Positions 1 to 57,838 of a stretch of 57,838 nucleotides of DNA are shown piece after piece. This stretch comes from a bacterium (GTDB taxonomy: Bacteria; Patescibacteriota; Minisyncoccia; Phycocordibacterales; Zambryskibacteraceae), in contig JAUSDP010000070.1 in NCBI GenBank assembly GCA_030650605.1, positions 1 to 57,838 on the forward strand, written 5' to 3'. The notes beneath the pieces were generated by a model. That model was not told the origin of the DNA. It searched no databases and was given only the letters and a program-made list of their open reading frames with translations. How positions within the stretch are numbered: the stretch's first letter is position 1; every line of letters starts with the position of its first letter. Both the position numbers and the translations under genes were made by a program.

Positions 1-2
1 CA

Positions 3-152
3 CAGGCTAAAATTGATTTGGCGTGGAACGAGATTGTCGGTTTCAGAAATATGGCGTTTCATGAATACATGAATCTTGAGCTCGATATTGTTTGGGACAC
101 AATACAACAAGATATCCCTGTATTAAAAGAAAAATTGTCTGAATATAAATAA
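3..152 (+). CDS. HepT/DUF86 (HEPN) ribonuclease toxin, 3' part (5' end outside window)
   Basis: Frame from base 3 reads QAKIDLAWNEIVGFRNMAFHEYMNLELDIVWDTIQQDIPVLK...*; RNxxxHxY HEPN motif. Confidence 0.85.
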   Translation, partial: QAKIDLAWNEIVGFRNMAFHEYMNLELDIVWDTIQQDIPVLKEKLSEYK

Positions 153-153
153 C

Positions 154-630
154 ATGAAAATTTTTGTAAGTTCAGATCACGCGGGGTTTGGTTTTAAAGA
201 GAAGTTAATTCCATTTCTCAAAGAACTGGGTCACGAAGTAGAGGATAAGGGTCCGTTTGAATACAATGAAGAAGATGATTATCCAGATTTTATCATTCCG
301 GTAGCCCGCGAGGTGTCTATGCATCCAAACGAAGTGAGGGGAATTGTCTTAGGCGGTTCCGGTCAAGGAGAGGGTATGGCGGCAAACAAATTCAAAAATA
401 TTCGCGCTACAGTTTATTATGGCCCAGGGCAATGCGTAGTTAAAGAGGAACATGAGTCCATAATACAAATTTCCCGAGCTGATAATGATGCCAATATGCT
501 TTCGCTGGGCGCAAGATTCATCACCGAAACAGAGATGAAGGAAGTCGTTAAAGAATGGCTTAACACCACATTTAAAAACACGGAGAAATACAAAAGACGT
601 ATCGCTAAAATGGATCGCATTCATGAGTGA
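154..630 (+). CDS. rpiB: Ribose-5-phosphate isomerase B
   Basis: SDHAG, DYPD, GSGQG, ANK and NMLSLGAR motifs. Confidence 0.95.
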   Translation: MKIFVSSDHAGFGFKEKLIPFLKELGHEVEDKGPFEYNEEDDYPDFIIPVAREVSMHPNEVRGIVLGGSGQGEGMAANKFKNIRATVYYGPGQCVVKEEHESIIQISRADNDANMLSLGARFITETEMKEVVKEWLNTTFKNTEKYKRRIAKMDRIHE

Positions 631-1180
631 AGTTATCCCCGCTATACTTGCCACAAGCGTTCCCGACCTTAGCGACAAAATCAATCAATTACCAGATGAG
701 GTAAAATTTGTTCATATTGACGTTCTCGAGCAAGATTTTTGGACAGATATTAATATCGATTTTGAGGTACATTTAATGGTATCTAAACCAGAGGAAATCA
801 TAGAACGTTGGGTGGAGAGACGAGCTAAGAGAATTATCGTTCACGAACTTAATGAAGAGATTAATAAATTCAGAGGCAAAGTAGAAATTGGTTTAGCAGT
901 GGAACTTGGCGTATCGTTGGAAGAAGTCTTTCTACTAATTCCTAAGGTAGATTTTATTCACCTTATGTCTATTGCCAAGATAGGTGAGCAGGGGCATCCG
1001 CTAGACGAACGAATTTTTGATAGAATAAAGAAGGTAAAAGAAATGTTTCCGCAAATACCAATAAGTGTCGATGGTGGGATAAATATCAACAATTATCAAG
1101 AACTTATAAATGCTGGCGCAAATAGATTGGTAGTTGGATCTAGCTTTAAAGATTTATGGAAATCACTGACGAACAAGTAA
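623..1180 (+). CDS. rpe: Ribulose-phosphate 3-epimerase (compact)
   Basis: HIDV, EVHLMV, VDGGIN and VVGS motifs; pentose-phosphate operon context. Confidence 0.9.
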   Translation: MSEVIPAILATSVPDLSDKINQLPDEVKFVHIDVLEQDFWTDINIDFEVHLMVSKPEEIIERWVERRAKRIIVHELNEEINKFRGKVEIGLAVELGVSLEEVFLLIPKVDFIHLMSIAKIGEQGHPLDERIFDRIKKVKEMFPQIPISVDGGININNYQELINAGANRLVVGSSFKDLWKSLTNK

Positions 1181-1236
1181 AACAATTGGAAGAAAAGGTG
1201 AACGATATCCGTATAATTTTTGATTTTGAAGATTGA
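1156..1236 (+). pseudogene. Vestigial transketolase N-terminus (26 codons)
   Basis: MEITDEQVKQLEEKVNDIRII resembles HDDKIKFFEEKANKIRESII of the intact tkt at 1980; overlaps the rpe 3' end like a coupled gene. Confidence 0.65.
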
Positions 1237-1266
1237 TTTCTTGTTAAAAAAGGCTATTATTAGTAT

Positions 1267-1548
1267 ATGACTAAATTAAGCGCACAATTACCGGTTTCAG
1301 TGTTTAAAGAAGGCAAGCATTTTATAGCTTATACGCCTGCCTTAGATTTATCTACCTCCGGAAAAACTTATGAACAAGCTATGGCTAGATTCAACGAAGC
1401 TACGGGTATCTTTTTTGATGAATTAGCCAAAAAAGGCACGACAGAAGAAGTTCTGTTAGGATTGGGTTGGGGAAAAGTAAAAAAACACTTGGCTCCGCCA
1501 AGTTTAATCGCGCAAGAGTTAAGACAAGTAGAATTCGCAGTAAGATAA
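1267..1548 (+). CDS. hicB: HicB-like antitoxin (short, no DNA-binding domain)
   Basis: FKEGKHFIAYTPALDLSTSGKTYEQA partial RNase H fold; adjacent to hicA. Confidence 0.8.
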   Translation: MTKLSAQLPVSVFKEGKHFIAYTPALDLSTSGKTYEQAMARFNEATGIFFDELAKKGTTEEVLLGLGWGKVKKHLAPPSLIAQELRQVEFAVR

Positions 1549-1554
1549 TAATCA

Positions 1555-1785
1555 ATGCCAGCGCTTAAGCCCATTAGCTGGAAAAAATTTGAGAAATTTG
1601 TTTTATACGCTGGATGCCGCTTTGAACGAAAGCGCGGCGATCACAGAGTTTATAACAGAGAAGACCTCAAAAGACCGGTAATTTTTCCAGAAGACAAGGA
1701 AATACCGGTTTTTATAATACGCAATAATTTGCGAACTTTGAGCATAAGTCATAATGAGTATTTGGCTATCTTGGAGAAAATTTAG
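1555..1785 (+). CDS. hicA: HicA-family mRNA interferase toxin
   Basis: 76 aa with RKRGDH (G-S/D-H) motif. Confidence 0.85.
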   Translation: MPALKPISWKKFEKFVLYAGCRFERKRGDHRVYNREDLKRPVIFPEDKEIPVFIIRNNLRTLSISHNEYLAILEKI

Positions 1786-1832
1786 ATTGTGGTAGAATTA
1801 AGTTATTAAAAAAGCAAATGAGAAGTTAGAAG

Positions 1833-1976
1833 ATGAATAAAAAGAAACTATTTTATAGAATATCCGGGACATTTTTTGTGATGGCCGTTTTATTTTTATT
1901 ATTGTATGTATATGGTCGCTTGAGTTATTCCGGACTTGGCTGGTTTGTTAATAATTTTTCAAAGGAATTTTCATAA
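1833..1976 (+). CDS. Small membrane protein, 47 aa (not in ORF track)
   Basis: MNKKKLFYRISGTFFVMAVLFLLLYVYGRL...; basic N-terminus plus hydrophobic stretch; stops 3 nt before tkt ATG. Confidence 0.5.
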   Translation: MNKKKLFYRISGTFFVMAVLFLLLYVYGRLSYSGLGWFVNNFSKEFS

Positions 1977-1979
1977 ATC

Positions 1980-2849
1980 ATGAATTATCTTCACGACGAT
2001 AAAATTAAATTTTTTGAAGAAAAGGCGAATAAGATTCGTGAATCAATTATTGAAATGCTGGTTGAGGCAGGGAGTGGGCACACCGCGGGACCCTTGGACA
2101 TGGCTGATATTTTTACTGTCCTCTTCTTTCACACCTTAAAACATAATCCTAAAAAACCAGATTGGCCAGAACGAGATAGACTAGTGCTCTCTAACGGTCA
2201 TATCTGCCCTGTACTCTATTCAACTATGGCCCATGCTGGCTACTTCCTAGTCGAAGAGCTCAAGACTTTGCGCAAGTTCGGCTCTCGCCTGCAAGGACAC
2301 CCGCATCGAGACTTTTTGCCAATGCTAGAGACCAGTTCGGGCCCTCTCGGCTCTGGGCTTTCCCAAGCGGTTGGCATGGCGCTCGCCGATAAGATTGACC
2401 ATGGCCTGACAAGCGAGCGACGTATCTACGCGTTCCTTTCCGATGGAGAACAGGAATGCGGACAAACTTGGGAAGCGGCTATGCTGGCCGGTAAAGAGAA
2501 ACTTCACAATCTTATTGCCGTGATAGACAGAAATAATATTCAAATAGATGGATACACGGAAAATATCATGCCTCTTGAGTCGCTTTCCGATAAGTGGCGC
2601 GCTTGGAATTGGCATGTGATAGAAATTGACGGACATAATATGGAAGAAATTGCCGACGCTTTCGAAACAGCCAAAGCAATCTTTGGCAAACCGACTGTGA
2701 TTATCGCCCACACTATAGCTGGTAAGGGTGTGAGAGAATTCGAACGAGATTATCGTTGGCATGGTAAACCACCCAACAAGGAAGAAGGCGAAATGGCCAT
2801 CAATGAATTAAGAACGCTTGGTGGTAAAATCAAAAGCGAACATGAATAA
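1980..2849 (+). CDS. tktA: Transketolase, N-terminal subunit
   Basis: GSGH, DRLVLSNGH, LQGHP, SDGE...E..W TPP motif, WHGK. Confidence 0.95.
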   Translation: MNYLHDDKIKFFEEKANKIRESIIEMLVEAGSGHTAGPLDMADIFTVLFFHTLKHNPKKPDWPERDRLVLSNGHICPVLYSTMAHAGYFLVEELKTLRKFGSRLQGHPHRDFLPMLETSSGPLGSGLSQAVGMALADKIDHGLTSERRIYAFLSDGEQECGQTWEAAMLAGKEKLHNLIAVIDRNNIQIDGYTENIMPLESLSDKWRAWNWHVIEIDGHNMEEIADAFETAKAIFGKPTVIIAHTIAGKGVREFERDYRWHGKPPNKEEGEMAINELRTLGGKIKSEHE

Positions 2850-3513
2850 ACGGCTCATAATTATAATTGTATTAACATTGATGGCATTGGCCGGAATATA
2901 TTTTTTGGTTTTCCACACCTATTGCGAGACTGTTGATTCGATTAGTTCCGGATTGAAATCTCCGCAGGAAGTATTTCCAGGCACTGATAATGTAAATTGC
3001 AAGAATTATTTTAAAGCATTTTTGATGCTGTTTAATAAAGGGCCGAAAAATGCCGAACGCACTACGCCATCAACATCCTTTGGCACAAAAATTGACACCT
3101 CAACCTGGCAAACCTACCGCAACGAAAAATACGGGTTTGAGATGAGGTATCCAGCAGACCTTACTATGCAGAAAGGATCTGATGCAGAACGGGAGATTTC
3201 TTGGGACGGGAAATTAAACGGCATATCCTATATCTTGACTTATGGGTATATTTCTCAAAATAGTCTTAATATGATGGGCATTACTTATTGTGGAGCATAT
3301 CCAGAAGATGCGCGTTGTGAAAATTTTAAGTGGGATGATTTAAAGGCGGCGATTGACTGGGATATTGAAACCGAAGGCGCATTTACCAAATCAAACGCAG
3401 AGATTAGGCATCCTAATGGCGGTTTTGTCGTAGTTAGTATTTATCACCGTCCCACTCAAGACGTTAAAACGTTTTTTCGCCAAATCCTCTCCACTTTTAA
3501 ATTTACGAAATAA
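2842..3513 (+). CDS. Membrane-anchored hypothetical protein with PsbP-like WQTYRNEKYGFEMRYP module
   Basis: N-terminal TM helix; start taken at ATG 2842; lies between the two tkt subunits. Confidence 0.7.
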   Translation: MNKRLIIIIVLTLMALAGIYFLVFHTYCETVDSISSGLKSPQEVFPGTDNVNCKNYFKAFLMLFNKGPKNAERTTPSTSFGTKIDTSTWQTYRNEKYGFEMRYPADLTMQKGSDAEREISWDGKLNGISYILTYGYISQNSLNMMGITYCGAYPEDARCENFKWDDLKAAIDWDIETEGAFTKSNAEIRHPNGGFVVVSIYHRPTQDVKTFFRQILSTFKFTK

Positions 3514-3514
3514 T

Positions 3515-4504
3515 ATGCCAATAAATCCAGATTTAAAATTGAATACGAAAATGTTCGATGAAAAAGTCGAGCAAGTGCCTATTCGTCAAGGATTTGGTGA
3601 AGGATTATTGGAGGCGGGGGAAAAAAACATGCAGGTGGTCGGGCTCTGCGCCGATCTAACCGAGTCTACCAAAATGAATCTTTTCGCGGATAAATTTCCC
3701 AACCGATTTATCCAAGTAGGAGTAGCTGAACAGAATCTAGCTTCTGTCGCCAGTGGTTTAGCGGCTATGGGTAAGATTCCCTTCATCAGTTCGTATGCAA
3801 TGTTTTCTCCCGGTAGAAATTGGGAGCAAATTCGTACCACTATTTGTTATAACAATCGACCAGTCAAAATTGTTGGTTCACATGCTGGAATCTCTGTCGG
3901 ACCAGATGGTGGCACGCACCAAGCCATAGAAGATATCACAATTACCCGTGTCCTTCCTCGTATGGTAGTGCTATCTCCATGTGATGCTATAGAAGCCAAG
4001 AAAGCAACTCTTGTAAGTGTGGACACAGGCACACCGGTTTATCTTCGTTTAGCTCGTGAAAAAACACCTATTATGACAACGGTAGTGACACCTTTTGAAC
4101 TTGGGAAAGCGCAGATATTCTGGCAGTCGACAAAACCTCAAGTAGGAATCGTGGCTACTGGTGCGCTTCTACACAAGGCGCTTGTAGCTGCTAAAGAACT
4201 TGAGGAGAAGGGGACTGAAGTAGAAGTAATGAATCTTACGACTATTAAACCTTTGGATGAGAAAGCGATAATCGAATTTGCAAAAAATACTGGGAAAATT
4301 ATAACAGTAGAGGAGCATCAAATACGAGGTGGTATGGGTTCCGCAGTAGCCGAGTGTCTAGTCAAAAACTTTCCAGTACCTATGGAATTTATCGGGGTAG
4401 ATGACCAATTTGGCCAATCAGGCACTCCTGAAGAACTTATAGAATACTATGGCATGGGAACAAATAGTATTATTCAGGCAGTAAATAAAATTCTGAAGCG
4501 TTAG
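3515..4504 (+). CDS. tktB: Transketolase, C-terminal subunit
   Basis: GVAEQN, GPDGGTHQ, VEEH and FGQSG motifs. Confidence 0.95.
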   Translation: MPINPDLKLNTKMFDEKVEQVPIRQGFGEGLLEAGEKNMQVVGLCADLTESTKMNLFADKFPNRFIQVGVAEQNLASVASGLAAMGKIPFISSYAMFSPGRNWEQIRTTICYNNRPVKIVGSHAGISVGPDGGTHQAIEDITITRVLPRMVVLSPCDAIEAKKATLVSVDTGTPVYLRLAREKTPIMTTVVTPFELGKAQIFWQSTKPQVGIVATGALLHKALVAAKELEEKGTEVEVMNLTTIKPLDEKAIIEFAKNTGKIITVEEHQIRGGMGSAVAECLVKNFPVPMEFIGVDDQFGQSGTPEELIEYYGMGTNSIIQAVNKILKR

Positions 4505-4507
4505 TAT

Positions 4508-5494
4508 TTACTTTAATTGTTTAGCTAGAAAATTGGTAGGTGCGTCTTTGAGATATTTTTCTATTTGAGGACGAGTGAGAAGTCCTTTTTGCGCTCCTAC
4601 TTGCTGAACAACTGACATGGAGTTAATAGCGCCCCAAGAGAGGGCGGTAGGAAGGTCGTGATCAAGCGCCAGGGCTGCCACAGTGGTGGAAGCAAAAGCG
4701 TCACCGGCGCCAGTACGCTCGTATGGTGGTTTGGGATCTGGGTATGGTAACTGGAACCAGACATCTTTTCCATCAAAAACATGTGCCCCCTTAGATCCAT
4801 CAGTAATAACCACCATCTTCGGTCCAAGGGCGTACATACGCCTTAAGAGTTCAGTTATACCTAAAGTATCAATACTAAGAATCTTTTCGGCCTCTCCAAC
4901 ATTACAAAAAAAGATATTGCTTCTTTCGTAGATATTTTTTAGTTTTTCTTTACCAAAATTCATTTGGAATATACCAGGTTGGAAAGCAAGATGGATATTG
5001 GGATGTATATTGAGATATTCAATAATCTTCGTATGAAAGTCTAAAGAATCTTCTCCAAGTGATGTAAGATAGATCCATTTTGGCTCAGCTATATCGGGTA
5101 AGTTATATTTGAACTTGCTGTGTTTCTGAAGAATTGTTCTATCGTCATCGTACCAAAGTACGTAGTGATAATTGGTCTTTTCATTTTCATGGATAGCAAT
5201 AAATTCCGTTGCTACATTTTCAAGTTTAAGTGTATTGAGGCATTTCTCACCATCTGAATCCTTACCAACATTAGCTACTAGCGCTGACTTTAAACCTAAT
5301 CGACTCGCAGAGACAGAGGCGTTTCCCGCATTACCAACAGCAGGTATTTCTATCGCAAATTCATAAGGAATTTTGGCGGCAAATGGAAGACAAATCTGGC
5401 AATTCTCTTTATCAATATCGCATTGAACATCCGCATTTTCAAGCTTAATAAAGGCATCTATGGTTGTCTCTCCGATAGCTACGAGGTCATACAT
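4508..5494 (-). CDS. PfkB-family carbohydrate kinase
   Basis: GNAGN N-terminal motif and RTGAGDAF signature. Confidence 0.9.
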   Translation of the reverse strand: MYDLVAIGETTIDAFIKLENADVQCDIDKENCQICLPFAAKIPYEFAIEIPAVGNAGNASVSASRLGLKSALVANVGKDSDGEKCLNTLKLENVATEFIAIHENEKTNYHYVLWYDDDRTILQKHSKFKYNLPDIAEPKWIYLTSLGEDSLDFHTKIIEYLNIHPNIHLAFQPGIFQMNFGKEKLKNIYERSNIFFCNVGEAEKILSIDTLGITELLRRMYALGPKMVVITDGSKGAHVFDGKDVWFQLPYPDPKPPYERTGAGDAFASTTVAALALDHDLPTALSWGAINSMSVVQQVGAQKGLLTRPQIEKYLKDAPTNFLAKQLK

Positions 5495-5525
5495 TCAGAA
5501 AGTATATCATGATAGAATTAAAGAA

Positions 5526-6392
5526 ATGAAAACATTACGTGAATACTTGGCGTGGGCAGAAGAAAATCAAGTTGCGATAGGGCATTTTAATATTTCAGAT
5601 TCAGAAGGATTCAAGGCCGTGGTTGAAGGAGCTAAGGACATGTCTGCGCAGGCAGGACTCAATGTTCCAGTAATCATCGGAGTTTCCGAAGGAGAGAGAG
5701 ATTTCATCGGACTTGAAGAAGTAGTTTCCCTAGTAAAAACAGCTCGAACTAATGATCTTCCTATATTTATCAATGCTGACCACACTTATTCTGTAGAAAA
5801 AGCGAAGCTTGCTATTGACGCAGGAGTGGACAGTGTCATTATTGACGAAGTAGAAAAAACTCTGGAAGAGAATATCAAATTAACTACAGAAGTTGTCAAA
5901 TATGCTCGCTCAAAAAACTCTGAAGTTTTGATCGAAGGAGAACTCGGATTTATTGGTAAATCATCTAAATTACTCGATGCCGTGCCAATTGGCGTCTCGG
6001 AAAAAACACAAACTAATCCTCAAGAGGCAGCTAGATTTGTTAAAGAGACTGGTATTGATCTTTTAGCACCATCAGTCGGTAATATACACGGTATCGTCAA
6101 GACTGGTGAGCCTAGACTAAATATTGAGCGTATTAAGGCTATCAGAGAAGCAGTTAGAGTACCTTTAGTATTACACGGCGGTTCGGGAAACAAGGATGAG
6201 GAATTTCTTGAAGCAATAAAGGCTGGTATCAGAATCATCCATATTAATACTGAATTGAGAATCGCTTACAAAGAAGGTATAGAAGAGGGGATCAGATCAG
6301 GTGAAATAGCACCTTACAAATTCTTAGCTGAAGGTGTAGAAGAAATGAAAAAAGTAGTGCGTGATCGACTAAAATTATTTAATAGGATATGA
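5526..6392 (+). CDS. fba: Class II fructose-bisphosphate aldolase
   Basis: ADH, EGELG, GNIHG, LVLHGGSG and INTE motifs; start at ATG 5526. Confidence 0.9.
   Translation: MKTLREYLAWAEENQVAIGHFNISDSEGFKAVVEGAKDMSAQAGLNVPVIIGVSEGERDFIGLEEVVSLVKTARTNDLPIFINADHTYSVEKAKLAIDAGVDSVIIDEVEKTLEENIKLTTEVVKYARSKNSEVLIEGELGFIGKSSKLLDAVPIGVSEKTQTNPQEAARFVKETGIDLLAPSVGNIHGIVKTGEPRLNIERIKAIREAVRVPLVLHGGSGNKDEEFLEAIKAGIRIIHINTELRIAYKEGIEEGIRSGEIAPYKFLAEGVEEMKKVVRDRLKLFNRI
5639..5656 (+). repeat. Hairpin element family B, in-frame in fba (MSAQAG)
   Basis: CATGTCTGCGCAGGCAGG; related to 22668-22688. Confidence 0.7.
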
Positions 6393-8038
6393 ATGCGAGA
6401 GATGATATAAAGCAATTTTTTAAAGGCGAAGTTTTAGACGATGAGATAACACTCAAGACATACTCACGAGATGCAAGTCTTTTTAAAGTTAAACCTGAGC
6501 TAGTAGTTTTTCCAAAGGATGTTGAAGACTTGAAAGCCTTGGTCAAGTGGGTAACGGAGAATCCTGGACATTCGATAACTATTCGAGCAGCTGGTTCGGA
6601 TATGACCGGCGGACCATTAAGTGAGTCCATAGTTGCCAATGTTACTAAACATTTAAACCGGATTGGGATAATAGAAGGTAATGAAATAACTACTGAGCCG
6701 GGTGTGTTTTATCGTGATTTCGAGAAAAAAACACTTGAGAAAAACCTTATCCTACCCTGCTTTCCAGCATCCAAGAATCTCTGCGCTCTCGGTGGTATGA
6801 TTTCCAATAACTGTGCCGGGGAAAGAACTCTACGTTACGGTAAGATGGAAAATTATGTCTTAGAATCTAAAGTAATTCTATCAGATGGTCAAGAATATAT
6901 AGTCAAACCTCTCAACAAAACGGAACTTGAAACTAAAATAGCTCAAGCAGATTTTGAGGGAGAAGTTTATAATAAAATAAATGAATTACTGATTTCTAAT
7001 GACGAATTAATTAAGAAGGCAAAACCTAATGTCTCAAAGAATTCTGCAGGATATTATTTGTGGAATATAAAAAAAGATGAAATTTTTGATCTCAATAAAC
7101 TCCTAGTCGGCTCGCAGGGCACACTCGGCATAGTGACTGAAATGAAGCTTAAATTAGTACCAGAGAAAAAATATCATGATATGGTGGCACTTTTCTTCAA
7201 ATCATGGGAAGAATTACCTCAAGCGGTAAACGCTATTTTACTTTATGATCCAGAGAGTCTAGAGACATTTGATAAAGACACTTTAAAACTTGGCATTCAC
7301 TTCATGCCGGAGATTGCCAAGAAAACTGGGAGCAATTTCTTATCCTTTGCTATGCAATTTATTCCGGAAGCTATTATCGGTATAGAAATGCATGGCCTGC
7401 CAGAACTGATTGTGCTAGTTGAGATATCAGAAAATACGGAAGAAGAGGTAAAGGCCAAGGTCAAAAATATAGTTGAAGCAATCAAACCTTTTAAAGTCTG
7501 GTCCCGAGTAGTGGAGAAGGATTCGGAGGAAGAGAAGTTTTGGGTCATGCGTCGTGAGTCATTTAATCTCCTACGACAACATGTGAAAGAAAAGAGAACG
7601 GCCCCCTTTATTGACGACTTCTGTATTCTGCCAGACAAAATACCAGAGTTTCTGCCTAGAGCACTAAAGATTCTTAGCGATCATGGTATAGAGACAAATA
7701 TTGCCGGTCATGCTGGCAATGGCAATTACCACATCATTCCACTGATGGACTTAAGAGAAGAAAGTGAGCGAAACAAGATCACTATTGTTGCCGATAAATT
7801 TTATGACCTTGTGGCAGAATATGGTGGCTCAATCACCGCTGAACATAATGACGGTATTATCCGCACTCCGTATTTGAACAAAATGTATAGCTCGCAAGTG
7901 CTAGAACTTTTTAAAAAAACTAAAGAAATCTTCGATCCTCTCAATATTTTTAACCCCGGCAAGAAAGTCCCTTCGACAGGCTCAGGACAAGTAAGCGGAA
8001 CTTTAGAGTACCTTGAATCTCACATAGCTATTGAATAA
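6389..8038 (+). CDS. FAD-binding oxidoreductase (GlcD/D-lactate dehydrogenase-like)
   Basis: GSQGTLG, GHAGNGNYH, AEHNDG and FNPGK motifs. Confidence 0.9.
   Translation: MNARDDIKQFFKGEVLDDEITLKTYSRDASLFKVKPELVVFPKDVEDLKALVKWVTENPGHSITIRAAGSDMTGGPLSESIVANVTKHLNRIGIIEGNEITTEPGVFYRDFEKKTLEKNLILPCFPASKNLCALGGMISNNCAGERTLRYGKMENYVLESKVILSDGQEYIVKPLNKTELETKIAQADFEGEVYNKINELLISNDELIKKAKPNVSKNSAGYYLWNIKKDEIFDLNKLLVGSQGTLGIVTEMKLKLVPEKKYHDMVALFFKSWEELPQAVNAILLYDPESLETFDKDTLKLGIHFMPEIAKKTGSNFLSFAMQFIPEAIIGIEMHGLPELIVLVEISENTEEEVKAKVKNIVEAIKPFKVWSRVVEKDSEEEKFWVMRRESFNLLRQHVKEKRTAPFIDDFCILPDKIPEFLPRALKILSDHGIETNIAGHAGNGNYHIIPLMDLREESERNKITIVADKFYDLVAEYGGSITAEHNDGIIRTPYLNKMYSSQVLELFKKTKEIFDPLNIFNPGKKVPSTGSGQVSGTLEYLESHIAIE
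7969..7991 (+). repeat. Element family A, in-frame (PSTGSGQ)
   Basis: CCCTTCGACAGGCTCAGGACAAG; 21/23 identical to 30625-30647. Confidence 0.85.
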
Positions 8039-8052
8039 ATCTTAAATTTGAG

Positions 8053-8092
8053 CATACGTTACTTTTACGCGACCGCATTATTGTAACGTATG
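8053..8092. repeat. Intergenic palindrome family G (CGGTCG-core hairpin)
   Basis: CATACGTTAC...GCGACCGC...GTAACGTATG; related to 33855 and 38454. Confidence 0.7.
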
Positions 8093-8117
8093 GCTGGATT
8101 AAACTATTACACTCGAT

Positions 8118-8146
8118 TTGACATTAGGGTAGAGTTATGATAGGAT
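8118..8146 (+). promoter_or_regulatory. Sigma70 promoter
   Basis: TTGACA-17-TAGGAT; AAGGAGG at 8184. Confidence 0.7.
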
Positions 8147-8198
8147 TGTAGCAGACTTGAGTTAAGATAAATTCATCCAAAAGAAGGAGGAAAATACG

Positions 8199-8456
8199 AT
8201 GAAGACTCTAAAAATTGCTCTACTGGTGGGAGTTATGTTTCTACTCTCTGCCTGTGATTCGGTATTCCGTGGACCAGCCGAAATAACAACACAACACGGG
8301 AAAGTTGCCTGTCCGGATGGGTTAAGATTCCGCGGAGATATAACAGAGCCCGGAGACATGGTGATTTGCCTTGGTTCTCACAACACAATTGGAAACACCA
8401 ATGATCTTCTGTTCTATTTAAAGGACATCACCGCTTTAAATGCCCAACAAAAGTAA
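8199..8456 (+). CDS. Orphan lipoprotein
   Basis: LLSAC lipobox, strong SD, own terminator. Confidence 0.75.
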   Translation: MKTLKIALLVGVMFLLSACDSVFRGPAEITTQHGKVACPDGLRFRGDITEPGDMVICLGSHNTIGNTNDLLFYLKDITALNAQQK

Positions 8457-8477
8457 ACATGTTTCGTAACTCCCACC

Positions 8478-8510
8478 GCGGGGCCCATCAGTGGCCCCGC
8501 TTTCATTTTC
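8478..8510 (+). terminator. Intrinsic terminator
   Basis: GCGGGGCC/GGCCCCGC stem followed by a T-rich tail. Confidence 0.75.
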
Positions 8511-8535
8511 ATTATTATTCAGGTAAAATACGAAT

Positions 8536-9198
8536 ATGCTTACCTTGAAGGCAGAAATACGGGATAAACAGACCAAATTGGAATCTATAAGAAAAGCGGG
8601 AAGAATTCCTGCAGTCTTTTACGGTAAAAAGGAAGCATCTACCACGATTTCTATTCCTAAAATTGATTTTTTGAAAGTATGGAAAGAAGCGGGAACATCG
8701 AGTGTAGTTAATCTAGAAACCCCAGAAGGTGATAAAGAAAGCCTCATACAAGATGTAGATTTAGATCCCGTCACAGGCACTCCTCGTCATGCAGATTTTT
8801 ACATCTTTGAAAAGGGTCATAAAGTTGAGGTTGAATTACCTCTAGAATTCATCGGAATTTCTCCGGCTATAAAGGATCTAGGCGGTATGCTTGTGAAGGT
8901 CCTCCACGAAGTAAAGGTAGAAGCCATGCCGAAGGATTTACCACACAACATTAAAATAGATATAAGTTCTCTGGCCAGTTTCGGTGACCAAATTTTGGCC
9001 CGTAATATTGTTTTGCCTAATGGAGTAACACTTCTTGCTAGTCCTGAAGAGGTAGTAGCTACGATCTCAGCACCTCGTGAAGAAAAAGAGGAAGTAGCAC
9101 CAGTAGATCTTTCAGCTATAGAAGTTGAAAAGAAGGGCAAGGAAGAGACTACAGAAACTAATGAAAGCGACACAAAAAAAGAAACGCCTCCAGCTTAA
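8536..9198 (+). CDS. rplY: 50S ribosomal protein L25/Ctc
   Basis: RKAGRIPAVFYG and HADFY motifs; Ctc C-domain. Confidence 0.95.
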   Translation: MLTLKAEIRDKQTKLESIRKAGRIPAVFYGKKEASTTISIPKIDFLKVWKEAGTSSVVNLETPEGDKESLIQDVDLDPVTGTPRHADFYIFEKGHKVEVELPLEFIGISPAIKDLGGMLVKVLHEVKVEAMPKDLPHNIKIDISSLASFGDQILARNIVLPNGVTLLASPEEVVATISAPREEKEEVAPVDLSAIEVEKKGKEETTETNESDTKKETPPA

Positions 9199-10576
9199 TC
9201 CCTTAAAAATAATTTCTGCCTTGATATTGACTCTCGGCTTTTTGATTGTTTCAAATTATAATCAGGTTCTAGCTCAAGATGCTTGTACCGACCAGATCGC
9301 TGGCAAAACCCGTACTCAGCTTGAACAAGAACTTGAAGCGTGTAACAAAGAAATTGCAGAATGGACAGCCACACTCAATAAGACCAAGAAAGATAGCGCT
9401 TCATTTACCACAGATATAGCCGTTCTGACAGCCAAGATTAATGTCGCTAAAGCCAATATCAAAGGTAAAAACATTGCTATTACAAATTTGACAAAAGACA
9501 TTGCGATAAAGCAATCAGAAATTTCCATACTTGATACTCGACTGACAAAAGGAAAGAAAGCTATCGCAGATATCCTCCGCAAAACAAACGACATCAATTC
9601 CTATTCATTAGTCGAGACTATGTTAAATGATAGGAACCTTTCTGAATTTTTTGTCGATATAGATACTTATGCCTCTACCGAGCGATCACTTGCTGTTTTA
9701 TTTACTGAATTACGCAATGTTAAAACTTTGACTGAAAAACAAAAGTCGGTGCTTAATAAAAAAAGAGAAGCTGAAGCATCTGCTCGCGCCGCCCTAGAAG
9801 CCTCAAAGAAAGAAGTGGAGGTGAACCAAGCAGAGAAAAAAACTCTTTTAGCAATTAACAAGACCAGAGAAAAAACTTATGAACAAGTTGTGGCTGACAA
9901 GCAAGCAAAAGCAGCCCAGATTCGAGCCGTACTCTTTCCCTTGCGGGATGCTGGACCCATTCCTTTTGGAACAGCTCTAGCTTATGCACAAGTAGCTAAT
10001 ACTCAAACCGGCGTCAGGGCAGCATTTATATTAGGTATATTTGCTACAGAATCTGGTAAGGGTAGTGACGGAACCTTTGGAGGAAATGTAGGTCAATGTC
10101 TTTTGACCAACACACCCAATAAGGGTGACGGGAAGGGAAAAAATACAGGGACTTTTTTCTCTCAAGTAATGAAGGGTTCCAGAGATGTAGATCCATTTTT
10201 AGAAATTACAAAAAAACTTGGAATTGACCCGTACACACGATCTGTTTCCTGCCCTCAATCAAGTGGTTATGGCGGTGCAATGGGACCTGCACAATTTATC
10301 GCATCTACATGGCAACTTATGGAACCCAGACTGATAGCGGCTCTTGGAAAAAATGTTCCTGACCCGTGGAATCCCGAAGACGCTTTCATGGCGGCAGCCT
10401 TATATCTTTCAGATCTGGGGGCAGCGGGGGGTAATTATGAAGCTGAGCGTACTGCGGCCTGCAGATACAATGGGGGCGGTAGATCTTGTAGCTCTGCGAC
10501 AGCTAGTTACGGAACTACGGTTATGAAAAATGCTGCCAAAATACAAACAGATATCGATTTCTTGCAAGGTCTCTAA
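9161..10576 (+). CDS. Coiled-coil plus lytic transglycosylase (SLT_2/MltB-like) cell-wall hydrolase
   Basis: Signal/TM segment, long coiled coil, ATES...GAMGPAQFIASTW, PWNPEDA, YN. Confidence 0.85.
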   Translation: MKATQKKKRLQLNPLKIISALILTLGFLIVSNYNQVLAQDACTDQIAGKTRTQLEQELEACNKEIAEWTATLNKTKKDSASFTTDIAVLTAKINVAKANIKGKNIAITNLTKDIAIKQSEISILDTRLTKGKKAIADILRKTNDINSYSLVETMLNDRNLSEFFVDIDTYASTERSLAVLFTELRNVKTLTEKQKSVLNKKREAEASARAALEASKKEVEVNQAEKKTLLAINKTREKTYEQVVADKQAKAAQIRAVLFPLRDAGPIPFGTALAYAQVANTQTGVRAAFILGIFATESGKGSDGTFGGNVGQCLLTNTPNKGDGKGKNTGTFFSQVMKGSRDVDPFLEITKKLGIDPYTRSVSCPQSSGYGGAMGPAQFIASTWQLMEPRLIAALGKNVPDPWNPEDAFMAAALYLSDLGAAGGNYEAERTAACRYNGGGRSCSSATASYGTTVMKNAAKIQTDIDFLQGL

Positions 10577-10599
10577 TTTTCTGATAGAATGATGATTAA

Positions 10600-10860
10600 G
10601 TGAAAAAAGAGATACACCCAACAAATTATCGACCGGTACTTTTTATTGATAATTCTGACGGTACAGAATTCATCATTCCATCAACAGTGGCTACTAAAGA
10701 GACCGCCAAAGCAAAGTCAGACAAGAAAGAATACCCAGTTTTTCGAGTGGAAATATCTTCCGCTACCCATCCTTTCTATACTGGAGAGGTACGGACACTT
10801 GATATCGCTGGTCGAGTTGAACGTTTTAAACAAAGACGCGACAAAGCTAAGAAAAAGTGA
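10600..10860 (+). CDS. rpmE2: 50S ribosomal protein L31 type B
   Basis: [25 protein letters not shown]; no Zn-binding cysteines. Confidence 0.95.
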
Positions 10861-11750
10861 GTTTTGATATAGACAAATATAAAAATAATCCTAAGACTGC
10901 CTACTTGGCACAAGCTTTTTTGCGTTTATCACCAGAAGATGAGGAGTCAAAGCAACTAATGTTAGCTGAGATGGAAAATATTTTTTCGTCAGAAAAAATG
11001 CAGGAAAACAATGAGATTGCTAATGAAATTATTTTAGAAGTGCGTGCTGGTGCTGGTGGGGAAGAAGCAGCACTTTTTGCCAAAGAATTGGCTAATATGT
11101 ACATTCTCTATGCAGGCTTGAGAAATTGGAATGCGATGATTCTTTACGCATCTACAAGTGCGCTCGACGGTTACAAGGAGGCTGCAATAGAAATTAAAGG
11201 GAAAGGGGTCTATGAAAAACTGCGTTTCGAGACAGGTGTACATCGTATCCAAAGAGTACCAGAAACCGAGAAGATGGGCCGGGTACATACTTCCACCGCC
11301 TCTGTGGCCATACTTCCCATTCGTAAAAAAACAAAGTTTGAAATAAAACCGGCAGATCTTCATATAGAATTCTCTCGCTCTGGAGGTGCAGGAGGACAAA
11401 ATGTTAATAAAGTAGAAACAGCAGTAAGAATTGTTCATAAACCAACAGGTATCGAAGTACGCTCAACTGCCGAAAGAAGTCAACTCAAGAACCGTGAGAA
11501 AGCTATGAGTATTTTATCCGCTAAACTGGAAGCGAAATTAGAAGAGGAGGATGCAGCAAAACATTCTCTCAATAGAAAAACTCAAATTGGTACCGCTGAT
11601 CGCTCGGAAAAAATTCGCACCTATAATATTCTCCAAGATCGTATTACCGACCACCGTATCAAAAAATCTTGGCACAATATTGAGAAAATTATGAAAGGGG
11701 AAATCGAACCCATAATAGATACAGTGGGGAAATGTTTGTCTGTTGTATAA
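10857..11750 (+). CDS. prfA: Peptide chain release factor 1 (short N-domain)
   Basis: GGQ, VQRVPETE-type PET motif, RSEKIRTYN. Confidence 0.9.
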
Positions 11751-11780
11751 AATCACTCTTTCTGTTAAACTTGAACGACT

Positions 11781-12512
11781 GTGGAAAAAACGGACCATAC
11801 GATAAAGAATACTGAACAGGCCATGATTAAGGCTCTTTTTTCTGTTGGAGCTCATTTTGGTTTTGTGAAATCTAGAAGACATCCTTCGGTCGCACCATTC
11901 ATTTTTGGTTCAAAAAACAATTTTGAAATCTTCGATCTGGAAAAAACAAATAAAGCGCTCGAGAAAGCGCTCGCTTTTGTCGAAGAGAAAGGTCGTGAAG
12001 GAGTGAAGGCTCTTTTGGTTGGAGGTAAGAGTGAAGCAAGAGAGGCTATTCAAAAGGCCGGCATGGAACTTGAGATGCCATTTGTGGCTGGGCGTTGGAT
12101 TGGAGGTACTCTCTCGAATTTTTCTGAAATTAAAAAACGTATCGCTAAGCTTGAAGAACTGCTTGAACAGAGAGAAAAGGGTGAACTTAATAAATACACA
12201 AAAAAAGAGCAAATACTCGTCGATCGTAAAATTGACAAACTTACGATATATTTCAAGGGTCTTTCTCAGATGAAATCATTACCAAAATTTCTAGTCATCA
12301 TAGATCCAAAAAAAGAATACACAGCAGTTGCCGAGGCACGTAAAATGCATATTCCTATCGTCGCTGTAGCTGGATCTGACTCTAACCTCTATGAATTGGA
12401 CTATGCTATCCCCTGTAATGATTCGTCAAGACAAAGTATCGCCTTTATCCTTAAAGAAATCAGTTCTGCCTATAATAAAGGAAGGAAAACAGAAATAAAC
12501 ACAAAAGAATAA
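11781..12512 (+). CDS. rpsB: 30S ribosomal protein S2
   Basis: GAHFG, RWIGGTLSN and PCNDSS motifs. Confidence 0.95.
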   Translation: MEKTDHTIKNTEQAMIKALFSVGAHFGFVKSRRHPSVAPFIFGSKNNFEIFDLEKTNKALEKALAFVEEKGREGVKALLVGGKSEAREAIQKAGMELEMPFVAGRWIGGTLSNFSEIKKRIAKLEELLEQREKGELNKYTKKEQILVDRKIDKLTIYFKGLSQMKSLPKFLVIIDPKKEYTAVAEARKMHIPIVAVAGSDSNLYELDYAIPCNDSSRQSIAFILKEISSAYNKGRKTEINTKE

Positions 12513-12528
12513 TTATCAAGTTACAACG

Positions 12529-12978
12529 ATGATTACTATTGAAGAAATCAAAGCTCTACGCGAAGAGACTGGCCTATCTATCATGGAGTGCCGTAAAGCA
12601 CTCGACAAAGCAGGTGGAGATAAAGACAAAGCCATAGCGCTACTCAAGAAGAGAGGAGTTGAGATTGCCGCCAAGAAAGGAAATCGAACCCTCGGGGCTG
12701 GCGTGGTCGTTGCTTATATCCATGCCGGAGAAACAATTGGAGTAATACTAGAATTTCTATGTGAGACAGATTTTGTGGCTAAAAATCCTGAATTTAAATT
12801 AGTAGCCAGAGATATTGCAATGCATATAGCGGCCATGAATCCAGCAGATACGACCATGCTTCTTGAACAACCTTTTATTAAAGACGCTGGACAAAAAATA
12901 GGTGATCTTATAAATAATACTGTACAAAAATTTGGCGAACGGACCGAGGTGGGTCATTTTGTACGTTTTTCTATATGA
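12529..12978 (+). CDS. tsf: Elongation factor Ts (short form)
   Basis: LREETG, CETDFVAKN; follows rpsB. Confidence 0.95.
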   Translation: MITIEEIKALREETGLSIMECRKALDKAGGDKDKAIALLKKRGVEIAAKKGNRTLGAGVVVAYIHAGETIGVILEFLCETDFVAKNPEFKLVARDIAMHIAAMNPADTTMLLEQPFIKDAGQKIGDLINNTVQKFGERTEVGHFVRFSI

Positions 12979-13424
12979 CACCCGTAGTTATCTTTAGTAT
13001 CTCTGGTCTAGCAATGATACTGCTTGTAACGACTAAAAAATTAGGAGAAGGAAGAAAAAAGTGTTTCTTTATTTTAAACATTATATCGAGAGGGGATATT
13101 CATATTCGGAGATTTTATCATCACATAATTTATTATTATTCTGTAGGTAAAGAACAAATATTGTTTCTTATAAAAAAACAGATTCCTATACACTCAAAGA
13201 ATGCTTTTAATAAATTGCTTACGTTCTTGAAAGAAAAAAAGGGACAATATATTGTCAGTATGCGGGATTCAAGATTATTGAGGAAACAGGATGGTATTTC
13301 TGAATTCTTTAAAAATATATCCGAAATTAAAAAGGAAAATGGGGAAATACATGATGTTTGTGAAAATGCCAGCCCGAACGACTGTTCGGTCGAGCTGGGT
13401 TCTCAAGATGATAAAAAAGAGTAA
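12975..13424 (+). CDS. Hypothetical membrane-anchored protein
   Basis: N-terminal hydrophobic segment; start overlaps the tsf stop. Confidence 0.6.
   Translation: MTPVVIFSISGLAMILLVTTKKLGEGRKKCFFILNIISRGDIHIRRFYHHIIYYYSVGKEQILFLIKKQIPIHSKNAFNKLLTFLKEKKGQYIVSMRDSRLLRKQDGISEFFKNISEIKKENGEIHDVCENASPNDCSVELGSQDDKKE
13369..13398 (+). repeat. Hairpin element family D, in-frame
   Basis: CCAGCCCGAACGACTGTTCGGTCGAGCTGG; related to 50295-50330. Confidence 0.75.
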
Positions 13425-13456
13425 GTATTATTACAACTTCTCTTTTAACAGATAGT

Positions 13457-14054
13457 ATGAAGTCTAAATTTGACCCAAATTTCATAAATAAAAAAGTTCA
13501 GGCAGAAATTGATTATTTTCTTAAAGAAGAACCTACTCTAAAAATTGACGTTGAATATGTATATAAAATAGGAACGCCTGATAGGCCAAAAGCATATCTC
13601 ATGTTGCGGTTTGCTAAAGTTCTTAATATAGATCAAGAAAGAATAATGCCTTTTATAATGGTTGCTGATTTAATGATGGCAGCAGTAATGAATGATGATG
13701 AAATTATTGATGATAGTACCGGGAGATAATTACAAAAACGGAGCGAGAATGGAAGATTACTTTACTCATCAGCCTAATTTGGTTCTGTTGCTTACTGGTA
13801 TATCCAATAAGTTAAGTACTGAAGAAAAATCATGGTTTTATAATAATTGGATAAATTTAGTTAACAAAGATAATAGAAAAGCTGTTTCAAAAACAGTAAT
13901 AGAGCTTATTTCTAAAACAGAGGCTATTAATAAAGCAAGGGAGGAATTAAAAAAGATAAAGGAGAAACTTCAAATATCACTTTTAGATCTCCCCAATGAA
14001 GAATTCAAACAAAACATGTCTAAATGGGCATTTCGGTCTTTTCCAATAGACTAG
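13457..14054 (+). pseudogene. Polyprenyl synthetase-like pseudogene (frameshift, probable internal deletion)
   Basis: DRPK...DDEIIDDS (first Asp-rich motif), then a frame change into a C-terminal segment; far too short for an intact enzyme. Confidence 0.6.
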
Positions 14055-14086
14055 TAATTTTTAAATAGTGAATATGCCTAAACGAC

Positions 14087-14115
14087 CCCTGCTAGAACGA
14101 TCCGGTCGGGTAGGG
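14087..14115 (+). repeat. Degenerate family D element
   Basis: CCCTGCTAGAACGATCCGGTCGGGTAGGG. Confidence 0.6.
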
Positions 14116-14153
14116 TTCTCAAAACATCAAAGAAAAGGTAAAGTGATGTAGTT

Positions 14154-14228
14154 GCCGAGGTAGCTTAGTGGTAAAGCAGCTGTTTTGTAAACAGCAGACC
14201 GGAGGTTCAAATCCTCTCCTCGGCTCCA
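14154..14228 (+). tRNA. tRNA-Thr(TGT)
   Basis: GCCGAGG/CCTCGGC acceptor, GCTGT-TTTGTAA-ACAGC anticodon arm, GGTTCAAATCC T arm, encoded CCA. Confidence 0.97.
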
Positions 14229-14297
14229 AGACAGAACTCAAAGATTTTTTAGAAATGTAGACCAGTATCCACCAGTATATAGTGGTATAGTTTATTT

Positions 14298-14729
14298 ATG
14301 AAAGTTACAAGATTTTGTGTAAATTGTGACATTGGTTTGATATCTCGACATAAGATAAAATTTTGTTCTAATAAGTGTCAGATGAGATATCAACACTTGC
14401 AATGGGTAGAGACTTGGAAAAGTGGAAGAAAGGATGGAAGCATAGGCATAACTGCAAGAAACTTTTCTAAACATTTAAAAATATATCTAGTCAAAAAATT
14501 TAATAACAAATGCTGTGTTTGCGGATGGAGCAAAAAACACCCAATCACTAGCGTTGTACCATTAGAAATTGATCATATAGATGGGAACTCTGAAAATAAT
14601 ATAGAAAAGAATTTACGACTAATATGTCCCAACTGTCATGCCCTTACACCCTTTTATAAAAATATGAATAGAGGAAAAGGTAGAAAGTGGAGAATGAATA
14701 AATATATCAAAAACTCTCGCTTGACTTAA
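14298..14729 (+). CDS. HNH endonuclease with N-terminal Zn-finger
   Basis: CVNC/CSNKC, CCVC, LEIDHIDGNSENN...CPNCH. Confidence 0.9.
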   Translation: MKVTRFCVNCDIGLISRHKIKFCSNKCQMRYQHLQWVETWKSGRKDGSIGITARNFSKHLKIYLVKKFNNKCCVCGWSKKHPITSVVPLEIDHIDGNSENNIEKNLRLICPNCHALTPFYKNMNRGKGRKWRMNKYIKNSRLT

Positions 14730-14738
14730 TTTCACTTT

Positions 14739-14776
14739 TTACAAAAGTGTTGCTCTACCAACTGAGCTAAGGTGGC
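14739..14776 (-). pseudogene. 5' half of a second tRNA-Thr(TGT)
   Basis: GCCACCTTAGCTCAGTTGGTAGAGCAACACTTTTGTAA on the minus strand; no T arm or 3' acceptor strand found nearby. Confidence 0.8.
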
Positions 14777-14837
14777 AATCTGTACTAGTTTACATTTTAA
14801 AACTAATCGAGCAAGAAGTCTTTAATACAGAGACATA

Positions 14838-15740
14838 CTAAAATATTGTAATTAAACTAGCACCACATATGATAATAATAATTCCTAATAATTTTGTAGC
14901 AATATTAAAACCGTCAAATTGTTCCTTAAGAAATTCGGGTTTGTATAAACTAAGACCAAGAGCATAGACAAATGTAAACATGGGCTGAGTGGCGACTATG
15001 GCAACAACCAATGAAACTGGGCCTAGCGACAATGCTGCATAAAAAAATATCTCCGCAATGTAATATAAAATTGAAACCACCAATATCATTAAAAAGGCTT
15101 TCATTTTCATAATTTGCATATCTGCCCAAAATTCTCTTCTTATTTTTGGAAAGCCCAATAGTGACAAAGAGCTTATTACACTACCTATACTGGCCCAGAA
15201 AAAGAAAGACCAAAAATCTATATAGTTAAAAGAATAATCACTAATGATGTCACCAATAGCAAACAGGAAGGAAAATATAATTATAAACCCAATAGCTCTG
15301 GAAATAACTATTTTCTTTTGTTTCTTATGCGAAATAACAAATGCCCCTATAACAATTAACAATATTCCCCAATAACCCAGAAATGATAATTTTTCTCCAA
15401 ATAGAACAAAAGATAGAATTGCTACAAAGATAGGAGAAATCCATTCCAAAGAAGCAATTCTAGAAGCTTCTTCCTCAATTATCGCTTTATTATAAAATAT
15501 AAGAGAGACAACTGTTAACGCACCAAATAAAAGTGCAACGACAGAAAAAACCGGGTCAAAATGAACACGAGCAAAAAGTGGGATCAAAATAACCGGTAGA
15601 ATATCATTCATGTTCGTCAATAAATTGTATGAATGGGCACTTTTTAATTTATTAGTTAAAATATGCTTATCTAAAATATTGTCTAATGCCCACAACATTG
15701 CGGCAACAAAAGAGAAGGAAATCCAGATGTACGTACTCAT
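14838..15740 (-). CDS. EamA/DMT-family transporter
   Basis: About 300 aa, about 10 TM helices, two repeats; GPVSLV. Confidence 0.85.
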   Translation of the reverse strand: MSTYIWISFSFVAAMLWALDNILDKHILTNKLKSAHSYNLLTNMNDILPVILIPLFARVHFDPVFSVVALLFGALTVVSLIFYNKAIIEEEASRIASLEWISPIFVAILSFVLFGEKLSFLGYWGILLIVIGAFVISHKKQKKIVISRAIGFIIIFSFLFAIGDIISDYSFNYIDFWSFFFWASIGSVISSLSLLGFPKIRREFWADMQIMKMKAFLMILVVSILYYIAEIFFYAALSLGPVSLVVAIVATQPMFTFVYALGLSLYKPEFLKEQFDGFNIATKLLGIIIIICGASLITIF

Positions 15741-15750
15741 ATATTAATGC

Positions 15751-16446
15751 TTAATCTATGGTGGATGTTGAGGTGGCGGATTTTTCAAGAGCCTTAGCTC
15801 TACGGGCTAGTTCTTTGATGGCAGGTACCGTTTTCTCTAAATCTTCGACGGAATGAAAGCCATAGTATGCAAGACCATTAATAATTAGGGCTGGTAGGTC
15901 TGATTTAACTTTATAAATAGAAACAAGAGTCTTAATAGCTCCGACATCGAAATGATAATCGAATGAATACACTCTTAGGTCAGGATATTTGTCTCGAAGT
16001 GCTGTTAGGACATAACCTGTTTTTTGACAATCTTCACATGTTTCTTGTGTTGAATAGAAATAGAGTATGAATGTTGGTTTAATGCCACATTTCTCCGTCA
16101 ATCGTTTCATCAAAAGATAATCTTTGATTTCCAGTAAGAAATATGAACGTTTTAAATATTCAAGGTCACCAGCATTAAATTCGGTTTGGTTTTCAGCGTA
16201 AGTAAGCTTTTCTCCAATAGAACCGAGTTCTTTTGAAAGAAAACCTGGGCCGATATCTCGACAAGAAGTTTCTTCAAGAAGAGCAAATTGAGTTTCCGAT
16301 GAAAGGATATCAAGCGCGACTCGATTCTCAATTGCACGAACATCCTCAAGCTTCTTTTGACCTATAGTATTTGATAAAAAAATCGCTGTCCCAAAAATAA
16401 CGGCAGTTATAGTAAGAGCCACAATGTATTTTTTTGAATCAATCAT
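15751..16446 (-). CDS. Membrane-anchored thioredoxin-fold protein
   Basis: N-terminal TM, LYFYS...CEDC, LPALIING. Confidence 0.65.
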   Translation of the reverse strand: MIDSKKYIVALTITAVIFGTAIFLSNTIGQKKLEDVRAIENRVALDILSSETQFALLEETSCRDIGPGFLSKELGSIGEKLTYAENQTEFNAGDLEYLKRSYFLLEIKDYLLMKRLTEKCGIKPTFILYFYSTQETCEDCQKTGYVLTALRDKYPDLRVYSFDYHFDVGAIKTLVSIYKVKSDLPALIINGLAYYGFHSVEDLEKTVPAIKELARRAKALEKSATSTSTID

Positions 16447-16454
16447 CTATCGAA

Positions 16455-17696
16455 TTATTTCCAATTTATCTGCTTTCTGAAAATAGTGCTGTAAACTGCT
16501 TTCGTTAACCATATGGGTACAATAAAAATGTAAATTATCAAGTAATAGAAAATTCCTCTAGTAAATTTAAATTTTCCATCAGCTAGTTTGATAGAAAGAT
16601 ACAGTATAATAAGAATTAATAAAGTAGCACTCCAGGTTAGAAACGACACAATACCAGTATTGATAAAAAACCAATCAAAGGTGGGGGACTTCCAAGTGAA
16701 TCCTACGGTTTGAAACTTCACCAAAGTGTTAAAGGCGCTAGTAAGATTATTCAAAACAGCACGACCGGCAATATAGAGAGTAGAAAAAATTGAAGAAGTG
16801 GCAATGGGCAAAATAAAAAGACCGATGTTACCATATTTTTTGTTAAAAAACATTTCTTTATAATCTATAGCATTGTTTAGAAAGCCATATGTCCAACGCA
16901 CCCTTTGTTTATAAAGTGCTGGAAATTTTATGGGCGCAGATGTATAAACATGAGCACTGTGAGCATTTACTATTTTATAATGATTTTTCTGTAAGCGTAG
17001 AGCCATCTCCAAATCCTCGGTATGATGTGCTTCTCGATAACCACCAAGCTCCCGAAACACTCGGGTACGAAAGATGGAAAATGGTCCAGGAGTCACATAA
17101 AGCGCCCCGAGAGATGAGAGCATACGACGGAGAAAAATACCCCAACTGTATTCAATTTTCTGGACATATTGCAAAACACTCTGCGGTTCAAATACTTTTA
17201 TCGAGGGAGTTACAGCCATAGTATTAACATCATCAAAAAATAACACAATCTTTTTAAGTGCATCAGGATTAACAAAAGAATCAGCATCAAGACACCCCAC
17301 TAAATCACTTTGAACTTGTTCTAGCGCAAGATTAAGCGCGGTATGCTTACCACCATTCTTTTTCGATAAGATGCTGATTTGAGGGTGACTCTCAAATCGA
17401 GCAAGGTGATAACGTGTTTCATCGGTCGAACCATCATCGACAGCAATAATAGAAAGTTTTTCCTTCGGATAATCCAGATTGAGAAGTGAGCGGATGGTGT
17501 TGTCGACAGTATTCTCCTCGTTGAAACAAGGCACAATAATAGTCACGGTTGGAAAGCGTGTAATATTCTTTCCAAGGTGTTGTTCTTCCAGATTCAACTC
17601 CTCCCTCACCTCAAGATAGGTAATTAAAAGAAAGACCTCAAAGAAAAGTGAGACAAAAAGAGAACAATACAGAATTAGCGTTTGAATTTCGGCCAT
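16455..17696 (-). CDS. GT2 processive glycosyltransferase (PgaC/IcaA-like)
   Basis: DDGSTD, DAD, TED and QRVRW motifs; TM helices. Confidence 0.9.
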   Translation of the reverse strand: MAEIQTLILYCSLFVSLFFEVFLLITYLEVREELNLEEQHLGKNITRFPTVTIIVPCFNEENTVDNTIRSLLNLDYPKEKLSIIAVDDGSTDETRYHLARFESHPQISILSKKNGGKHTALNLALEQVQSDLVGCLDADSFVNPDALKKIVLFFDDVNTMAVTPSIKVFEPQSVLQYVQKIEYSWGIFLRRMLSSLGALYVTPGPFSIFRTRVFRELGGYREAHHTEDLEMALRLQKNHYKIVNAHSAHVYTSAPIKFPALYKQRVRWTYGFLNNAIDYKEMFFNKKYGNIGLFILPIATSSIFSTLYIAGRAVLNNLTSAFNTLVKFQTVGFTWKSPTFDWFFINTGIVSFLTWSATLLILIILYLSIKLADGKFKFTRGIFYYLIIYIFIVPIWLTKAVYSTIFRKQINWK

Positions 17697-17733
17697 TTGC
17701 GATAAAGTTTATTATACCATATTATATAAAATA

Positions 17734-18882
17734 ATGTCTGAAAATATAGTTATAAAATCAGAGGAGGAAGAGAGGTTACGGAAAGATCTTGTAAATAGGC
17801 ATGATTCTGAGTCAGAGCGCTTGAAACGCTTCTTAAACATGCCGGATTTATCCCGTATATCCGGAAATCCGTTAAATGAGTTGATAGAACGTTTGGTAAA
17901 TTTACCGGAATTTAGAAACTTTGACACCATTGAATCTCCAGAAATAGTTGACACAAAGATCAGCTTTGATATTTTTAATACACCCAAAAATCATCCTAGT
18001 AGATCAAGAACAGATACATATTATGTAGATGATAATCATATCTTGCGAACCCAAACAACTGTCATGTGGTATTACCATGTTTCAAATGAGATAGTTAAAG
18101 AACGGATCAAGAATAACGAATCGATTGGAGCACTTTCTTACGGTAAAGTATATCGTAAAGATGAAATAGACCGTCATCATATGAATGTATTTCATCAGAT
18201 AGATGGCTGGTACTTGGTTCCACGCAAGCAAAAGATTATAAACATCCAAGATCTTCAAAACATTTTGGTAAAAATTGCCCAAGCAATTTTCGGTGATCAA
18301 ATAAAATATCGTTTTAATGAAGATATTTTTCCTTTCACCGATCCATCAATTGAAATGGAAATAGAGAAAGATGGGAAATGGATAGAGGTCTTAGGATCAG
18401 GAGTAGTACATAAAAATGTTTTAAACAATTTAGGTATCAATCCAGAAAAATATACTGGTTGGGCTTTTGGATTCGGGCTAGAGCGACTAGCAATAATCTC
18501 AATGGATTTACCAGATATACGTCTGCTTTGGTCACCAGACGAAAGAGTCAAAAAGCAATTAAAACTTGGCCAAAAATATCAAGGGGTTTCCAAGTTTCCT
18601 CCAATCGTTCGCGACATCTCTTTTGTGGTAGATAAAGATTTTGTGCCTAATGACTACTTTGATATCATTCGTGATATCGGTGGTAACTTGATAGAACAAG
18701 TAGAGCTTTTAGATAAATACGAAAATGTTGAAAAATTCGGTAGAGATAAATTAAGTTACACCTTCCGCATCACTTATCGAAGTCTTGAGAGGACATTAAC
18801 TAACACGGAAGTCAGTACTTTGCATACCAAATTAGAGGACAAAACTACTTCTGATTTCAAGGCTGAAATACGTAGGGATTAA
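17734..18882 (+). CDS. pheS: Phenylalanine-tRNA ligase, alpha catalytic domain fused to FDX-ACB
   Basis: HPSR, LRTQT, FHQIDG, FPFTDPS, GFGLERL, then SKFPPIVRDISF anticodon-binding domain. Confidence 0.92.
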   Translation: MSENIVIKSEEEERLRKDLVNRHDSESERLKRFLNMPDLSRISGNPLNELIERLVNLPEFRNFDTIESPEIVDTKISFDIFNTPKNHPSRSRTDTYYVDDNHILRTQTTVMWYYHVSNEIVKERIKNNESIGALSYGKVYRKDEIDRHHMNVFHQIDGWYLVPRKQKIINIQDLQNILVKIAQAIFGDQIKYRFNEDIFPFTDPSIEMEIEKDGKWIEVLGSGVVHKNVLNNLGINPEKYTGWAFGFGLERLAIISMDLPDIRLLWSPDERVKKQLKLGQKYQGVSKFPPIVRDISFVVDKDFVPNDYFDIIRDIGGNLIEQVELLDKYENVEKFGRDKLSYTFRITYRSLERTLTNTEVSTLHTKLEDKTTSDFKAEIRRD

Positions 18883-18884
18883 AA

Positions 18885-20186
18885 ATGATTGACTTAGAAA
18901 AAATAAGGTCAGTATATTTTATTGGAATTGGGGGTAGTGGGATGTCATCCATAGCCAATATGATGATTGCTAAAAGCAAAATAGTTTTAGGCTCAGACAA
19001 AGAATCTAGTATTAATACACAGGAATTAGAACGTAGAGGAACACACATTTTCTATGAACAAAATGGCACTAATCTTTCAAAAGAAATTGAACTTGTGATC
19101 TATACGGTTGCTATTCCCGATAACAATCCGGAACTATTAAAAGCTAAGGAATTGAACATTCCATTATTGTCGTATCCGCAAATACTTAATTTAATCTCAA
19201 AAGAGATGATCACGATAGCGATAGCTGGTACTCATGGCAAAACCACCACAACAGCGATGCTTGCCCATATATTGAAGGGGGCTCATATTAAACCAACGGT
19301 AATAGTTGGTTCTGCAACCATAAATCAAAAGATTAATTTTATTGAGGGAAAGGGGGAATACCTTTTAGTTGAAGCGGATGAGTATAGGAAATCATTTCTT
19401 AATCTGAAGCCTAAGTATTTGGTCATTACTAATATCGATGAAGACCATCTTGATTTTTTTAAGAATTTAGAAGATATACAAAACACCTTTAAAGATCTGG
19501 TTGCTAAAATACCTACAGATGGTTTTCTAGTTTGTGATAGCGCCCAGCCACATCTAAAACCTATTTTAGAAAATATTCAGTGTAAAGTAGTAAAGTATGA
19601 ATCACTTTCAAAAGAAATAAAACTTCTTGTGCCGGGACACCACAATAGACAAAATGCTGGCGCAGCTTTTGCTCTGGCCTCAATCCTTGGATTGAGTAGG
19701 GAAATAATATCAAAGAAACTCCGATCCTTTAGGGGAGTGAGAAGAAGATTTGAATATAAGGGAAAAACTGTCCAAGGCGCGCTGATTTATGATGACTATG
19801 CCCATAATCCGCAAAAAATTTTATCCGCTCTTCAAGGGGCGAGAGAAATGCATCCAGACAAAAGAATTATTGCAGTTTTTCAACCACACCTTTATAGCCG
19901 TACTAAAACATTACTACAATCTTTTAAACATTCGTTTAAAGATGCGGATCAAGTTCTATTAGCCCCTATTTATGCCGCTCGGGAAGAATTTGACCCATCT
20001 ATTTCTTCTGAGATACTGGCACGGGAGATAATTAAAAATGGTATCTGGGTAGAAGCTTATCCATCCATAGAAGCTATAAAGATTAAATTAAATCAAACCC
20101 TAACAAAGGATGTAGTTGTGGTCATATTGGGAGCCGGAGATATTACAAAATTGTCAGAAACTCTCATATTTTCATCCACATATTAA
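18885..20186 (+). CDS. murC: UDP-N-acetylmuramate-L-alanine ligase
   Basis: GIGGSGMS, GTHGKTTTT, EADE, DDYAHNP and FQPH motifs. Confidence 0.95.
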   Translation: MIDLEKIRSVYFIGIGGSGMSSIANMMIAKSKIVLGSDKESSINTQELERRGTHIFYEQNGTNLSKEIELVIYTVAIPDNNPELLKAKELNIPLLSYPQILNLISKEMITIAIAGTHGKTTTTAMLAHILKGAHIKPTVIVGSATINQKINFIEGKGEYLLVEADEYRKSFLNLKPKYLVITNIDEDHLDFFKNLEDIQNTFKDLVAKIPTDGFLVCDSAQPHLKPILENIQCKVVKYESLSKEIKLLVPGHHNRQNAGAAFALASILGLSREIISKKLRSFRGVRRRFEYKGKTVQGALIYDDYAHNPQKILSALQGAREMHPDKRIIAVFQPHLYSRTKTLLQSFKHSFKDADQVLLAPIYAAREEFDPSISSEILAREIIKNGIWVEAYPSIEAIKIKLNQTLTKDVVVVILGAGDITKLSETLIFSSTY

Positions 20187-20244
20187 GACCAAAAAATATT
20201 TCTTTTGAGGGTTATTTGTGCTAGAATAAGAAGATAAAATACAT

Positions 20245-22215
20245 ATGCCGAAACCAGATAAGCCAACTAAGAAAACAAGCACATACAGCGCCGAATCCAT
20301 CACAGTTTTAGAGGGTCTTGAGCCTGTACGTAAGCGTCCGGGCATGTATATCGGTACCACTGGACCGGATGGTCTCCATCACCTTGTGACGGAGATTTTT
20401 GACAATTCTCGTGATGAAGCCATGGGCGGTTTTGCTAACGACATAGAAATAACTCTTTTACCAAAGAATCAAGTTCGCGTAGTTGATAATGGCCGAGGTA
20501 TTCCGGTTGATATTCATAAACAAACTAAAGTCTCTGCTCTCGAAACTATTATGACCACGCTCCATGCCGGAGGTAAATTTGGTGGCGAGGGATACAAAAT
20601 TTCTGGGGGACTTCATGGTGTCGGTGGTTCAGTGGTTAACGCTCTTTCTATTTATTGTCGAGCCGAGGTACATCGAGATGGTGGAATCTACGCCCAGGAA
20701 TATAGCCAGGGCAAGAGAAAAAGCGCTGTGAAAAAAATTGGTAATTCTAAACTCCACGGCACTATTATTACCTTTCAACCAGACCCGATTATTTTCCCAG
20801 ATACTAACTTCAATTTTGAGCAGATTGCAAATCACTTGCGCCAACAAGCCTACCTAGTAAAAGGCCTTCGAATATCACTCTTGGATGCTAGAGAAGTGGT
20901 AAAAGTAAATGACAACGGCATATTTTATATGCGAGAACTTAGATTAGATACTCCTTCAATGTCTTTTTATTTTGAAGGTGGACTTATGTCGCTAGTGCGA
21001 TTTGAAAATGCATACAACAAACCAATACACAAAAACATTTTTTATGTAGAAAAGAATGCCAATGGCAATGAATATGAAACGGTAGAGATAGCCCTTCAAT
21101 ATGTGGATGACATCACTTCACGTCTCTTACCTTTTGCTAACAATATTTATACCACCGAAGGTGGTACCCATGTCACTGGTTTTAAAACTGCTTTAACTCG
21201 AAGTTTAAACTCCTATGCCAGAAAAAATAACCTTGTAAACGAGAAAGAGGACAATTTCACCGGAGATGATGTACTCGAAGGTTTGACTGCAGTAATCTCA
21301 ATTAAACTACGTGAGATCCAGTTTGAGGGACAGACGAAAGCCAAACTTGGTAGTGTAGAAGCACAGAGTATGGTCACCACCATCTTCGGAGAAGCATTCT
21401 CTACTTTCTTGGAGGAAAACCCAGACGATGCCAGAGGTATCATCCAGAAAGTAGTTCTCGCACTCAAGGCAAGAAAAGCCGCTAAAGCCGCCAAAGACTC
21501 AGTACTTCGCAAAGGAGCACTCGAAGGTATGACTCTACCTGGAAAACTTGCCGACTGCCAATCCCGTTCGGCTGAAGAATCAGAATTGTTTATTGTTGAG
21601 GGAGATTCTGCTGGTGGTACAGCTAAACAGGGTAGGGATAGACGTATTCAAGCTATTCTACCTTTGCGTGGCAAAATTCTGAATATTGAGCGTGCGCGTC
21701 TTGACCGCATGCTCTCCAGCGAACAAATTAAAAATTTGGTGGTCGCTTTTGGTACAGCTATTGGGGATACTTTTGATATCACCAAACTTCGTTATCATAA
21801 AATTATTCTAGCCACTGATGCTGATGTCGACGGCGCACATATCCGGACCCTTTTGTTGACACTTCTTTATAGGTTCTTTCGACCTCTGATTGATTCCGGA
21901 TATGTTTATATTGCTCAACCACCTCTTTATAAAATTAAAAAGGGCAAGGAAATTATGTATGTTTATTCGGAGGAAGAACGTGAGAATAAAGGAGTTGGGG
22001 CAACAGATGTTCAAAGATACAAGGGTCTAGGAGAAATGAATGCTGAAGAACTTTGGGAAACAACCATGAATCCAAAAGTGAGAATCTTAAAACAAGTAGC
22101 GGTAGAAGATGCGAGAGAGGCAGATCGTATCTTCGATATTCTCATGGGTTCTGATGTTCCTTCCCGCAAATCATTCATTCAATCCAATGCCAAAAAGGCT
22201 GTTTTAGACGTGTAA
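20245..22215 (+). CDS. gyrB: DNA gyrase subunit B
   Basis: RKRPGMYIG, EGDSAGG, PLRGK, DADVDG and QRYKGLGEM motifs. Confidence 0.95.
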   Translation: MPKPDKPTKKTSTYSAESITVLEGLEPVRKRPGMYIGTTGPDGLHHLVTEIFDNSRDEAMGGFANDIEITLLPKNQVRVVDNGRGIPVDIHKQTKVSALETIMTTLHAGGKFGGEGYKISGGLHGVGGSVVNALSIYCRAEVHRDGGIYAQEYSQGKRKSAVKKIGNSKLHGTIITFQPDPIIFPDTNFNFEQIANHLRQQAYLVKGLRISLLDAREVVKVNDNGIFYMRELRLDTPSMSFYFEGGLMSLVRFENAYNKPIHKNIFYVEKNANGNEYETVEIALQYVDDITSRLLPFANNIYTTEGGTHVTGFKTALTRSLNSYARKNNLVNEKEDNFTGDDVLEGLTAVISIKLREIQFEGQTKAKLGSVEAQSMVTTIFGEAFSTFLEENPDDARGIIQKVVLALKARKAAKAAKDSVLRKGALEGMTLPGKLADCQSRSAEESELFIVEGDSAGGTAKQGRDRRIQAILPLRGKILNIERARLDRMLSSEQIKNLVVAFGTAIGDTFDITKLRYHKIILATDADVDGAHIRTLLLTLLYRFFRPLIDSGYVYIAQPPLYKIKKGKEIMYVYSEEERENKGVGATDVQRYKGLGEMNAEELWETTMNPKVRILKQVAVEDAREADRIFDILMGSDVPSRKSFIQSNAKKAVLDV

Positions 22216-22284
22216 AATACAGAACTTAGTGTCTTTTTCAATTGTTCTACACCGTGTGTAGAACAATTTTTTGTTGGGGACAGA

Positions 22285-22362
22285 GTGGGGATAAATAGTG
22301 GATAACTTTAGTAGAATTGTGGTTAGTAGTGGTATAGAATGTTTGTTAGTGGGAAATAGTGG
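22285..22362 (+). promoter_or_regulatory. Putative MraZ operator (GTGG repeats in 10-bp register)
   Basis: GTGG at 22319, 22329, 22349 and 22359 (also 22285, 22298) directly upstream of mraZ. Confidence 0.7.
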
Positions 22363-22377
22363 TAAGATGAAAGAAAA

Positions 22378-22794
22378 ATGTTTATTGGCGAGTACACACA
22401 TACAGTTGATGAAAAGAGTCGCTTCTCTTTACCTGTTAAATTTCGTAAGGAGCTTGGTAAAAAAGTAGTTGTAACTCGCGGTAAAGATCATTGTCTCTTT
22501 CTCTATCCCCACAAAACATGGATTTCCATTTCGGAAGAAGTGAGAAAACTTGGCCATGTAGAAAGTGACCATCGCTATGCACGATTTACTTTCTCTGGTG
22601 CATCCGAAATCGAGATCGATTCTATAGGTAGGATTCTCATCCCAGAATTCTTGCGAGAGTTTGCAGACCTGCCTGCCGGCGAGGCGGGTTTGAAGAATCC
22701 AATAATCATCACTGGCGTCCACGATAGGGTGGAAATCTGGAATGCCTCGAGTTGGTCGACTTATAGAAAAAGGCTTGAATCAGAGTATGCATAA
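22378..22794 (+). CDS. mraZ: Transcriptional regulator MraZ
   Basis: MFIGEYTHTVDEKSR, DSIGRILIP, RVEIW. Confidence 0.95.
   Translation: MFIGEYTHTVDEKSRFSLPVKFRKELGKKVVVTRGKDHCLFLYPHKTWISISEEVRKLGHVESDHRYARFTFSGASEIEIDSIGRILIPEFLREFADLPAGEAGLKNPIIITGVHDRVEIWNASSWSTYRKRLESEYA
22668..22688 (+). repeat. Hairpin element family B, in-frame in mraZ (LPAGEAG)
   Basis: CCTGCCTGCCGGCGAGGCGGG, 21 nt. Confidence 0.8.
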
Positions 22795-23605
22795 ACCTGT
22801 TCTTTTACACGAAAGTATTGAGGCCCTTGATTTAAAGCCGAACAGTATATTTTTCGACGGTACGTTTGGCGGTGGGGGACATAGTAATGAAGTAAGAAAA
22901 CAATTTCCAATGGTTAAGATCATAGCAATAGATCAAGATCCTGAAGTAGACGCTATCCACACGAACTTTAGAAACCTAGATAAGATTGTGACCCAAAAAG
23001 TAGATGCTATTCTCTTCGATCTCGGGATCTCTACCCTACAGCTTGAAAATTCTGGTAGGGGATTCTCATTTCTCAAAAATGAACCTCTAGATATGCGAAT
23101 GTCTGGTGAGGGTATCACTGCCAGAGATATCCTAAATTCCTGGGATGAACACGCGATTGAGCTTGTCCTACGTGGTTTCGGAGAAGAGAAGATCTCAAAA
23201 AAAATTGCTAGAGCAATTATTAAGAGAAGGAAGATCAAATCATTTCAAACCACATTTGATCTAGTAGAAACAGTTCTTGCGGTTAAGCCAAAAAGTTGGC
23301 GCGAGAAAATCCACCCTGCTACCAAGACTTTTCAAGCTCTACGTATCGCAACAAATGAAGAGCTCACTAGTCTTGAGATTGGATTAGAAAAGGGCTTCAG
23401 AGCTCTAGAAGTAAATGGAAGATTTGCAGTTATTTCCTTCCATAGTTTGGAAGACCGAATAGTAAAAAATTTTTTTCGCGACAAAATAAAAGAAAAATCC
23501 GCTCGGCCAATCACCAAAAAACCCATCATCCCGAGTGCAAAAGAAGTCGAAGACAATCCGCGTTCACGCAGCGCCAAATTAAGAGTGCTAGCAAAAAATG
23601 AATAA
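22787..23605 (+). CDS. rsmH: 16S rRNA m4C1402 methyltransferase
   Basis: HKPVLL, DGTFGGGGH, PLDMRM, FHSLEDR, RSAKLR; start at ATG 22787. Confidence 0.95.
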   Translation: MHKPVLLHESIEALDLKPNSIFFDGTFGGGGHSNEVRKQFPMVKIIAIDQDPEVDAIHTNFRNLDKIVTQKVDAILFDLGISTLQLENSGRGFSFLKNEPLDMRMSGEGITARDILNSWDEHAIELVLRGFGEEKISKKIARAIIKRRKIKSFQTTFDLVETVLAVKPKSWREKIHPATKTFQALRIATNEELTSLEIGLEKGFRALEVNGRFAVISFHSLEDRIVKNFFRDKIKEKSARPITKKPIIPSAKEVEDNPRSRSAKLRVLAKNE

Positions 23606-23921
23606 CAAAATAAGAACAAATTTATATAATCAGCGAGTGCGCCTTTTTTGGGTTTTGGTCAGTATTTCAATACTCTCTCTATTCGTCTATATTTATGCCA
23701 TAAATGCTATTGCCAGAAATGTCGCCGTTAGCCAAGATTTAGAGAAAAAAATGACTAATATATCAACCAACTTTAATTCACTTGAATTCAAGTTTATTGA
23801 ACTTAGAAATAAGGTCACTATGGAACTCGCGTATCAACATGGTTTTCAAGAAGTGAAGTATCCACTCTATATCTCTAAGACTCGTTCTTCATCCCTCTCG
23901 TTCAATACAGTTAAGCGTTAA
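23598..23921 (+). CDS. FtsL-like cell division protein
   Basis: TM plus coiled coil; lies between rsmH and ftsI. Confidence 0.65.
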   Translation: MNNKIRTNLYNQRVRLFWVLVSISILSLFVYIYAINAIARNVAVSQDLEKKMTNISTNFNSLEFKFIELRNKVTMELAYQHGFQEVKYPLYISKTRSSSLSFNTVKR

Positions 23922-23923
23922 GC

Positions 23924-25675
23924 ATGATGCGGGGGCCAAAAAACAGGCTGCGTCTCCTCTCTTTCTTCATAGTTCTTTTTGCCTTATTACTTGTTAGTAG
24001 ACTTTATATTATACAAATTGTATCGAGAGAAAAATTTGAAGCTAAAGCGGAACATCAATACATTGCTGGAGTAAATTATTTTGATCGAGGTTCAATATAT
24101 TTTACTGCAATGGATGGATCACTCATCCCAGCGGCCAGTCTTAAATTTGGGTTTATTCTTCATATTAATCCCCGTATTTTAAGTTTGCGTAAGGACGTAG
24201 CGGAAATTTATGAAATAGTGAACGCCATCACTCCAATTAACAAAGAGGAGTTCCTAATTAAAGCAGGCAAATATGATGATCCATACGAAGAATTGGCAAA
24301 ACATTTAACAATCGAGATAGCAGAAAAAATCCGCGCACTTAAAATCTCCGGTCTAAGTATGAGTCAGGAGAAGTGGCGTATCTATCCAGGTGATACTATG
24401 GCGGCACATACTATTGGCCTTATTGGCTACTCTGGCAATGAACTTGCTGGGCGATATGGACTAGAGCGCTTTTATGAATCCGTACTCAAAAGGAGTCGGG
24501 ATAGTGTTTTTGTCAACTTCTTCGCTGAAATTTTTTCTAATATAAAGAAAGCAGTTAGTCAAGATGAGAGTTTGGAAGGAGATATTATCACTAGTATTGA
24601 ACCATCGGTAGAAGCGTTTCTAGAAAGTGAATTGGAAAAAGTGACTGATAAATACAACTCGGACTTTACCGGTGGTGTAGTGATTAATCCAAAAACCGGA
24701 GAAATTTTTGCTATGGCGCTCACTCCTACCTTCGATCCTAACTCACCACAAAATGAGAATAATTCGACCATCTTTAGTAATAGACTAGTAGAAGACCGTT
24801 ACGAGATGGGGTCAATCGTAAAGGCTCTCACATTGTCCGTAGGACTCGACTCTGGAGCAATAACGGCCAAAAGCACTTATAACGATCCTGGATGTATAAC
24901 TCTCAACACAAGGACTTTCTGCAATTATGATGGCAAATCACATGGTTCTGGTCTATCCATGCAGATAGTACTCAATAAGTCGCTCAATACTGGAGCCGCC
25001 TTTGTAGCCTCTCGTGTAGGAAATTCCAAATTCAATAACGCAATGCTCGCTTTTGGCCTTGATAACATTACTGGCATTGATTTACCGAATGAAGGTAAGT
25101 CCCTTGTTTCAAATCTTAAAACTAATCGAGATTTAGAGCCGGCGCAGGCATCTTTCGGTCAAGGTATTGCTCTTACCCCTATCACCACCGTTCGCGCTCT
25201 CTCAGCTCTCGCCAATGGCGGCACGCTTATCACTCCCCACTTGGTTAAAGAAATTAAATACAAACTAGGACCAACCAAGACTATAGTCTATCCGGGAGAA
25301 GAGGGAAGGGAACGAGCCTTGAGTCCGGAAACTTCGACAGAAATATCACGCATGTTGACAGAAGTGGTGGACCGATCTTTGCGTGAAGGTAGGGTTAGAC
25401 TCGAGAACTACAGTATTGCTGCCAAGACTGGTACCGCGCAAATAGCTAAACCAGGTGGGGGAGGATATTATGATGACCGTTATCTTCACTCCTTTTTCGG
25501 ATACTTCCCGTCGTATGAACCGAAGTTTCTAGTCTTTCTCTACACTTATTATCCAAAAAATGTGCACTATGCATCGGAAACCTTAACTGACACGTTTATA
25601 AATATGACTAAATTTCTCATAAATTATTATAACATCCCACCTGATAGAGAGACACCTCCGCCTTCGCGTAGTTGA
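23924..25675 (+). CDS. ftsI: Class B penicillin-binding protein (FtsI)
   Basis: SIVK, SLN and KTGT motifs; dcw position. Confidence 0.9.
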   Translation: MMRGPKNRLRLLSFFIVLFALLLVSRLYIIQIVSREKFEAKAEHQYIAGVNYFDRGSIYFTAMDGSLIPAASLKFGFILHINPRILSLRKDVAEIYEIVNAITPINKEEFLIKAGKYDDPYEELAKHLTIEIAEKIRALKISGLSMSQEKWRIYPGDTMAAHTIGLIGYSGNELAGRYGLERFYESVLKRSRDSVFVNFFAEIFSNIKKAVSQDESLEGDIITSIEPSVEAFLESELEKVTDKYNSDFTGGVVINPKTGEIFAMALTPTFDPNSPQNENNSTIFSNRLVEDRYEMGSIVKALTLSVGLDSGAITAKSTYNDPGCITLNTRTFCNYDGKSHGSGLSMQIVLNKSLNTGAAFVASRVGNSKFNNAMLAFGLDNITGIDLPNEGKSLVSNLKTNRDLEPAQASFGQGIALTPITTVRALSALANGGTLITPHLVKEIKYKLGPTKTIVYPGEEGRERALSPETSTEISRMLTEVVDRSLREGRVRLENYSIAAKTGTAQIAKPGGGGYYDDRYLHSFFGYFPSYEPKFLVFLYTYYPKNVHYASETLTDTFINMTKFLINYYNIPPDRETPPPSRS

Positions 25676-25711
25676 TTCATCATTCATTGTTCGCTATTGT
25701 TTCTTCTACGG

Positions 25712-25735
25712 CTTGCCCTGAGCGAAGTCGAAGGG
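25712..25735 (-). repeat. Element family A, abutting the pseudo-tRNA 5' end
   Basis: Reverse complement CCCTTCGACTTCGCTCAGGGCAAG. Confidence 0.8.
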
Positions 25736-25816
25736 CCTCATCGTTCCCGATTTCCTTTCAGGAAATCGAGGATCCGCGATTCCGATTAGATAATCGGAAT
25801 CGGGACTAACGGTAAG
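25734..25816 (+). pseudogene. 5' fragment of tRNA-Glu interrupted by a 61-nt family E double hairpin (25745-25805)
   Basis: Removing 25745-25805 gives GGCCTCATCGTCTAACGGTAAG; first 16 nt identical to the tRNA at 26156. Confidence 0.8.
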
Positions 25817-25827
25817 TTATTTCTAAA

Positions 25828-26073
25828 ATGTTCTACGTTTATATACTTCAATCAAACAGAAACGGCTCTTACTACATTGGATGTACAGATGATATAACGA
25901 GAAGACTTTCTGAACACAATATGGGTAAAGTAAAGAGCACTAAAGCATATAAGCCATGGTTGTTGCAGTACACAGAGAAATATAATACATTATCAGAAGC
26001 CCGGAAACGTGAGAAACAAATCAAACATTGGAAAAGCAGAACGGCAATTGAAAGATTGCTAAAAAAATTGTAG
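25828..26073 (+). CDS. Solitary GIY-YIG nuclease (UPF0213/SLX1-like)
   Basis: YVYILQS...YYIG...RRLSEHN...REKQIK. Confidence 0.92.
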   Translation: MFYVYILQSNRNGSYYIGCTDDITRRLSEHNMGKVKSTKAYKPWLLQYTEKYNTLSEARKREKQIKHWKSRTAIERLLKKL

Positions 26074-26086
26074 TATCGTGGAGAAG

Positions 26087-26157
26087 GTCCCGTCCTCGAT
26101 TAAAAATCGGGACGAGGACCCTCGATTTTATAGAAACTGCATTTGATAAAATCGGGG
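26087..26157. repeat. Family E hairpin cluster abutting tRNA-Glu
   Basis: CCTCGATT...AATCGGG arms occur twice. Confidence 0.75.
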
Positions 26158-26227
26158 CCTCATCGTCTAACAGTTAGGACGGAAGCTTCTCAAGCTTTAA
26201 ATCCGGGTGCGATTCCCGGTGAGGTCA
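26156..26227 (+). tRNA. tRNA-Glu(CTC)
   Basis: GGCCTCA/TGAGGTC acceptor, GAAGC-TTCTCAA-GCTTT anticodon arm, CCGGG-TGCGATT-CCCGG T arm. Confidence 0.92.
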
Positions 26228-28537
26228 CAATTTGAAACCTGTTTCTGTTACAGCCACGTCGTCAATATCACAAACGCCGCTGACACAGGCGAGTTCCGCT
26301 TTCTGGTCCAACTCATTGGTCTGTTCATAAGTCACAATTTTTGAGAAATCAATATTACCCAATCGCTTTAGCATTTCTTTGTACGTCTTTTCATCAATGG
26401 ATTCGTAGGGAGCAAGTTTATAGACATGATTTTCTCTTGGTAGAAAAGCTAATCCTCCAACGATATCCCAGTTTTTGTAAACCCAATTAGCAACATCGAT
26501 CCATTCATCATCACCAATAGAAATAGTGGTGGAAGGATTATGTTCAGTAAAGTTTTCTTTAACCATTTTCCAATACTCCAATTGTTCGAGCGCGGTTTGG
26601 TCATTTTTAAAAATGGCGCGGTCCGGAGCTTTCATCGGGAAATCTAAAACGTAAGTAGTGGCATTCTCCATAGTTTGTCCAGCTTCTGGATGAAATGGCA
26701 CACCCTGGTCACGAAGCATTTTGAAAAGCGCATCGGTCGAGGCTATACGCACACGTCGAATATAGAAGGCAGAGTGTCTCGGATGAATCCCCGAAGAACA
26801 ATCGACAGTTTGAGAAAGATTCCCAGACGGTTTGATACAAGTGACACAAGTGGATTGATTGATACTAAATCGTTTAGCGTAAACTTTATTTATTTTTATC
26901 ACTTCATCACGTAATTTACGCATAACTTCAGGACTTCGCACAGTTGGACAATCCCACTGTCCAGAGATTGAAACACCAAGTAAGGCTTCCTTTTTGCAAT
27001 TCTTTTTCCATTCTTTTGAGAGGTATGGAAAATTGGTAAGTGATGCTTGATATGTACCTAAAATTGTGGCTACTCTAATTTTGCGCATAAGAGTGGCCTC
27101 CGTATCTTCTACACGTGCAACGATTTCTGACAAATTACAGAATTGCTTAGATTGTAGAATAATCTCCCCACACGGATTACCGCCCCAACGTGGCGTGGTT
27201 TCTGGAGTAAACTGCGCCAAACGACGTTTGGGTAAAGTCAGTTGCAAGCCGCCACGATTATAGATACCCCGTTCACCAGAGCGAGATTTTATCAGAGCAA
27301 TCCATTCTTCCATAAACTCCTCATTACTAGGTTTGGTCTCATAGACGGCAGAATTATTAGAAAGCATTCGTTGAGGATCTGTATTCCAAAATTGTCCTTT
27401 TTTGGCATCACGAATAGCGATATCTTCTAAGTCTGAAAGTGAAATCATAGCACTTCGACGCACACCACCCGCTACTACAATATTGCCTATTTCACACATA
27501 ATATCGTGCGCATCGATGTTTTCTAATCGTTTGCCTTGTTTGGCTAATATTTTTCTTCTTGCAAAAGTAAGCAGTTCGCGCAAAGGTTCTGGTCCTGATG
27601 ATTTACCTCCCATAGTCTTAAGTCGAGCGCCGGCAGGACGAAGTTTTGAATAATCAAACTCGATATCTAAACCATTTGCCCAGGTCTCCATACCAAGAGT
27701 TAACGCCTCACACCATCCTTCTTTGCTATCAGCAATAACATGTGTTGGTAATTTTTTCCCAGTCTGACGTTTTATTTGTGGAAGTTTTTGAATGTTTTCA
27801 CTTTCTGCTGACCATCCCACACCAGCACCCGACATCGAGATAAACATAATCTCGGAGAAATCTTTAAAAGTTTCTGGTGCTATGTAAGAACAATTGTAGG
27901 CACACACATTGTTGACACGCGCCGCTGTACCAGCAAACTGCAAGAGTCGCATTGACGGCATGGCTTCATGTTTCAAGATTGCTTCTCTAACTTCGGCATA
28001 CTCGGAATCTTTTAATTTATCACCGAGAGTCTCCTTCATAAAATCTACATACCTATCTACTGTTTCTATCCAACACTCTCTACGATTCTCTTCATCAATC
28101 CATTTTGAATAAGTGCGATAATAAACAAATTCGCCAAGTTGGTTTTTAAAATATTTTTTACTATCGGCAACAAGTCTTTTAACTTTTTGTGGCACCTCAA
28201 CACCCTTATAACGAAGTTTGGTACGCTCTTCCCGATAGATAATATAGGCCTTGGCTGTGGCAAGAAATTTCTGAAGCATGAGCTCTGCTTCCACTAGATC
28301 TTGTACTCCCTCAACTGTAGGAGTTGCCACCGATCCATCTGCTTTCGGCAATAATAATTTTTTAGAAACGGCCTCAGCAACTCTTTCCGGTGCGCCTTGA
28401 TCAAATTCTTTAGCAGCGTGCATAGCTTTCTCTATAGCGCGAGCAATTTTACTGTTGTCAAAAGAAACAACTGAACCGTCTCGTTTTATTATTGAGGTAA
28501 TTCGTGTGGACTTAGTGGTAAAGACAGTTTTTTTCAT
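26225..28537 (-). CDS. nrdJ: Class II (B12-dependent) ribonucleotide reductase with ATP cone
   Basis: IIKRDG ATP cone, NPCGEI, CIKPSG, C-terminal CVSGVC. Confidence 0.9.
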   Translation of the reverse strand: MKKTVFTTKSTRITSIIKRDGSVVSFDNSKIARAIEKAMHAAKEFDQGAPERVAEAVSKKLLLPKADGSVATPTVEGVQDLVEAELMLQKFLATAKAYIIYREERTKLRYKGVEVPQKVKRLVADSKKYFKNQLGEFVYYRTYSKWIDEENRRECWIETVDRYVDFMKETLGDKLKDSEYAEVREAILKHEAMPSMRLLQFAGTAARVNNVCAYNCSYIAPETFKDFSEIMFISMSGAGVGWSAESENIQKLPQIKRQTGKKLPTHVIADSKEGWCEALTLGMETWANGLDIEFDYSKLRPAGARLKTMGGKSSGPEPLRELLTFARRKILAKQGKRLENIDAHDIMCEIGNIVVAGGVRRSAMISLSDLEDIAIRDAKKGQFWNTDPQRMLSNNSAVYETKPSNEEFMEEWIALIKSRSGERGIYNRGGLQLTLPKRRLAQFTPETTPRWGGNPCGEIILQSKQFCNLSEIVARVEDTEATLMRKIRVATILGTYQASLTNFPYLSKEWKKNCKKEALLGVSISGQWDCPTVRSPEVMRKLRDEVIKINKVYAKRFSINQSTCVTCIKPSGNLSQTVDCSSGIHPRHSAFYIRRVRIASTDALFKMLRDQGVPFHPEAGQTMENATTYVLDFPMKAPDRAIFKNDQTALEQLEYWKMVKENFTEHNPSTTISIGDDEWIDVANWVYKNWDIVGGLAFLPRENHVYKLAPYESIDEKTYKEMLKRLGNIDFSKIVTYEQTNELDQKAELACVSGVCDIDDVAVTETGFKL

Positions 28538-28682
28538 GACGTGGTATATTATTGTGTGTTACTTTTATAATTGTCGATACATTATAAAACATATAAATAC
28601 TTTTTGGTAAGAAAAAAGGTGGAAAACTTGTTGCAAAACAAAAAAGACCTCTTCGCAAGAGCATATTTACATTTGTTATAAC

Positions 28683-28713
28683 AAAAAGGGGGGCAGACTT
28701 ACGCCTGCCCCCC
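28683..28713 (-). terminator. Intrinsic terminator
   Basis: GGGGGGCAG/CTGCCCCCC stem with T5 on the minus strand. Confidence 0.8.
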
Positions 28714-28728
28714 GAAACCTAACAAAAA

Positions 28729-28911
28729 CTAACGATAACCTTGTCGCCGCTGCTCTTTTTTGAGTTTTTCTTGCCACTCTTCCTGCCGATCATCCGCTTC
28801 GGCGCCGGCTTGACGCTCGCGAAAATCGCGAACTATCTTGCCGGTGTAGTTAGAGTAAGAAAAGGCTCTTGACTTTTTGCTACTCGGTTTTATTTTTCGA
28901 AACATACCCAT
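28729..28911 (-). CDS. Orphan basic 60-aa protein
   Basis: GAGGAGG SD, TTGACA-17-TATAAT promoter (28977-28949), own terminator. Confidence 0.7.
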   Translation of the reverse strand: MGMFRKIKPSSKKSRAFSYSNYTGKIVRDFRERQAGAEADDRQEEWQEKLKKEQRRQGYR

Positions 28912-28954
28912 AATAATTCCTCCTCTTGATTTCTACTGTCCAGTTTAGATTATA

Positions 28955-29401
28955 TTATGAAACAACTACAGTGTCAATCACTTCTTTTACTAAATTCCCG
29001 TCGACCTTACCCTTAAGCTCTTTCATAATTATGCCCATAAATTTATTTTTTTCAGAAGCTTGTGGCAAAGGTTTTGATTTAACATACAGTACTATCTCAT
29101 CTCGAGACATTTGAACAGGGAGATATGTTTCCAGAATGGTGAGTTCTGATTTCTCAATATCAGCCAAATCATTTCGTCCGCCTTTTTCAAATTGTTCTAT
29201 AGAATCTTTTCTTTGTTTTACAGCTCTTCCGATGACAGCAACTACTTCTTCGTCCAAGAGTTCCTCGTCCGGTTTTCTTTTCTTGGAAATAGCTTCGTTG
29301 GTAAAAGAAGCGAGTAGACCACGAATCACATTGAGACGTAAAGTATCTTTCGCCTTCATGGCTAGGACCATCTGACTTTTGATATCTTGGTGTAGGGACA
29401 T
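28955..29401 (-). CDS. yqeY: GatB/YqeY domain protein
   Basis: AMKAKD, KQRKDSIEQFEKGGR, YLP; start at ATG 29401. Confidence 0.92.
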   Translation of the reverse strand: MSLHQDIKSQMVLAMKAKDTLRLNVIRGLLASFTNEAISKKRKPDEELLDEEVVAVIGRAVKQRKDSIEQFEKGGRNDLADIEKSELTILETYLPVQMSRDEIVLYVKSKPLPQASEKNKFMGIIMKELKGKVDGNLVKEVIDTVVVS

Positions 29402-29421
29402 ATATCTATTATAATACAATA

Positions 29422-30477
29422 ATGAGTAATATTGTTCTAATGGCAGTCATTCTCCTGGTGCTCACAAATGCTGTAGCGCTTTTTATTTTTGCTAGAAAAT
29501 TTGGCGAGAAAAAAGATGGTGGCGAAGGAGAGGGGATGAAGCTTCTCCTGACTCAACTACATGAATTCTCCCGCACCGTAGATCAGAAAATGTCAGAAAC
29601 AAATAAAATGATGAATGAATCGGTACGAAATCAATTTAGTGAGTCGGCTAAACTCATTCGCGAAGTGACTCAGGGACTTACTAAGCTTGATGAGACCAAT
29701 AAACAAGTGGTTTCCTTCGCCGACCAATTGCAATCTCTCCAAGATATTTTAAAGAATCCCAAACAACGCGGAGTACTGGGGGAATATTATTTAGAAACGC
29801 TCCTCAAAAACGTCCTACCCCCTGGTAGCTACCAGATGCAATACACTTTTAAAGATGGCACTATTGTCGATGCCGTAGTATTTGTCAAGGACAAAATCAT
29901 TCCCATCGACTCAAAGTTTTCTTTGGAAAATTATAATCGCATCGTCGAGGAGAAAAATCCAGTAGAAAAGGAGAAGCTCGAGAAACTATTCGTCTCTGAT
30001 CTTAAAAATCGTATCGCTGAGACCTCTAAATACATTCAACCGGGGCAGGGGACTATGGATTTCGCATTCATGTTCATCCCTCATGAAGCAATTTATTACG
30101 ACCTCATTGTCAATAAGATTGGCGCGCTCAAAGAAGATTCCGAAACCCTCATTCAACGTGCCGCTTCTAAATATCACGTTCTGATTGTTTCGCCAACTTC
30201 ATTTCTCGCTTATCTCCAAACAGTATTGCAAGGACTTAATGCACTCCATATAGAAGAGAAAGCTGTCGAGATTATCAAAAGAGTCGAAGAACTAGGTCGT
30301 CACCTCAAAAGTTATGAAGAATATTACGCCAAACTTGGGAATTCACTTTCCACCACCATCAATCACTACAATTCCGGCTATAAAGAGCTCGGTAAGGTAG
30401 ATAAGGACGTCCTACGCATCACTGGTACAGGAATAGGTCTCGAACCGTTGACTTTAGAGAAACCGTCTGTAGAATAA
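29422..30477 (+). CDS. rmuC: DNA recombination protein RmuC
   Basis: RGVLGE, IPIDSKF, MFIPHEA and SPTS motifs. Confidence 0.92.
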   Translation: MSNIVLMAVILLVLTNAVALFIFARKFGEKKDGGEGEGMKLLLTQLHEFSRTVDQKMSETNKMMNESVRNQFSESAKLIREVTQGLTKLDETNKQVVSFADQLQSLQDILKNPKQRGVLGEYYLETLLKNVLPPGSYQMQYTFKDGTIVDAVVFVKDKIIPIDSKFSLENYNRIVEEKNPVEKEKLEKLFVSDLKNRIAETSKYIQPGQGTMDFAFMFIPHEAIYYDLIVNKIGALKEDSETLIQRAASKYHVLIVSPTSFLAYLQTVLQGLNALHIEEKAVEIIKRVEELGRHLKSYEEYYAKLGNSLSTTINHYNSGYKELGKVDKDVLRITGTGIGLEPLTLEKPSVE

Positions 30478-30484
30478 GCAACCT

Positions 30485-30886
30485 ATGGTTGAGACTGAAA
30501 CAGTCAAGAAAGTATCTAAAAAAGCCCCTACGAAGCCCACTAAGGCTCTTTATGCTGTCTTTGCTACAGGAGGCAAACAATACCGCGTGGTAGTAGGGGA
30601 TAGGGTTAAAATTGAGAAACTCGGCCCTTCGACAAACTCAGGACAAGTGAAGTATAAAGAGGGAGACAAACTCACTTTCGATAAAGTGCTTCTAGTAGAC
30701 GACGGAGCAAGCGAAGCCACTATCGGCACACCATTCATCAAAGGCGCGGAAGTAAAAGCCACATTAAGCAAAATTGCTCGATACAAAACAATTGATGTTA
30801 TCAAATACAAACAAAAATCCCGCTACTTTAAGAAATATGGTCATCGCCAACCTTACTTTGAAATCAAAATAGATTCGATTAAATAG
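30485..30886 (+). CDS. rplU: 50S ribosomal protein L21
   Basis: YAVFATGGKQYRV, GHRQPY. Confidence 0.95.
   Translation: MVETETVKKVSKKAPTKPTKALYAVFATGGKQYRVVVGDRVKIEKLGPSTNSGQVKYKEGDKLTFDKVLLVDDGASEATIGTPFIKGAEVKATLSKIARYKTIDVIKYKQKSRYFKKYGHRQPYFEIKIDSIK
30625..30647 (+). repeat. Element family A, in-frame in rplU (PSTNSGQ)
   Basis: CCCTTCGACAAACTCAGGACAAG. Confidence 0.85.
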
Positions 30887-30887
30887 A

Positions 30888-30942
30888 AAAATCTCATGCA
30901 AAGGTCGTACGTTTGTGTACGGGACTCTTTGCATGAGATTTT
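30888..30942. terminator. Bidirectional terminator hairpin
   Basis: AAAATCTCATGCAAAG/CTTTGCATGAGATTTT 16-bp arms between convergent genes. Confidence 0.75.
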
Positions 30943-30950
30943 ATCGAGAC

Positions 30951-31289
30951 TCAGGGAATTAAGTGGCCACGTTGATTTTCTATATCGATTAGAATATCAA
31001 GCTGACGCGGAGACATGCGACGACGAGCAATCTCGCAAGAAACATGACCCAGCGAAACTGACAAACCTCGCGACACCTTTCCGAGGTATCTAACCCAACA
31101 TGCCATAGTTTCAGGGTCAAATACAAATGTTGCATCTTTTAGCGTTTCCAAGGCGATGTGGTCCCTTACCTCCCACTCCAATTCTTGCTTTCTTTGCTGC
31201 ACTTCGATGCTATCATGCTTCGAAATTAAATACACAACGCCGATAACCAGCCCGAACAACAGCATTGCCACCAATAAGATTTTCTTCAT
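30951..31289 (-). CDS. Orphan membrane-anchored protein
   Basis: Signal/TM segment; AAGGAG SD; TTGACT-17-TATAAT promoter (31367-31339). Confidence 0.7.
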   Translation of the reverse strand: MKKILLVAMLLFGLVIGVVYLISKHDSIEVQQRKQELEWEVRDHIALETLKDATFVFDPETMACWVRYLGKVSRGLSVSLGHVSCEIARRRMSPRQLDILIDIENQRGHLIP

Positions 31290-31370
31290 TTTCTCTCCTT
31301 CTAAAATGACAACGAAAGAGGAATCTCAATCTATTTACATTATACTACCATCTATATTAAAAGTCAATAG

Positions 31371-31973
31371 TTACTTAGTCCTGTGTAAAAAGGCGTTTTT
31401 GAGAGTTTCAGGGTCGGCATACTCAAGCTCGACACCAGTTGAGAGTCCTCGCCCAAGTGTGGAAAATATCAAGGGTAACCCTTGGTATTTTTGTTTGATA
31501 AATTCGGCAGTATTCTCACCATCAAGATTGGCGTTCATCGCCAAAATAATTTCTTTAATGTTTTTATCTTTACCAATTCGGACTTCCAATTCTTTAATTC
31601 TTATTCTTCTTTCTGGCTCTTTTTCAAGAATTGGCACAACACCACCTAAAATAAAATAATAGCCCTTGTAACTACCGCTTCTTTCTACGGCTTCAAAATC
31701 AATATCCCGAGGCACAATCATGAGCATCGAATTATCTCTTGAATCATCAATACATATAGAACAAATTTTAGACTCATGTCCATTTTTGGAGTAATACCTC
31801 ATACACTTAACACACTGAATAATTTCTTTTTTTATACTTTGAATTGCTTTCACTAGTTCACTAATGTAGTCACCGTTTCTGGAAAGAAGAAAATAAACAA
31901 AGCGCTTAGACTGTCTCGGTCCAATACCGGGAAAACGGGCAAATATTTCCGAAAGCTTATCGATAGAGTTCAT
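31371..31973 (-). CDS. recR: Recombination protein RecR
   Basis: PGIGPR HhH, C4 Zn finger, Toprim domain, ELEYAD. Confidence 0.93.
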   Translation of the reverse strand: MNSIDKLSEIFARFPGIGPRQSKRFVYFLLSRNGDYISELVKAIQSIKKEIIQCVKCMRYYSKNGHESKICSICIDDSRDNSMLMIVPRDIDFEAVERSGSYKGYYFILGGVVPILEKEPERRIRIKELEVRIGKDKNIKEIILAMNANLDGENTAEFIKQKYQGLPLIFSTLGRGLSTGVELEYADPETLKNAFLHRTK

Positions 31974-33391
31974 AGACTCTTAAATTCCTCTTCCGCCTTA
32001 CCGTAATTAGAATAATCTATTTCAACAAAAGTGTTGAAGCGAGTGTGATAGTCAAGGGTGGCGGTACCGAGAGGGCCATTTCTATGTTTGGCGATGATAA
32101 GTTCTTTCCTTTGGACTTCCTTCATCTTACCACTCTCATCACGAATATCATCTTCGTTTGAGTGTATAAACATAACTAAATCTGCATCCTGTTCGATGGA
32201 ACCTGAGTCTCGAAGGTCAGAGAGCTTTGGTTTGCCGCCACGAGTCTCGACCGCACGGTTGAGCTGGGAAAGGGCTATCACCGGAATATTGAGCTCACGA
32301 GCCAAGTGCTTGAGTGAGCGGGAAAGCTCTGTAACTTGTTGAACCATGGAATCGTTAGTACGCGCGGTTGAAGGTGCCATAAGCTGAAGGTAATCAACGA
32401 CTAAAAGTTTGAGTCCTTTCTCAATTTTAAGTTTACGCGCTGCTGAACGCATCTTCATGATGGTATTACCCGGCTGATCGTCAATGTAGATAGGGGTTCG
32501 CGAAAGTTCATCTAAAGCGTCTCTAATATTTTTGAACACATCATCACGCCAAGTACCAGTCTGGGTACGTATACCTTTTCTAATGACGGAAGAGTCGGTA
32601 CGTGATTGGGCCGCCACAATACGGTCTACGAGCTGATCAGAGCTCATTTCAAGTGAAAAGATACCAACAGGAGTCTGGTGTATGCTGGCGGTTCTTCTTG
32701 CAATATCAAGAGCTAGAGCAGTCTTACCAACGGAGGGACGAGCAGCAATAATGATTAGGTCAGAGTTCTGGAAACCACCCAAGATATCATCAAGAGATTT
32801 GAAACCGGTCGGTACGCCCCGTAGTTCATGTTCTGCCGAAGAGAGCTTCTCGAAACGTTCATATGCCTCGGCGAGGAGTGGGACCAAATCTCTGAAACGA
32901 GCGGAGCCTGCGAAGCGCTCGGTGATGTCGAAAACTTTTTTCTCCGCATGGTCAAGAATTTCTTCAAGTTCACCAGCTTCATTGAAACCGAGATGCGAGA
33001 GAAATTCGGAAGCTTCAATGAGTTGGCGCATCATGTACTTCTTCATCACAATTTCAGAATAATGTTTGGCATTAGCCGAAGAGGGGACAGCGGAAGAAAG
33101 TTCAGTTAAGTATGTAGTGCCTCCGATACGATCGAGTAAATCTTTCTCCTTGAGTCTTGAGGAAAGGGAAAGAATGTCTATCGGATTGTGTTTACTAAAT
33201 AGTTCCAGCATCGTCTCAAAAATTGTTTTGTGTTTCTCGAAATAGAAAGAGGCTGGCGTGACAATATCGAGTACATCATAAATAGCATCGGGACGAAGCA
33301 TGATGGAACCAAGTAGTGCCATCTCCGCCTCCATGTTGTGCGGCGGAATACGCAAACCGGTATTAACCTCTTGTTGAGAAATCATTTGCAT
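31970..33391 (-). CDS. dnaB: Replicative DNA helicase
   Basis: PPHN, AARPSVGKT, DYLQLM, LRDSGSIEQDAD; start at ATG 33391. Confidence 0.95.
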   Translation of the reverse strand: MQMISQQEVNTGLRIPPHNMEAEMALLGSIMLRPDAIYDVLDIVTPASFYFEKHKTIFETMLELFSKHNPIDILSLSSRLKEKDLLDRIGGTTYLTELSSAVPSSANAKHYSEIVMKKYMMRQLIEASEFLSHLGFNEAGELEEILDHAEKKVFDITERFAGSARFRDLVPLLAEAYERFEKLSSAEHELRGVPTGFKSLDDILGGFQNSDLIIIAARPSVGKTALALDIARRTASIHQTPVGIFSLEMSSDQLVDRIVAAQSRTDSSVIRKGIRTQTGTWRDDVFKNIRDALDELSRTPIYIDDQPGNTIMKMRSAARKLKIEKGLKLLVVDYLQLMAPSTARTNDSMVQQVTELSRSLKHLARELNIPVIALSQLNRAVETRGGKPKLSDLRDSGSIEQDADLVMFIHSNEDDIRDESGKMKEVQRKELIIAKHRNGPLGTATLDYHTRFNTFVEIDYSNYGKAEEEFKSL

Positions 33392-33408
33392 AGACCAATA
33401 GTAGCAAC

Positions 33409-33428
33409 CCCCGCCATGGCGGGGCAAG
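33409..33428 (+). repeat. Hairpin element family C (intergenic)
   Basis: CCCCGCCATGGCGGGGCAAG. Confidence 0.8.
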
Positions 33429-33477
33429 CTGTCAAAAGTTGAAAAGTTAGGGTGTAAAGTGTGGAGAACTAGTGGGC

Positions 33478-33506
33478 TTGACATAAATCTTATTTAGATA
33501 TATAAT
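33478..33506 (+). promoter_or_regulatory. Consensus sigma70 promoter
   Basis: TTGACA-17-TATAAT. Confidence 0.8.
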
Positions 33507-33545
33507 AGGGGATAGAAAATTGTGTTTAGAAAGGAAGGAATAGAC

Positions 33546-33761
33546 ATGCAAGTAAAAACTTTGTGGGCTTATACACCGGTCACCGGTAGCGACAGAAGTG
33601 CTTTAAAGAAACTCGACAGGCTGGTTGAGAAGATGGGTGATGTACTCATCAAATCAATCAAAGATACTAAGTACGACGCTGAAACCTACAACGGTATTAT
33701 AGAAGATGAGTCTGGAATCGCCCGAGTGGTAATCTTTGAGAAACGGAAGAAACGTAAATAA
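33546..33761 (+). CDS. Orphan 71-aa protein
   Basis: AAGGAAGGA SD, own promoter and terminator (33791-33840). Confidence 0.7.
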   Translation: MQVKTLWAYTPVTGSDRSALKKLDRLVEKMGDVLIKSIKDTKYDAETYNGIIEDESGIARVVIFEKRKKRK

Positions 33762-33854
33762 ATCGATTCTCAAGCTGACGAGAGTGACTGCAACCCTCGG
33801 TTTGTCCAATATTTGTTTGGACAGGCCGGGGGTTGTTTTTATAAACATTTATAC

Positions 33855-33892
33855 ATACGTTATAAACTCACGGTCGTGAAGTTATAACGTAT
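33855..33892. repeat. Palindrome family G
   Basis: ATACGTTATAA-ACTCACGGTCGTGAAG-TTATAACGTAT. Confidence 0.75.
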
Positions 33893-35289
33893 TAGGATTT
33901 AGAAATTTTCTGACCCGAAATGGTATCTTCAACTATAAAACCGAGATTCTTTATTTGTTCGCGAAGTTGGTCAGATTTGGAATAATTACCAATCACACGA
34001 GCAGATTCGCGATCTTTAAGTAATTGCTCAACTTCTTTTGGAATGTTCTTTACTTCAAATTCATTATTCTCAAGATTTAACCCGAGCACTTTATCAAAAT
34101 CCAATAGAGTTGTTCTTTTATCAGCAGGGGAGACACTTTCGTCTTTGACAAGTTTCCAGACTACGGCGAGTGCCTCTGGAGTATTGAGGTCGTTTTCTAT
34201 CGCTTCTTTAAACTCTTCCGCATAGCTATTATCAAGGTCCAACCTTGATATATTCTTCATATCAATCTGCCACGTTGACACGGCCTCCTTGAGCTTTCGA
34301 TACGCATTTTGGGCAGCTTCGAGCGCTTCCCAAGAAAAATTAACAGGCGTTCTGTAATGAGCCATGAGTAGAAAATATCGATAGGCAAGGGGAGAGAAAC
34401 CCTTTTCGATCAGAGTATTAAGAGTAATTTGATTGCCTAACGATTTAGCCATTTTACCCTCTGTTACTGTAATGAATTCATTATGCAACCAGAAGTTAGC
34501 TAACGGAGTATCATACGCTGCTTCTGATTGGGCAATTTCGTTGTTGTGATGAACGGGAATGTGATCCATGCCACCAGTATGAATATCGAACGGTTGAGCA
34601 AGAAGTTCTCGCGACATAGCCGAACACTCTATATGCCAACCCGGGAAACCCATACCCCACGGACTCTCAAAACCCAAATGACCGTCTTTTGATAATTTCC
34701 AAAGCACGAAATCGCGATCACTCTTTTTCCCATCTGTTTTTAGACGCGCAGATCCTTCGGACAGGGGAGTGAGACCTCCCAATTTACCGTAATCCGTTAG
34801 TTTGCCAGTATCAAAATATATTCCGTCCTGAATTTTGTATGTATAACCTTTTTCTTCAAGTTGACGGATTAGATCTATCTCCTGTTTCAAATAATCTGTA
34901 GCCCGAGGAAAATGAAGTGGCTTTCTAACATTGAGTGTATCTAGATCGTCCTTAAACACCTTCTCATATTTATCTGTAAGCTGTCTAAGACCATCGAGAG
35001 TTAATGGTAATCCATCACGTTTAAGACCCTTAACCATTTTATCATCACCTGTATCGGCATCAGAAGTAAGATGACCTATGTCTGTAATATTTATCACTTG
35101 TCTGACCTCAAAATCTAAATATTCAAATGTACGACGCAAAATATCGGCAAAAATATATGATCTAAGATTACCAATATGGGCGTAATCATAAACCGTCGGA
35201 CCACAGTGATACATCCCAACTTCACCAGATTTAATCGGTTTAAATTCTTCGAGTCTTCCTGTGAGGGTGTTATGGAGTTTTATGTTCAC
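33892..35289 (-). CDS. cysS: Cysteine-tRNA ligase
   Basis: CGPTVY, HIGN, PGWHIEC, KMAKS; start at GTG 35289. Confidence 0.95.
   Translation of the reverse strand: MNIKLHNTLTGRLEEFKPIKSGEVGMYHCGPTVYDYAHIGNLRSYIFADILRRTFEYLDFEVRQVINITDIGHLTSDADTGDDKMVKGLKRDGLPLTLDGLRQLTDKYEKVFKDDLDTLNVRKPLHFPRATDYLKQEIDLIRQLEEKGYTYKIQDGIYFDTGKLTDYGKLGGLTPLSEGSARLKTDGKKSDRDFVLWKLSKDGHLGFESPWGMGFPGWHIECSAMSRELLAQPFDIHTGGMDHIPVHHNNEIAQSEAAYDTPLANFWLHNEFITVTEGKMAKSLGNQITLNTLIEKGFSPLAYRYFLLMAHYRTPVNFSWEALEAAQNAYRKLKEAVSTWQIDMKNISRLDLDNSYAEEFKEAIENDLNTPEALAVVWKLVKDESVSPADKRTTLLDFDKVLGLNLENNEFEVKNIPKEVEQLLKDRESARVIGNYSKSDQLREQIKNLGFIVEDTISGQKISKS
34230..34250. repeat. Hairpin element family F, in-frame in cysS (ISRLDLD)
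   Basis: TATCAAGGT-CCA-ACCTTGATA, 21 nt. Confidence 0.7.
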
Positions 35290-35317
35290 ATATGTATTAT
35301 ATGATAGAATACTTAAA

Positions 35318-36538
35318 ATGGAATTTCTAAAGAAACATGTTGCCCTCTTGATAATCGGTGTGGTTATTGCTATCGGTTCTTTTAATCTCGGCTTCAACTC
35401 TGGTGAAAAAAGGTTGTCTACCGCAATAGTGGGGATAGACAACACAACAGAAGGTGAGCCGAGCAGTGTAGATTTCGCACCCTTTTGGAAAACATGGAAC
35501 CTTCTCAATGAAAAGTATGTGTCCGCCAGCACTACAGTTAAAACGGTTGGCGATCAGGAGAAAGTTTGGGGCGCTATCCAAGGTTTAACTAATTCACTTG
35601 GCGATCCGTATACAGTATTTTTTCCACCGGTAGAATCAGAACTTTTCGAATCTGATATTCGAGGTAATTTCGAGGGTGTGGGAATGGAAGTAGTTGCTAA
35701 AGATGGCGCTATTACTGTCATCGCACCACTCAAGAATTCTCCGGCTTCAAGAGCTGGTATCATGGCCGGTGATAGGATTATCAAAATTGACAACAAGGAA
35801 ACAGCCAGTCTTTCTACCGAGGATGCTGTTCAAATTATTCGCGGACCAAGAGGGACTCGAGTAACTCTAACTATTTTCAGAAATGGTGCCAAAGAACCCA
35901 TTGATATAGGAGTAATTCGCGATGTCATAGATATTCCAACTATCAATACAAAAGAATTATCAGGCGGAATATTCCTCATTGAACTCTATAGCTTCTCGGC
36001 TCAATCTCCAAATCTCTTCCGAGCGGCTCTTCGTGAATTTATTCTTTCTAACAGCGATAAATTAATCCTTGACCTACGAGGTAATCCAGGCGGCTATCTA
36101 GAAGCAGCCATAGATATGGCCAGTTGGTTTTTACCTTCGAGCAAAGTGGTAGTTAGAGAAGACTTTGGACCCTCAAAAGATGAGAGAGTCTATCGAAGCA
36201 AGGGTTATGACATATTCAATGAAGATTTAAAATTTGTGATATTGATAGACAGGGGTTCTGCGTCAGCCTCAGAAATATTGGCGGGGGCTCTCTCAGAACA
36301 TGGCAAGGCGATTTTAGTAGGGGACAAGACTTTCGGCAAGGGCTCTGTTCAGGAACTAGTAAACATTACTCCAGATACTTCTCTAAAAGTGACTATTGCA
36401 CGCTGGCTTACTCCAAACGGTACATCCATTTCTCAAAGTGGTATTGAACCAAAGTTTCTTGTCAAATATAGCGTGTCTGACATGGAAAATAAACGTGACC
36501 CGCAACTTGATAAAGCGAAGGAAATTCTCTCACAATAA
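35318..36538 (+). CDS. ctpA: S41 carboxyl-terminal processing protease
   Basis: PDZ domain, DLRGNPGG, SASASE, GKGSVQ; start at ATG 35318. Confidence 0.93.
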   Translation: MEFLKKHVALLIIGVVIAIGSFNLGFNSGEKRLSTAIVGIDNTTEGEPSSVDFAPFWKTWNLLNEKYVSASTTVKTVGDQEKVWGAIQGLTNSLGDPYTVFFPPVESELFESDIRGNFEGVGMEVVAKDGAITVIAPLKNSPASRAGIMAGDRIIKIDNKETASLSTEDAVQIIRGPRGTRVTLTIFRNGAKEPIDIGVIRDVIDIPTINTKELSGGIFLIELYSFSAQSPNLFRAALREFILSNSDKLILDLRGNPGGYLEAAIDMASWFLPSSKVVVREDFGPSKDERVYRSKGYDIFNEDLKFVILIDRGSASASEILAGALSEHGKAILVGDKTFGKGSVQELVNITPDTSLKVTIARWLTPNGTSISQSGIEPKFLVKYSVSDMENKRDPQLDKAKEILSQ

Positions 36539-36548
36539 ATAAAATGGT

Positions 36549-36845
36549 ATGAAAATTATTTTACTTAAAGATATAAAAGGAGTCGGTAAAAAATTTGAGG
36601 AGAAAAACGTTTCTGATGGCTACGCCAATAATTTTTTAATTGCAAAAAATCTCGCTGTTCCTGTTAGTCCAACTTATGTAAACATGATCAAACAAATGAA
36701 GGAGCAGACTGAAAAGCAGAGAGTAAAAGAGGAAAAAGAAATAAATGAAAAACTATCAAAGCGTCAGGAGAAGCATGAAGCGCTTGAGAAATTTAGGCAG
36801 TCCAGCCTCGCCGAAGTAGAGTCTAGGCGGGAACAACATGCATAA
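36549..36845 (+). CDS. rplI: 50S ribosomal protein L9, N-domain plus helix only
   Basis: [13 protein letters not shown]...[11 protein letters not shown]; no C-terminal domain. Confidence 0.85.
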
Positions 36846-37101
36846 TTTTCTTTTTGACAATACTGTTATCAAAGTGAACCTTACGTTTATAACTGATAGA
36901 GACTAGACCGTCTCTAATGGCGAAGAGGGTATGGTCTTTACCCATCAAGACGTTCTTACCCGGAAGTACATCGGAACCACGCTGACGCACTAAAACAGAA
37001 CCGGCTTGAGCTTGGTCACCTGGAGTCACCTTGATACCTAGATATTTTGGGTTGGAATCGCGTCCATTTCTAGTTGTACCTGCTGATTTTTTATGTGCCA
37101 T
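36823..37101 (-). CDS. rpmA: 50S ribosomal protein L27
   Basis: [28 protein letters not shown]. Confidence 0.97.
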
Positions 37102-37112
37102 AATTAAGTCAT

Positions 37113-37565
37113 ATGAGTCTACAGGATATATTGAACAGAATCAAGCCCCAACAGATTGAAACTGTCCAGCTTAATCTGAGTGGGGAAGTTGAGCATTTTC
37201 CGCTGTTTCAGAAACTTTTTCTCTCCATCACTATTATCCTAGTTGCCCTACTTTCTTTCGGGCTCGGCCGACTATCCATGACAGGGAACAGGGAACCTAT
37301 ACGAATTGAATATGACCCCACTCTAACAGGACAGCAAGCACTGGATATCAGCCAAAGTGCGTCTGTCATAAAAGCAACAAAAAAAATTGTTCCAGCAAGC
37401 AATAATAACATCGAGGTAGTAGTCTCTAAAAACGGCATCCGTTATCATTATCCATACTGCGCGGGCGCCAAACAAATCAAAGAGGAGAACAAAATCGTTT
37501 TTCCAACAGCGGCAGCTGCGGAGGCCGCAGGTTATACGTTGGCAGCTAACTGTAAGCCTCGATAA
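37113..37565 (+). CDS. Membrane protein with C-terminal Ada-like metal-binding domain
   Basis: TM; [12 protein letters not shown]...AEAAGY..AANC. Confidence 0.75.
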
Positions 37566-37571
37566 GTTTCA

Positions 37572-37612
37572 CCCTTCGATAAACTCAGGGTACCATGAGC
37601 AAGGTGGAATGG
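37572..37612 (+). repeat. Family A element plus degenerate inverted partner
   Basis: CCCTTCGATAAACTCAGGGTACCATGAGCAAGGTGGAATGG. Confidence 0.65.
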
Positions 37613-37730
37613 CACATTATATGACTATATTGAGCCATATATTAGATATTACACCACACAAATTAATTGACTTCAATATTGGAATATGCTAGTATATGAA
37701 TAAGTCAGCTAGGTGCTGGCTTTTCATTTA

Positions 37731-37778
37731 CCCCTCGATTCACCCCGCCTATTTCAGGCGGGGCAAGCTCGGGGCAAG
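37731..37778 (+). repeat. Family C element nested inside a family A-like element
   Basis: CCCCTCGATTCA[CCCCGCCTATTTCAGGCGGGG]CAAGCTCGGGGCAAG. Confidence 0.7.
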
Positions 37779-37830
37779 GGGGAGCTCCTTACCGTCATGG
37801 CAACCCTTAATTAAAAACTAATCTACTGCT

Positions 37831-38322
37831 ATTTTACAGCTTACAACCATTAGTCTTCTCTTAAGCTTCTCGTCTGGGGCCTTTGCTGTATTACCTGCGC
37901 TACCATCGCTTGTAATGCCTATGATTGATACAGGGGTAACGGTAGAACCGGTACCAAAAGAAATAAAAGCTGAAGACTATCAACCGATTACAGATTCGAA
38001 AAATGTCGAGAAATTCATTAATGACTATTTCGCCGACATTCCAGTCCTTGCTAGGATTGCAGCGTGTGAATCACGTTATCGCCAGTATAACTCTAATGGC
38101 GATGTCCTAAGGGGTGAGAAGAACCGCTACGACAGAGGAGTGATGCAGATTAACATCTTGTATCACGCTGACATTGCGAAAGATCTCGGTTTAGACATCA
38201 ATAATCTCGATGATAATGTTGCTTACGCGCGTTATCTTTATGAGAAGCAGGGTGCTAAACCATGGATGTCTTCCTCAATCTGTTGGGCTAAGTTCAACCA
38301 ATCTGAAATTGCTAGGGGATAA
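37831..38322 (+). CDS. Secreted SLT/lysozyme-fold transglycosylase-like protein; possible ATT start
   Basis: IAACES...GVMQIN...YARYLY...PW; in-frame signal-like segment upstream of ATG 37915. Confidence 0.75.
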   Translation: MLQLTTISLLLSFSSGAFAVLPALPSLVMPMIDTGVTVEPVPKEIKAEDYQPITDSKNVEKFINDYFADIPVLARIAACESRYRQYNSNGDVLRGEKNRYDRGVMQINILYHADIAKDLGLDINNLDDNVAYARYLYEKQGAKPWMSSSICWAKFNQSEIARG

Positions 38323-38328
38323 TTTCCC

Positions 38329-38367
38329 CAACAATCCCCGCCAGTAATGGCGGGGATTGTTGTTTTG
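38329..38367 (+). terminator. Intrinsic terminator
   Basis: CAACAATCCCCGCC/GGCGGGGATTGTTG followed by TTTT. Confidence 0.8.
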
Positions 38368-38739
38368 TAGGGAAGGGGTTTAGAGAGAATATGAACATGT
38401 CGCACAATATACCTTTGCGACCCTAAGGTAATTCAAATAACTATAATAAGATTACATTTATAACTCACGGTCGTATGAATTAGATGTACTCTCTATACTG
38501 TACACGACTGTACACGTACACATATACTAATTTATTAATTAATAGCTAAAAATTTATCTTAGAAAAAAATTGGGTAAAAAAAATGAAAATTCTATCTACC
38601 TCTCCCCTATTTAAACCAATAGGGAAGTTTTCTAACTTTTCTTGCTTTTATTGATATTTCTGTTAGTCTAGTCCCAGAATTAGCTGGATAACCTGGCTAA
38701 AGTTCTACGTTCTCAACACTAAAGAAAAGAGGTGGTGAT

Positions 38740-39099
38740 ATGAATCAGATCGCGACCAAGGCAGTCCCGCGGGAAGTCTGTCTAGAAATACTGAAGAGAC
38801 ATGCTGACGTGCTCGGCTTGTCCATCGAGTATAGCTGGAAGAAGAAAGATGGTGCGCGATGTGTCTGCTTTGATGTAATTGGACCCAGGGCAGGTTACTC
38901 TAGTAGATGGTTCTGTTTTGCCGTTATCTTAACCGTGCCCGCACTTAAGCTCGGTGTCTGGACGCGGAAGTCGATGGAGTACAACAAGGGTCCCTTTGAC
39001 GTTGTCGAGGCAGACCACGCATTCGAGTCTACTAGTTTCGACCAATGGCTCAGGACGTGGTTCGAAAATACGGCACTCGAAGAACTCTCTCGAAAGTGA
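38740..39099 (+). CDS. Orphan 119-aa protein
   Basis: GAGGTGG SD; terminator at 39144-39180. Confidence 0.65.
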   Translation: MNQIATKAVPREVCLEILKRHADVLGLSIEYSWKKKDGARCVCFDVIGPRAGYSSRWFCFAVILTVPALKLGVWTRKSMEYNKGPFDVVEADHAFESTSFDQWLRTWFENTALEELSRK

Positions 39100-39143
39100 C
39101 ATAATCACTCAGTTCAATACAGTATATAAGGAAGAAGTGGCAC

Positions 39144-39180
39144 ATAGGGTCGTCATCGCAAGATGGCGACCCTATTTTCT
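39144..39180 (+). terminator. Intrinsic terminator
   Basis: ATAGGGTCGTCATC-GCAA-GATGGCGACCCTAT followed by TTTCT. Confidence 0.8.
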
Positions 39181-39289
39181 TTATTTATCCAAAAGACTAG
39201 ACCACCATTTGAAAGTGAAGGTCATCAAGAGATAAGCTGGGATATAAATAGGGGCCAAAAGAAAGAAGATGATTAGTCTAACCACTTTC

Positions 39290-39369
39290 ATCCCGTTAGA
39301 AGCTAACATTTTTAATTTTCGTGGCAAATAATATCATGGTGATTTATTGTAGTAAGCTTCTAACGGGAT
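39290..39369. mobile_element. 80-bp MITE-like element
   Basis: Perfect 15-bp terminal inverted repeats ATCCCGTTAGAAGCT/AGCTTCTAACGGGAT. Confidence 0.6.
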
Positions 39370-39385
39370 TCATGTAGGTTGTAGA

Positions 39386-39610
39386 TTAACGAGACGGCAG
39401 AAGTGCCGAAATCATCTGCCAAATAAAGAGCACCGGTGTTTTGATATAAGACCAGATAACACCCATCACATCTTTAATATAATTTATAGTATTCCTCCCC
39501 TGTTCTGAACTAGCCGCGACAAAGATAGACCAATTAAAGAAATACTTAAGGAGCGCTAAAGCAATAATGATAAGCAACAGCAGGCCTATAAAACCTTTGT
39601 CTTTATTCAT
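39386..39610 (-). CDS. Small membrane protein
   Basis: MNKDKGFIGLLLLIII, a pilin-like KG/F N-terminus. Confidence 0.65.
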   Translation of the reverse strand: MNKDKGFIGLLLLIIIALALLKYFFNWSIFVAASSEQGRNTINYIKDVMGVIWSYIKTPVLFIWQMISALLPSR

Positions 39611-39622
39611 ATTTATAGTTTA

Positions 39623-39646
39623 CCCTTCAACAGAGTTCAGGGCAAG
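39623..39646 (+). repeat. Element family A, abutting the M23 gene stop codon
   Basis: CCCTTCAACAGAGTTCAGGGCAAG. Confidence 0.7.
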
Positions 39647-40939
39647 TTATAGAGACGGCAAATAAGAAAGTGGGTCAAGATAAGCCTCAACACCGCTGGC
39701 AATAGGCATGAAGGTTTCTTTGCATCCTCCTTTGCTATTGGTTAGTGGACGAATCTCGACGCCTTGGCTAGCAAAAAGTCCCAAATGAAGGTGGGGACCA
39801 AATGAGTATCCAGAACCATTCACTCCATAAGCACCGCCGGAATAGGCAATTACCTCGCCCGTCTCGACATGCTGTCCAGTCTGTACCAGAGAGACCGAGA
39901 GATGAGCATACACACTGGTAAGACCATTACCATGTTTGAGAAGTATCCAACGACCATAAGAGACACAAGCGAGCTTCCCTTCCCTTTTAAATTGGGCATT
40001 CCTCTCATCAGTATTACCTGTACCTTCTATCACACCAGAGAGAATTGCCTTGACGGGTGTACCCATAGAGGCTCGAAGATCCAATCCATTATGAAATCTT
40101 TCTTTAAGTAGACCAAAAGGGTCGGTCACAAAAATTTTATCAAGAGGCCATGATAATACGCTATGCCGTGCATTTGGTATCAAAGAAGGATCAAGTGTAA
40201 TTCTAAGTTCCGTTTCTAAACGTGATAGGTCTTCTTCGAAGGCTCTTTGACGAGCACTATTTTCTGCCAGTAATTTTTGATATTCTGCTTCTTTGTTTCT
40301 TGTGGCAGCAAGAAGTTTTTCTTTTGCTTTTTGATTCTCTTCGACAACCGACTTCTGACCACTTAATTGCCCACGTAAACCTACTTGTTCCGCTTTCACT
40401 TTCTCCTTCTTTACTTTTTCTTGGTTAAGAATTTTCGTGGTCTCACGCAGGGCATCAATCTCTTCTCCTAGACGTTCATTGAGACCTGCGATCTCACTTC
40501 TATCTCTCCAAATATCCGATAGTTGAACGGAAGTTAAGAGTTGGAGTATTAGGGGACGAGAATCATACTCAGACAATGCTAAAATGGTATCGGCGATCGC
40601 AGTTCTGTGTGTGATGATTTGCCGTTCCTTTTCGCTCATAGTATTCTCAAGCGACTGAATGGTAAGATTGGTGGAAGTGATTTTTGATTGAGTAACATTG
40701 ATGTCAGAAGCGAGTTTCTTTTTAGTCGTATCCAGAGATTTGACTGCACTACCCAAAGATCGACTCTCGGCATTCACTGTCTCAAGTTCGGCTTGAAGTT
40801 TTTTTTGTTCTATAAGCAAAGTTTCTCGCTCTTGCCTTACTTGTTCAATTTGTTGTTCCAAGTCAGCAGGGTTGGCGGCGCTTAAGACGGTCGGTATGAT
40901 TAAAAAGATAAGGAATAAACTGATGAATCTCCTCTTCAT
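39647..40939 (-). CDS. Coiled-coil M23 peptidase (EnvC-like architecture)
   Basis: Signal peptide, coiled coil, HNGLD, YAHL and GPHLH motifs. Confidence 0.9.
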   Translation of the reverse strand: MKRRFISLFLIFLIIPTVLSAANPADLEQQIEQVRQERETLLIEQKKLQAELETVNAESRSLGSAVKSLDTTKKKLASDINVTQSKITSTNLTIQSLENTMSEKERQIITHRTAIADTILALSEYDSRPLILQLLTSVQLSDIWRDRSEIAGLNERLGEEIDALRETTKILNQEKVKKEKVKAEQVGLRGQLSGQKSVVEENQKAKEKLLAATRNKEAEYQKLLAENSARQRAFEEDLSRLETELRITLDPSLIPNARHSVLSWPLDKIFVTDPFGLLKERFHNGLDLRASMGTPVKAILSGVIEGTGNTDERNAQFKREGKLACVSYGRWILLKHGNGLTSVYAHLSVSLVQTGQHVETGEVIAYSGGAYGVNGSGYSFGPHLHLGLFASQGVEIRPLTNSKGGCKETFMPIASGVEAYLDPLSYLPSL

Positions 40940-41814
40940 TGATTTCTAGTTTTACCAATATTGAAATGCTTCCTGTTTACCCAAGCTAATTTTTTCTCGT
41001 CGAAAATCGCGCCTCCTTTATGAACTCTTGTGAGATCAAAAACGTTTATCAATTCATCAAGAGTAAATATTTCTTGTTCCGTACCAGGATTCCATCCTAA
41101 AAGAGCAAGGTAATTGATTATAGCTCCTGATGAGTAGCCTTTATTACGGTAGTAGTTGAGCGAGACTGACTCACCATGTTTACGCTTAGAAAGCTTCGAG
41201 CGATCCTGGGCAAGGATAAGTGGCAAGTGAGCATAGATAGGTCTCGAAGCGCCAATCGCCTCTTGGATTAAGATTTGTCGAGGTGTGTTAGAAATATGAT
41301 CCTCGCCACGAATCACATGCGTTACGTCGGATTCGAAATCATCAACTACTACCACAAAGTGATACAGTGGCTCATCGATACTTTTTGCTATTACAAAATC
41401 TTTTAATTCTGTGGTATCAAATTCAACTACACCACGGATTAAATCTTCAAACTTCACAGATTTATTTGGGTTGCAAAAACGCACTACTTCCCTATTCTCA
41501 CCTTCAGTTTCAGTAGAAATATAAGCTTTATTCTCGTTGATTAATTTCTGTAAATATTTTTTATATATATCTATTCTTTCCGATTGATGCAAAAGTTCTC
41601 CATATCGCTTTAAACCAAGCCATTTAAGATTTTCGAGCATTTCATTTTCATATTCTTTTTTTGACCGTGCCTTATCTGTATCTTCTATCCTAACGATAAA
41701 ATCTCCACCATTCTGTTTTGCAAAGAGATAGTTAAAGAGCGCAGTTCGGACATTACCAATATGCAATGGCCCTGTCGGTGAAGGCGGAAAACGTGTAATT
41801 ATTTTAGGAGTCAT
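40936..41814 (-). CDS. gltX: Glutamate-tRNA ligase, catalytic domain only
   Basis: RFPPSPTG, HIGN, RIEDTD, IRGEDH, KLSKR; ends before the anticodon domain. Confidence 0.85.
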   Translation of the reverse strand: MTPKIITRFPPSPTGPLHIGNVRTALFNYLFAKQNGGDFIVRIEDTDKARSKKEYENEMLENLKWLGLKRYGELLHQSERIDIYKKYLQKLINENKAYISTETEGENREVVRFCNPNKSVKFEDLIRGVVEFDTTELKDFVIAKSIDEPLYHFVVVVDDFESDVTHVIRGEDHISNTPRQILIQEAIGASRPIYAHLPLILAQDRSKLSKRKHGESVSLNYYRNKGYSSGAIINYLALLGWNPGTEQEIFTLDELINVFDLTRVHKGGAIFDEKKLAWVNRKHFNIGKTRNQ

Positions 41815-42944
41815 TTTTCTATCTCGTGTTCAAGAGCAATTTTTAGAATTTCTTCGGCTATCAGACTAGCAGCATTGGACTTATAAAATATTTTAGCGGC
41901 TGCTATCATCTTTTCTCGTTCGACCTCATTTGTCACTAAACGCTCAATTTCTGCCGAGAGAATATTAACAGTAAGATTGTTTTCCTCAATGACTTCGCAA
42001 GCTCCGGCTCGAGCATAAGCAAACGCGTTTGAGTGCTGGTCATGACTAACTCTTTCGTTGATTGGAATAATGATTGAGGGTACCCCCCAGGCTGCAATCT
42101 CAAAGATTGTCGAACCAGCGCGTGAGACAACTACAGAAGATACCCCTGCGGCCATACGAAGTGCTAAGACATTAAGATAATCGAATGATTTATATCGATC
42201 TTTATGAAGAGAGTCTAATAGCAGGGCCTCTCCTGTGGCTTTCACTTCTACAATATTATTTTTACCGGTTTGATGAATAACCGCATACTTCTCGACCAAA
42301 TTTTTCAGACCTTCTAAAACTGTATCATTAATCTTTTGCGAGCCTGAAGAACCTCCCAACACCAACACAACCGGTATATTTTCTTCAATCTTCAGAAATT
42401 CACGAGCACCGGCAGTTATAGGAGTAGCAAGATCTTTACGTACTGGTTGACCCGTGTAAGCCACCAATTGAGATGGGAAATATGCTGCTGCCTCCTTATA
42501 AGAAACTGCTACAATTTTGGCAAATTTCCCAGCCCAAAAATTAACCTTACCAGGTATAGTGTCCGATTCATGAATAACCACAGGAATACGCAAGATACGT
42601 GCCGCCACCAGTACCGGAAAACTCGCGTACCCACCTTTACCAAAAACAACATCTGGGTAAAGTTTGTAAACGATTAATAGTGATGTCAGAATCCCCCACC
42701 CTGTTTTGAATAGATCAAAAAAATTTAAGATGGAAAAGTAACGGCGAAGTTTGCCGGCACTATTTTTTTTATAAATAATACCAGTTTCGAAGAGTACTCC
42801 TGGATTATAAGGAGTTGGCGATACATAAAAGAGCTCTAGCTTGAGGAGCCTCTTCTTCTTCGCAAGATCGTTGAGTTCTTCGGCAATAGAAATTATCGGA
42901 TAGAAGTGTCCTCCAGTCCCACCGCCGGTAAATAAGATACGCAT
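41811..42944 (-). CDS. murG: MurG glycosyltransferase
   Basis: GGGTGGH, GGYAS, GGSSG and SRAG motifs. Confidence 0.95.
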   Translation of the reverse strand: MRILFTGGGTGGHFYPIISIAEELNDLAKKKRLLKLELFYVSPTPYNPGVLFETGIIYKKNSAGKLRRYFSILNFFDLFKTGWGILTSLLIVYKLYPDVVFGKGGYASFPVLVAARILRIPVVIHESDTIPGKVNFWAGKFAKIVAVSYKEAAAYFPSQLVAYTGQPVRKDLATPITAGAREFLKIEENIPVVLVLGGSSGSQKINDTVLEGLKNLVEKYAVIHQTGKNNIVEVKATGEALLLDSLHKDRYKSFDYLNVLALRMAAGVSSVVVSRAGSTIFEIAAWGVPSIIIPINERVSHDQHSNAFAYARAGACEVIEENNLTVNILSAEIERLVTNEVEREKMIAAAKIFYKSNAASLIAEEILKIALEHEIEK

Positions 42945-42952
42945 TTTGCTTT

Positions 42953-44053
42953 TTATGATTCTCGGGTCTTGGAAACAGATAACACAATACCCACCTCAAG
43001 AAGAGTGACAAAAAGGGAGGTACCGCCATGACTAACAAAAGGTAATGTAATCCCTGAAAGGGGGATCACCCCGAGCATCGCGCCAATATTGACGAACGCT
43101 TGGGAGGTAATCATTATAACAATTCCAACCACTGTGAGTCTAGCAAAGATATTCGAAGTCTCTGAAGCAATTTTGATTCCTCGAGTGGCAAAAAGGACAA
43201 ACATCAATAACAAGAAAACGGAACCAATGAAACCAAATTCTTCGGCTGCCACAGCAAAGACAGAATCTCCGATTGGTTCGGGAAGATAAGTAAATTTTTG
43301 GACACTCTGACCGAACCCGCGACCAAAAAGACCACCCGATCCAACGGCGATAAGAGACTGTTGGACTTGATAACTTGCCCCCTGAGCGTCCACTTGGGTA
43401 TTTAAATAAGTGACAATGCGTTGCATCACATATGGCCGCATGAAAGCCAAAAGTGCTAGACCTAAAATGCTGGTGAAAACAATCGTTAAAACATATCGCC
43501 ACTTGCCTCCTGCAACAATAAACATGGCCATACCGGTAAAGACAATTAGGATGAAATTGTCAGTATCTGGCTGATTCAATAGAAGTAGAGCTAAAATGAA
43601 AAAAAGTATCAGAAGTGGTAAGAAGCCCCAACGAAAAGTCTTCATCCTCTCTTTCGCTCCGGCGACCCAAGCTGCGAAGTAAATGATAAAAGCTAGTTTC
43701 AGTATCTCGGAAGTTTGAAAAGAAATGCCTCCGAGCAAAATCCACCGTCGAGCCCCGGCATGTTCAAAGCCTATTCCCGGTATCAAGACCAGAATGTTTA
43801 GAATAATAGCGATGAGTAAAAGCCAGAAGGCGGATTTCTTCCAGACTTGGGCATCTAAACGAGATGCTATGATCATTACCACAGTACCAGCAAAAAGTCC
43901 GAAAACCGTTTGAGAGAAAGCGATGTTTGAATAATTTGAATTTTCTTTGGCCAGAAGTGCGAGAGCAGCTGAACTAAATATAAAAAAACCAAACACTATT
44001 AAAATAACTGAAATAATTAGAAACGGTTTATCGACTTTCTTGCCACGCGCCAT
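42953..44053 (-). CDS. ftsW: SEDS protein FtsW
   Basis: GARRW, QPD, YLPE, LPFVSHGG; next to murG and mraY. Confidence 0.92.
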   Translation of the reverse strand: MARGKKVDKPFLIISVILIVFGFFIFSSAALALLAKENSNYSNIAFSQTVFGLFAGTVVMIIASRLDAQVWKKSAFWLLLIAIILNILVLIPGIGFEHAGARRWILLGGISFQTSEILKLAFIIYFAAWVAGAKERMKTFRWGFLPLLILFFILALLLLNQPDTDNFILIVFTGMAMFIVAGGKWRYVLTIVFTSILGLALLAFMRPYVMQRIVTYLNTQVDAQGASYQVQQSLIAVGSGGLFGRGFGQSVQKFTYLPEPIGDSVFAVAAEEFGFIGSVFLLLMFVLFATRGIKIASETSNIFARLTVVGIVIMITSQAFVNIGAMLGVIPLSGITLPFVSHGGTSLFVTLLEVGIVLSVSKTRES

Positions 44054-44072
44054 AATTGGGAAAATTATAGCA

Positions 44073-45122
44073 TTAACTTATAAGAACTAAGATCACACCG
44101 CTGATAGCACAAATGACAGAGACTATCCAGTAGCGCATGACTATTTTCTCTCTCGGCCAACCTAACGCTTGAAAGTGATGATGAAGTGGAGCTACTCGGA
44201 ATACTCTGTAACCATAAAAAAATTTATAGACATATATCTGGATAATATCTGACGCAGTAGTAGCTGCAAGAGGTAGTGCAATTACAGGCAAAATAAGAAC
44301 TGAGTCTGTCAGGAATGCAATAACTGAAAGTGTTACTGTCAGAGCCATCATCCCTGTTTCACCCATATAGAAGCGCGCTGGCGGAACATTAAACCACAAG
44401 AAGGCAAGAATGGCGCCGGCTATCGCGCCAGAAAGAGCAGAGATATCAAATTGATTATTGATAAAAGCGATAACAGTAAAAGCGGTAAAGACCGAAGCGA
44501 GCACCCCTCCAGAAAGACCGTCAATACCATCAATGACAGAAGTCGAGAAAGTGGCTAGCATAACAATAATAAAGAAAGGTATAAACCATATTCCAAGATA
44601 CAAATCACCATTAAATGGAATGTGGACGGAGTTAAAGTCAAGTTTATAGTAGAACCAGAGACTGATCATCAACCCAATACCAGTTATGAGAACTGTTTTA
44701 ATTTTACGATAAATAAGCGCGTCTTGAGCAAATCCGTTTAATCCATAAATATGGACCATATCATCGGCCAAACCTATAAATGCAGCTAAGAAGAAAGCCC
44801 CCAAAGGCACTAGAGTTTGCGACCTTGAGAAGAAGTTAAGTTTCAGGGTTAGATCAGAGGGCATTACCAACGAGAGAAAATAAATAACACAAACAGCAAA
44901 GAGGACCGCAACCCAAATGATTACTCCTCCAATTTTTGGGGTACTGAGTTCATGTTCGGTATTGTGAATTTTATTAAATGCATCGGAAGTATTGGCGTTG
45001 GTTCTCGGTGATTTCTTCCACATTTTGTACCGATAGAAATATCTAGTGAAAAATGGGGTTATAGAAATACCGATGAAGAATGTTAAAACTGTTGGAAATA
45101 TTATTTTTAAAATATCAATCAT
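44073..45122 (-). CDS. mraY: Phospho-N-acetylmuramoyl-pentapeptide transferase
   Basis: TPKIGG, DGIDGL, FYMGETG, APLHHHF; start at ATG 45122. Confidence 0.93.
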   Translation of the reverse strand: MIDILKIIFPTVLTFFIGISITPFFTRYFYRYKMWKKSPRTNANTSDAFNKIHNTEHELSTPKIGGVIIWVAVLFAVCVIYFLSLVMPSDLTLKLNFFSRSQTLVPLGAFFLAAFIGLADDMVHIYGLNGFAQDALIYRKIKTVLITGIGLMISLWFYYKLDFNSVHIPFNGDLYLGIWFIPFFIIVMLATFSTSVIDGIDGLSGGVLASVFTAFTVIAFINNQFDISALSGAIAGAILAFLWFNVPPARFYMGETGMMALTVTLSVIAFLTDSVLILPVIALPLAATTASDIIQIYVYKFFYGYRVFRVAPLHHHFQALGWPREKIVMRYWIVSVICAISGVILVLIS

Positions 45123-46993
45123 GATAGTTTTTCTGGCTGAATAAAGACATTGTACCAAATAGCGAGCATGAGAAGGAGATAAATCTTTCTTGAATTATCA
45201 ACTTTTCGCGAAGTATGATTGTCTATGAGATTCCTAATGTAGGCAATATTCATGTGTTTTTGGATATATGGATTATCTATAATAGTGTTATAAATATCTT
45301 TTCTTTCACTCGTAAACCAATTTCTAATAGGCGTTGGAAAACCAAGTTTCTTTCTTGTACGTACTGACTCCGGTAAAACTTTTTTAAACGCCTCACGTAG
45401 AAGATATTTAGTGCTACCATCTCTCCATTTGAATCGGTCAGGGAGAGTGGCAGCGAGACGAGCCACTTCCATATCAAGAAACGGTACCCTCAATTCAAGC
45501 GAATGCGCCATGGTCATTTTATCGGCCTTGGCTAAGATATCTCCAACCAGCCAAGTGTTAATGTCAATAAATTGCATCATAGTAGAGTCACTTAAACCTT
45601 TTGCCCTTCTGTATAGTTGCCCTAACCCTGTGTCCAAGTCAGCCTTTGACAGGTGAGTTTTCCATAATTTATCTATTTCATCTTGTTTGAAGATAGAAGC
45701 ATTGCCTATATACCAATCTTCAAGATGCTGACTTGCTCTTTTGGCGTAATTTTTACCTCTAAAATCAAAAGGTAGATTGATAATAAAGTTTAAGATAGTA
45801 TTTGGTATCCAAGTAAGCCATCGACGAGCAAACGGTTCAAGGTAAATATTATAACCGCCAAAAAGTTCGTCCGCACCTTCGCCCGAGAGTACTACCTTGA
45901 CGTGTTTAGCTGCTTCTCGAGCAAGAAAATACAGTCCAAGAGCTGACGGATCAGCCACTGGCTCATCAAAATACCAAACTACTTTAGGTAAAACCTTGAA
46001 ATATTCATCGGCACTGATAGTGATTTCGTGATGAAGAGTTTGAAGCGGCAGAGCGGTTTCTAGAGCTTCCCTACCTTCACTTAGGGATTCAAATCCAACA
46101 GTAAAAGTCTGAATCTTTTGTCCCGATTTCGTTTCCGAAATCGAGGATCCTCGATTAGTTTCAACTAATCGGGACATTAGAGAAACGATAATACTTGAAT
46201 CTATGCCACCTGAAAGAAAAGAACCAACAGCAACATCAGCAATCATGTGGTGAGAAACAGAATCCTTCATTATTGCAAAAATTTCTTTCGCTATTTTACT
46301 TTCATTAAGAGAATCATTTTGCTTGAATTCAAACCGCCAATACTTTTTCATCTCCACTCTGCCAGTTTTTAAATCTATCTTCATATAATGGGCAGGCGGG
46401 AGTTTAAAAACATTTTTAAAAAAAGTTTCTTCCAAAGGATTATATTGAAATGAAAGGTAGTTAAAAACTGCCGCATCATTAACTTCTGGATTGAATTCCG
46501 CAAGTGGAATAAAACTCTTTATTTCGGACGAGAAGGCAGCAATCTTAGCGTCTTTAGCCCAATAATAGAGGGGTTTGATGCCAAAAAAATCTCTAACAAG
46601 AATGAGTTCAGTTTTCTCTCTATCATAAATCGCGAAAGCAAACATACCACGCAGACGAGAAAATTCATTGAGACCATAGACTTCAAACATACGCAAAACA
46701 ACTTCGGTGTCACTCTCTGTCTTAAATTCTTGTCCTGCCTGCAGGAGTTCAGCGCGTAATTCCTTATAATTATAAATTTCTCCGTTGAAGAAAATAAGAA
46801 ATCTGCCATCAGACGAAAAGAGTGGTTGTCTACCTCCGGCAATATCAATAATTGAAAGTCGTCTCATACCTAGAGCAAGATACTCATCTGCAAAAAAACC
46901 AGTATCATCTGGTCCACGATGACGAATGGCATCCGTCATTTTTTGAATGTCATCTTTCTCTATCGGATTAATTAGCCCTGTTATGCCACACAT
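45119..46993 (-). CDS. asnB: Glutamine-dependent amidotransferase, AsnB/LtsA family
   Basis: MCGI, HRGPD, SGGIDS, SGEGADE and RVPFLD motifs. Confidence 0.92.
   Translation of the reverse strand: MCGITGLINPIEKDDIQKMTDAIRHRGPDDTGFFADEYLALGMRRLSIIDIAGGRQPLFSSDGRFLIFFNGEIYNYKELRAELLQAGQEFKTESDTEVVLRMFEVYGLNEFSRLRGMFAFAIYDREKTELILVRDFFGIKPLYYWAKDAKIAAFSSEIKSFIPLAEFNPEVNDAAVFNYLSFQYNPLEETFFKNVFKLPPAHYMKIDLKTGRVEMKKYWRFEFKQNDSLNESKIAKEIFAIMKDSVSHHMIADVAVGSFLSGGIDSSIIVSLMSRLVETNRGSSISETKSGQKIQTFTVGFESLSEGREALETALPLQTLHHEITISADEYFKVLPKVVWYFDEPVADPSALGLYFLAREAAKHVKVVLSGEGADELFGGYNIYLEPFARRWLTWIPNTILNFIINLPFDFRGKNYAKRASQHLEDWYIGNASIFKQDEIDKLWKTHLSKADLDTGLGQLYRRAKGLSDSTMMQFIDINTWLVGDILAKADKMTMAHSLELRVPFLDMEVARLAATLPDRFKWRDGSTKYLLREAFKKVLPESVRTRKKLGFPTPIRNWFTSERKDIYNTIIDNPYIQKHMNIAYIRNLIDNHTSRKVDNSRKIYLLLMLAIWYNVFIQPEKLS
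45631..45651. repeat. Degenerate family F element, in-frame in asnB (LSKADLD)
   Basis: TGTCCAAGTCAGCCTTTGACA imperfect palindrome, 21 nt. Confidence 0.5.
46121..46174. repeat. Family E double hairpin, in-frame in asnB (18 aa SRLVETNRGSSISETKSG)
   Basis: TCCCGATTTC...GAAATCGAGGATCCTCGATT...AATCGGGA; same architecture as 25745-25805. Confidence 0.9.
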
Positions 46994-46997
46994 ACAT

Positions 46998-47966
46998 TTA
47001 GTTGGCCTGCCCCGCCATGGCTGGGTTACTTATATACTCCATCACAGCATCAATAAGTGTGCGGGCATCATTAAATCTACCCTCTCCAGTGGAACCAAGT
47101 ATAGATATAATAATCGGACGACCAAGTTCCGGGTCAAAAACAAATATCAAGTTACCACCAGCAGTATCAGTAAAACCAGTCTTGGAAGCTACAAGTCCCG
47201 GAATTTCGGAAATTGTATCATTGGTATTTCTAGCAACATGAAGGTTATTATCCAGAGATCGGAATGTTGTCACGGCCTCTTTTGTAGCCGCGAAGAGTGC
47301 AGGATGATGAGTGAGAATATATTCTAAGAGCGTACTCATATCTCTCGCAGTGCCGTAAGCACCACCTTTTATATTTGATTCATCCAATCCGGTCTCGTTC
47401 CAGAAATAGGTATTCTTGAGACCAAGTTCTCGGGCTTTATTATTCATTTCACCAACAAAATCATTGATAATTTCTTCTGAGGTAGCATCCGCTTTAGAGA
47501 GAGCGCCGAGAGAAAGAGCCACTGCCCGCATGCCATCATTTGAAGATGTAAGTAAAGAGAAATCGAGAAGATCCTTGAGTGTCCACTTTTCATTTTTAAA
47601 TAAACCGCTATCTCCTTCCGCTCGCAAGGACTCTTCACTAATAGTCACAGTACCATATAAAGGACTTAAATCTTCGGCCACTAAAGCTGACATAATTTTT
47701 GTCAAAGAAGCCAGCGAAAGACGAGTATTCTCATTTTTGGCAAATAAAACGGTTTTAGTTCTAACATCATAGACATAGACCGCTTTGGCTCTGAGCGCTA
47801 TTTTAGAAAATAATTTGGAGGCAGTTTCCGTAGGCACGGATGTATCCCCTCTCTCTATCTTCTTATCAAAAATAAAAGAAACTGTAAGTAGAACTAAAAG
47901 CGCTGCGCCAAGAATAAGAAAAAGTCTTATTTCAGAATTGTGAACTGTGGTAAATTGATCATCCAT
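46998..47966 (-). CDS. D-alanyl-D-alanine carboxypeptidase (S11)
   Basis: SLTK, SSN and KTG motifs; C-terminus PAMAGQ comes from a family C element (47006-47025). Confidence 0.9.
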   Translation of the reverse strand: MDDQFTTVHNSEIRLFLILGAALLVLLTVSFIFDKKIERGDTSVPTETASKLFSKIALRAKAVYVYDVRTKTVLFAKNENTRLSLASLTKIMSALVAEDLSPLYGTVTISEESLRAEGDSGLFKNEKWTLKDLLDFSLLTSSNDGMRAVALSLGALSKADATSEEIINDFVGEMNNKARELGLKNTYFWNETGLDESNIKGGAYGTARDMSTLLEYILTHHPALFAATKEAVTTFRSLDNNLHVARNTNDTISEIPGLVASKTGFTDTAGGNLIFVFDPELGRPIIISILGSTGEGRFNDARTLIDAVMEYISNPAMAGQAN

Positions 47967-47972
47967 TTTGAT

Positions 47973-48524
47973 TTAACTCGAATTTGTCGAGGTGTCTATT
48001 TGTGAGGTTTTTTCAAACTCTTCAATTTTCTTAAAAGCCGTTTGATATTCTGGTAAATCCTCACGACTAGTAATACCGAGATGTTGTAATAATTTAAGAG
48101 TGGCTTTATAGCTATAACTTCTTTCTATATCTTCGCCACGTGTAATAAGTCCACGAATCATGAGTGAACGAAGAATAAAGCTAGAATTAACTCCACGAAT
48201 ATGGTCAATTTCGCGACGGGAAATTGGACCCTTATAGAGAATAATTGCAAGAGTCTCAAGACTGGCACGGCTAAGTTCTCGAGAAAATTCTTCTTTTGTC
48301 AGATCTTCAATAAGTTTGCTGGCATCTGGATGGGTACCAAAACTTACGGATTCCCCATCAAAAACAACAACCACTCCCCTGTCTTTATAGAATTCCCTTA
48401 GATTCAAAAGTGTAGTTTTAATTATTTCAGATTTTTCTCCGGTTATTTTTGCCAATTCTGAAATCGAAACTGGTTCGTTTTTAAAAAACAATATTGCCTC
48501 TATTTTTGTTTCTAAACTAAGCAT
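47973..48524 (-). CDS. scpB: Segregation/condensation protein B
   Basis: IEAILF, LETLAII, RGVNS. Confidence 0.93.
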   Translation of the reverse strand: MLSLETKIEAILFFKNEPVSISELAKITGEKSEIIKTTLLNLREFYKDRGVVVVFDGESVSFGTHPDASKLIEDLTKEEFSRELSRASLETLAIILYKGPISRREIDHIRGVNSSFILRSLMIRGLITRGEDIERSYSYKATLKLLQHLGITSREDLPEYQTAFKKIEEFEKTSQIDTSTNSS

Positions 48525-49281
48525 AAATGGGTGTATGAACCGATTCACTTTCTATCTCGATATCTCCCCTGCCTTCCTGTGTTACTCGGATAGCACCACG
48601 CTTGATAAGTTCAAGCATAGCAAGAAAACCGACAATTATAGAAACCTTTTTTTCATAAGTTATAATACCCTTCTTAGTGCCTGACTTGCCAGATAAACCG
48701 TGGAAATCTTTGAAACTTATCTTACTTGCTTGAGAAATTCTCTCTGCCAATTTCTCGATCATTTCCTCAAGACTTATAACCTTTTTAACAATTATTTTAG
48801 GCAACATTTCTTTCTTCGGCAACGATTCTATCACGTTCTTAAGAGCCAAGAGAAGATTCTTCGTATTAGTTTGAGAGTCCGGTGAGAAGATTATCGTCTG
48901 ATTTTTCGACGGCATTTTCTCGAAGATGATTTTTTTACCAAAAATACTTTTGAGATACGAAGCGAGTTCCTCAACCTTGGCATATAGGGTGAGCCGATTC
49001 TCAAGATCATGGATGCTTTCTTCTTCCTCGTCCGTAAGTCGAATCATTGGCAGAAGCGATCTCGACTTGATTAGCATCAAGGTGGAAGCAACGACTATAA
49101 ATTCGGCTGACTCCCCTATCGGAAACTCTTCATGCTTATCGATATAACTTATAAAATCAACCGTAACTTGAGATAACGAAACATCATTGATAAAGAGTTT
49201 CCTTTTGGTTACTAAATCAAGAAGAAGGTCCAAAGGACCTTCAAAGACTTCCATTTTTACAGTATATAGTTGTCTTTCCAC
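48517..49281 (-). CDS. scpA: Segregation/condensation protein A
   Basis: FEGPLDLLL, KSRSLLP, FLAMLEL. Confidence 0.93.
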   Translation of the reverse strand: MERQLYTVKMEVFEGPLDLLLDLVTKRKLFINDVSLSQVTVDFISYIDKHEEFPIGESAEFIVVASTLMLIKSRSLLPMIRLTDEEEESIHDLENRLTLYAKVEELASYLKSIFGKKIIFEKMPSKNQTIIFSPDSQTNTKNLLLALKNVIESLPKKEMLPKIIVKKVISLEEMIEKLAERISQASKISFKDFHGLSGKSGTKKGIITYEKKVSIIVGFLAMLELIKRGAIRVTQEGRGDIEIESESVHTPIYA

Positions 49282-49299
49282 TTGCTTACTATAACGCTT

Positions 49300-49884
49300 T
49301 TAAGCCACATTTTCAACCAAAATCTCTACAATCTCATCCCAAGAATACACTCTAGTAATAGGTGGTTTAACTTCACCTTGATTCCATGGCGCATCAAAGA
49401 GTAATGCGGGTATTCCCAAATTTGCCACATCTTCAACATTATGCAAAAAATCATCTACAAAAATTTCTATACCAAGTTCCTTACACACTTCTCCCTTTGA
49501 GCGTTTAGGACCATCTCCTTGATAATGATTTGTAAAATGAACTCCATCAAACATTTGAGGAAAATGTTTGTCTAGCCACTCCGATGTTCTGTCTTTTAAC
49601 TCTTCTGGCTTAGCGGTAATAACAAAAAGGTTATGATGTTGTTTCAGTTTTCTTATTCTTTCAACCGCCCCATCTACAGGCGGAGCATTCCAATGTGCAG
49701 AAGATGAGTAAAAATCAGACATTCTTTGTATTGCATCCTCTCTTGTACAATTCCACATTTCGCTTAATTCATATGACTGTCTATGCTTCCTCTCATGTTT
49801 TGTACCGTAGATCGTATTATAATACTGAAGAAGAACATCATTAAAATTTAATAAAACATCATCAAGATCAAAACCTACGGTCAT
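49300..49884 (-). CDS. HAD-family 5'(3')-deoxyribonucleotidase (NT5C-like)
   Basis: DLDDVL, ITA, FVDD and PWN motifs. Confidence 0.85.
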   Translation of the reverse strand: MTVGFDLDDVLLNFNDVLLQYYNTIYGTKHERKHRQSYELSEMWNCTREDAIQRMSDFYSSSAHWNAPPVDGAVERIRKLKQHHNLFVITAKPEELKDRTSEWLDKHFPQMFDGVHFTNHYQGDGPKRSKGEVCKELGIEIFVDDFLHNVEDVANLGIPALLFDAPWNQGEVKPPITRVYSWDEIVEILVENVA

Positions 49885-51155
49885 GGATTCAGTCTCTTAA
49901 CATCTCTTGGAATATAGGTAGCTTCGCGAACGTTCGGCAAGCCAAGAATTTTCATAATAAAGCGGCCCGGACCAATGCCCGCACCTCCATGTGGCGGACA
50001 ACCGTAGCGAAAGAAGTTTAAATAATCTTTTAATACTTCTAAGTCCATACCCTTTTCTTTCGCCTGTTTTTCAAGAATTTCTAGCCGATGTTCACGTTGG
50101 GCGAGTGTCGTCACTTCAATACCTCGGTATAAAAGATCCGCCCTACGAGACCTATCAGAATCTTCTTCTAATCTCATATGATAGAAAGCGCTCTTGGATT
50201 TATGATAATCGGTAATAAAGACAAATTCATGCTTCTGTTCTTTAAGAATATATTCCGAAATTGCGCGTTCTTCTTCAGGAGAAAGGTCATGTTCCCCGCC
50301 CGACTGAACTGCGTCAGTCGTTCGGGCGGGCTCTGGTGAAGAAATGCCCAGATTAGCTAGAATCTTCTTCGCTTCCAACATAGTCATTTTAGGAAAAGGC
50401 TGAACCGGTATAGAAATATTTAGATCTGGTAGAGCTTTCAATAATTGTTTGAATCCAGCAATAATCATTCCCTCTTCTGCATTCATGACATCGTGATGAT
50501 CTTTGATATAGGAAATCTCGAAGTCCCAACCTGTAAATTCCGTCAGGTGACGTGTAGTAAAAGATGGCTCGGCACGAAATACGGGAGATACCATGAAAAC
50601 TTTTTCAAAACCAGCCGCCATAGCCATTTGTTTGTAGAATTGTGGCGACTGTGCCAAATATGCCTTGCGGTCAAAATAATCAACTTCGAAAACTTCCGCG
50701 CCAGACTCTGATGGTGTAGACATTAGAGCCGGTGGATAGAGTTGGATAAAATTGTTCTCATCCCAGAATTTACGCCAACCTTTCTCAAATTCTGTCCAGA
50801 CTGTGAAAATCTTAGCTTTCTCAGGCTTCCTTAGGTCAAGCCAGCGATAGTCAAAACGTATTGGAGCTTCGGTCTCTTCTCCACTCTTAATTACCACTGG
50901 TATGGGCAGTTCTGGTTCAGCTCTCGAGAGTATTTCAATCTTAGTTGGATGCATTTCTCGACCACCCGGTGCCTGCGATGCATCCACCATCTCCCCAGTC
51001 GCCTTAATAACCGATTCTAACGAAAGATTTTTGGCTGTTTCGAATTCAGGGTTGTCAGCCATAACCACAAGCTGAGTCAGACCTTTGATATTACGTACAA
51101 CTATAAAAATTATTTTTGACTGGATACGTAGAGCGTGTACAAATCCTTGAATCAT
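49881..51155 (-). CDS. aspS: Aspartate-tRNA ligase, archaeal/non-discriminating type
   Basis: 424 aa, OB fold, LAQSPQFYKQ, FRAE, PPHGG, PRD. Confidence 0.9.
   Translation of the reverse strand: MIQGFVHALRIQSKIIFIVVRNIKGLTQLVVMADNPEFETAKNLSLESVIKATGEMVDASQAPGGREMHPTKIEILSRAEPELPIPVVIKSGEETEAPIRFDYRWLDLRKPEKAKIFTVWTEFEKGWRKFWDENNFIQLYPPALMSTPSESGAEVFEVDYFDRKAYLAQSPQFYKQMAMAAGFEKVFMVSPVFRAEPSFTTRHLTEFTGWDFEISYIKDHHDVMNAEEGMIIAGFKQLLKALPDLNISIPVQPFPKMTMLEAKKILANLGISSPEPARTTDAVQSGGEHDLSPEEERAISEYILKEQKHEFVFITDYHKSKSAFYHMRLEEDSDRSRRADLLYRGIEVTTLAQREHRLEILEKQAKEKGMDLEVLKDYLNFFRYGCPPHGGAGIGPGRFIMKILGLPNVREATYIPRDVKRLNP
50295..50330 (-). repeat. Family D element, in-frame in aspS (PARTTDAVQSGG)
   Basis: CCCGCCCGAACGACTGACGCAGTTCAGTCGGGCGGG, 36 nt. 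Confidence 0.9.
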
Positions 51156-52150
51156 GATAGTTTTAATCCAACTTTATCCCTCACTATTTCCATCTTCTTC
51201 TCCACTCTTTCGCGGGCCACTCTACCACCCTCTCGCAATACTTCAAGAACTGTATCTTTATCTTTTTCCAGTTTTTGTCTCTTCTCACGAATTGGCCTGA
51301 TAAAATCTTGCAGATCGTCTATTAACATCTCTTTAAGAATTTTGTACTTTCCTTTATTTTCTTTATACAAATTATCGAGCAATTCTTTATCTTTGAGCAG
51401 AGCATGAATAGCATAGACATTTTCCGGATGTTCACCCGAAGAGTCTGTCACAATATTCATCACAACTTTCTCGATATCATCATCAGTAGCAAAGAGAGAA
51501 ATAGTATTACCATAGCTCTTTGACATCTTCCTACCATCAAGCCCGGGAACAGTAGCCACATCTTCCAAAATAAGAGGTTCGGGTAGTTTAAATGTTTCAC
51601 TTGCCCCGTCCTTGGCGGGGCCAAAAATGCGATTAAATTTCTCTGCTGTATCGCGAGCAATCTCAACGTGCTGTTTCTGATCTTGTCCAACCGGTACCAC
51701 ATCAGCATCTTGAATGAGAATATCAGCTGCCATAAGCAACGGATAATCAAATAATCCAACGTTGGGTTCTTTACCATTAGCTACGGCATCTTTATAAGCA
51801 TGCGCTCGCATTAGGTAAGGTACGGTTGTTAGACAATTAAAAATCCATGCAAGCTCTGTCACTTGTGGCACATCGGATTGTTTATAGATACAAACTTTTT
51901 TAGGATCGAGTCCGATAGCTAGATAATCAAGAACGACATTAATGGTATTGTTCACCAACTCTTCCCTATTCTGGACTGTAGTGATGGCGTGTAAATCTGC
52001 GATAAAAATGTAACTCTCATAAACATCTTGCAACTCGACAAACCGCTTCATAGCACCAAAGTAGTTCCCAATATGTGGCTTACCTGTGGGTTTAACTCCA
52101 GATAACAGTATTTTCCTTGTCTTGAGCGAAGTCGAAAGATTGTCTGACAT
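51152..52150 (-). CDS. trpS: Tryptophan-tRNA ligase
   Basis: HIGN, ADLHA, VPVGQDQ and KMSKS motifs. Confidence 0.95.
   Translation of the reverse strand: MSDNLSTSLKTRKILLSGVKPTGKPHIGNYFGAMKRFVELQDVYESYIFIADLHAITTVQNREELVNNTINVVLDYLAIGLDPKKVCIYKQSDVPQVTELAWIFNCLTTVPYLMRAHAYKDAVANGKEPNVGLFDYPLLMAADILIQDADVVPVGQDQKQHVEIARDTAEKFNRIFGPAKDGASETFKLPEPLILEDVATVPGLDGRKMSKSYGNTISLFATDDDIEKVVMNIVTDSSGEHPENVYAIHALLKDKELLDNLYKENKGKYKILKEMLIDDLQDFIRPIREKRQKLEKDKDTVLEVLREGGRVARERVEKKMEIVRDKVGLKLS
51600..51620 (-). repeat. Family C element, in-frame in trpS (PAKDGAS)
   Basis: CCCCGCCAAGGACGGGGCAAG, 21 nt. Confidence 0.85.
52116..52139 (-). repeat. Family A element, in-frame at the trpS N-terminus (LSTSLKTR)
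   Basis: TCTTTCGACTTCGCTCAAGACAAG; compare 25712-25735. Confidence 0.8.
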
Positions 52151-52164
52151 ATGTTTGTATTATA

Positions 52165-53550
52165 TCAGATTCTTTTTAATTTTTTCTTTTTCTCAGGTAA
52201 TCGACCTCCCACTGCTTTAATAAAATTCCCCTGCATGCGTGTAAGCTCATGGAAAGAAATATTATCAAATGCTTCCATAGTGACTTGCGACCATTCGCGA
52301 AATTCTGCATCTTTCTCAAGTACTTCAGGATGTACCTCAAAAGTCTGTTTGTTCCACCCCAGAAGGTAGAGTCCAGAGAGTCTACGCACGCGTGAGAGAG
52401 CAACATAACCCTGACCAAATTCGAAGACATCAGAGAGATCCATGACTGCTTCATCAAGACTCATACCCTGACTCTTATGCACGGTAATAGCCCAGGCCAA
52501 TCTTAAGGGCACTTGAGTGATGCGTGCTCTGACACTCCCACCTTCTTCAACAGTCCAAGTCATAGGTTCAGCCACGATACTTCGATTATTTCTAGTACGT
52601 ATGATTGGAGAACCAAATGAATTCAAATCTTCAACTTCTCCCAAAGTACCGTTTACAAATCCCGCTTGTGGATTATTTTTAGTAAACATTACCTTGGCGC
52701 CAACTTTTAACTTTAAAATTTCCGGAGAGAGACACCCCTTCTTGAGAGTATGGATAAGTAGTGGCGTACCTTGAGATATCATTTCGAAAGTGCGCTCTTT
52801 CTCCTTAATTTTCGAAAGCTCTTGAGCATTTACTTTTTCCACATCTTCGTTATGAGAGAAAAGTCGTGGAATACCTTTAGGCGCATTCTCTCGTGTGACT
52901 TGACGTTTCTTGATGTAAACATGATGAGTTTCATTATATTCATTGCGACGAATAGCGGAGAGGATCGAGAGGAAATTACGGTCATCTTGACGATATTGTT
53001 CTGTAAGATAACAAGTTAAGAATTGGGTCCTTAGCCAGCACGGAGCATCGTAAGCAAATCGTGCTGTCACCTCTTCTATCAAAACATTTTGCAAATTTAT
53101 TTCATCTCGCTTGACAACAGGTGGCAATTGAAAAAAATCCCCCACTAAAAGCACTTGGAGACCACCGAAAGCTTGGGAATCCTCTTTTACTTCGCGACAA
53201 ACCATATCTACCATAGAGAGTGTTTGGGGACTAAGCATAGATACTTCATCGATAATTAAAACCTTAGCATGACGAATGCGTTTAGCTACACGTTCATTGG
53301 AACTTATCCTATCCAAGTCATATTTATCTAATTTTCGCTTGATACCGATACCACTCCATGAATGTATGGTCATGCCACCTATATGCGTAGCTGCAATACC
53401 GGTCGAAGCGGTAATAGCCGCCTCGATCTTCCGAGACCGAAGATAAGAAACGTACTGATTGACAGTATAAGTTTTCCCAGACCCGGGCTCTCCAGAGAGA
53501 AAAACATTGGCCCCAGTCTTTAATATTTCAAGCGCTTGTTTTTGAGTCAA
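52165..53550 (-). CDS. PIF1-family helicase
   Basis: GEPGSGKT, DEVSM, GDFFQLPPV, TVHKSQGMS and YVALSR motifs. Confidence 0.92.
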   Translation of the reverse strand: MTQKQALEILKTGANVFLSGEPGSGKTYTVNQYVSYLRSRKIEAAITASTGIAATHIGGMTIHSWSGIGIKRKLDKYDLDRISSNERVAKRIRHAKVLIIDEVSMLSPQTLSMVDMVCREVKEDSQAFGGLQVLLVGDFFQLPPVVKRDEINLQNVLIEEVTARFAYDAPCWLRTQFLTCYLTEQYRQDDRNFLSILSAIRRNEYNETHHVYIKKRQVTRENAPKGIPRLFSHNEDVEKVNAQELSKIKEKERTFEMISQGTPLLIHTLKKGCLSPEILKLKVGAKVMFTKNNPQAGFVNGTLGEVEDLNSFGSPIIRTRNNRSIVAEPMTWTVEEGGSVRARITQVPLRLAWAITVHKSQGMSLDEAVMDLSDVFEFGQGYVALSRVRRLSGLYLLGWNKQTFEVHPEVLEKDAEFREWSQVTMEAFDNISFHELTRMQGNFIKAVGGRLPEKKKKLKRI

Positions 53551-53644
53551 ATGAGTATAATCTTACCTTTTTTAATCGAGTTAAAGTCTTATGTTAGCAA
53601 TAAAATCGCCTGTTTCATAATTCTACCATCTATATTTATAAGTC

Positions 53645-53973
53645 TATTCTACTATTCGCGCGAATTAGACTACAAATAATGTTCGCAAAAGTTGTCTGAT
53701 TGTATTAGGGGCATTTTTATTAAGACTATAAAACATTTGCAAACTTCGTTGTTCCTTCTCTAGAATATCAGCATTCATGAGCACAGATAAATGTTTTGAA
53801 GTTGCCCTAAAAGATAACTTTATACTGTTTGCAATTTCTCCTACACTTTGTTCTCTTTCTTTATGTAAAAGATCAATGATCGCTAGTCGCCTTCTATTAG
53901 CTAACGCTTTCAATATCCTTTCTTTCTCTTTTTCTTTCATACTCTTATTCTATCATTCGCGCGAATTAGACTA
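53645..53973. promoter_or_regulatory. 28-bp direct repeats (53645-53672, 53946-53973) with ATTCGCGCGAAT palindrome flanking arsR1; putative operators
   Basis: 26/28 identical; the upstream copy contains the TAGAAT -10. Confidence 0.75.
53665..53940 (-). CDS. ArsR/SmtB-family regulator 1
   Basis: KALANRRRLAII, HTH, SKHL. Confidence 0.9.
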   Translation of the reverse strand: MKEKEKERILKALANRRRLAIIDLLHKEREQSVGEIANSIKLSFRATSKHLSVLMNADILEKEQRSLQMFYSLNKNAPNTIRQLLRTLFVV

Positions 53974-53998
53974 AAGAGCGTAAGGGTGGATAGTTAAT

Positions 53999-54118
53999 TT
54001 TAAACTATAGGTAATTCCATATAGAAAAGAAAGTAGAGCCTTTATTTACTCCAAGAGACTCCGCCCAGACGCGACCGTGCTGCGCTTCCACCACACCTTT
54101 GACAAACGAGAGACCAAT
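53999..54118 (-). pseudogene. Histidine kinase HATPase_c C-terminal remnant 1 (frameshifted)
   Basis: GLSFVKGVVEAQHGRVWAESLGVNKGSTF, then frameshift to YMELPIV*. Confidence 0.8.
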
Positions 54119-54198
54119 TGCAGTGTTCTATTAAACCCTACAATGTGAGCACTATCTTTAAGATACGGGGATGAGTTATTCTCTACTAGAATCCTATC

Positions 54199-54876
54199 TT
54201 ATATTAAATCACTGGTTTTAAATGTTTTTATGTTATTTCCTTTAAAAACCTTTATATCCGCCGTTCCAACCACTTCAATAGATTCTTCTGTGACATAAAG
54301 TCCAGCATTTTCTGGTATAGCTAGTATTTTTTTGAGGTTATATTTATCCATATAACTTTTTATCATTAAATCTAGTGATTCAGAATAATGACACCAAATC
54401 TCATAATCTTTAAGCAAATTTAACGCAAAGAAATCTCTTAATTCTACGAAGTTTTCATCTGCAGATAATGCCGGAATAACAGTTTTTGCAAAAATTATTG
54501 CTCCAGCACTTCCTCCGTAAATCGGGATGTTTTTTTCTATCAGTTTTTTCAATATTTCAAATGTTCCAAATTCCTTCAGTTCTTTGAGGAGTTTAAAAGT
54601 ATTACCACCCCCGATATATATACCGGTAAATTGTTCAAAATCTTTTTCTTCTTTTCGTTTTAGATCATCCTCAATCCACATCGTGATATTAACAACGCCT
54701 AAAGGCTCGAGAACATCTGAGAGCCAAGCAACACAACCTGAATATGGATGTTTATCAGTATTAATCGCTATTGGAATGTATAAAAGCGGTTTGGATAAAT
54801 CTAAATTGGCGACAAATTTTTTGTCCAATTCTATTGAATCTTCTTTTCCACCTCCACCTCCTAAAAATAACTTCAT
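54199..54876 (-). CDS. Peptidase E (S51) family
   Basis: YIGGGNTF, GGSAGA and CHY motifs. Confidence 0.88.
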   Translation of the reverse strand: MKLFLGGGGGKEDSIELDKKFVANLDLSKPLLYIPIAINTDKHPYSGCVAWLSDVLEPLGVVNITMWIEDDLKRKEEKDFEQFTGIYIGGGNTFKLLKELKEFGTFEILKKLIEKNIPIYGGSAGAIIFAKTVIPALSADENFVELRDFFALNLLKDYEIWCHYSESLDLMIKSYMDKYNLKKILAIPENAGLYVTEESIEVVGTADIKVFKGNNIKTFKTSDLI

Positions 54877-54888
54877 AAATTTACAGTA

Positions 54889-55374
54889 TTATATTTTTAG
54901 CATCCCCAAAGCTTTCTCCATAATTCTATCGCCGATAATACCCCAGTTAAAATACTTTTTGTAATCTTTGGGGTCAATTAATTTGATTTCAGATATATCT
55001 CCATCTGGATCTGATACAAAATCGCCATACGGCTCAACTAAACAAAAAGAGTGGGTTTGCCTAACAATCTTATCTGGTTCATAAATATCTTGATAACCGA
55101 TAAGTTCTTGATGCAAGACTTTCATATTTGTTTCTTCTTTAACTTCACGAATAATTGCATCTTCATATGCCTCTCCTTTTTCTATTCCTCCACCAGGTGG
55201 AGTCCAATATTTTTTACTTTCTGCATAAACTATAACTAATTGCCCATTATAAAAGCAAAAGGCATGTACACCTTGTAAAACTTTATCATCAAGGTTTATT
55301 AGTGGATCACTTTCCGAATAAACAACTTTTAGAATCTGGCCGGAATGATTTGTGAGGGTGGATGATATTTTCAT
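54889..55374 (-). CDS. NUDIX hydrolase
   Basis: GGGIEKGEAYEDAIIREVKEET Nudix box. Confidence 0.92.
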   Translation of the reverse strand: MKISSTLTNHSGQILKVVYSESDPLINLDDKVLQGVHAFCFYNGQLVIVYAESKKYWTPPGGGIEKGEAYEDAIIREVKEETNMKVLHQELIGYQDIYEPDKIVRQTHSFCLVEPYGDFVSDPDGDISEIKLIDPKDYKKYFNWGIIGDRIMEKALGMLKI

Positions 55375-55450
55375 TTCTATTGTCTAGGCTCTCTATTGTA
55401 TCATCATCTGCATTATTCTCTCATTCTCACGAATAAGAGAATCGAAAGTA

Positions 55451-55717
55451 TTACAAACTTTTTATTAAAGAAGAAAACATATCCGGTATAAAATTGTTTA
55501 ATCTATAAAAAACTTCCGAACTTCTCTGCTCTCTTTCAAGAATGTCGGCTCCAAATAAGATTGCTAGGTGTCTAGATGTAGACTTAATCGATAAATGAAT
55601 AGCTTCGGCAATATTACCTACATTTGACTCCTTTCTTTTTCTCAAAAGTGAGATAATCGCCAGTCGTCTTCTATTGGCTAACGCTTTCAGCATTTTCTCT
55701 AGTTCCTTCTCTTTCAT
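55451..55717 (-). CDS. ArsR/SmtB-family regulator 2
   Basis: Paralog of 53665; flanked by ATTCTCACGAAT (55423) and ATTCGTGAGAAT (55751). Confidence 0.9.
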   Translation of the reverse strand: MKEKELEKMLKALANRRRLAIISLLRKRKESNVGNIAEAIHLSIKSTSRHLAILFGADILEREQRSSEVFYRLNNFIPDMFSSLIKSL

Positions 55718-55805
55718 AATTATTTAAAAATAGATTTCTCTTATTCTCTAATTCGTGAGAATGAGTCTAATAGTAGCATAGAAAATTAACAGTTTTTGCC
55801 TAGGA

Positions 55806-56040
55806 CTAGGATATCGGCAACTCCATGAAGAAAGTGGAACCCTTATCGGGACCAGCAGACTCCGCCCAAACACGACCTTTGTGCGCTTCTACCACATCTT
55901 TAACAAACGAGAGGCCAAAGCCGGTGGAGTTGATATTGACCTTAAGCGAATTCTCGTCCCGACCGCCTTTGGTAAAGAGTTTTGGTTTAAGCTCATCAGA
56001 GATGCCTACGCCGGCATCCTCAATCTTAAATAAGATTTTA
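55806..56040 (-). pseudogene. Histidine kinase HATPase_c C-terminal remnant 2
   Basis: KILFKIEDAGVGIS...LFTKGGR...STGFGLSFVKDVVEAHKGRVWAES...GSTFFMELPIS*; G1/F/G2 boxes; no start codon. Confidence 0.88.
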
Positions 56041-56056
56041 ATGACAAAATTTAAAA

Positions 56057-57193
56057 TTATGGATAAGTCTTAATATTTTTTAATCTTGGATATAAAATTG
56101 AATTTTTAATATCATCGCGACATAAACTCCAAGTAATAAATCTTTCTATTCCCAAACCAAAACCAGAAGTTGTTTTGTAATTCGGAAGTTTTCGTAAATT
56201 TAGATACCATTCGTATGGTCCTGAGTTTATATTTTGTCGAGCCAATGAATCCCTTATTTCCTGACAATCATCCTGCCTCTGACCACATCCAACTATTTCA
56301 CCACCGAAAGCTTCTTTAATTATTGGAGGAAAAATAAGATCAGCATTAATCACTTTATTTGAATTCTTTGGGTCTGGTTTGTGGTAAAAAGCCACTCTAT
56401 CACGATCATAATTTCTAACCCAAAAAGGAGTATTGAAATTAAAAATCTCAGCTAACTTTATTTCTCCCTCTGATGAAATATTACGTCCCAATCTAGTAAC
56501 TTTTACTAAAGTTTTGTTGCCATTCTCCATCAAAGCATTGGCCGCCTCATCAAATGTAATTTTGGGAAATCTCTCTAACCCTAATATTTTATTAAAACTT
56601 GCCATGGATTTTTTAAAATTTAAACTTACTCTTTCCAAAATATTTGGCATTAAAATTAATGCTTCCGCCAAAATTTTAATATATTCCTCGATGATTAGAA
56701 TTAGCTGTTCTATGTCACCTTTAATTTCAGCCTCACAGTGAAAAAACTGGTTCAGATGTCTTTTGTCTGGTTTCTCGCCACGTATTGATGGTAAATAGCA
56801 ATAAACCTTATCGATTCCATTTAACAATAAGGGTTCAAATCCAAATTGAGAAGAATCAACTAAATTTGAGTCATATTTACCAAATTTAATTGGGATTGCT
56901 TCTGAATCTGAGCCGGGGCCTGCTGGAGATGAAATACTTGGGGTGAGCATGAACAAATCAATATTTTTCGCTCCGCATTCAACTCCAAAATAATAATCAG
57001 ATACGACTTTAATATAATGTCGCAGTATTATAAGTGAGCGAAAATATCCACTTCGTGTCAATTCTAAATAATGGATTTTTGGATTATATGTTGGTAACTT
57101 AAAATCACTCAAATCAGTGTTCATAAATTTTAAGTCATCATTCTTAATTTGTTCACGTAAATAATCCGGAATCATGTTTAAATGCTCAATCAT
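56057..57193 (-). CDS. Asn/Asp-tRNA synthetase-like catalytic domain lacking the anticodon OB-fold (archaeal AsnA/AsnRS2-like)
   Basis: LVDSSQF, RGE...RHLNQF, GEIVGCGQR, GFGLGIER and YPR motifs. Confidence 0.8.
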   Translation of the reverse strand: MIEHLNMIPDYLREQIKNDDLKFMNTDLSDFKLPTYNPKIHYLELTRSGYFRSLIILRHYIKVVSDYYFGVECGAKNIDLFMLTPSISSPAGPGSDSEAIPIKFGKYDSNLVDSSQFGFEPLLLNGIDKVYCYLPSIRGEKPDKRHLNQFFHCEAEIKGDIEQLILIIEEYIKILAEALILMPNILERVSLNFKKSMASFNKILGLERFPKITFDEAANALMENGNKTLVKVTRLGRNISSEGEIKLAEIFNFNTPFWVRNYDRDRVAFYHKPDPKNSNKVINADLIFPPIIKEAFGGEIVGCGQRQDDCQEIRDSLARQNINSGPYEWYLNLRKLPNYKTTSGFGLGIERFITWSLCRDDIKNSILYPRLKNIKTYP

Positions 57194-57217
57194 TCTAATT
57201 TTGACATCATTGAAATC

Positions 57218-57838
57218 TTAATTTAAAAAGCCTTTTTTAATTTCAAATTTATTTTTCTTGCTATCTAATTCTACTTTTACGCCAATTGGAATGATTATCA
57301 TTGGCGAGGTATGTCCAAAATCAGCATTAAATAATATTGGATAATTTGTTCCTTTTGTATAATTCATCGTAATTTCCCTTAGTTGATTGTATTTTTCCTT
57401 ATCATCTTTATAACCATAAGGTCTTCCAATTACAAGCCCTTTAATTTGTTTAAATACATCTGTATTAAATAAATCTGCAAAATAAGAGTCCACATCTGCA
57501 AGAGATAAATTTTCCCCAGGGTTATTTCCTTCTGGTAAATCTATAAAGAATATGTTATTTTTAAAATTGATTTCATATTCAGTCCCAAGGAGATGATTTA
57601 CGGAGGGTATCGCTCCACCGAATATTTCACCAATAGCATTTCCCTTTCTCCACCACTCATATCCAATATTTGGCAACATTTTTCTTGCCTGAGTGTAAAA
57701 TTTAGTATCAAACCAATTTAAAAATTCGTCCGTCCACTCTTTACTCGGTTTTATATTTCCAACCGCTCCTTCTATTAAAGTTTTATCAAAATAATTTTTT
57801 GTAAAAGGTAACATTTCTGGATATTCTCCAAATTCTGA
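57218..57838 (-). CDS. S66 peptidase (LD-carboxypeptidase/MccF family), 5' end outside window
   Basis: GEIFGG, GLVIGR, NADFGHTSP; frame open to the window edge. Confidence 0.85.
   Translation of the reverse strand, partial: SEFGEYPEMLPFTKNYFDKTLIEGAVGNIKPSKEWTDEFLNWFDTKFYTQARKMLPNIGYEWWRKGNAIGEIFGGAIPSVNHLLGTEYEINFKNNIFFIDLPEGNNPGENLSLADVDSYFADLFNTDVFKQIKGLVIGRPYGYKDDKEKYNQLREITMNYTKGTNYPILFNADFGHTSPMIIIPIGVKVELDSKKNKFEIKKGFLN

What the first reader, a model, noticed from the sequence alone, without database searches (positions are those of the whole stretch)
5639..52139. Six families of tiny hairpin elements inserted in-frame into conserved proteins
Seen: GC-rich 18-54 nt elements recur in unrelated genes. 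Family A (CCCTTCGAC..CTCAGGRCAAG) is in the FAD oxidoreductase, rplU and the trpS N-terminus, with intergenic copies at 25712, 37572 and 39623. Family B is in fba and mraZ. Family C is in trpS and the S11 peptidase tail, with intergenic copies at 33409 and 37743. Family D is in aspS and ORF 12975, with an intergenic copy at 14087. Family E is in asnB and at 25745 and 26087. Family F is in cysS and asnB. Internal coding copies of B-F measure 18, 21, 21, 21, 21, 30, 36 and 54 nt, all multiples of 3; intergenic copies (20, 29, 61 nt) are not. They add peptides such as PSTNSGQ, LPAGEAG, PAKDGAS and PARTTDAVQSGG at places where the family consensus, as I recall it, has none. Known analogue: Rickettsia palindromic elements, which are much longer. 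Inference: active miniature mobile elements, filtered by selection for frame, that add loops to ribosomal proteins and tRNA synthetases.
Basis: partly seen in the sequence, partly recalled or inferred. Interest (0 to 1): 0.9.

Follow-up and report, generated by a model that had tools for sequence, protein, structure and literature searches.

The report
Tiny palindromic repeats inserted inside genes
A very small groundwater bacterium carries several families of 18-54-base palindromic repeats that have landed, in frame, inside essential genes and add short loops to their proteins; this is a miniature version of a phenomenon already known from Rickettsia and from REP repeats.

Summary
Codon-level alignment with four same-genus genomes shows clean, lineage-specific insertions of 15-54 nt (all 3n) in fba, an FAD oxidase, ORF 12975, mraZ, rplU, cysS, asnB, aspS and trpS. 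There is also an N-terminal insert in trpS and a C-terminal tail on the S11 peptidase. The inserts belong to repeat families found across the genome (A 33, B 14, C 21 copies), the genus, the phylum and, for family A, many phyla. Contigs from the source sample's run and a second run of that study break exactly at the edges of the 36-nt aspS insert. A degenerate tRNA-Gln copy carries two exact 18-nt family-B units with no target duplication. Frame use is strongly biased (10 of 11 B copies read LPAQAG), which argues that the inserts are translated.

I read them as REP-like non-autonomous micro-elements. RAYT-like Y1 transposases are present (3 in this genome, 32 of 37 in the genus), but none is flanked by families A-F, so the mobiliser is inferred, not shown. 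In-frame intragenic REPs and RPEs are already published (PMC3733652), so this is a new variant, not a new kind. Family F and the mod-3 contrast were not reproduced, and family A does not fold stably.

The parts
5640..5657 (+). 18-nt family B palindrome (degenerate copy) inserted in class II fructose-bisphosphate aldolase; adds MSAQAG
   Evidence: Absent from G004, G002 and G019 orthologues. Pfam F_bP_aldolase. 14 genome copies.
7967..7990 (+). 24-nt family A insert in FAD-linked oxidase; adds VPSTGSGQ
   Evidence: Absent from G004 and G019. Pfam.
13368..13397 (+). 30-nt family D hairpin insert in ORF 12975-13424; adds ASPNDCSVEL
   Evidence: Absent from G004 and G002. DNA fold -10.5 kcal/mol, z -4.0.
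22669..22689 (+). 21-nt B-like hairpin insert in mraZ; adds LPAGEAG
   Evidence: Absent from 4 of 4 congeners. Fold z -1.9.
25712..25735 (-). Intergenic family A copy
   Evidence: Exact consensus match.
25746..25798 (+). Intergenic family E double hairpin, upstream of a small GIY-YIG ORF (25828-26073)
26087..26127 (+). Intergenic E-like hairpin, downstream of the GIY-YIG ORF and next to tRNA-Glu (26156-26228)
30626..30646 (+). 21-nt family A insert in rplU (L21); adds PSTNSGQ
   Evidence: Present only in G000 among G000 plus 29 relatives. It lies in a loop between strands 40-43 and 62-65, with pLDDT below 50 at residues 50-52.
33407..33428 (+). Family C hairpin in the leader upstream of dnaB (on the minus strand); shared with G004
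   Evidence: the true start is downstream, and G004 has the same translated motif.
34237..34251 (-). 15-nt hairpin insert in cysS; adds ISRLD
   Evidence: Absent from 4 of 4 congeners. Fold z -3.5. Pfam tRNA-synt_1e.
37572..37594 (+). Intergenic family A copy
37743..37789 (+). Intergenic family C hairpin with repeated GGGGCAAG tail
39623..39646 (+). Intergenic family A copy
46121..46174 (-). 54-nt family E double hairpin in asnB; adds SRLVETNRGSSISETKSG between LM and QKI
   Evidence: fold -17.9 kcal/mol, z -6.5. I re-read the MAFFT alignment by eye: the relatives read LMQKI without a break. Other contigs of the metagenome break at 46121.
47005..47024 (-). Degenerate family C copy forming the C-terminal tail (PAMAGQAN and the stop) of the S11 D-Ala-D-Ala carboxypeptidase
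   Evidence: Relatives end 6-8 residues earlier. Pfam. It does not fold stably (z +1.0).
48676..48696 (-). 21-nt G000-specific insert in scpA (LSGKSGT); family unclear and not a hairpin
   Evidence: Fold z -0.08.
50295..50330 (-). 36-nt family D hairpin in aspS (non-discriminating AspRS); adds PARTTDAVQSGG
   Evidence: Absent from 3 of 3 congeners. Loose ends lie at exactly 50295 and 50330 in 25 and 24 contigs of run X1 and 12 and 19 of X2. Fold z -3.45. Shared by 5 of 120 homologues.
51599..51619 (-). 21-nt family C hairpin in trpS; adds PAKDGAS
   Evidence: Absent from 3 of 3 congeners. Fold z -2.5. The same peptide sits at another site in an AspRS homologue, P0113.
52116..52139 (-). 24-nt family A copy just after the trpS start codon; adds about 8 N-terminal residues
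   Evidence: Relatives start MA(D/E)KK directly.

Best explanation
The window carries members of several families of non-autonomous, REP-like micro-elements. They are GC-rich palindromes or hairpins with unit lengths of about 18, 21-24, 30, 36 and 54 nt.

Shown: copies are dispersed in this genome, in its genus (relatives are named Candidatus Zambryskibacteria, Patescibacteria), in other Patescibacteria and, for family A, in many phyla. New copies arise by precise insertion without target-site duplication.

Inferred: inside genes only those copies survive that keep the frame, carry no stop and fall in tolerant loops or termini. There they are translated into short, mostly small or hydrophilic peptides.

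Family A belongs to a wider superfamily defined by three features: a conserved 11-12-nt loop (TCGAY-N3-4-CTC), a 4-bp stem of free sequence, and a 3' YAAR (mostly CAAG) tail. This is the signature of a shape-plus-motif site read by a protein.

Inferred, not shown: the most likely mobiliser is a single-strand hairpin-recognising HUH enzyme of the RAYT / IS200-like Y1 kind, which this genus encodes in many copies. It would act in trans. I give about 0.35 to that sub-claim alone.
For: 1. Clean codon-level indels of 18, 24, 30, 21, 21, 36 (54 on re-reading), 21, 36 and 21 nt in conserved genes, plus a 15-nt insert in cysS shown by protein alignment, all against 2-4 syntenic congeners.
2. In 78 alignments, G000 has 23 private inserts of 4 aa or more. 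The relatives have 3-7, and several of theirs belong to the same families at other sites.
3. L21 of two other species carries different hairpin inserts.
4. Census of G000: A 33, B 14, C 21, D 8 and E 13 copies.
5. Elements are lacking on the two largest contigs, which are probably foreign.
6. The unit edges of the aspS and asnB elements are reproduced by many other metagenome contigs.
7. A degenerate tandem copy of tRNA-Gln differs from the intact gene by two exact 18-nt B units and shows no duplication.
8. Frame bias: 10 of 11 genic B copies read LPAQAG (binomial p 1.3e-4). 10 of 21 genic A copies read PSTxSGQ.
9. Stem covariation: 35 of 50 hits have 4 of 4 Watson-Crick pairs across at least 11 stem types. 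The mean is 3.42 against 1.72 in shuffles (maximum 2.34 of 2000).
10. Y1_Tnp genes: 3 in G000, each flanked by its own hairpins. They occur in 32 of 37 genus genomes, up to 9 per genome. The best NCBIfam match is REP-associated tyrosine transposase, below its cut-off.
11. Y1_Tnp count against family A count: rho 0.54, n 37.
12. In the phylum sample, 30 of 44 A-positive genomes have Y1_Tnp, against 150 of 356 A-negative genomes (odds ratio 2.9, p 0.0012).
Against: - None of the 15 Y1_Tnp loci inspected is flanked by families A-F. They are flanked by other hairpins. Only the C107 gene has a family A copy 134 nt away.
- 14 of 44 A-positive phylum genomes have no Y1_Tnp hit at E<=1e-5, including G093 with 6 copies at 99% completeness. 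One genome with 6 B copies (G116) also lacks it.
- The correlations are among kin and could reflect general tolerance of repeats.
- No empty allele was seen in the contigs laid, so current activity is not shown.
- The aspS insert may be old: it is shared down to 79% identity, and one clade is not rejected (AU p 0.56).
- Family A does not fold stably as naked DNA.
- There is no protein or RNA evidence that the inserts are translated.
- The ORF calls behind the census are crude. At least two 'in ORF' B copies actually lie in the tRNA pseudogene.
Confidence: 0.7

Rival explanations
1. The elements are mobile, but they are moved by something other than RAYT-like Y1 transposases. Candidates are the small GIY-YIG nucleases that sit beside tRNA genes and hairpins, another nuclease or recombinase, or uptake and recombination of foreign DNA that carries the motif.
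For: - No Y1_Tnp locus is flanked by A-F.
- 14 of 44 A-positive genomes lack Y1_Tnp.
- G000 has 11 small GIY-YIG ORFs. Four lie within 150 nt of an element, against 6% for random windows (p 0.003).
Against: - GIY-YIG ORFs border intergenic space, where elements persist anyway, and 7 of 11 have no element within 150 nt.
- The window's GIY-YIG gave only a weak sub-threshold match to a group I intron endonuclease family.
- No candidate enzyme is tied to any family.
Confidence: 0.2
2. The motifs are primarily functional sites kept by selection. They could be protein-binding DNA sites, or RNA hairpins that affect transcript stability or termination. On this reading their presence inside genes is a side effect, not selfish spread.
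For: - The loop and tail are conserved while the stems covary.
- The same family A motif occurs in more than 120 contigs of many phyla, where chance expects about 1 (my own arithmetic for 20 fixed bases in 596 Gb).
- The family C copy upstream of dnaB is kept in both G000 and G004.
- F8 copies are 7 of 7 co-oriented with their flanking genes.
- In the aspS insert only the loop-encoded residues vary among 5 homologues.
Against: - Genic copies sit at non-homologous sites in unrelated proteins and are missing from orthologues.
- Intergenic family A copies show no orientation bias, 3 against 4.
- No Rfam family matches.
- Distribution among genomes is patchy: 45 of 401 for A and 10 of 401 for B.
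Confidence: 0.08
3. The inserts are not translated. They are removed from the mRNA or skipped by the ribosome, as with programmed bypassing.
For: Several inserts are strong hairpins (z -3.5 to -6.5). The analogy with bypassed GC-rich inserts in yeast mitochondria is recalled from memory and not checked.
Against: - Every genic insert measured is 3n and free of stops.
- Frame use is biased to benign peptides (10 of 11 for B). Bypassing would not require that bias.
- Family A inserts have no stable structure.
Confidence: 0.02

Closest known systems
Intragenic GTAG- and CGTC-tagged REPs (Di Nocera et al. 2013, PMC3733652; abstract and passages read)
   Same: Both are short (20-40 bp) palindromic repeats in multi-copy families. 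Some lie entirely within ORFs of known proteins, including tRNA synthetases. They encode extra residues and are thought to sit in loops or linkers. [quoted passage not shown]
   Different: No GTAG or CGTC tag is present here. Families A and C end in CAAG and family B has no tag. Units go down to 18 nt and are mostly single rather than dimers. The host is a roughly 0.5 Mb Patescibacterium, and many inserts lie in a few tens of kb. That paper's list of intragenic REPs is in a supplement I could not see.
REP / BIME elements with RAYT (TnpA-REP) transposases (PMC3333891 and PMC2817692, search listing only; PMC6006769, passages read)
   Same: Both involve small hairpins with a conserved tetranucleotide next to the stem. 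Y1 HUH genes are flanked by their own hairpins, the REPtron layout seen at C49, C72 and C107 and in 12 relatives' loci. Copies are dispersed.
   Different: REPs are described as largely extragenic and species-specific. Here many copies are genic, and family A is shared across phyla. Families A-F do not flank the Y1 genes.
Rickettsia palindromic elements (RPE) (review PMC10969869, passages read)
   Same: Both are palindromic repeats inserted in frame into unrelated housekeeping genes, and several families exist in a reduced genome.
   Different: The classic RPEs are about 150 bp and encode a conserved peptide module. The elements here are 3 to 8 times shorter, in an unrelated phylum, with unrelated sequences.
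MITEs (PMC10969869, passages read)
   Same: Both are non-autonomous, multi-copy and sometimes fuse in frame with ORFs.
   Different: There are no terminal inverted repeats bounding an internal region. There is no target-site duplication. The elements are far below the usual MITE size.

Membership tests
REP elements (REPtron system) | Short imperfect palindrome present in many copies | tested here: met
   8-33 copies per family in about 0.7 Mb of element-bearing contigs. Families D and E, the trpS copy of C and the cysS insert fold significantly. Family A and the degenerate copies of B (fba) and C (S11 tail) do not.
REP elements (REPtron system) | Conserved 5' GT[AG]G (or CGTC) tetranucleotide at the foot of the hairpin | tested here: not met
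   The flanks of the 14 B copies vary. Families A, C and F25 instead end in (G)CAAG.
REP elements (REPtron system) | Copies flank a RAYT gene | tested here: not met
   Across 15 Y1_Tnp loci, the flanking hairpins are P3 or other types and never A-F.
REP elements (REPtron system) | Predominantly extragenic location | tested here: not met
   By crude ORF calls, 21 of 33 A, 14 of 14 B (2 of them really in a tRNA pseudogene) and 12 of 21 C copies lie in ORFs.
RAYT / TnpA-REP proteins (for the three Y1 genes of G000) | Match to the curated family above its cut-off | tested here: inconclusive
   Pfam Y1_Tnp is above its cut-off (30.6-44.2 bits against 23). NCBIfam REP_Tyr_transpos scores 36.6-43.6 bits against a cut-off of 80.
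Rickettsia palindromic elements | 100-150 bp unit of an RPE family found in Rickettsia | tested here: not met
   Units here are 18-54 nt. The host's relatives are named Candidatus Zambryskibacteria.
MITE | Terminal inverted repeats plus target-site duplication | tested here: not met
   The filled and empty tRNA-Gln pair shows exact 18-nt insertions with no duplicated flank.
Described structured RNA families (Rfam 15) | Covariance-model match | tested here: not met
   Only two tRNAs and two sub-threshold chance hits were found in the window at E<=1.

The most novel reading that the evidence does not exclude
Family A and its kin form a bacteria-wide superfamily of the smallest mobile DNA units yet seen. 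Each unit is about 23 nt: a conserved TCGAY-N3-4-CTC loop, a 4-bp stem of free sequence and a CAAG tail. The superfamily would have its own, still unidentified, hairpin-reading mobilisation machinery. In Patescibacteria these units, together with the 18-, 36- and 54-nt palindromes, would be a continuing source of loop insertions in ribosomal proteins and aminoacyl-tRNA synthetases.
Probability: 0.25. Interest if true: 0.85.

Novelty: new variant of a known kind. Interest (0 to 1): 0.6.

Why it matters
The finding shows that essential, slowly evolving proteins of an ultra-small bacterium (L21, TrpRS, AspRS, CysRS, MraZ, aldolase) tolerate repeated insertion of 5-18 residue peptides that come from selfish or semi-selfish DNA.

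It extends in-frame palindrome insertion from Rickettsia and a few REP-rich Proteobacteria to Patescibacteria, and down to 18-nt units.

It also points to a sequence motif shared across phyla. I could not find that motif in Rfam, nor as a text string in the paper library.

Practically, such inserts distort gene-length comparisons, can seed spurious low-complexity 'hypothetical proteins', and give natural markers for strain typing and for permissive loop sites in conserved proteins.

Tried and rejected
- De novo family finding with 11-mers occurring 4 or more times was swamped by chance words. The 13-mer version was usable but noisy with AT-rich words.
- A test for a CAAG 'tag' after any 5-bp hairpin showed no genome-wide enrichment (19.7 per 1000 against 17-23 for 14 other tetramers). 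The test is too blunt for 4-bp stems.
- My first covariation script had the wrong geometry and gave 2 hits. It was corrected.
- The literature search with peptide words returned only noise from one word.
- A search for RAYT or REPIN together with Patescibacteria found no paper holding both.
- Motif strings were found in 0 papers.
- The look-up of sequencing runs found only the probable source sample holding the stretch. Laying contigs of 3 runs showed no empty allele and no clean skip of an element. Contigs drop rare variants, so this is not evidence against polymorphism.
- The quick tree of 120 AspRS homologues scattered the 5 insert-bearing rows (5 changes, equal to the shuffle mean). The constrained tree was 10.9 log-likelihood units better, with AU p 0.56, so I make no claim of repeated gain or loss.
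- The AlphaFold model of AspRS was poor (mean pLDDT 58.7, with nine low segments). The low confidence at residues 276-288 says little.
- The GIY-YIG link is weak.
- Orientation bias of family A exists only in coding copies, 13 against 4, and not in intergenic ones, 3 against 4. I attribute it to frame selection and not to strand-specific insertion.
- Complex prediction, fold search, the protein atlas and the search of protein representatives were not used.
Additional file 3 of PMC3733652, which lists intragenic REPs, may bear on novelty.

Full report
WHAT THE WINDOW IS

- The window is contig C25 of a 1.14-Mb, 110-contig bin. It has about 39% G+C.
- Homologues of its aspS are named Candidatus Zambryskibacteria, Parcubacteria or Patescibacteria by their sources.
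- The 36 other same-genus genomes held are listed as only 0.4-0.6 Mb (rounded figures).
- The window is collinear with G004:C1 (about 21-95 kb) and with stretches of G002, G017 and G019. This allowed an unbiased gene-by-gene comparison.
- Pfam names the genes in question:

| Coordinates | Strand | Gene |
|---|---|---|
| 5460-6392 | + | fba |
| 6389-8038 | + | FAD-linked oxidase |
| 22378-22794 | + | mraZ |
| 30485-30886 | + | rplU |
| 31970-33484 | - | dnaB |
| 33892-35532 | - | cysS |
| 45119-46993 | - | asnB |
| 46998-47966 | - | S11 peptidase |
| 48517-49281 | - | scpA |
| 49881-51155 | - | class II aaRS, named aspartate-tRNA(Asn) ligase by sources |
| 51152-52150 | - | trpS |
| 52165-53550 | - | PIF1-like helicase |

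CHECKING THE OBSERVATION

I aligned 52 window ORFs to their orthologues and listed every segment present in only one genome, without reference to the finding.

- G000 has 13 private inserts of 3 aa or more. G004 has 5, and G002, G017 and G019 have 4 each.
- One is unclear (scpA). Four are ordinary (10055-10072, 37125-37157, 37329-37343, 45626-45634).
- With cysS restored to the gene set, a ninth hairpin insert appears at 34237-34251.
- Codon-level alignments show clean indels with conserved flanks. One example is aspS, where CCA GAG [36 nt] GAA CAT stands against CCG GAA GAA CAC in G004.
- MAFFT placed the asnB gap badly. Read by eye, the relatives run LMQKI without a break, while G000 has 18 residues (54 nt, 46121-46174) between LM and QKI.
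- The trpS N-terminus has about 8 extra residues that hold the family A copy. The S11 peptidase ends in an 8-residue tail supplied by a degenerate family C copy.
- For rplU, the 7-residue insert is present in G000 only, among G000 plus 29 relatives.

THE INSERTS ARE REPEATS, NOT ONE-OFFS

- A census of G000 with family patterns gives these copy numbers:

| Family | Copies |
|---|---|
| A | 33 |
| B | 14 |
| C | 21 |
| D | 8 |
| E | 13 |
| P1 (mostly intergenic) | 28 arms |
| P3 (mostly intergenic) | 11 |
| F8 (mostly intergenic) | 8 |

- The two largest contigs, C57 (165 kb) and C84 (81 kb), have no A or B copies. Together with the doubled bin size, this suggests they belong to another organism. 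They therefore act as an internal negative control.
- A strict family A pattern occurs in 26 of 37 genus genomes, with 0 hits of the reversed pattern. It occurs in 45 of 401 phylum genomes (43 of 320 genera) with 1 reversed hit.
- The exact 18-mer of family B occurs in 10 of 401 phylum genomes, usually in several copies (15, 7, 6, 6, 4, 3 and so on), with 0 reversed hits.
The titles listed include Chloroflexota, Acidobacteriota, Pseudomonadota, Planctomycetota, Bacteroidota, Verrucomicrobiota, a cyanobacterium and CPR groups, and a few cultured isolates. By my own arithmetic, chance expects about one hit in 596 Gb.
- The flanks of these hits are unrelated. In some alphaproteobacterial records the motif sits opposite an inverted partner. 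In one Pseudomonadota MAG, copies are nested inside copies.

UNIT BOUNDARIES AND MODE OF INSERTION

- Contigs of the source run and a sister run that match only part of the window have loose ends at exactly 50295 and 50330. This is seen in 25 and 24 contigs in X1 and in 12 and 19 in X2. Their flanks are diverse, with 0.39-0.47 agreement.
- These are the same edges as the aspS indel. The asnB element shows the same behaviour at 46120-46121 and 46155-46156.
- On contig C55, an intact tRNA-Gln(TTG) is followed by a degenerate tandem copy. The copy differs mainly by two exact 18-nt family B palindromes, one in the D-arm and one just after the anticodon, with no duplicated flank.
- Insertion is therefore precise, of fixed unit length, and without target-site duplication.

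STRUCTURE

- As naked DNA, the D and E elements, the trpS copy of C and the cysS insert fold far better than shuffles (z -2.5 to -6.5). The mraZ copy is marginal (z -1.9). The three family A copies, the degenerate fba copy and the S11 tail do not fold stably.
- Family A nevertheless has a real 4-bp stem. I anchored only on TCGAY-N3-4-CTC and a YAAR tail and searched 1.63 Mb (G000 plus the genus loci).
- This found 50 sites, of which 35 have 4 of 4 Watson-Crick pairs across at least 11 different stem sequences. The mean is 3.42 pairs against 1.72 in 2000 shuffles, whose maximum was 2.34.
- A conserved loop and tail with a free-sequence stem is what a protein-read hairpin looks like.
- No Rfam family matches.

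ARE THE INSERTS TRANSLATED?

- All genic inserts measured are 3n and free of stops.
- Family B, being a palindrome, has three possible frames. 10 of the 11 copies in plausible genes use the one that reads LPAQAG (p 1.3e-4).
- 10 of the 21 family A copies in ORFs use one of six frames, reading PSTxSGQ. Three more use the antisense frame reading (A)PSxVEG.
- Coding copies of A are co-oriented with the gene 13 to 4, while intergenic ones are 3 to 4. The bias therefore comes from the reading frame and not from the insertion strand.
- In the AlphaFold model of L21 (mean pLDDT 79), the insert (residues 48-54) lies in the loop between strands 40-43 and 62-65. It holds the only stretch with pLDDT below 50.
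- The AspRS model was too poor to use.
- There is no proteomic or transcript evidence.

THE MOD-3 CLAIM

- 3n is a condition of survival for any insert in an intact gene, so by itself it says little.
- It is more telling that the gene-dwelling families have fixed 3n units even outside genes: 18 nt in the tRNA pseudogene, and 36 nt in many contexts.
- P1, P3 and F8 are nearly all intergenic. F8 has 0 of 8 copies in ORFs. The P1 'ORF' copies lie at ORF ends.
- The family A core is 23 or 24 nt both inside ORFs (9 versus 12) and outside them (4 versus 8), yet its net insert is 21 or 24 nt. Its edges are therefore not fixed.

AGE AND ACTIVITY

- Relatives carry their own inserts of the same families at other sites. 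G019 has PSTELG in the orthologue of 8527-9195. G004 has a family C copy in another gene.
- L21 of G021 has a different hairpin in the same loop, and L21 of G024 has a 20-nt palindrome in its N-terminal tail. Insertion sites therefore turn over among the species of the genus.
- The aspS insert is shared by 5 of the 120 closest homologues (79-88% identity), with only the loop-encoded residues varying.
- A quick tree scatters these 5. A tree holding them together is 10.9 log-likelihood units better and is not rejected (AU p 0.56). One old gain suffices.
- No empty allele was seen, but only contigs could be laid.

MECHANISM

- G000 has three Y1_Tnp genes. Each is flanked on both sides by its own hairpin, which is the classic REPtron layout. 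Their best NCBIfam match is REP-associated tyrosine transposase, below the cut-off.
- The genus is rich in these genes: 32 of 37 genomes have them, up to 9 per genome.
- Y1 count correlates with family A count (rho 0.54, n 37).
- In 400 phylum genomes, 30 of 44 A-positive genomes against 150 of 356 A-negative genomes have Y1_Tnp (odds ratio 2.9, p 0.0012).
- Against this, in 15 Y1 loci the flanking hairpins are never A-F.
- In addition, 14 A-positive genomes have no Y1 hit, one of them with 6 copies at 99% completeness.
- A RAYT-like enzyme acting in trans is therefore my best guess (about 0.35), not a finding.
- Small GIY-YIG ORFs are a weaker alternative. There are 11 in G000, with 7 within 150 nt of a tRNA gene and 4 within 150 nt of an element.

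COMPARISON WITH WHAT IS KNOWN

- PMC3733652 (abstract and passages read) already reports short GTAG- and CGTC-tagged REPs lying wholly within genes of known function, tRNA synthetases among them. [quoted passage not shown]
- PMC10969869 (passages read) summarises RPEs of about 150 bp.
- PMC6006769 (passages read) describes REPs as species-specific and largely intergenic, with a tetranucleotide at the hairpin foot.
- The present elements share the size class and behaviour but fail the defining GTAG/CGTC tag and the RAYT-flanking test.
- They differ in four ways: in host (Patescibacteria), in minimal size (18 nt), in how many conserved genes they decorate over a short distance, and in the cross-phylum conservation of the family A motif.
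- I found no paper with both RAYT or REPIN and Patescibacteria, and none containing the motif strings. Supplements were not available.

VERDICT

The interpretation as miniature insertion elements that add loops is largely right. 'Active', family F and the mod-3 contrast are not established, and the kind of phenomenon is already in print. This is a new variant of a known kind, of moderate to high interest.

Noticed in passing
G000 contig C55:8716-8905 (outside the window): An intact tRNA-Gln(TTG) is followed by a degenerate tandem copy that ARAGORN does not call. The copy carries two exact 18-nt family B palindromes, one in the D-arm and one just after the anticodon. Small GIY-YIG ORFs lie on both sides (8460-8663 and 9029-9247).
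   Followed up: partly
window 25700-26230: A small GIY-YIG ORF (25828-26073) is flanked by family A and E hairpins. It lies between a 12-nt copy of the 5' end of tRNA-Glu (about 25735-25746) and the tRNA-Glu gene itself (26156-26228). The arrangement looks like a cassette inserted at the tRNA 5' end. Genome-wide, 7 of 11 such ORFs lie within 150 nt of a tRNA gene.
   Followed up: partly
whole bin G000: The bin is 1.14 Mb, while the 36 other same-genus genomes held are listed at 0.4-0.6 Mb (rounded). The largest contigs, C57 (165 kb, 44% GC) and C84 (81 kb), lack family A and B copies. They probably belong to another organism despite the 3.5% contamination estimate.
   Followed up: partly
window about 25000-38000: GC skew changes sign (positive up to about 24 kb, negative from about 26 kb). 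Gene orientation converges from the plus strand on the left to the minus strand on the right. This is consistent with a replication terminus inside the window.
   Followed up: no
window 39291-39368: A P1 element: two inverted 12-nt arms (TCCCGTTAGAAG) about 54 nt apart. The genome has 28 arms, mostly in pairs, and almost all are intergenic. It gave a spurious sub-threshold Rfam hit to a microRNA family.
   Followed up: partly
window 53641-55918: A duplicated module. Four copies of a 33-nt repeat lie at 53641, 53942, 55410 and 55738. A 91-nt repeat (54027-54117 and 55828-55918, 79% identical) brackets small ORFs.
   Followed up: no
L053 and L079 (a Pseudomonadota MAG); G105:C4:77252-77392; G413:C1:3899-3989: Family A copies are nested inside other copies, split between TCGA and CAAG (L053, L079). 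Other copies form 24-nt-period tandem arrays (the G105 and G413 stretches). This suggests self-targeting and in-frame 8-residue repeats in other lineages.
   Followed up: no
G000 contig C57:88036-88210: Eight tandem copies of a 22-nt unit containing CATCTGCCGAAGCTCACAC, on the probably foreign contig.
   Followed up: no
G000 contigs; family F8: F8 is an AT-rich relative of family A (loop TCGAY-N3-CTC, stem TAGT/ACTA, tail CAAG or TAAA). It is strictly intergenic (0 of 8 in ORFs). 7 of 7 scorable copies are co-oriented with the flanking genes, which hints at an RNA-level role.
   Followed up: partly

What the first reader, a model, noticed from the sequence alone, without database searches (positions are those of the whole stretch)
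25712..26227. GIY-YIG nuclease between a broken tRNA-Glu 5' copy and the intact tRNA-Glu, wrapped in the hairpin elements: candidate mobiliser
Seen, in order: family A element, GGCCTCATCGT, a 61-nt family E element, CTAACGGTAAG, an 81-aa GIY-YIG gene, two more family E hairpins, intact tRNA-Glu(CTC). Excising the 61 nt restores 16 nt identical to the tRNA 5' end. Both tRNA starts share their first GG with an element arm. The family E unit has the same architecture as the one in asnB 20 kb away. Known: SLX1-like GIY-YIG enzymes cut branched or hairpin DNA, and REP/RAYT systems pair a single nuclease with flanking palindromes. Inference: a REP-like system in which a tRNA-docked GIY-YIG nuclease, not a Y1 transposase, spreads the hairpins.
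Basis: partly seen in the sequence, partly recalled or inferred. Interest (0 to 1): 0.88.

Follow-up and report, generated by a model that had tools for sequence, protein, structure and literature searches.

The report
tRNA-embedded mini GIY-YIG nuclease cassette
A tiny nuclease gene has been inserted, with hairpin DNA, into the front of a tRNA gene that was partly duplicated to keep it working, and similar nuclease-and-tRNA-piece layouts occur at many tRNA genes in distant bacterial groups, which points to a little-noticed kind of selfish DNA.

Summary
In order, the window holds a family A 18-mer, 11 nt of tRNA-Glu 5' end, a 61-nt double hairpin (E), 11 more tRNA-like nt, an intact 81-aa Slx1/UPF0213-type GIY-YIG gene, a second E-like double hairpin, and intact tRNA-Glu(CTC).

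A related genome has the same PBP-tRNA-RNR locus with only 37 nt where this one has 480 nt. The block is therefore an insertion or deletion carrying a 22-nt tRNA duplication.

The layout is general:
- A same-strand tRNA lies within 160 nt of 9 of 12 GIY copies in this bin, 16 of 28 relatives' loci and 55 of 80 loci from many phyla.
- Pieces of that tRNA usually lie on the other side of the GIY gene.
- GIY clades track tRNA type.

The best reading is a selfish, homing-type "mobile ORF" cassette that targets tRNA genes. The hairpins are conserved cassette parts, better conserved than the ORF.

- Most hairpins lie far from any GIY gene.
- Genomes without a small GIY still carry hairpins.
- GIY genes without a tRNA nearby rarely have hairpins (2 of 33 loci).
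- RAYT-like Y1 transposases are present.

The parts
25710..25733 (+). 24-nt block absent from the related empty site. It holds the family A 18-mer (25717-25734) and abuts the stranded tRNA 5' piece.
   Evidence: Comparison with G011. The 18-mer has 17 copies (up to 3 mismatches) dispersed in the bin, mostly far from tRNAs.
25734..25744 (+). Stranded tRNA-Glu 5' piece, positions 1-11. It sits at the ancestral position of the tRNA start.
   Evidence: 12-nt direct repeat with 26155-26166. In G011 the tRNA starts at the matching place after the PBP flank.
25745..25805 (+). Family E element: two tandem hairpins of the TCC-GATT...AATC-GGA type, inserted exactly between tRNA positions 11 and 12 with no target duplication.
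   Evidence: z -6.3. An orthologous E lies upstream of the closest GIY homolog in G008.
25806..25816 (+). Stranded tRNA-Glu piece, positions 12-22 (9 of 11 match the tRNA).
   Evidence: Read. The fragment ends at about the same tRNA position in the tRNA-Arg cassette on C74.
25828..26073 (+). 81-aa minimal GIY-YIG nuclease gene (Slx1/UPF0213 type).
   Evidence: Pfam PF01541 E 1.4e-17. PDB 1YWL and 1ZG2, E about 3.6e-8. Y5, Y16, G18, R26, E62 and K66 are invariant in 45 relatives.
26086..26157 (+). E' element: a second two-hairpin E-like unit between the GIY stop and the tRNA. Its last GG is the tRNA's first GG.
   Evidence: Fold z -5.9. 67 of 80 aligned nt are identical to the G008 ortholog, against 170 of 246 for the ORF.
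26156..26228 (+). Intact tRNA-Glu(CTC), the only tRNA-Glu found in the bin.
   Evidence: ARAGORN; Rfam RF00005 57.6 bits.
46121..46174 (.). Family E copy inserted in frame in asnB. It is unrelated to any GIY gene or tRNA.
   Evidence: Of the 11 relatives' loci aligned at this loop, 6 have no insert and 5 have inserts: other palindromes in G003, G013 and G039, a dispersed repeat in G001, and an unexamined insert in G018.

Best explanation
The 81-aa ORF is an intact, minimal Slx1/UPF0213-type GIY-YIG nuclease gene. It is carried on a cassette of about 420 bp that sits inside the 5' end of the tRNA-Glu(CTC) gene.

The cassette is bounded by a duplication of tRNA positions 1-22. The old 5' piece is stranded upstream and is split by hairpin element E. 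A complete tRNA follows the nuclease gene.

This is one member of a large, cross-phylum class. Each small-GIY lineage is tied to one tRNA type. The gene lies on the tRNA's strand, either between a 5' tRNA piece and the whole tRNA, or between the whole tRNA and a 3' piece.

It works like a free-standing homing endonuclease, or like a fungal mitochondrial 'mobile ORF' that brings its own copy of the gene end. The proposed steps, all inferred, are:
1. The nuclease breaks a cassette-free tRNA gene.
2. Repair copies the nuclease gene plus the carried tRNA end from a filled allele.
3. The resident end is left behind as a dead piece.
4. Cassettes later decay and are lost.

The hairpins (family E and other TCCCGA...TCGGGA types, CCCCGCC...GGCGGGG, CCTGCCTGC...GCAGGCAGG) are conserved cis parts of the cassette. 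They probably act as structured DNA or RNA at the ends of the nuclease transcript or at the cut site. They belong to palindrome families that also spread on their own to tolerant sites, in the manner of REP or RPE elements. What moves them there is not settled.

Shown here: the anatomy, the empty site, the recurrence, the clade-to-tRNA link, the decay relics and the hairpin conservation. Inferred: cleavage, homing, and any role of the hairpins.
For: Nuclease identity:
- Searches identify the protein and show its catalytic residues conserved.

Insertion:
- G011 (RNR 88% aa identity) has PBP stop, 37 nt, tRNA-Glu(ctc), RNR. The window has 480 nt there, and the stranded piece sits at the ancestral tRNA start.
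- G008 is also empty at the 5' side; the rest of that site reads N.

tRNA link:
- 9 of 12 own copies have a same-strand tRNA within 160 nt, against 1.3% expected (binomial P 2e-15).
- 16 of 28 relatives' loci and 55 of 80 wide loci do too. Every such tRNA is on the GIY strand.

Partial duplication:
- With the tRNA downstream, exact pieces of at least 9 nt from its 5' part lie upstream of GIY in 11 of 13 loci and 27 of 36 loci.
- With the tRNA upstream, 3' pieces lie downstream of GIY in 20 of 25 loci.
- Searches show the layout by eye for Glu, Ala, Arg, Ser, Gln, Tyr, Asn, Asp, Lys, Val, Leu and Met.

Lineage specificity:
- On a tree of 119 GIYs the tRNA label changes 39 times, against a mean of 58 (minimum 50) in 500 shuffles.

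Gain and loss:
- 26 of 31 related genomes have 1-11 matches.
- A GIY 3' relic lies before tRNA-Tyr on C42. A partial GIY lies on C108. Solo hairpin-bearing fragments without GIY lie on C79, C108 and C34.

Hairpins as cassette parts:
- Flanks are more conserved than the ORF. Tyr cassette: 66/75 flank against 188/237 ORF. Glu cassette: 61/75 and 67/80 flanks against 170/246 ORF.
- Stem changes are compensatory.
- The same families occur next to GIY in MAGs labelled Acidobacteria, Bacteroidia, Chitinophagaceae, Gammaproteobacteria and CPR.
- Flanking inverted repeats of at least 9 nt occur in 32% of 112 loci, against 6.6% of shuffles.

Precedents:
- T4 SegB is a GIY-YIG homing enzyme in a tRNA cluster, and its site contains the T-psi-C stem-loop motif (PMC2330249, abstract read).
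- Fungal mORFs carry a duplicated gene end (PMC3630166, passages read).
Against: - The protein is only 81 aa and has no DNA-binding module. Site-specific cleavage as in SegB or I-TevI is therefore doubtful.
- The intact tRNA of the filled allele differs from the empty-site tRNA of G011 at only 2 positions. Why it would escape cutting is unexplained.
- 25 of 80 wide loci and 12 of 28 relatives' loci have no tRNA within 160 nt, and whole clades lack one.
- The literature treats prokaryotic Slx1-like proteins as vertically inherited repair factors. It notes fusions or operons with a TrmH-like and a COG4123 methyltransferase, which hints at a cellular RNA role (PMC1564403, passages read).
- In L016 the stranded piece is of the Gln(ttg) type while the intact gene is Gln(ctg). 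This does not fit a simple 'resident end left behind'.
- The control for the piece counts was not clean: 23 of 58 on the far side of the tRNA, because tRNA copies and fragments also lie there.
- The empty site is in another species, so insertion and deletion cannot be told apart strictly.
- The tree rests on 79 columns, and 61 of 115 inner branches are unresolved.
- The bin is 1.14 Mb against 0.4-0.9 Mb for relatives, and several tRNAs are duplicated. '12 copies' may therefore come from two genomes.
Confidence: 0.65

Rival explanations
1. The tRNA-docked GIY-YIG nuclease is the trans-acting mobiliser of the dispersed hairpins, as a REP/RAYT-like system with a GIY-YIG enzyme in place of a Y1 transposase. 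This can coexist with the best explanation.
For: - The same three hairpin families flank GIY genes in distant phyla. By REP/RAYT logic, cognate repeats flank their enzyme gene.
- E and E' bracket the ORF in both G000 and G008.
- The five RAYT-like genes with flanking hairpins carry other hairpin families, not these (3; L138 and L141). The other seven Y1 loci scanned showed no clear flanking pair.
- In two Bacteroidetes genomes, about 20-30 CCTGCC-type hairpins coexist with 9 GIY matches each, and some lie 25 nt from a GIY gene.
- Hairpin counts rise with GIY counts: rho 0.45 for the CCCGCC type and 0.50 for the TCCCGA type.
- Slx1-type enzymes cut branched and stem-loop DNA (PMC1564403 background passage, plus my own knowledge).
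Against: - 180 of 190 GC-rich hairpins in the bin lie more than 300 nt from any GIY gene.
- G017, G001 and G028 have 7, 7 and 3 CCCGCC hairpins. G017 and G028 show only a UvrC-size GIY-YIG frame, and G001's single frame is 175 aa.
- GIY genes away from tRNAs almost never have hairpins: 2 of 33 loci against 27 of 68.
- Y1_Tnp counts correlate as well: rho 0.46 and 0.37. All five non-CPR genomes tested also have Y1_Tnp.
- The genomes are kin, so these correlations overstate the case.
- Hairpin insertions are exact, without target duplication. This fits single-strand Y1 transposition as well.
Confidence: 0.2
2. The hairpins are independent REP/RPE-like palindromes, moved by the RAYT-like Y1 transposases or by an unknown route. 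They simply pile up in tolerant, highly transcribed, tRNA-like dead DNA, and the GIY gene is a bystander to them.
For: - RAYT-like ORFs with HxH and Y motifs, flanked by their own hairpins, are present.
- Hairpins occur in solo tRNA fragments without GIY (C79, C108, C34).
- They also occur in the asnB loop and in the spacer upstream of the 23S rRNA gene.
- The asnB loop took different palindromes in G003, G013 and G039, a dispersed repeat in G001 and an unexamined insert in G018, out of 11 relatives aligned.
- Hairpins follow the tRNA context and not GIY itself.
Against: - The hairpin-bearing flanks are more conserved than the adjacent ORF and show compensatory changes. This is not expected for junk.
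- An identical 20-nt palindrome sits in the same D-arm context in Bacteroidia and CPR cassettes.
- The families seen at GIY cassettes were not the ones flanking the five RAYT genes that had flanking hairpins.
Confidence: 0.3
3. The small GIY-YIG protein is a host factor for tRNA or DNA maintenance that is merely co-transcribed with tRNAs. The tRNA pieces come from unrelated local duplication.
For: - UPF0213 proteins are widespread.
- They are fused to or neighboured by a TrmH-like and a COG4123 methyltransferase (PMC1564403, passages read).
- The gene is always on the tRNA's strand and immediately next to it.
- Some clades have no tRNA pieces and look stable.
Against: - Presence or absence differs at the same locus between close relatives.
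- Copy number varies from 0 to 11 per genome.
- Relics and partial copies exist.
- Each copy is bracketed by a duplication of the very tRNA it adjoins.
- Five of 31 related genomes show no match with this protein query, three of them 99-100% complete. With the Pfam model, four of the five show only a UvrC-size frame and G001 a 175-aa frame.
Confidence: 0.1

Closest known systems
Phage T4 SegB (free-standing GIY-YIG homing endonuclease in the tRNA gene cluster)
   Same: - It has a GIY-YIG catalytic domain.
- The gene sits among tRNA genes.
[quoted passage not shown]
- It drives inheritance of itself and neighbouring tRNA genes (PMC2330249, abstract read).
   Different: - SegB, as I recall, is a longer protein with a DNA-binding part; the protein here is the bare 81-aa Slx1-like domain.
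- The case here is cellular (CPR and other phyla), and only 6 phage records match.
- Here the gene sits inside a tRNA gene with a partial duplication and hairpin elements.
Fungal mitochondrial mobile ORFs (mORFs) that create 'gene hybrids' (Allomyces atp6; Glomus atp6, atp9, cox2, nad3)
   Same: An endonuclease ORF (LAGLIDADG, or GIY-YIG in atp9) is inserted in a gene together with a carried copy of the gene's end. The native end is left beside it as a fragment, and relatives show the empty state (PMC3630166, passages read).
   Different: - The targets there are protein genes in organelles, and the duplicated end is the 3' one.
- Here the targets are bacterial tRNA genes, either end can be duplicated, the nuclease is a minimal Slx1-like domain, and the stranded piece is studded with palindromes.
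REP/RAYT systems
   Same: - Short GC-rich palindromes are dispersed in many copies.
- A nuclease gene is flanked by them.
- Insertions are exact, without target duplication.
   Different: - The defining enzyme is a Y1 HUH transposase. Such genes exist here separately, with their own hairpins.
- No evidence shows that the GIY enzyme acts on hairpins.
Rickettsia palindromic elements (RPE; recalled from my own knowledge, no paper read here)
   Same: Palindromic elements are inserted in frame in protein genes and in RNA genes. Compare the E copy in asnB.
   Different: RPEs are longer and restricted to Rickettsia. No sequence relation was tested.
GIY-YIG ORFs in non-intron insertions of CPR rRNA genes
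   Same: Small GIY-YIG genes lie inside stable-RNA genes of CPR bacteria (PMC11270868, passages read).
   Different: [quoted passage not shown] 'tRNA' occurs 0 times in that paper's main text.

Membership tests
GIY-YIG superfamily, Slx1/UPF0213 branch | Pfam GIY-YIG domain over the curated cut-off | tested here: met
   PF01541 64.2 bits against a cut-off of 22.6, residues 1-71.
GIY-YIG superfamily, Slx1/UPF0213 branch | Conserved catalytic Tyr..Tyr-x-Gly..Arg..Glu residues | tested here: met
   Y5, Y16, G18, R26, E62 and K66 are invariant, and H30 and N31 are at least 90% conserved, in 45 sequences. Assigning these to catalytic roles is recalled and was not tested.
GIY-YIG superfamily, Slx1/UPF0213 branch | Nearest solved relatives are the bacterial stand-alone UPF0213 proteins; single domain with no extra modules | tested here: met
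   1YWL and 1ZG2 are the only PDB matches (E about 3.6e-8). The protein is 81 aa.
Homing endonuclease / mobile ORF | Presence/absence polymorphism at the same locus in relatives | tested here: met
   Empty site in G011, and in G008 at the 5' side. This was seen between species only. A possible empty-site contig in the source run is ambiguous.
Homing endonuclease / mobile ORF | Sequence-specific DNA-binding module | tested here: not met
   No domain beyond the 71-residue catalytic core.
Homing endonuclease / mobile ORF | Cleavage of the cassette-free allele and copying into it | not testable with these tools
   Needs enzyme and cross assays.
Homing endonuclease / mobile ORF | Carried duplicate of the target gene's end with a stranded native piece (mORF type) | tested here: met
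   L016 is an exception.
REP/RAYT system | Y1 HUH transposase as the associated enzyme | tested here: not met
   The gene at the finding is GIY-YIG. Y1_Tnp genes lie elsewhere in the bin (C49, C107, C72) with other hairpins.
REP/RAYT system | Many dispersed copies of the palindrome that flanks the enzyme gene | tested here: inconclusive
   E has about 8 copies in the bin. The CCCGCC type has 27 and the TCCCGA pattern 13. Most are far from GIY, and they also occur in genomes without a small GIY.
tRNA-targeting integrative element (tyrosine or serine integrase) | Integrase gene and attachment-site duplication of the tRNA 3' end | tested here: not met
   The insert of about 420 bp holds only the 81-aa ORF. 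Here the 5' end is the one duplicated.

The most novel reading that the evidence does not exclude
The 81-aa nuclease carries no targeting module of its own. Specificity would instead come from nucleic-acid structure. The hairpin-studded tRNA piece next to the gene, acting as cruciform DNA or as the 5' leader RNA of the nuclease transcript, would direct the enzyme to the cognate tRNA gene. The dispersed palindromes (E, CCCCGCC, CCTGCC families) would then be non-autonomous derivatives moved by the same enzyme. That would make this a GIY-YIG-based counterpart of REP/RAYT, or of transposon-end-guided homing, operating across bacterial phyla and shaping tRNA loci and even protein loops.
Probability: 0.12. 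Interest if true: 0.9.

Novelty: new variant of a known kind. Interest (0 to 1): 0.74.

Why it matters
Prokaryotic Slx1-like (UPF0213) proteins are usually filed as small, vertically inherited repair factors of unknown role. This locus and about 100 related loci suggest that many of them are instead selfish cassettes living inside tRNA genes. They show a reproducible anatomy (stranded tRNA piece, conserved palindromes, nuclease, whole tRNA) from CPR bacteria to MAGs labelled Bacteroidota, Acidobacteria and Poribacteria.

If that is right, four things follow:
- A very common 'hypothetical' gene family gets a testable function.
- tRNA-gene fragments and duplicated tRNA ends in small genomes get an explanation.
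- A minimal nuclease with a natural, conserved target becomes available for study.
- The old question of what moves short palindromes in genomes that carry them in coding regions can be tested at the bench with a few oligonucleotides.

My searches of the paper library found no description of this tRNA link. The library is open-access only, and supplements were closed.

Tried and rejected
- **Complex prediction**, two copies of the 81-aa protein with alignment A1: no verdict. It counts neither for nor against dimerisation.
- **The look-up of sequencing runs**: no RNA holder was listed, so nothing can be said on expression.
- **Read laying**, contigs only. One contig of the likely source run (depth 27 against 105) joins 25527 to 26161 and skips 633 nt, with unknown letters between. 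It may come from a co-occurring strain with an empty site, but the alignment threshold was 85% and the shorter side was 31 nt, so I do not count it as evidence.
- **Rfam** at E up to 1 found only the tRNA and one chance hit.
- **Promoter and terminator scan**: 2 promoter-like sites against 2.3 expected, and 0 terminators. It is uninformative.
- **Phage collection**: 6 records at under 60% identity. The family is not mainly phage-borne in that collection.
- **NCBIfam**: only a sub-threshold group I intron endonuclease hit (19.4 bits against 56).
- **Automatic chaining of tRNA pieces with 8-mers** was too loose. By my estimate the chance of an 8-mer match is about 0.3 per locus, it mis-chained L001, and it misses replaced arms. 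I use the 9-mer counts and the printed loci instead.
- **The 9-mer control** on the far side of the tRNA was contaminated by further tRNA copies (23 of 58).
- **A transposon reading** (terminal inverted repeats plus a 10-11-nt target duplication) was considered for 25745-26157. I rejected it because the 11 nt after E continue the tRNA match, and other cassettes show longer duplications of variable length.
- **A tRNA intron or split-tRNA reading** was rejected. The downstream tRNA is complete and the upstream pieces lack a 3' half.
- **Correlations of hairpin counts** with GIY and Y1 counts cannot separate the rivals.
- **Supplementary files of papers** were closed. The tables of PMC11270868 and PMC12455944 might list GIY-YIG contexts that I could not see.
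Full report
**1. What is in the window**

Between the stop of a penicillin-binding-protein gene (23924-25675, +) and the stop of a class II ribonucleotide reductase gene (26225-28537, -) lies 480 nt of non-coding DNA plus one small ORF.

- A family A 18-mer (25717-25734).
- 11 nt identical to the start of tRNA-Glu (25734-25744).
- A 61-nt element (25745-25805).
- 11 nt that continue the tRNA match (25806-25816).
- An 81-aa ORF (25828-26073).
- A second structured element (26086-26157).
- tRNA-Glu(ctc) (26156-26228).

The two tRNA-like stretches together match tRNA positions 1-22 at 20 of 22, with the first 16 identical. A 12-nt exact direct repeat brackets the block.

Both structured elements fold as two tandem hairpins far better than shuffles (z -6.3 and -5.9). 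So does the copy inside asnB at 46121-46174 (z -6.6).

The ORF is a GIY-YIG domain (Pfam E 1.4e-17). Its only solved relatives are the bacterial UPF0213 proteins 1YWL and 1ZG2. This is the stand-alone Slx1-like branch described in PMC1564403 (passages read). Y5, Y16, G18, R26, E62 and K66 are invariant in 45 relatives, so the enzyme looks intact.

**2. The block is an insertion or deletion in a tRNA gene**

I searched the genus with the RNR C-terminus and read the neighbouring DNA.
- G011 (RNR 88%, PBP 82% identical) has PBP stop, 37 nt, tRNA-Glu(ctc), RNR. It has no ORF and no tRNA piece.
- The PBP-side flank aligns up to the point where, in the window, a 24-nt block with the A 18-mer is followed by the stranded tRNA start.
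- The stranded piece therefore sits where the tRNA used to begin. About 420 nt, ending in a fresh copy of tRNA positions 1-22, lie between it and the rest of the gene.
- G008 is also empty at the 5' side; the rest of its site is masked.

**3. The same anatomy recurs in this bin**

tblastn finds 11 further copies in the bin, one of them partial, and ARAGORN finds 46 tRNAs. Nine of the 12 copies lie within 160 nt of a tRNA on the same strand, and 10 of 12 within 250 nt. The expected share is 1.3-1.6% (P about 1e-15).

Printing the loci shows the following:
- tRNA-Arg, tRNA-Ala(ggc) and tRNA-Ser(gct): a 5' tRNA piece, the GIY gene, then the whole tRNA.
- tRNA-Met: the whole tRNA, GIY, then a tRNA copy lacking its 5' end.
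- tRNA-Gln: a near-complete pseudo-tRNA beside the real one.

The pieces are interrupted, or have arms replaced, by short GC-rich palindromes inserted exactly, without target duplication.

**4. It recurs in relatives and in distant phyla**
- Of 31 related genomes, 26 have the small GIY, with 1-11 matches each.
- In 28 loci from other genomes, 16 have a same-strand tRNA within 160 nt: 12 downstream and 4 upstream.
- In 11 of 13 loci with a downstream tRNA, exact pieces of at least 9 nt from its 5' part lie upstream of GIY. The printed loci show this for Tyr, Ser, Gln, Asn, Asp, Lys, Ala and Glu(ttc).
- A scan of one genome per species returned 80 loci. They come from CPR groups and from MAGs labelled Poribacteria, Chitinophagaceae/Bacteroidia, Acidobacteria, Gemmatimonadota, Dehalococcoidia, Planctomycetota, Zixiibacteriota and Gammaproteobacteria.
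- Of those 80, 55 have a same-strand tRNA within 160 nt: 35 downstream and 20 upstream.
- With the tRNA downstream, 5' pieces lie upstream of GIY in 27 of 36. With the tRNA upstream, 3' pieces lie downstream of GIY in 20 of 25.
- By my estimate the chance of a 9-mer match is about 0.07-0.09 per locus. The empirical control (23 of 58) was spoiled by further tRNA copies.

The gene is in effect inserted in a tRNA gene, with a partial duplication that keeps one copy whole.

**5. Lineages, gain and loss**

On a tree of 119 GIYs, the type of the adjacent tRNA changes 39 times, against 58 on average (minimum 50) in 500 label shuffles. There are Ala(tgc), Glu, Tyr, Ser(tga), Gln, Leu(caa), Asp, Cys, Phe and Pro clades, some spanning different phylum labels. 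There are also clades with no tRNA nearby. The tree is short (79 columns) and poorly resolved.

Decay is visible in four ways:
- Before tRNA-Tyr on C42, only the last dozen or so codons of a GIY remain.
- C108 holds a partial GIY between 3' tRNA pieces.
- C79, C108 and C34 hold hairpin-bearing 5' pieces directly before a tRNA, with no GIY.
- Five related genomes, three of them 99-100% complete, show no match with the protein query. With the Pfam model, four of them show only a UvrC-size frame and G001 a single 175-aa frame.

This is the invasion, decay and loss picture of homing-endonuclease genes.

**6. The hairpins**

GC-rich perfect hairpins (stem of at least 7) number 190 in the bin, against 46-64 in shuffles. 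They fall into a few families:
- TCCCGA...TCGGGA. E is a tandem pair of this type.
- CCCCGCC...GGCGGGG.
- CCTGCCTGC...GCAGGCAGG.

Most copies lie far from any GIY or tRNA, and many lie inside long ORFs.

The asnB loop that holds E in the window differs among 11 relatives aligned there:
- G003, G013 and G039 hold other palindromes.
- G001 holds a dispersed repeat.
- G018 holds an insert I did not examine.
- Six relatives have no insert.
- G011 has, at the native site, a 14-nt string equal to the right end of E.

E also lies in the spacer upstream of the 23S rRNA gene. The palindromes therefore spread on their own.

The bin has three RAYT-like Y1_Tnp ORFs, each flanked on both sides by its own hairpin. 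Of 31 related genomes, 22 have Y1_Tnp.

The link between hairpins and GIY cassettes is nonetheless not trivial:
- The same families, down to an identical 20-nt palindrome, sit in the stranded tRNA pieces next to GIY in Bacteroidia, Chitinophagaceae, Acidobacteria and CPR loci.
- Hairpin density within 150 nt of GIY is 4-10 times that of the distal flanks in all three locus sets. Part of this is the coding/non-coding contrast.
- Flanking inverted repeats of at least 9 nt occur in 32% of 112 loci, against 6.6% of shuffles.
- In two orthologous pairs the hairpin-bearing flanks are more conserved than the ORF, with compensatory stem changes (Tyr 88% against 79%; Glu 81-84% against 69%).

On the other side:
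- Hairpins accompany GIY genes at tRNAs (27 of 68 loci) and almost never GIY genes away from tRNAs (2 of 33; Fisher P 3e-4).
- Genomes without a small GIY still have them.
- Counts correlate equally with Y1.
- The five RAYT genes with flanking hairpins carry other families.

**7. Reading**

The best-supported explanation is a selfish tRNA-gene cassette. It resembles two known things:
- Phage T4 SegB, a GIY-YIG homing enzyme in a tRNA cluster whose site includes the T-psi-C stem-loop motif (PMC2330249, abstract).
- Fungal mitochondrial mobile ORFs, which bring a copy of the target gene's end and strand the native end (PMC3630166, passages).

It differs from both in four ways: the nuclease is the bare Slx1-like domain, the targets are cellular tRNA genes in many phyla, either end can be duplicated, and conserved palindromes are built into the stranded piece.

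Cleavage and homing are inferred. The main difficulties are the lack of any DNA-binding module and the unexplained immunity of the intact tRNA.

A pure passenger model for the hairpins stands at about 0.3, and a host-function model at about 0.1. These are not all mutually exclusive.

**8. Literature**

Searches for GIY-YIG together with tRNA gene, CPR, Patescibacteria, YhbQ, UPF0213 or COG2827 found no account of this tRNA link.
- PMC11270868 (passages read) reports GIY-YIG ORFs in non-intron insertions of CPR rRNA genes. It does not mention tRNA in its main text.
- PMC12455944 mentions GIY-YIG once, among transferred genes.

The library holds open-access papers and preprints only, and supplements were closed.

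**9. Caveats**
- The bin is about twice the size of its relatives and has duplicated tRNAs, so it may mix two genomes.
- Phylum labels of MAG records are as deposited.
- Kin are not independent.
- All hairpin counts use perfect stems and miss imperfect ones such as E's outer pairing.

Noticed in passing
G000 contigs C49:2621-3457, C107:9530-10240, C72:22719-23387 (all minus strand): Three RAYT-like Y1_Tnp ORFs (223-279 codon frames with HxH and Y motifs). Each is flanked on both sides by copies of its own hairpin, the classical REP/RAYT layout. Two family E copies lie 1.3 and 2.1 kb from the C107 one.
   Followed up: partly
window 46121-46174 and loci L143-L153: The same asnB surface loop, after the SGGIDSS motif, differs among 11 relatives. 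G003, G013 and G039 have other palindromes, G001 a dispersed repeat and G018 an unexamined insert; six have no insert. G011's native site already holds a 14-nt string equal to the right end of E.
   Followed up: partly
G000 C34:12830-13040 (minus strand): Two tandem copies of tRNA-Ala(tgc) positions 1-36, one with a family E element in its D-loop. Each is followed by a C-rich spacer, and the intact tRNA follows. No GIY gene is present. The spacer is complementary to a string just after the tRNA.
   Followed up: no
G000 C42:223-290 (minus strand): Upstream of tRNA-Tyr, only the last dozen or so codons of a GIY ORF of the Tyr clade survive. Compare the intact L006 and L008. This is a decay relic.
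   Followed up: partly
G000 C69:157-210 and G008:C30:697-750: An identical 54-nt family E element occurs in two genomes. On C69 it lies just upstream of what looks like the 5' end of the 23S rRNA gene.
   Followed up: no
whole bin G000: The bin is 1.14 Mb in 110 contigs, while same-genus genomes are 0.4-0.6 Mb. Several tRNAs are present two or three times (Thr-tgt, Tyr, Trp, Phe x3, Ile-tat, Ala-tgc, Thr-ggt). The source run holds related strains at other depths. The bin may be a composite.
   Followed up: partly
G050:C19:39523-41026: In a Bacteroidia genome the CCTGCC-type palindrome recurs at a regular 130-nt spacing at least four times, as an array of unknown nature.
   Followed up: no
window 25717-25734, 52121-52138 and 15 other places in G000: The family A 18-mer has 17 copies (up to 3 mismatches) dispersed in the bin, mostly far from tRNAs. 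Related strings in the opposite orientation directly follow several tRNA 3' ends (C61, C74, C83).
   Followed up: partly
window 38329-38362, 33409-33424, 37743-37763: Further CCCCGCC-type palindromes occur in the window, one with a 15-bp stem. None is near a tRNA or a GIY gene.
   Followed up: no
G000 C74:1690-1703 and 1953-1966: A 14-nt perfect inverted repeat brackets the GIY ORF next to tRNA-Val. The right arm lies inside the ORF's last codons, so this gene sits in the loop of a large hairpin.
   Followed up: no
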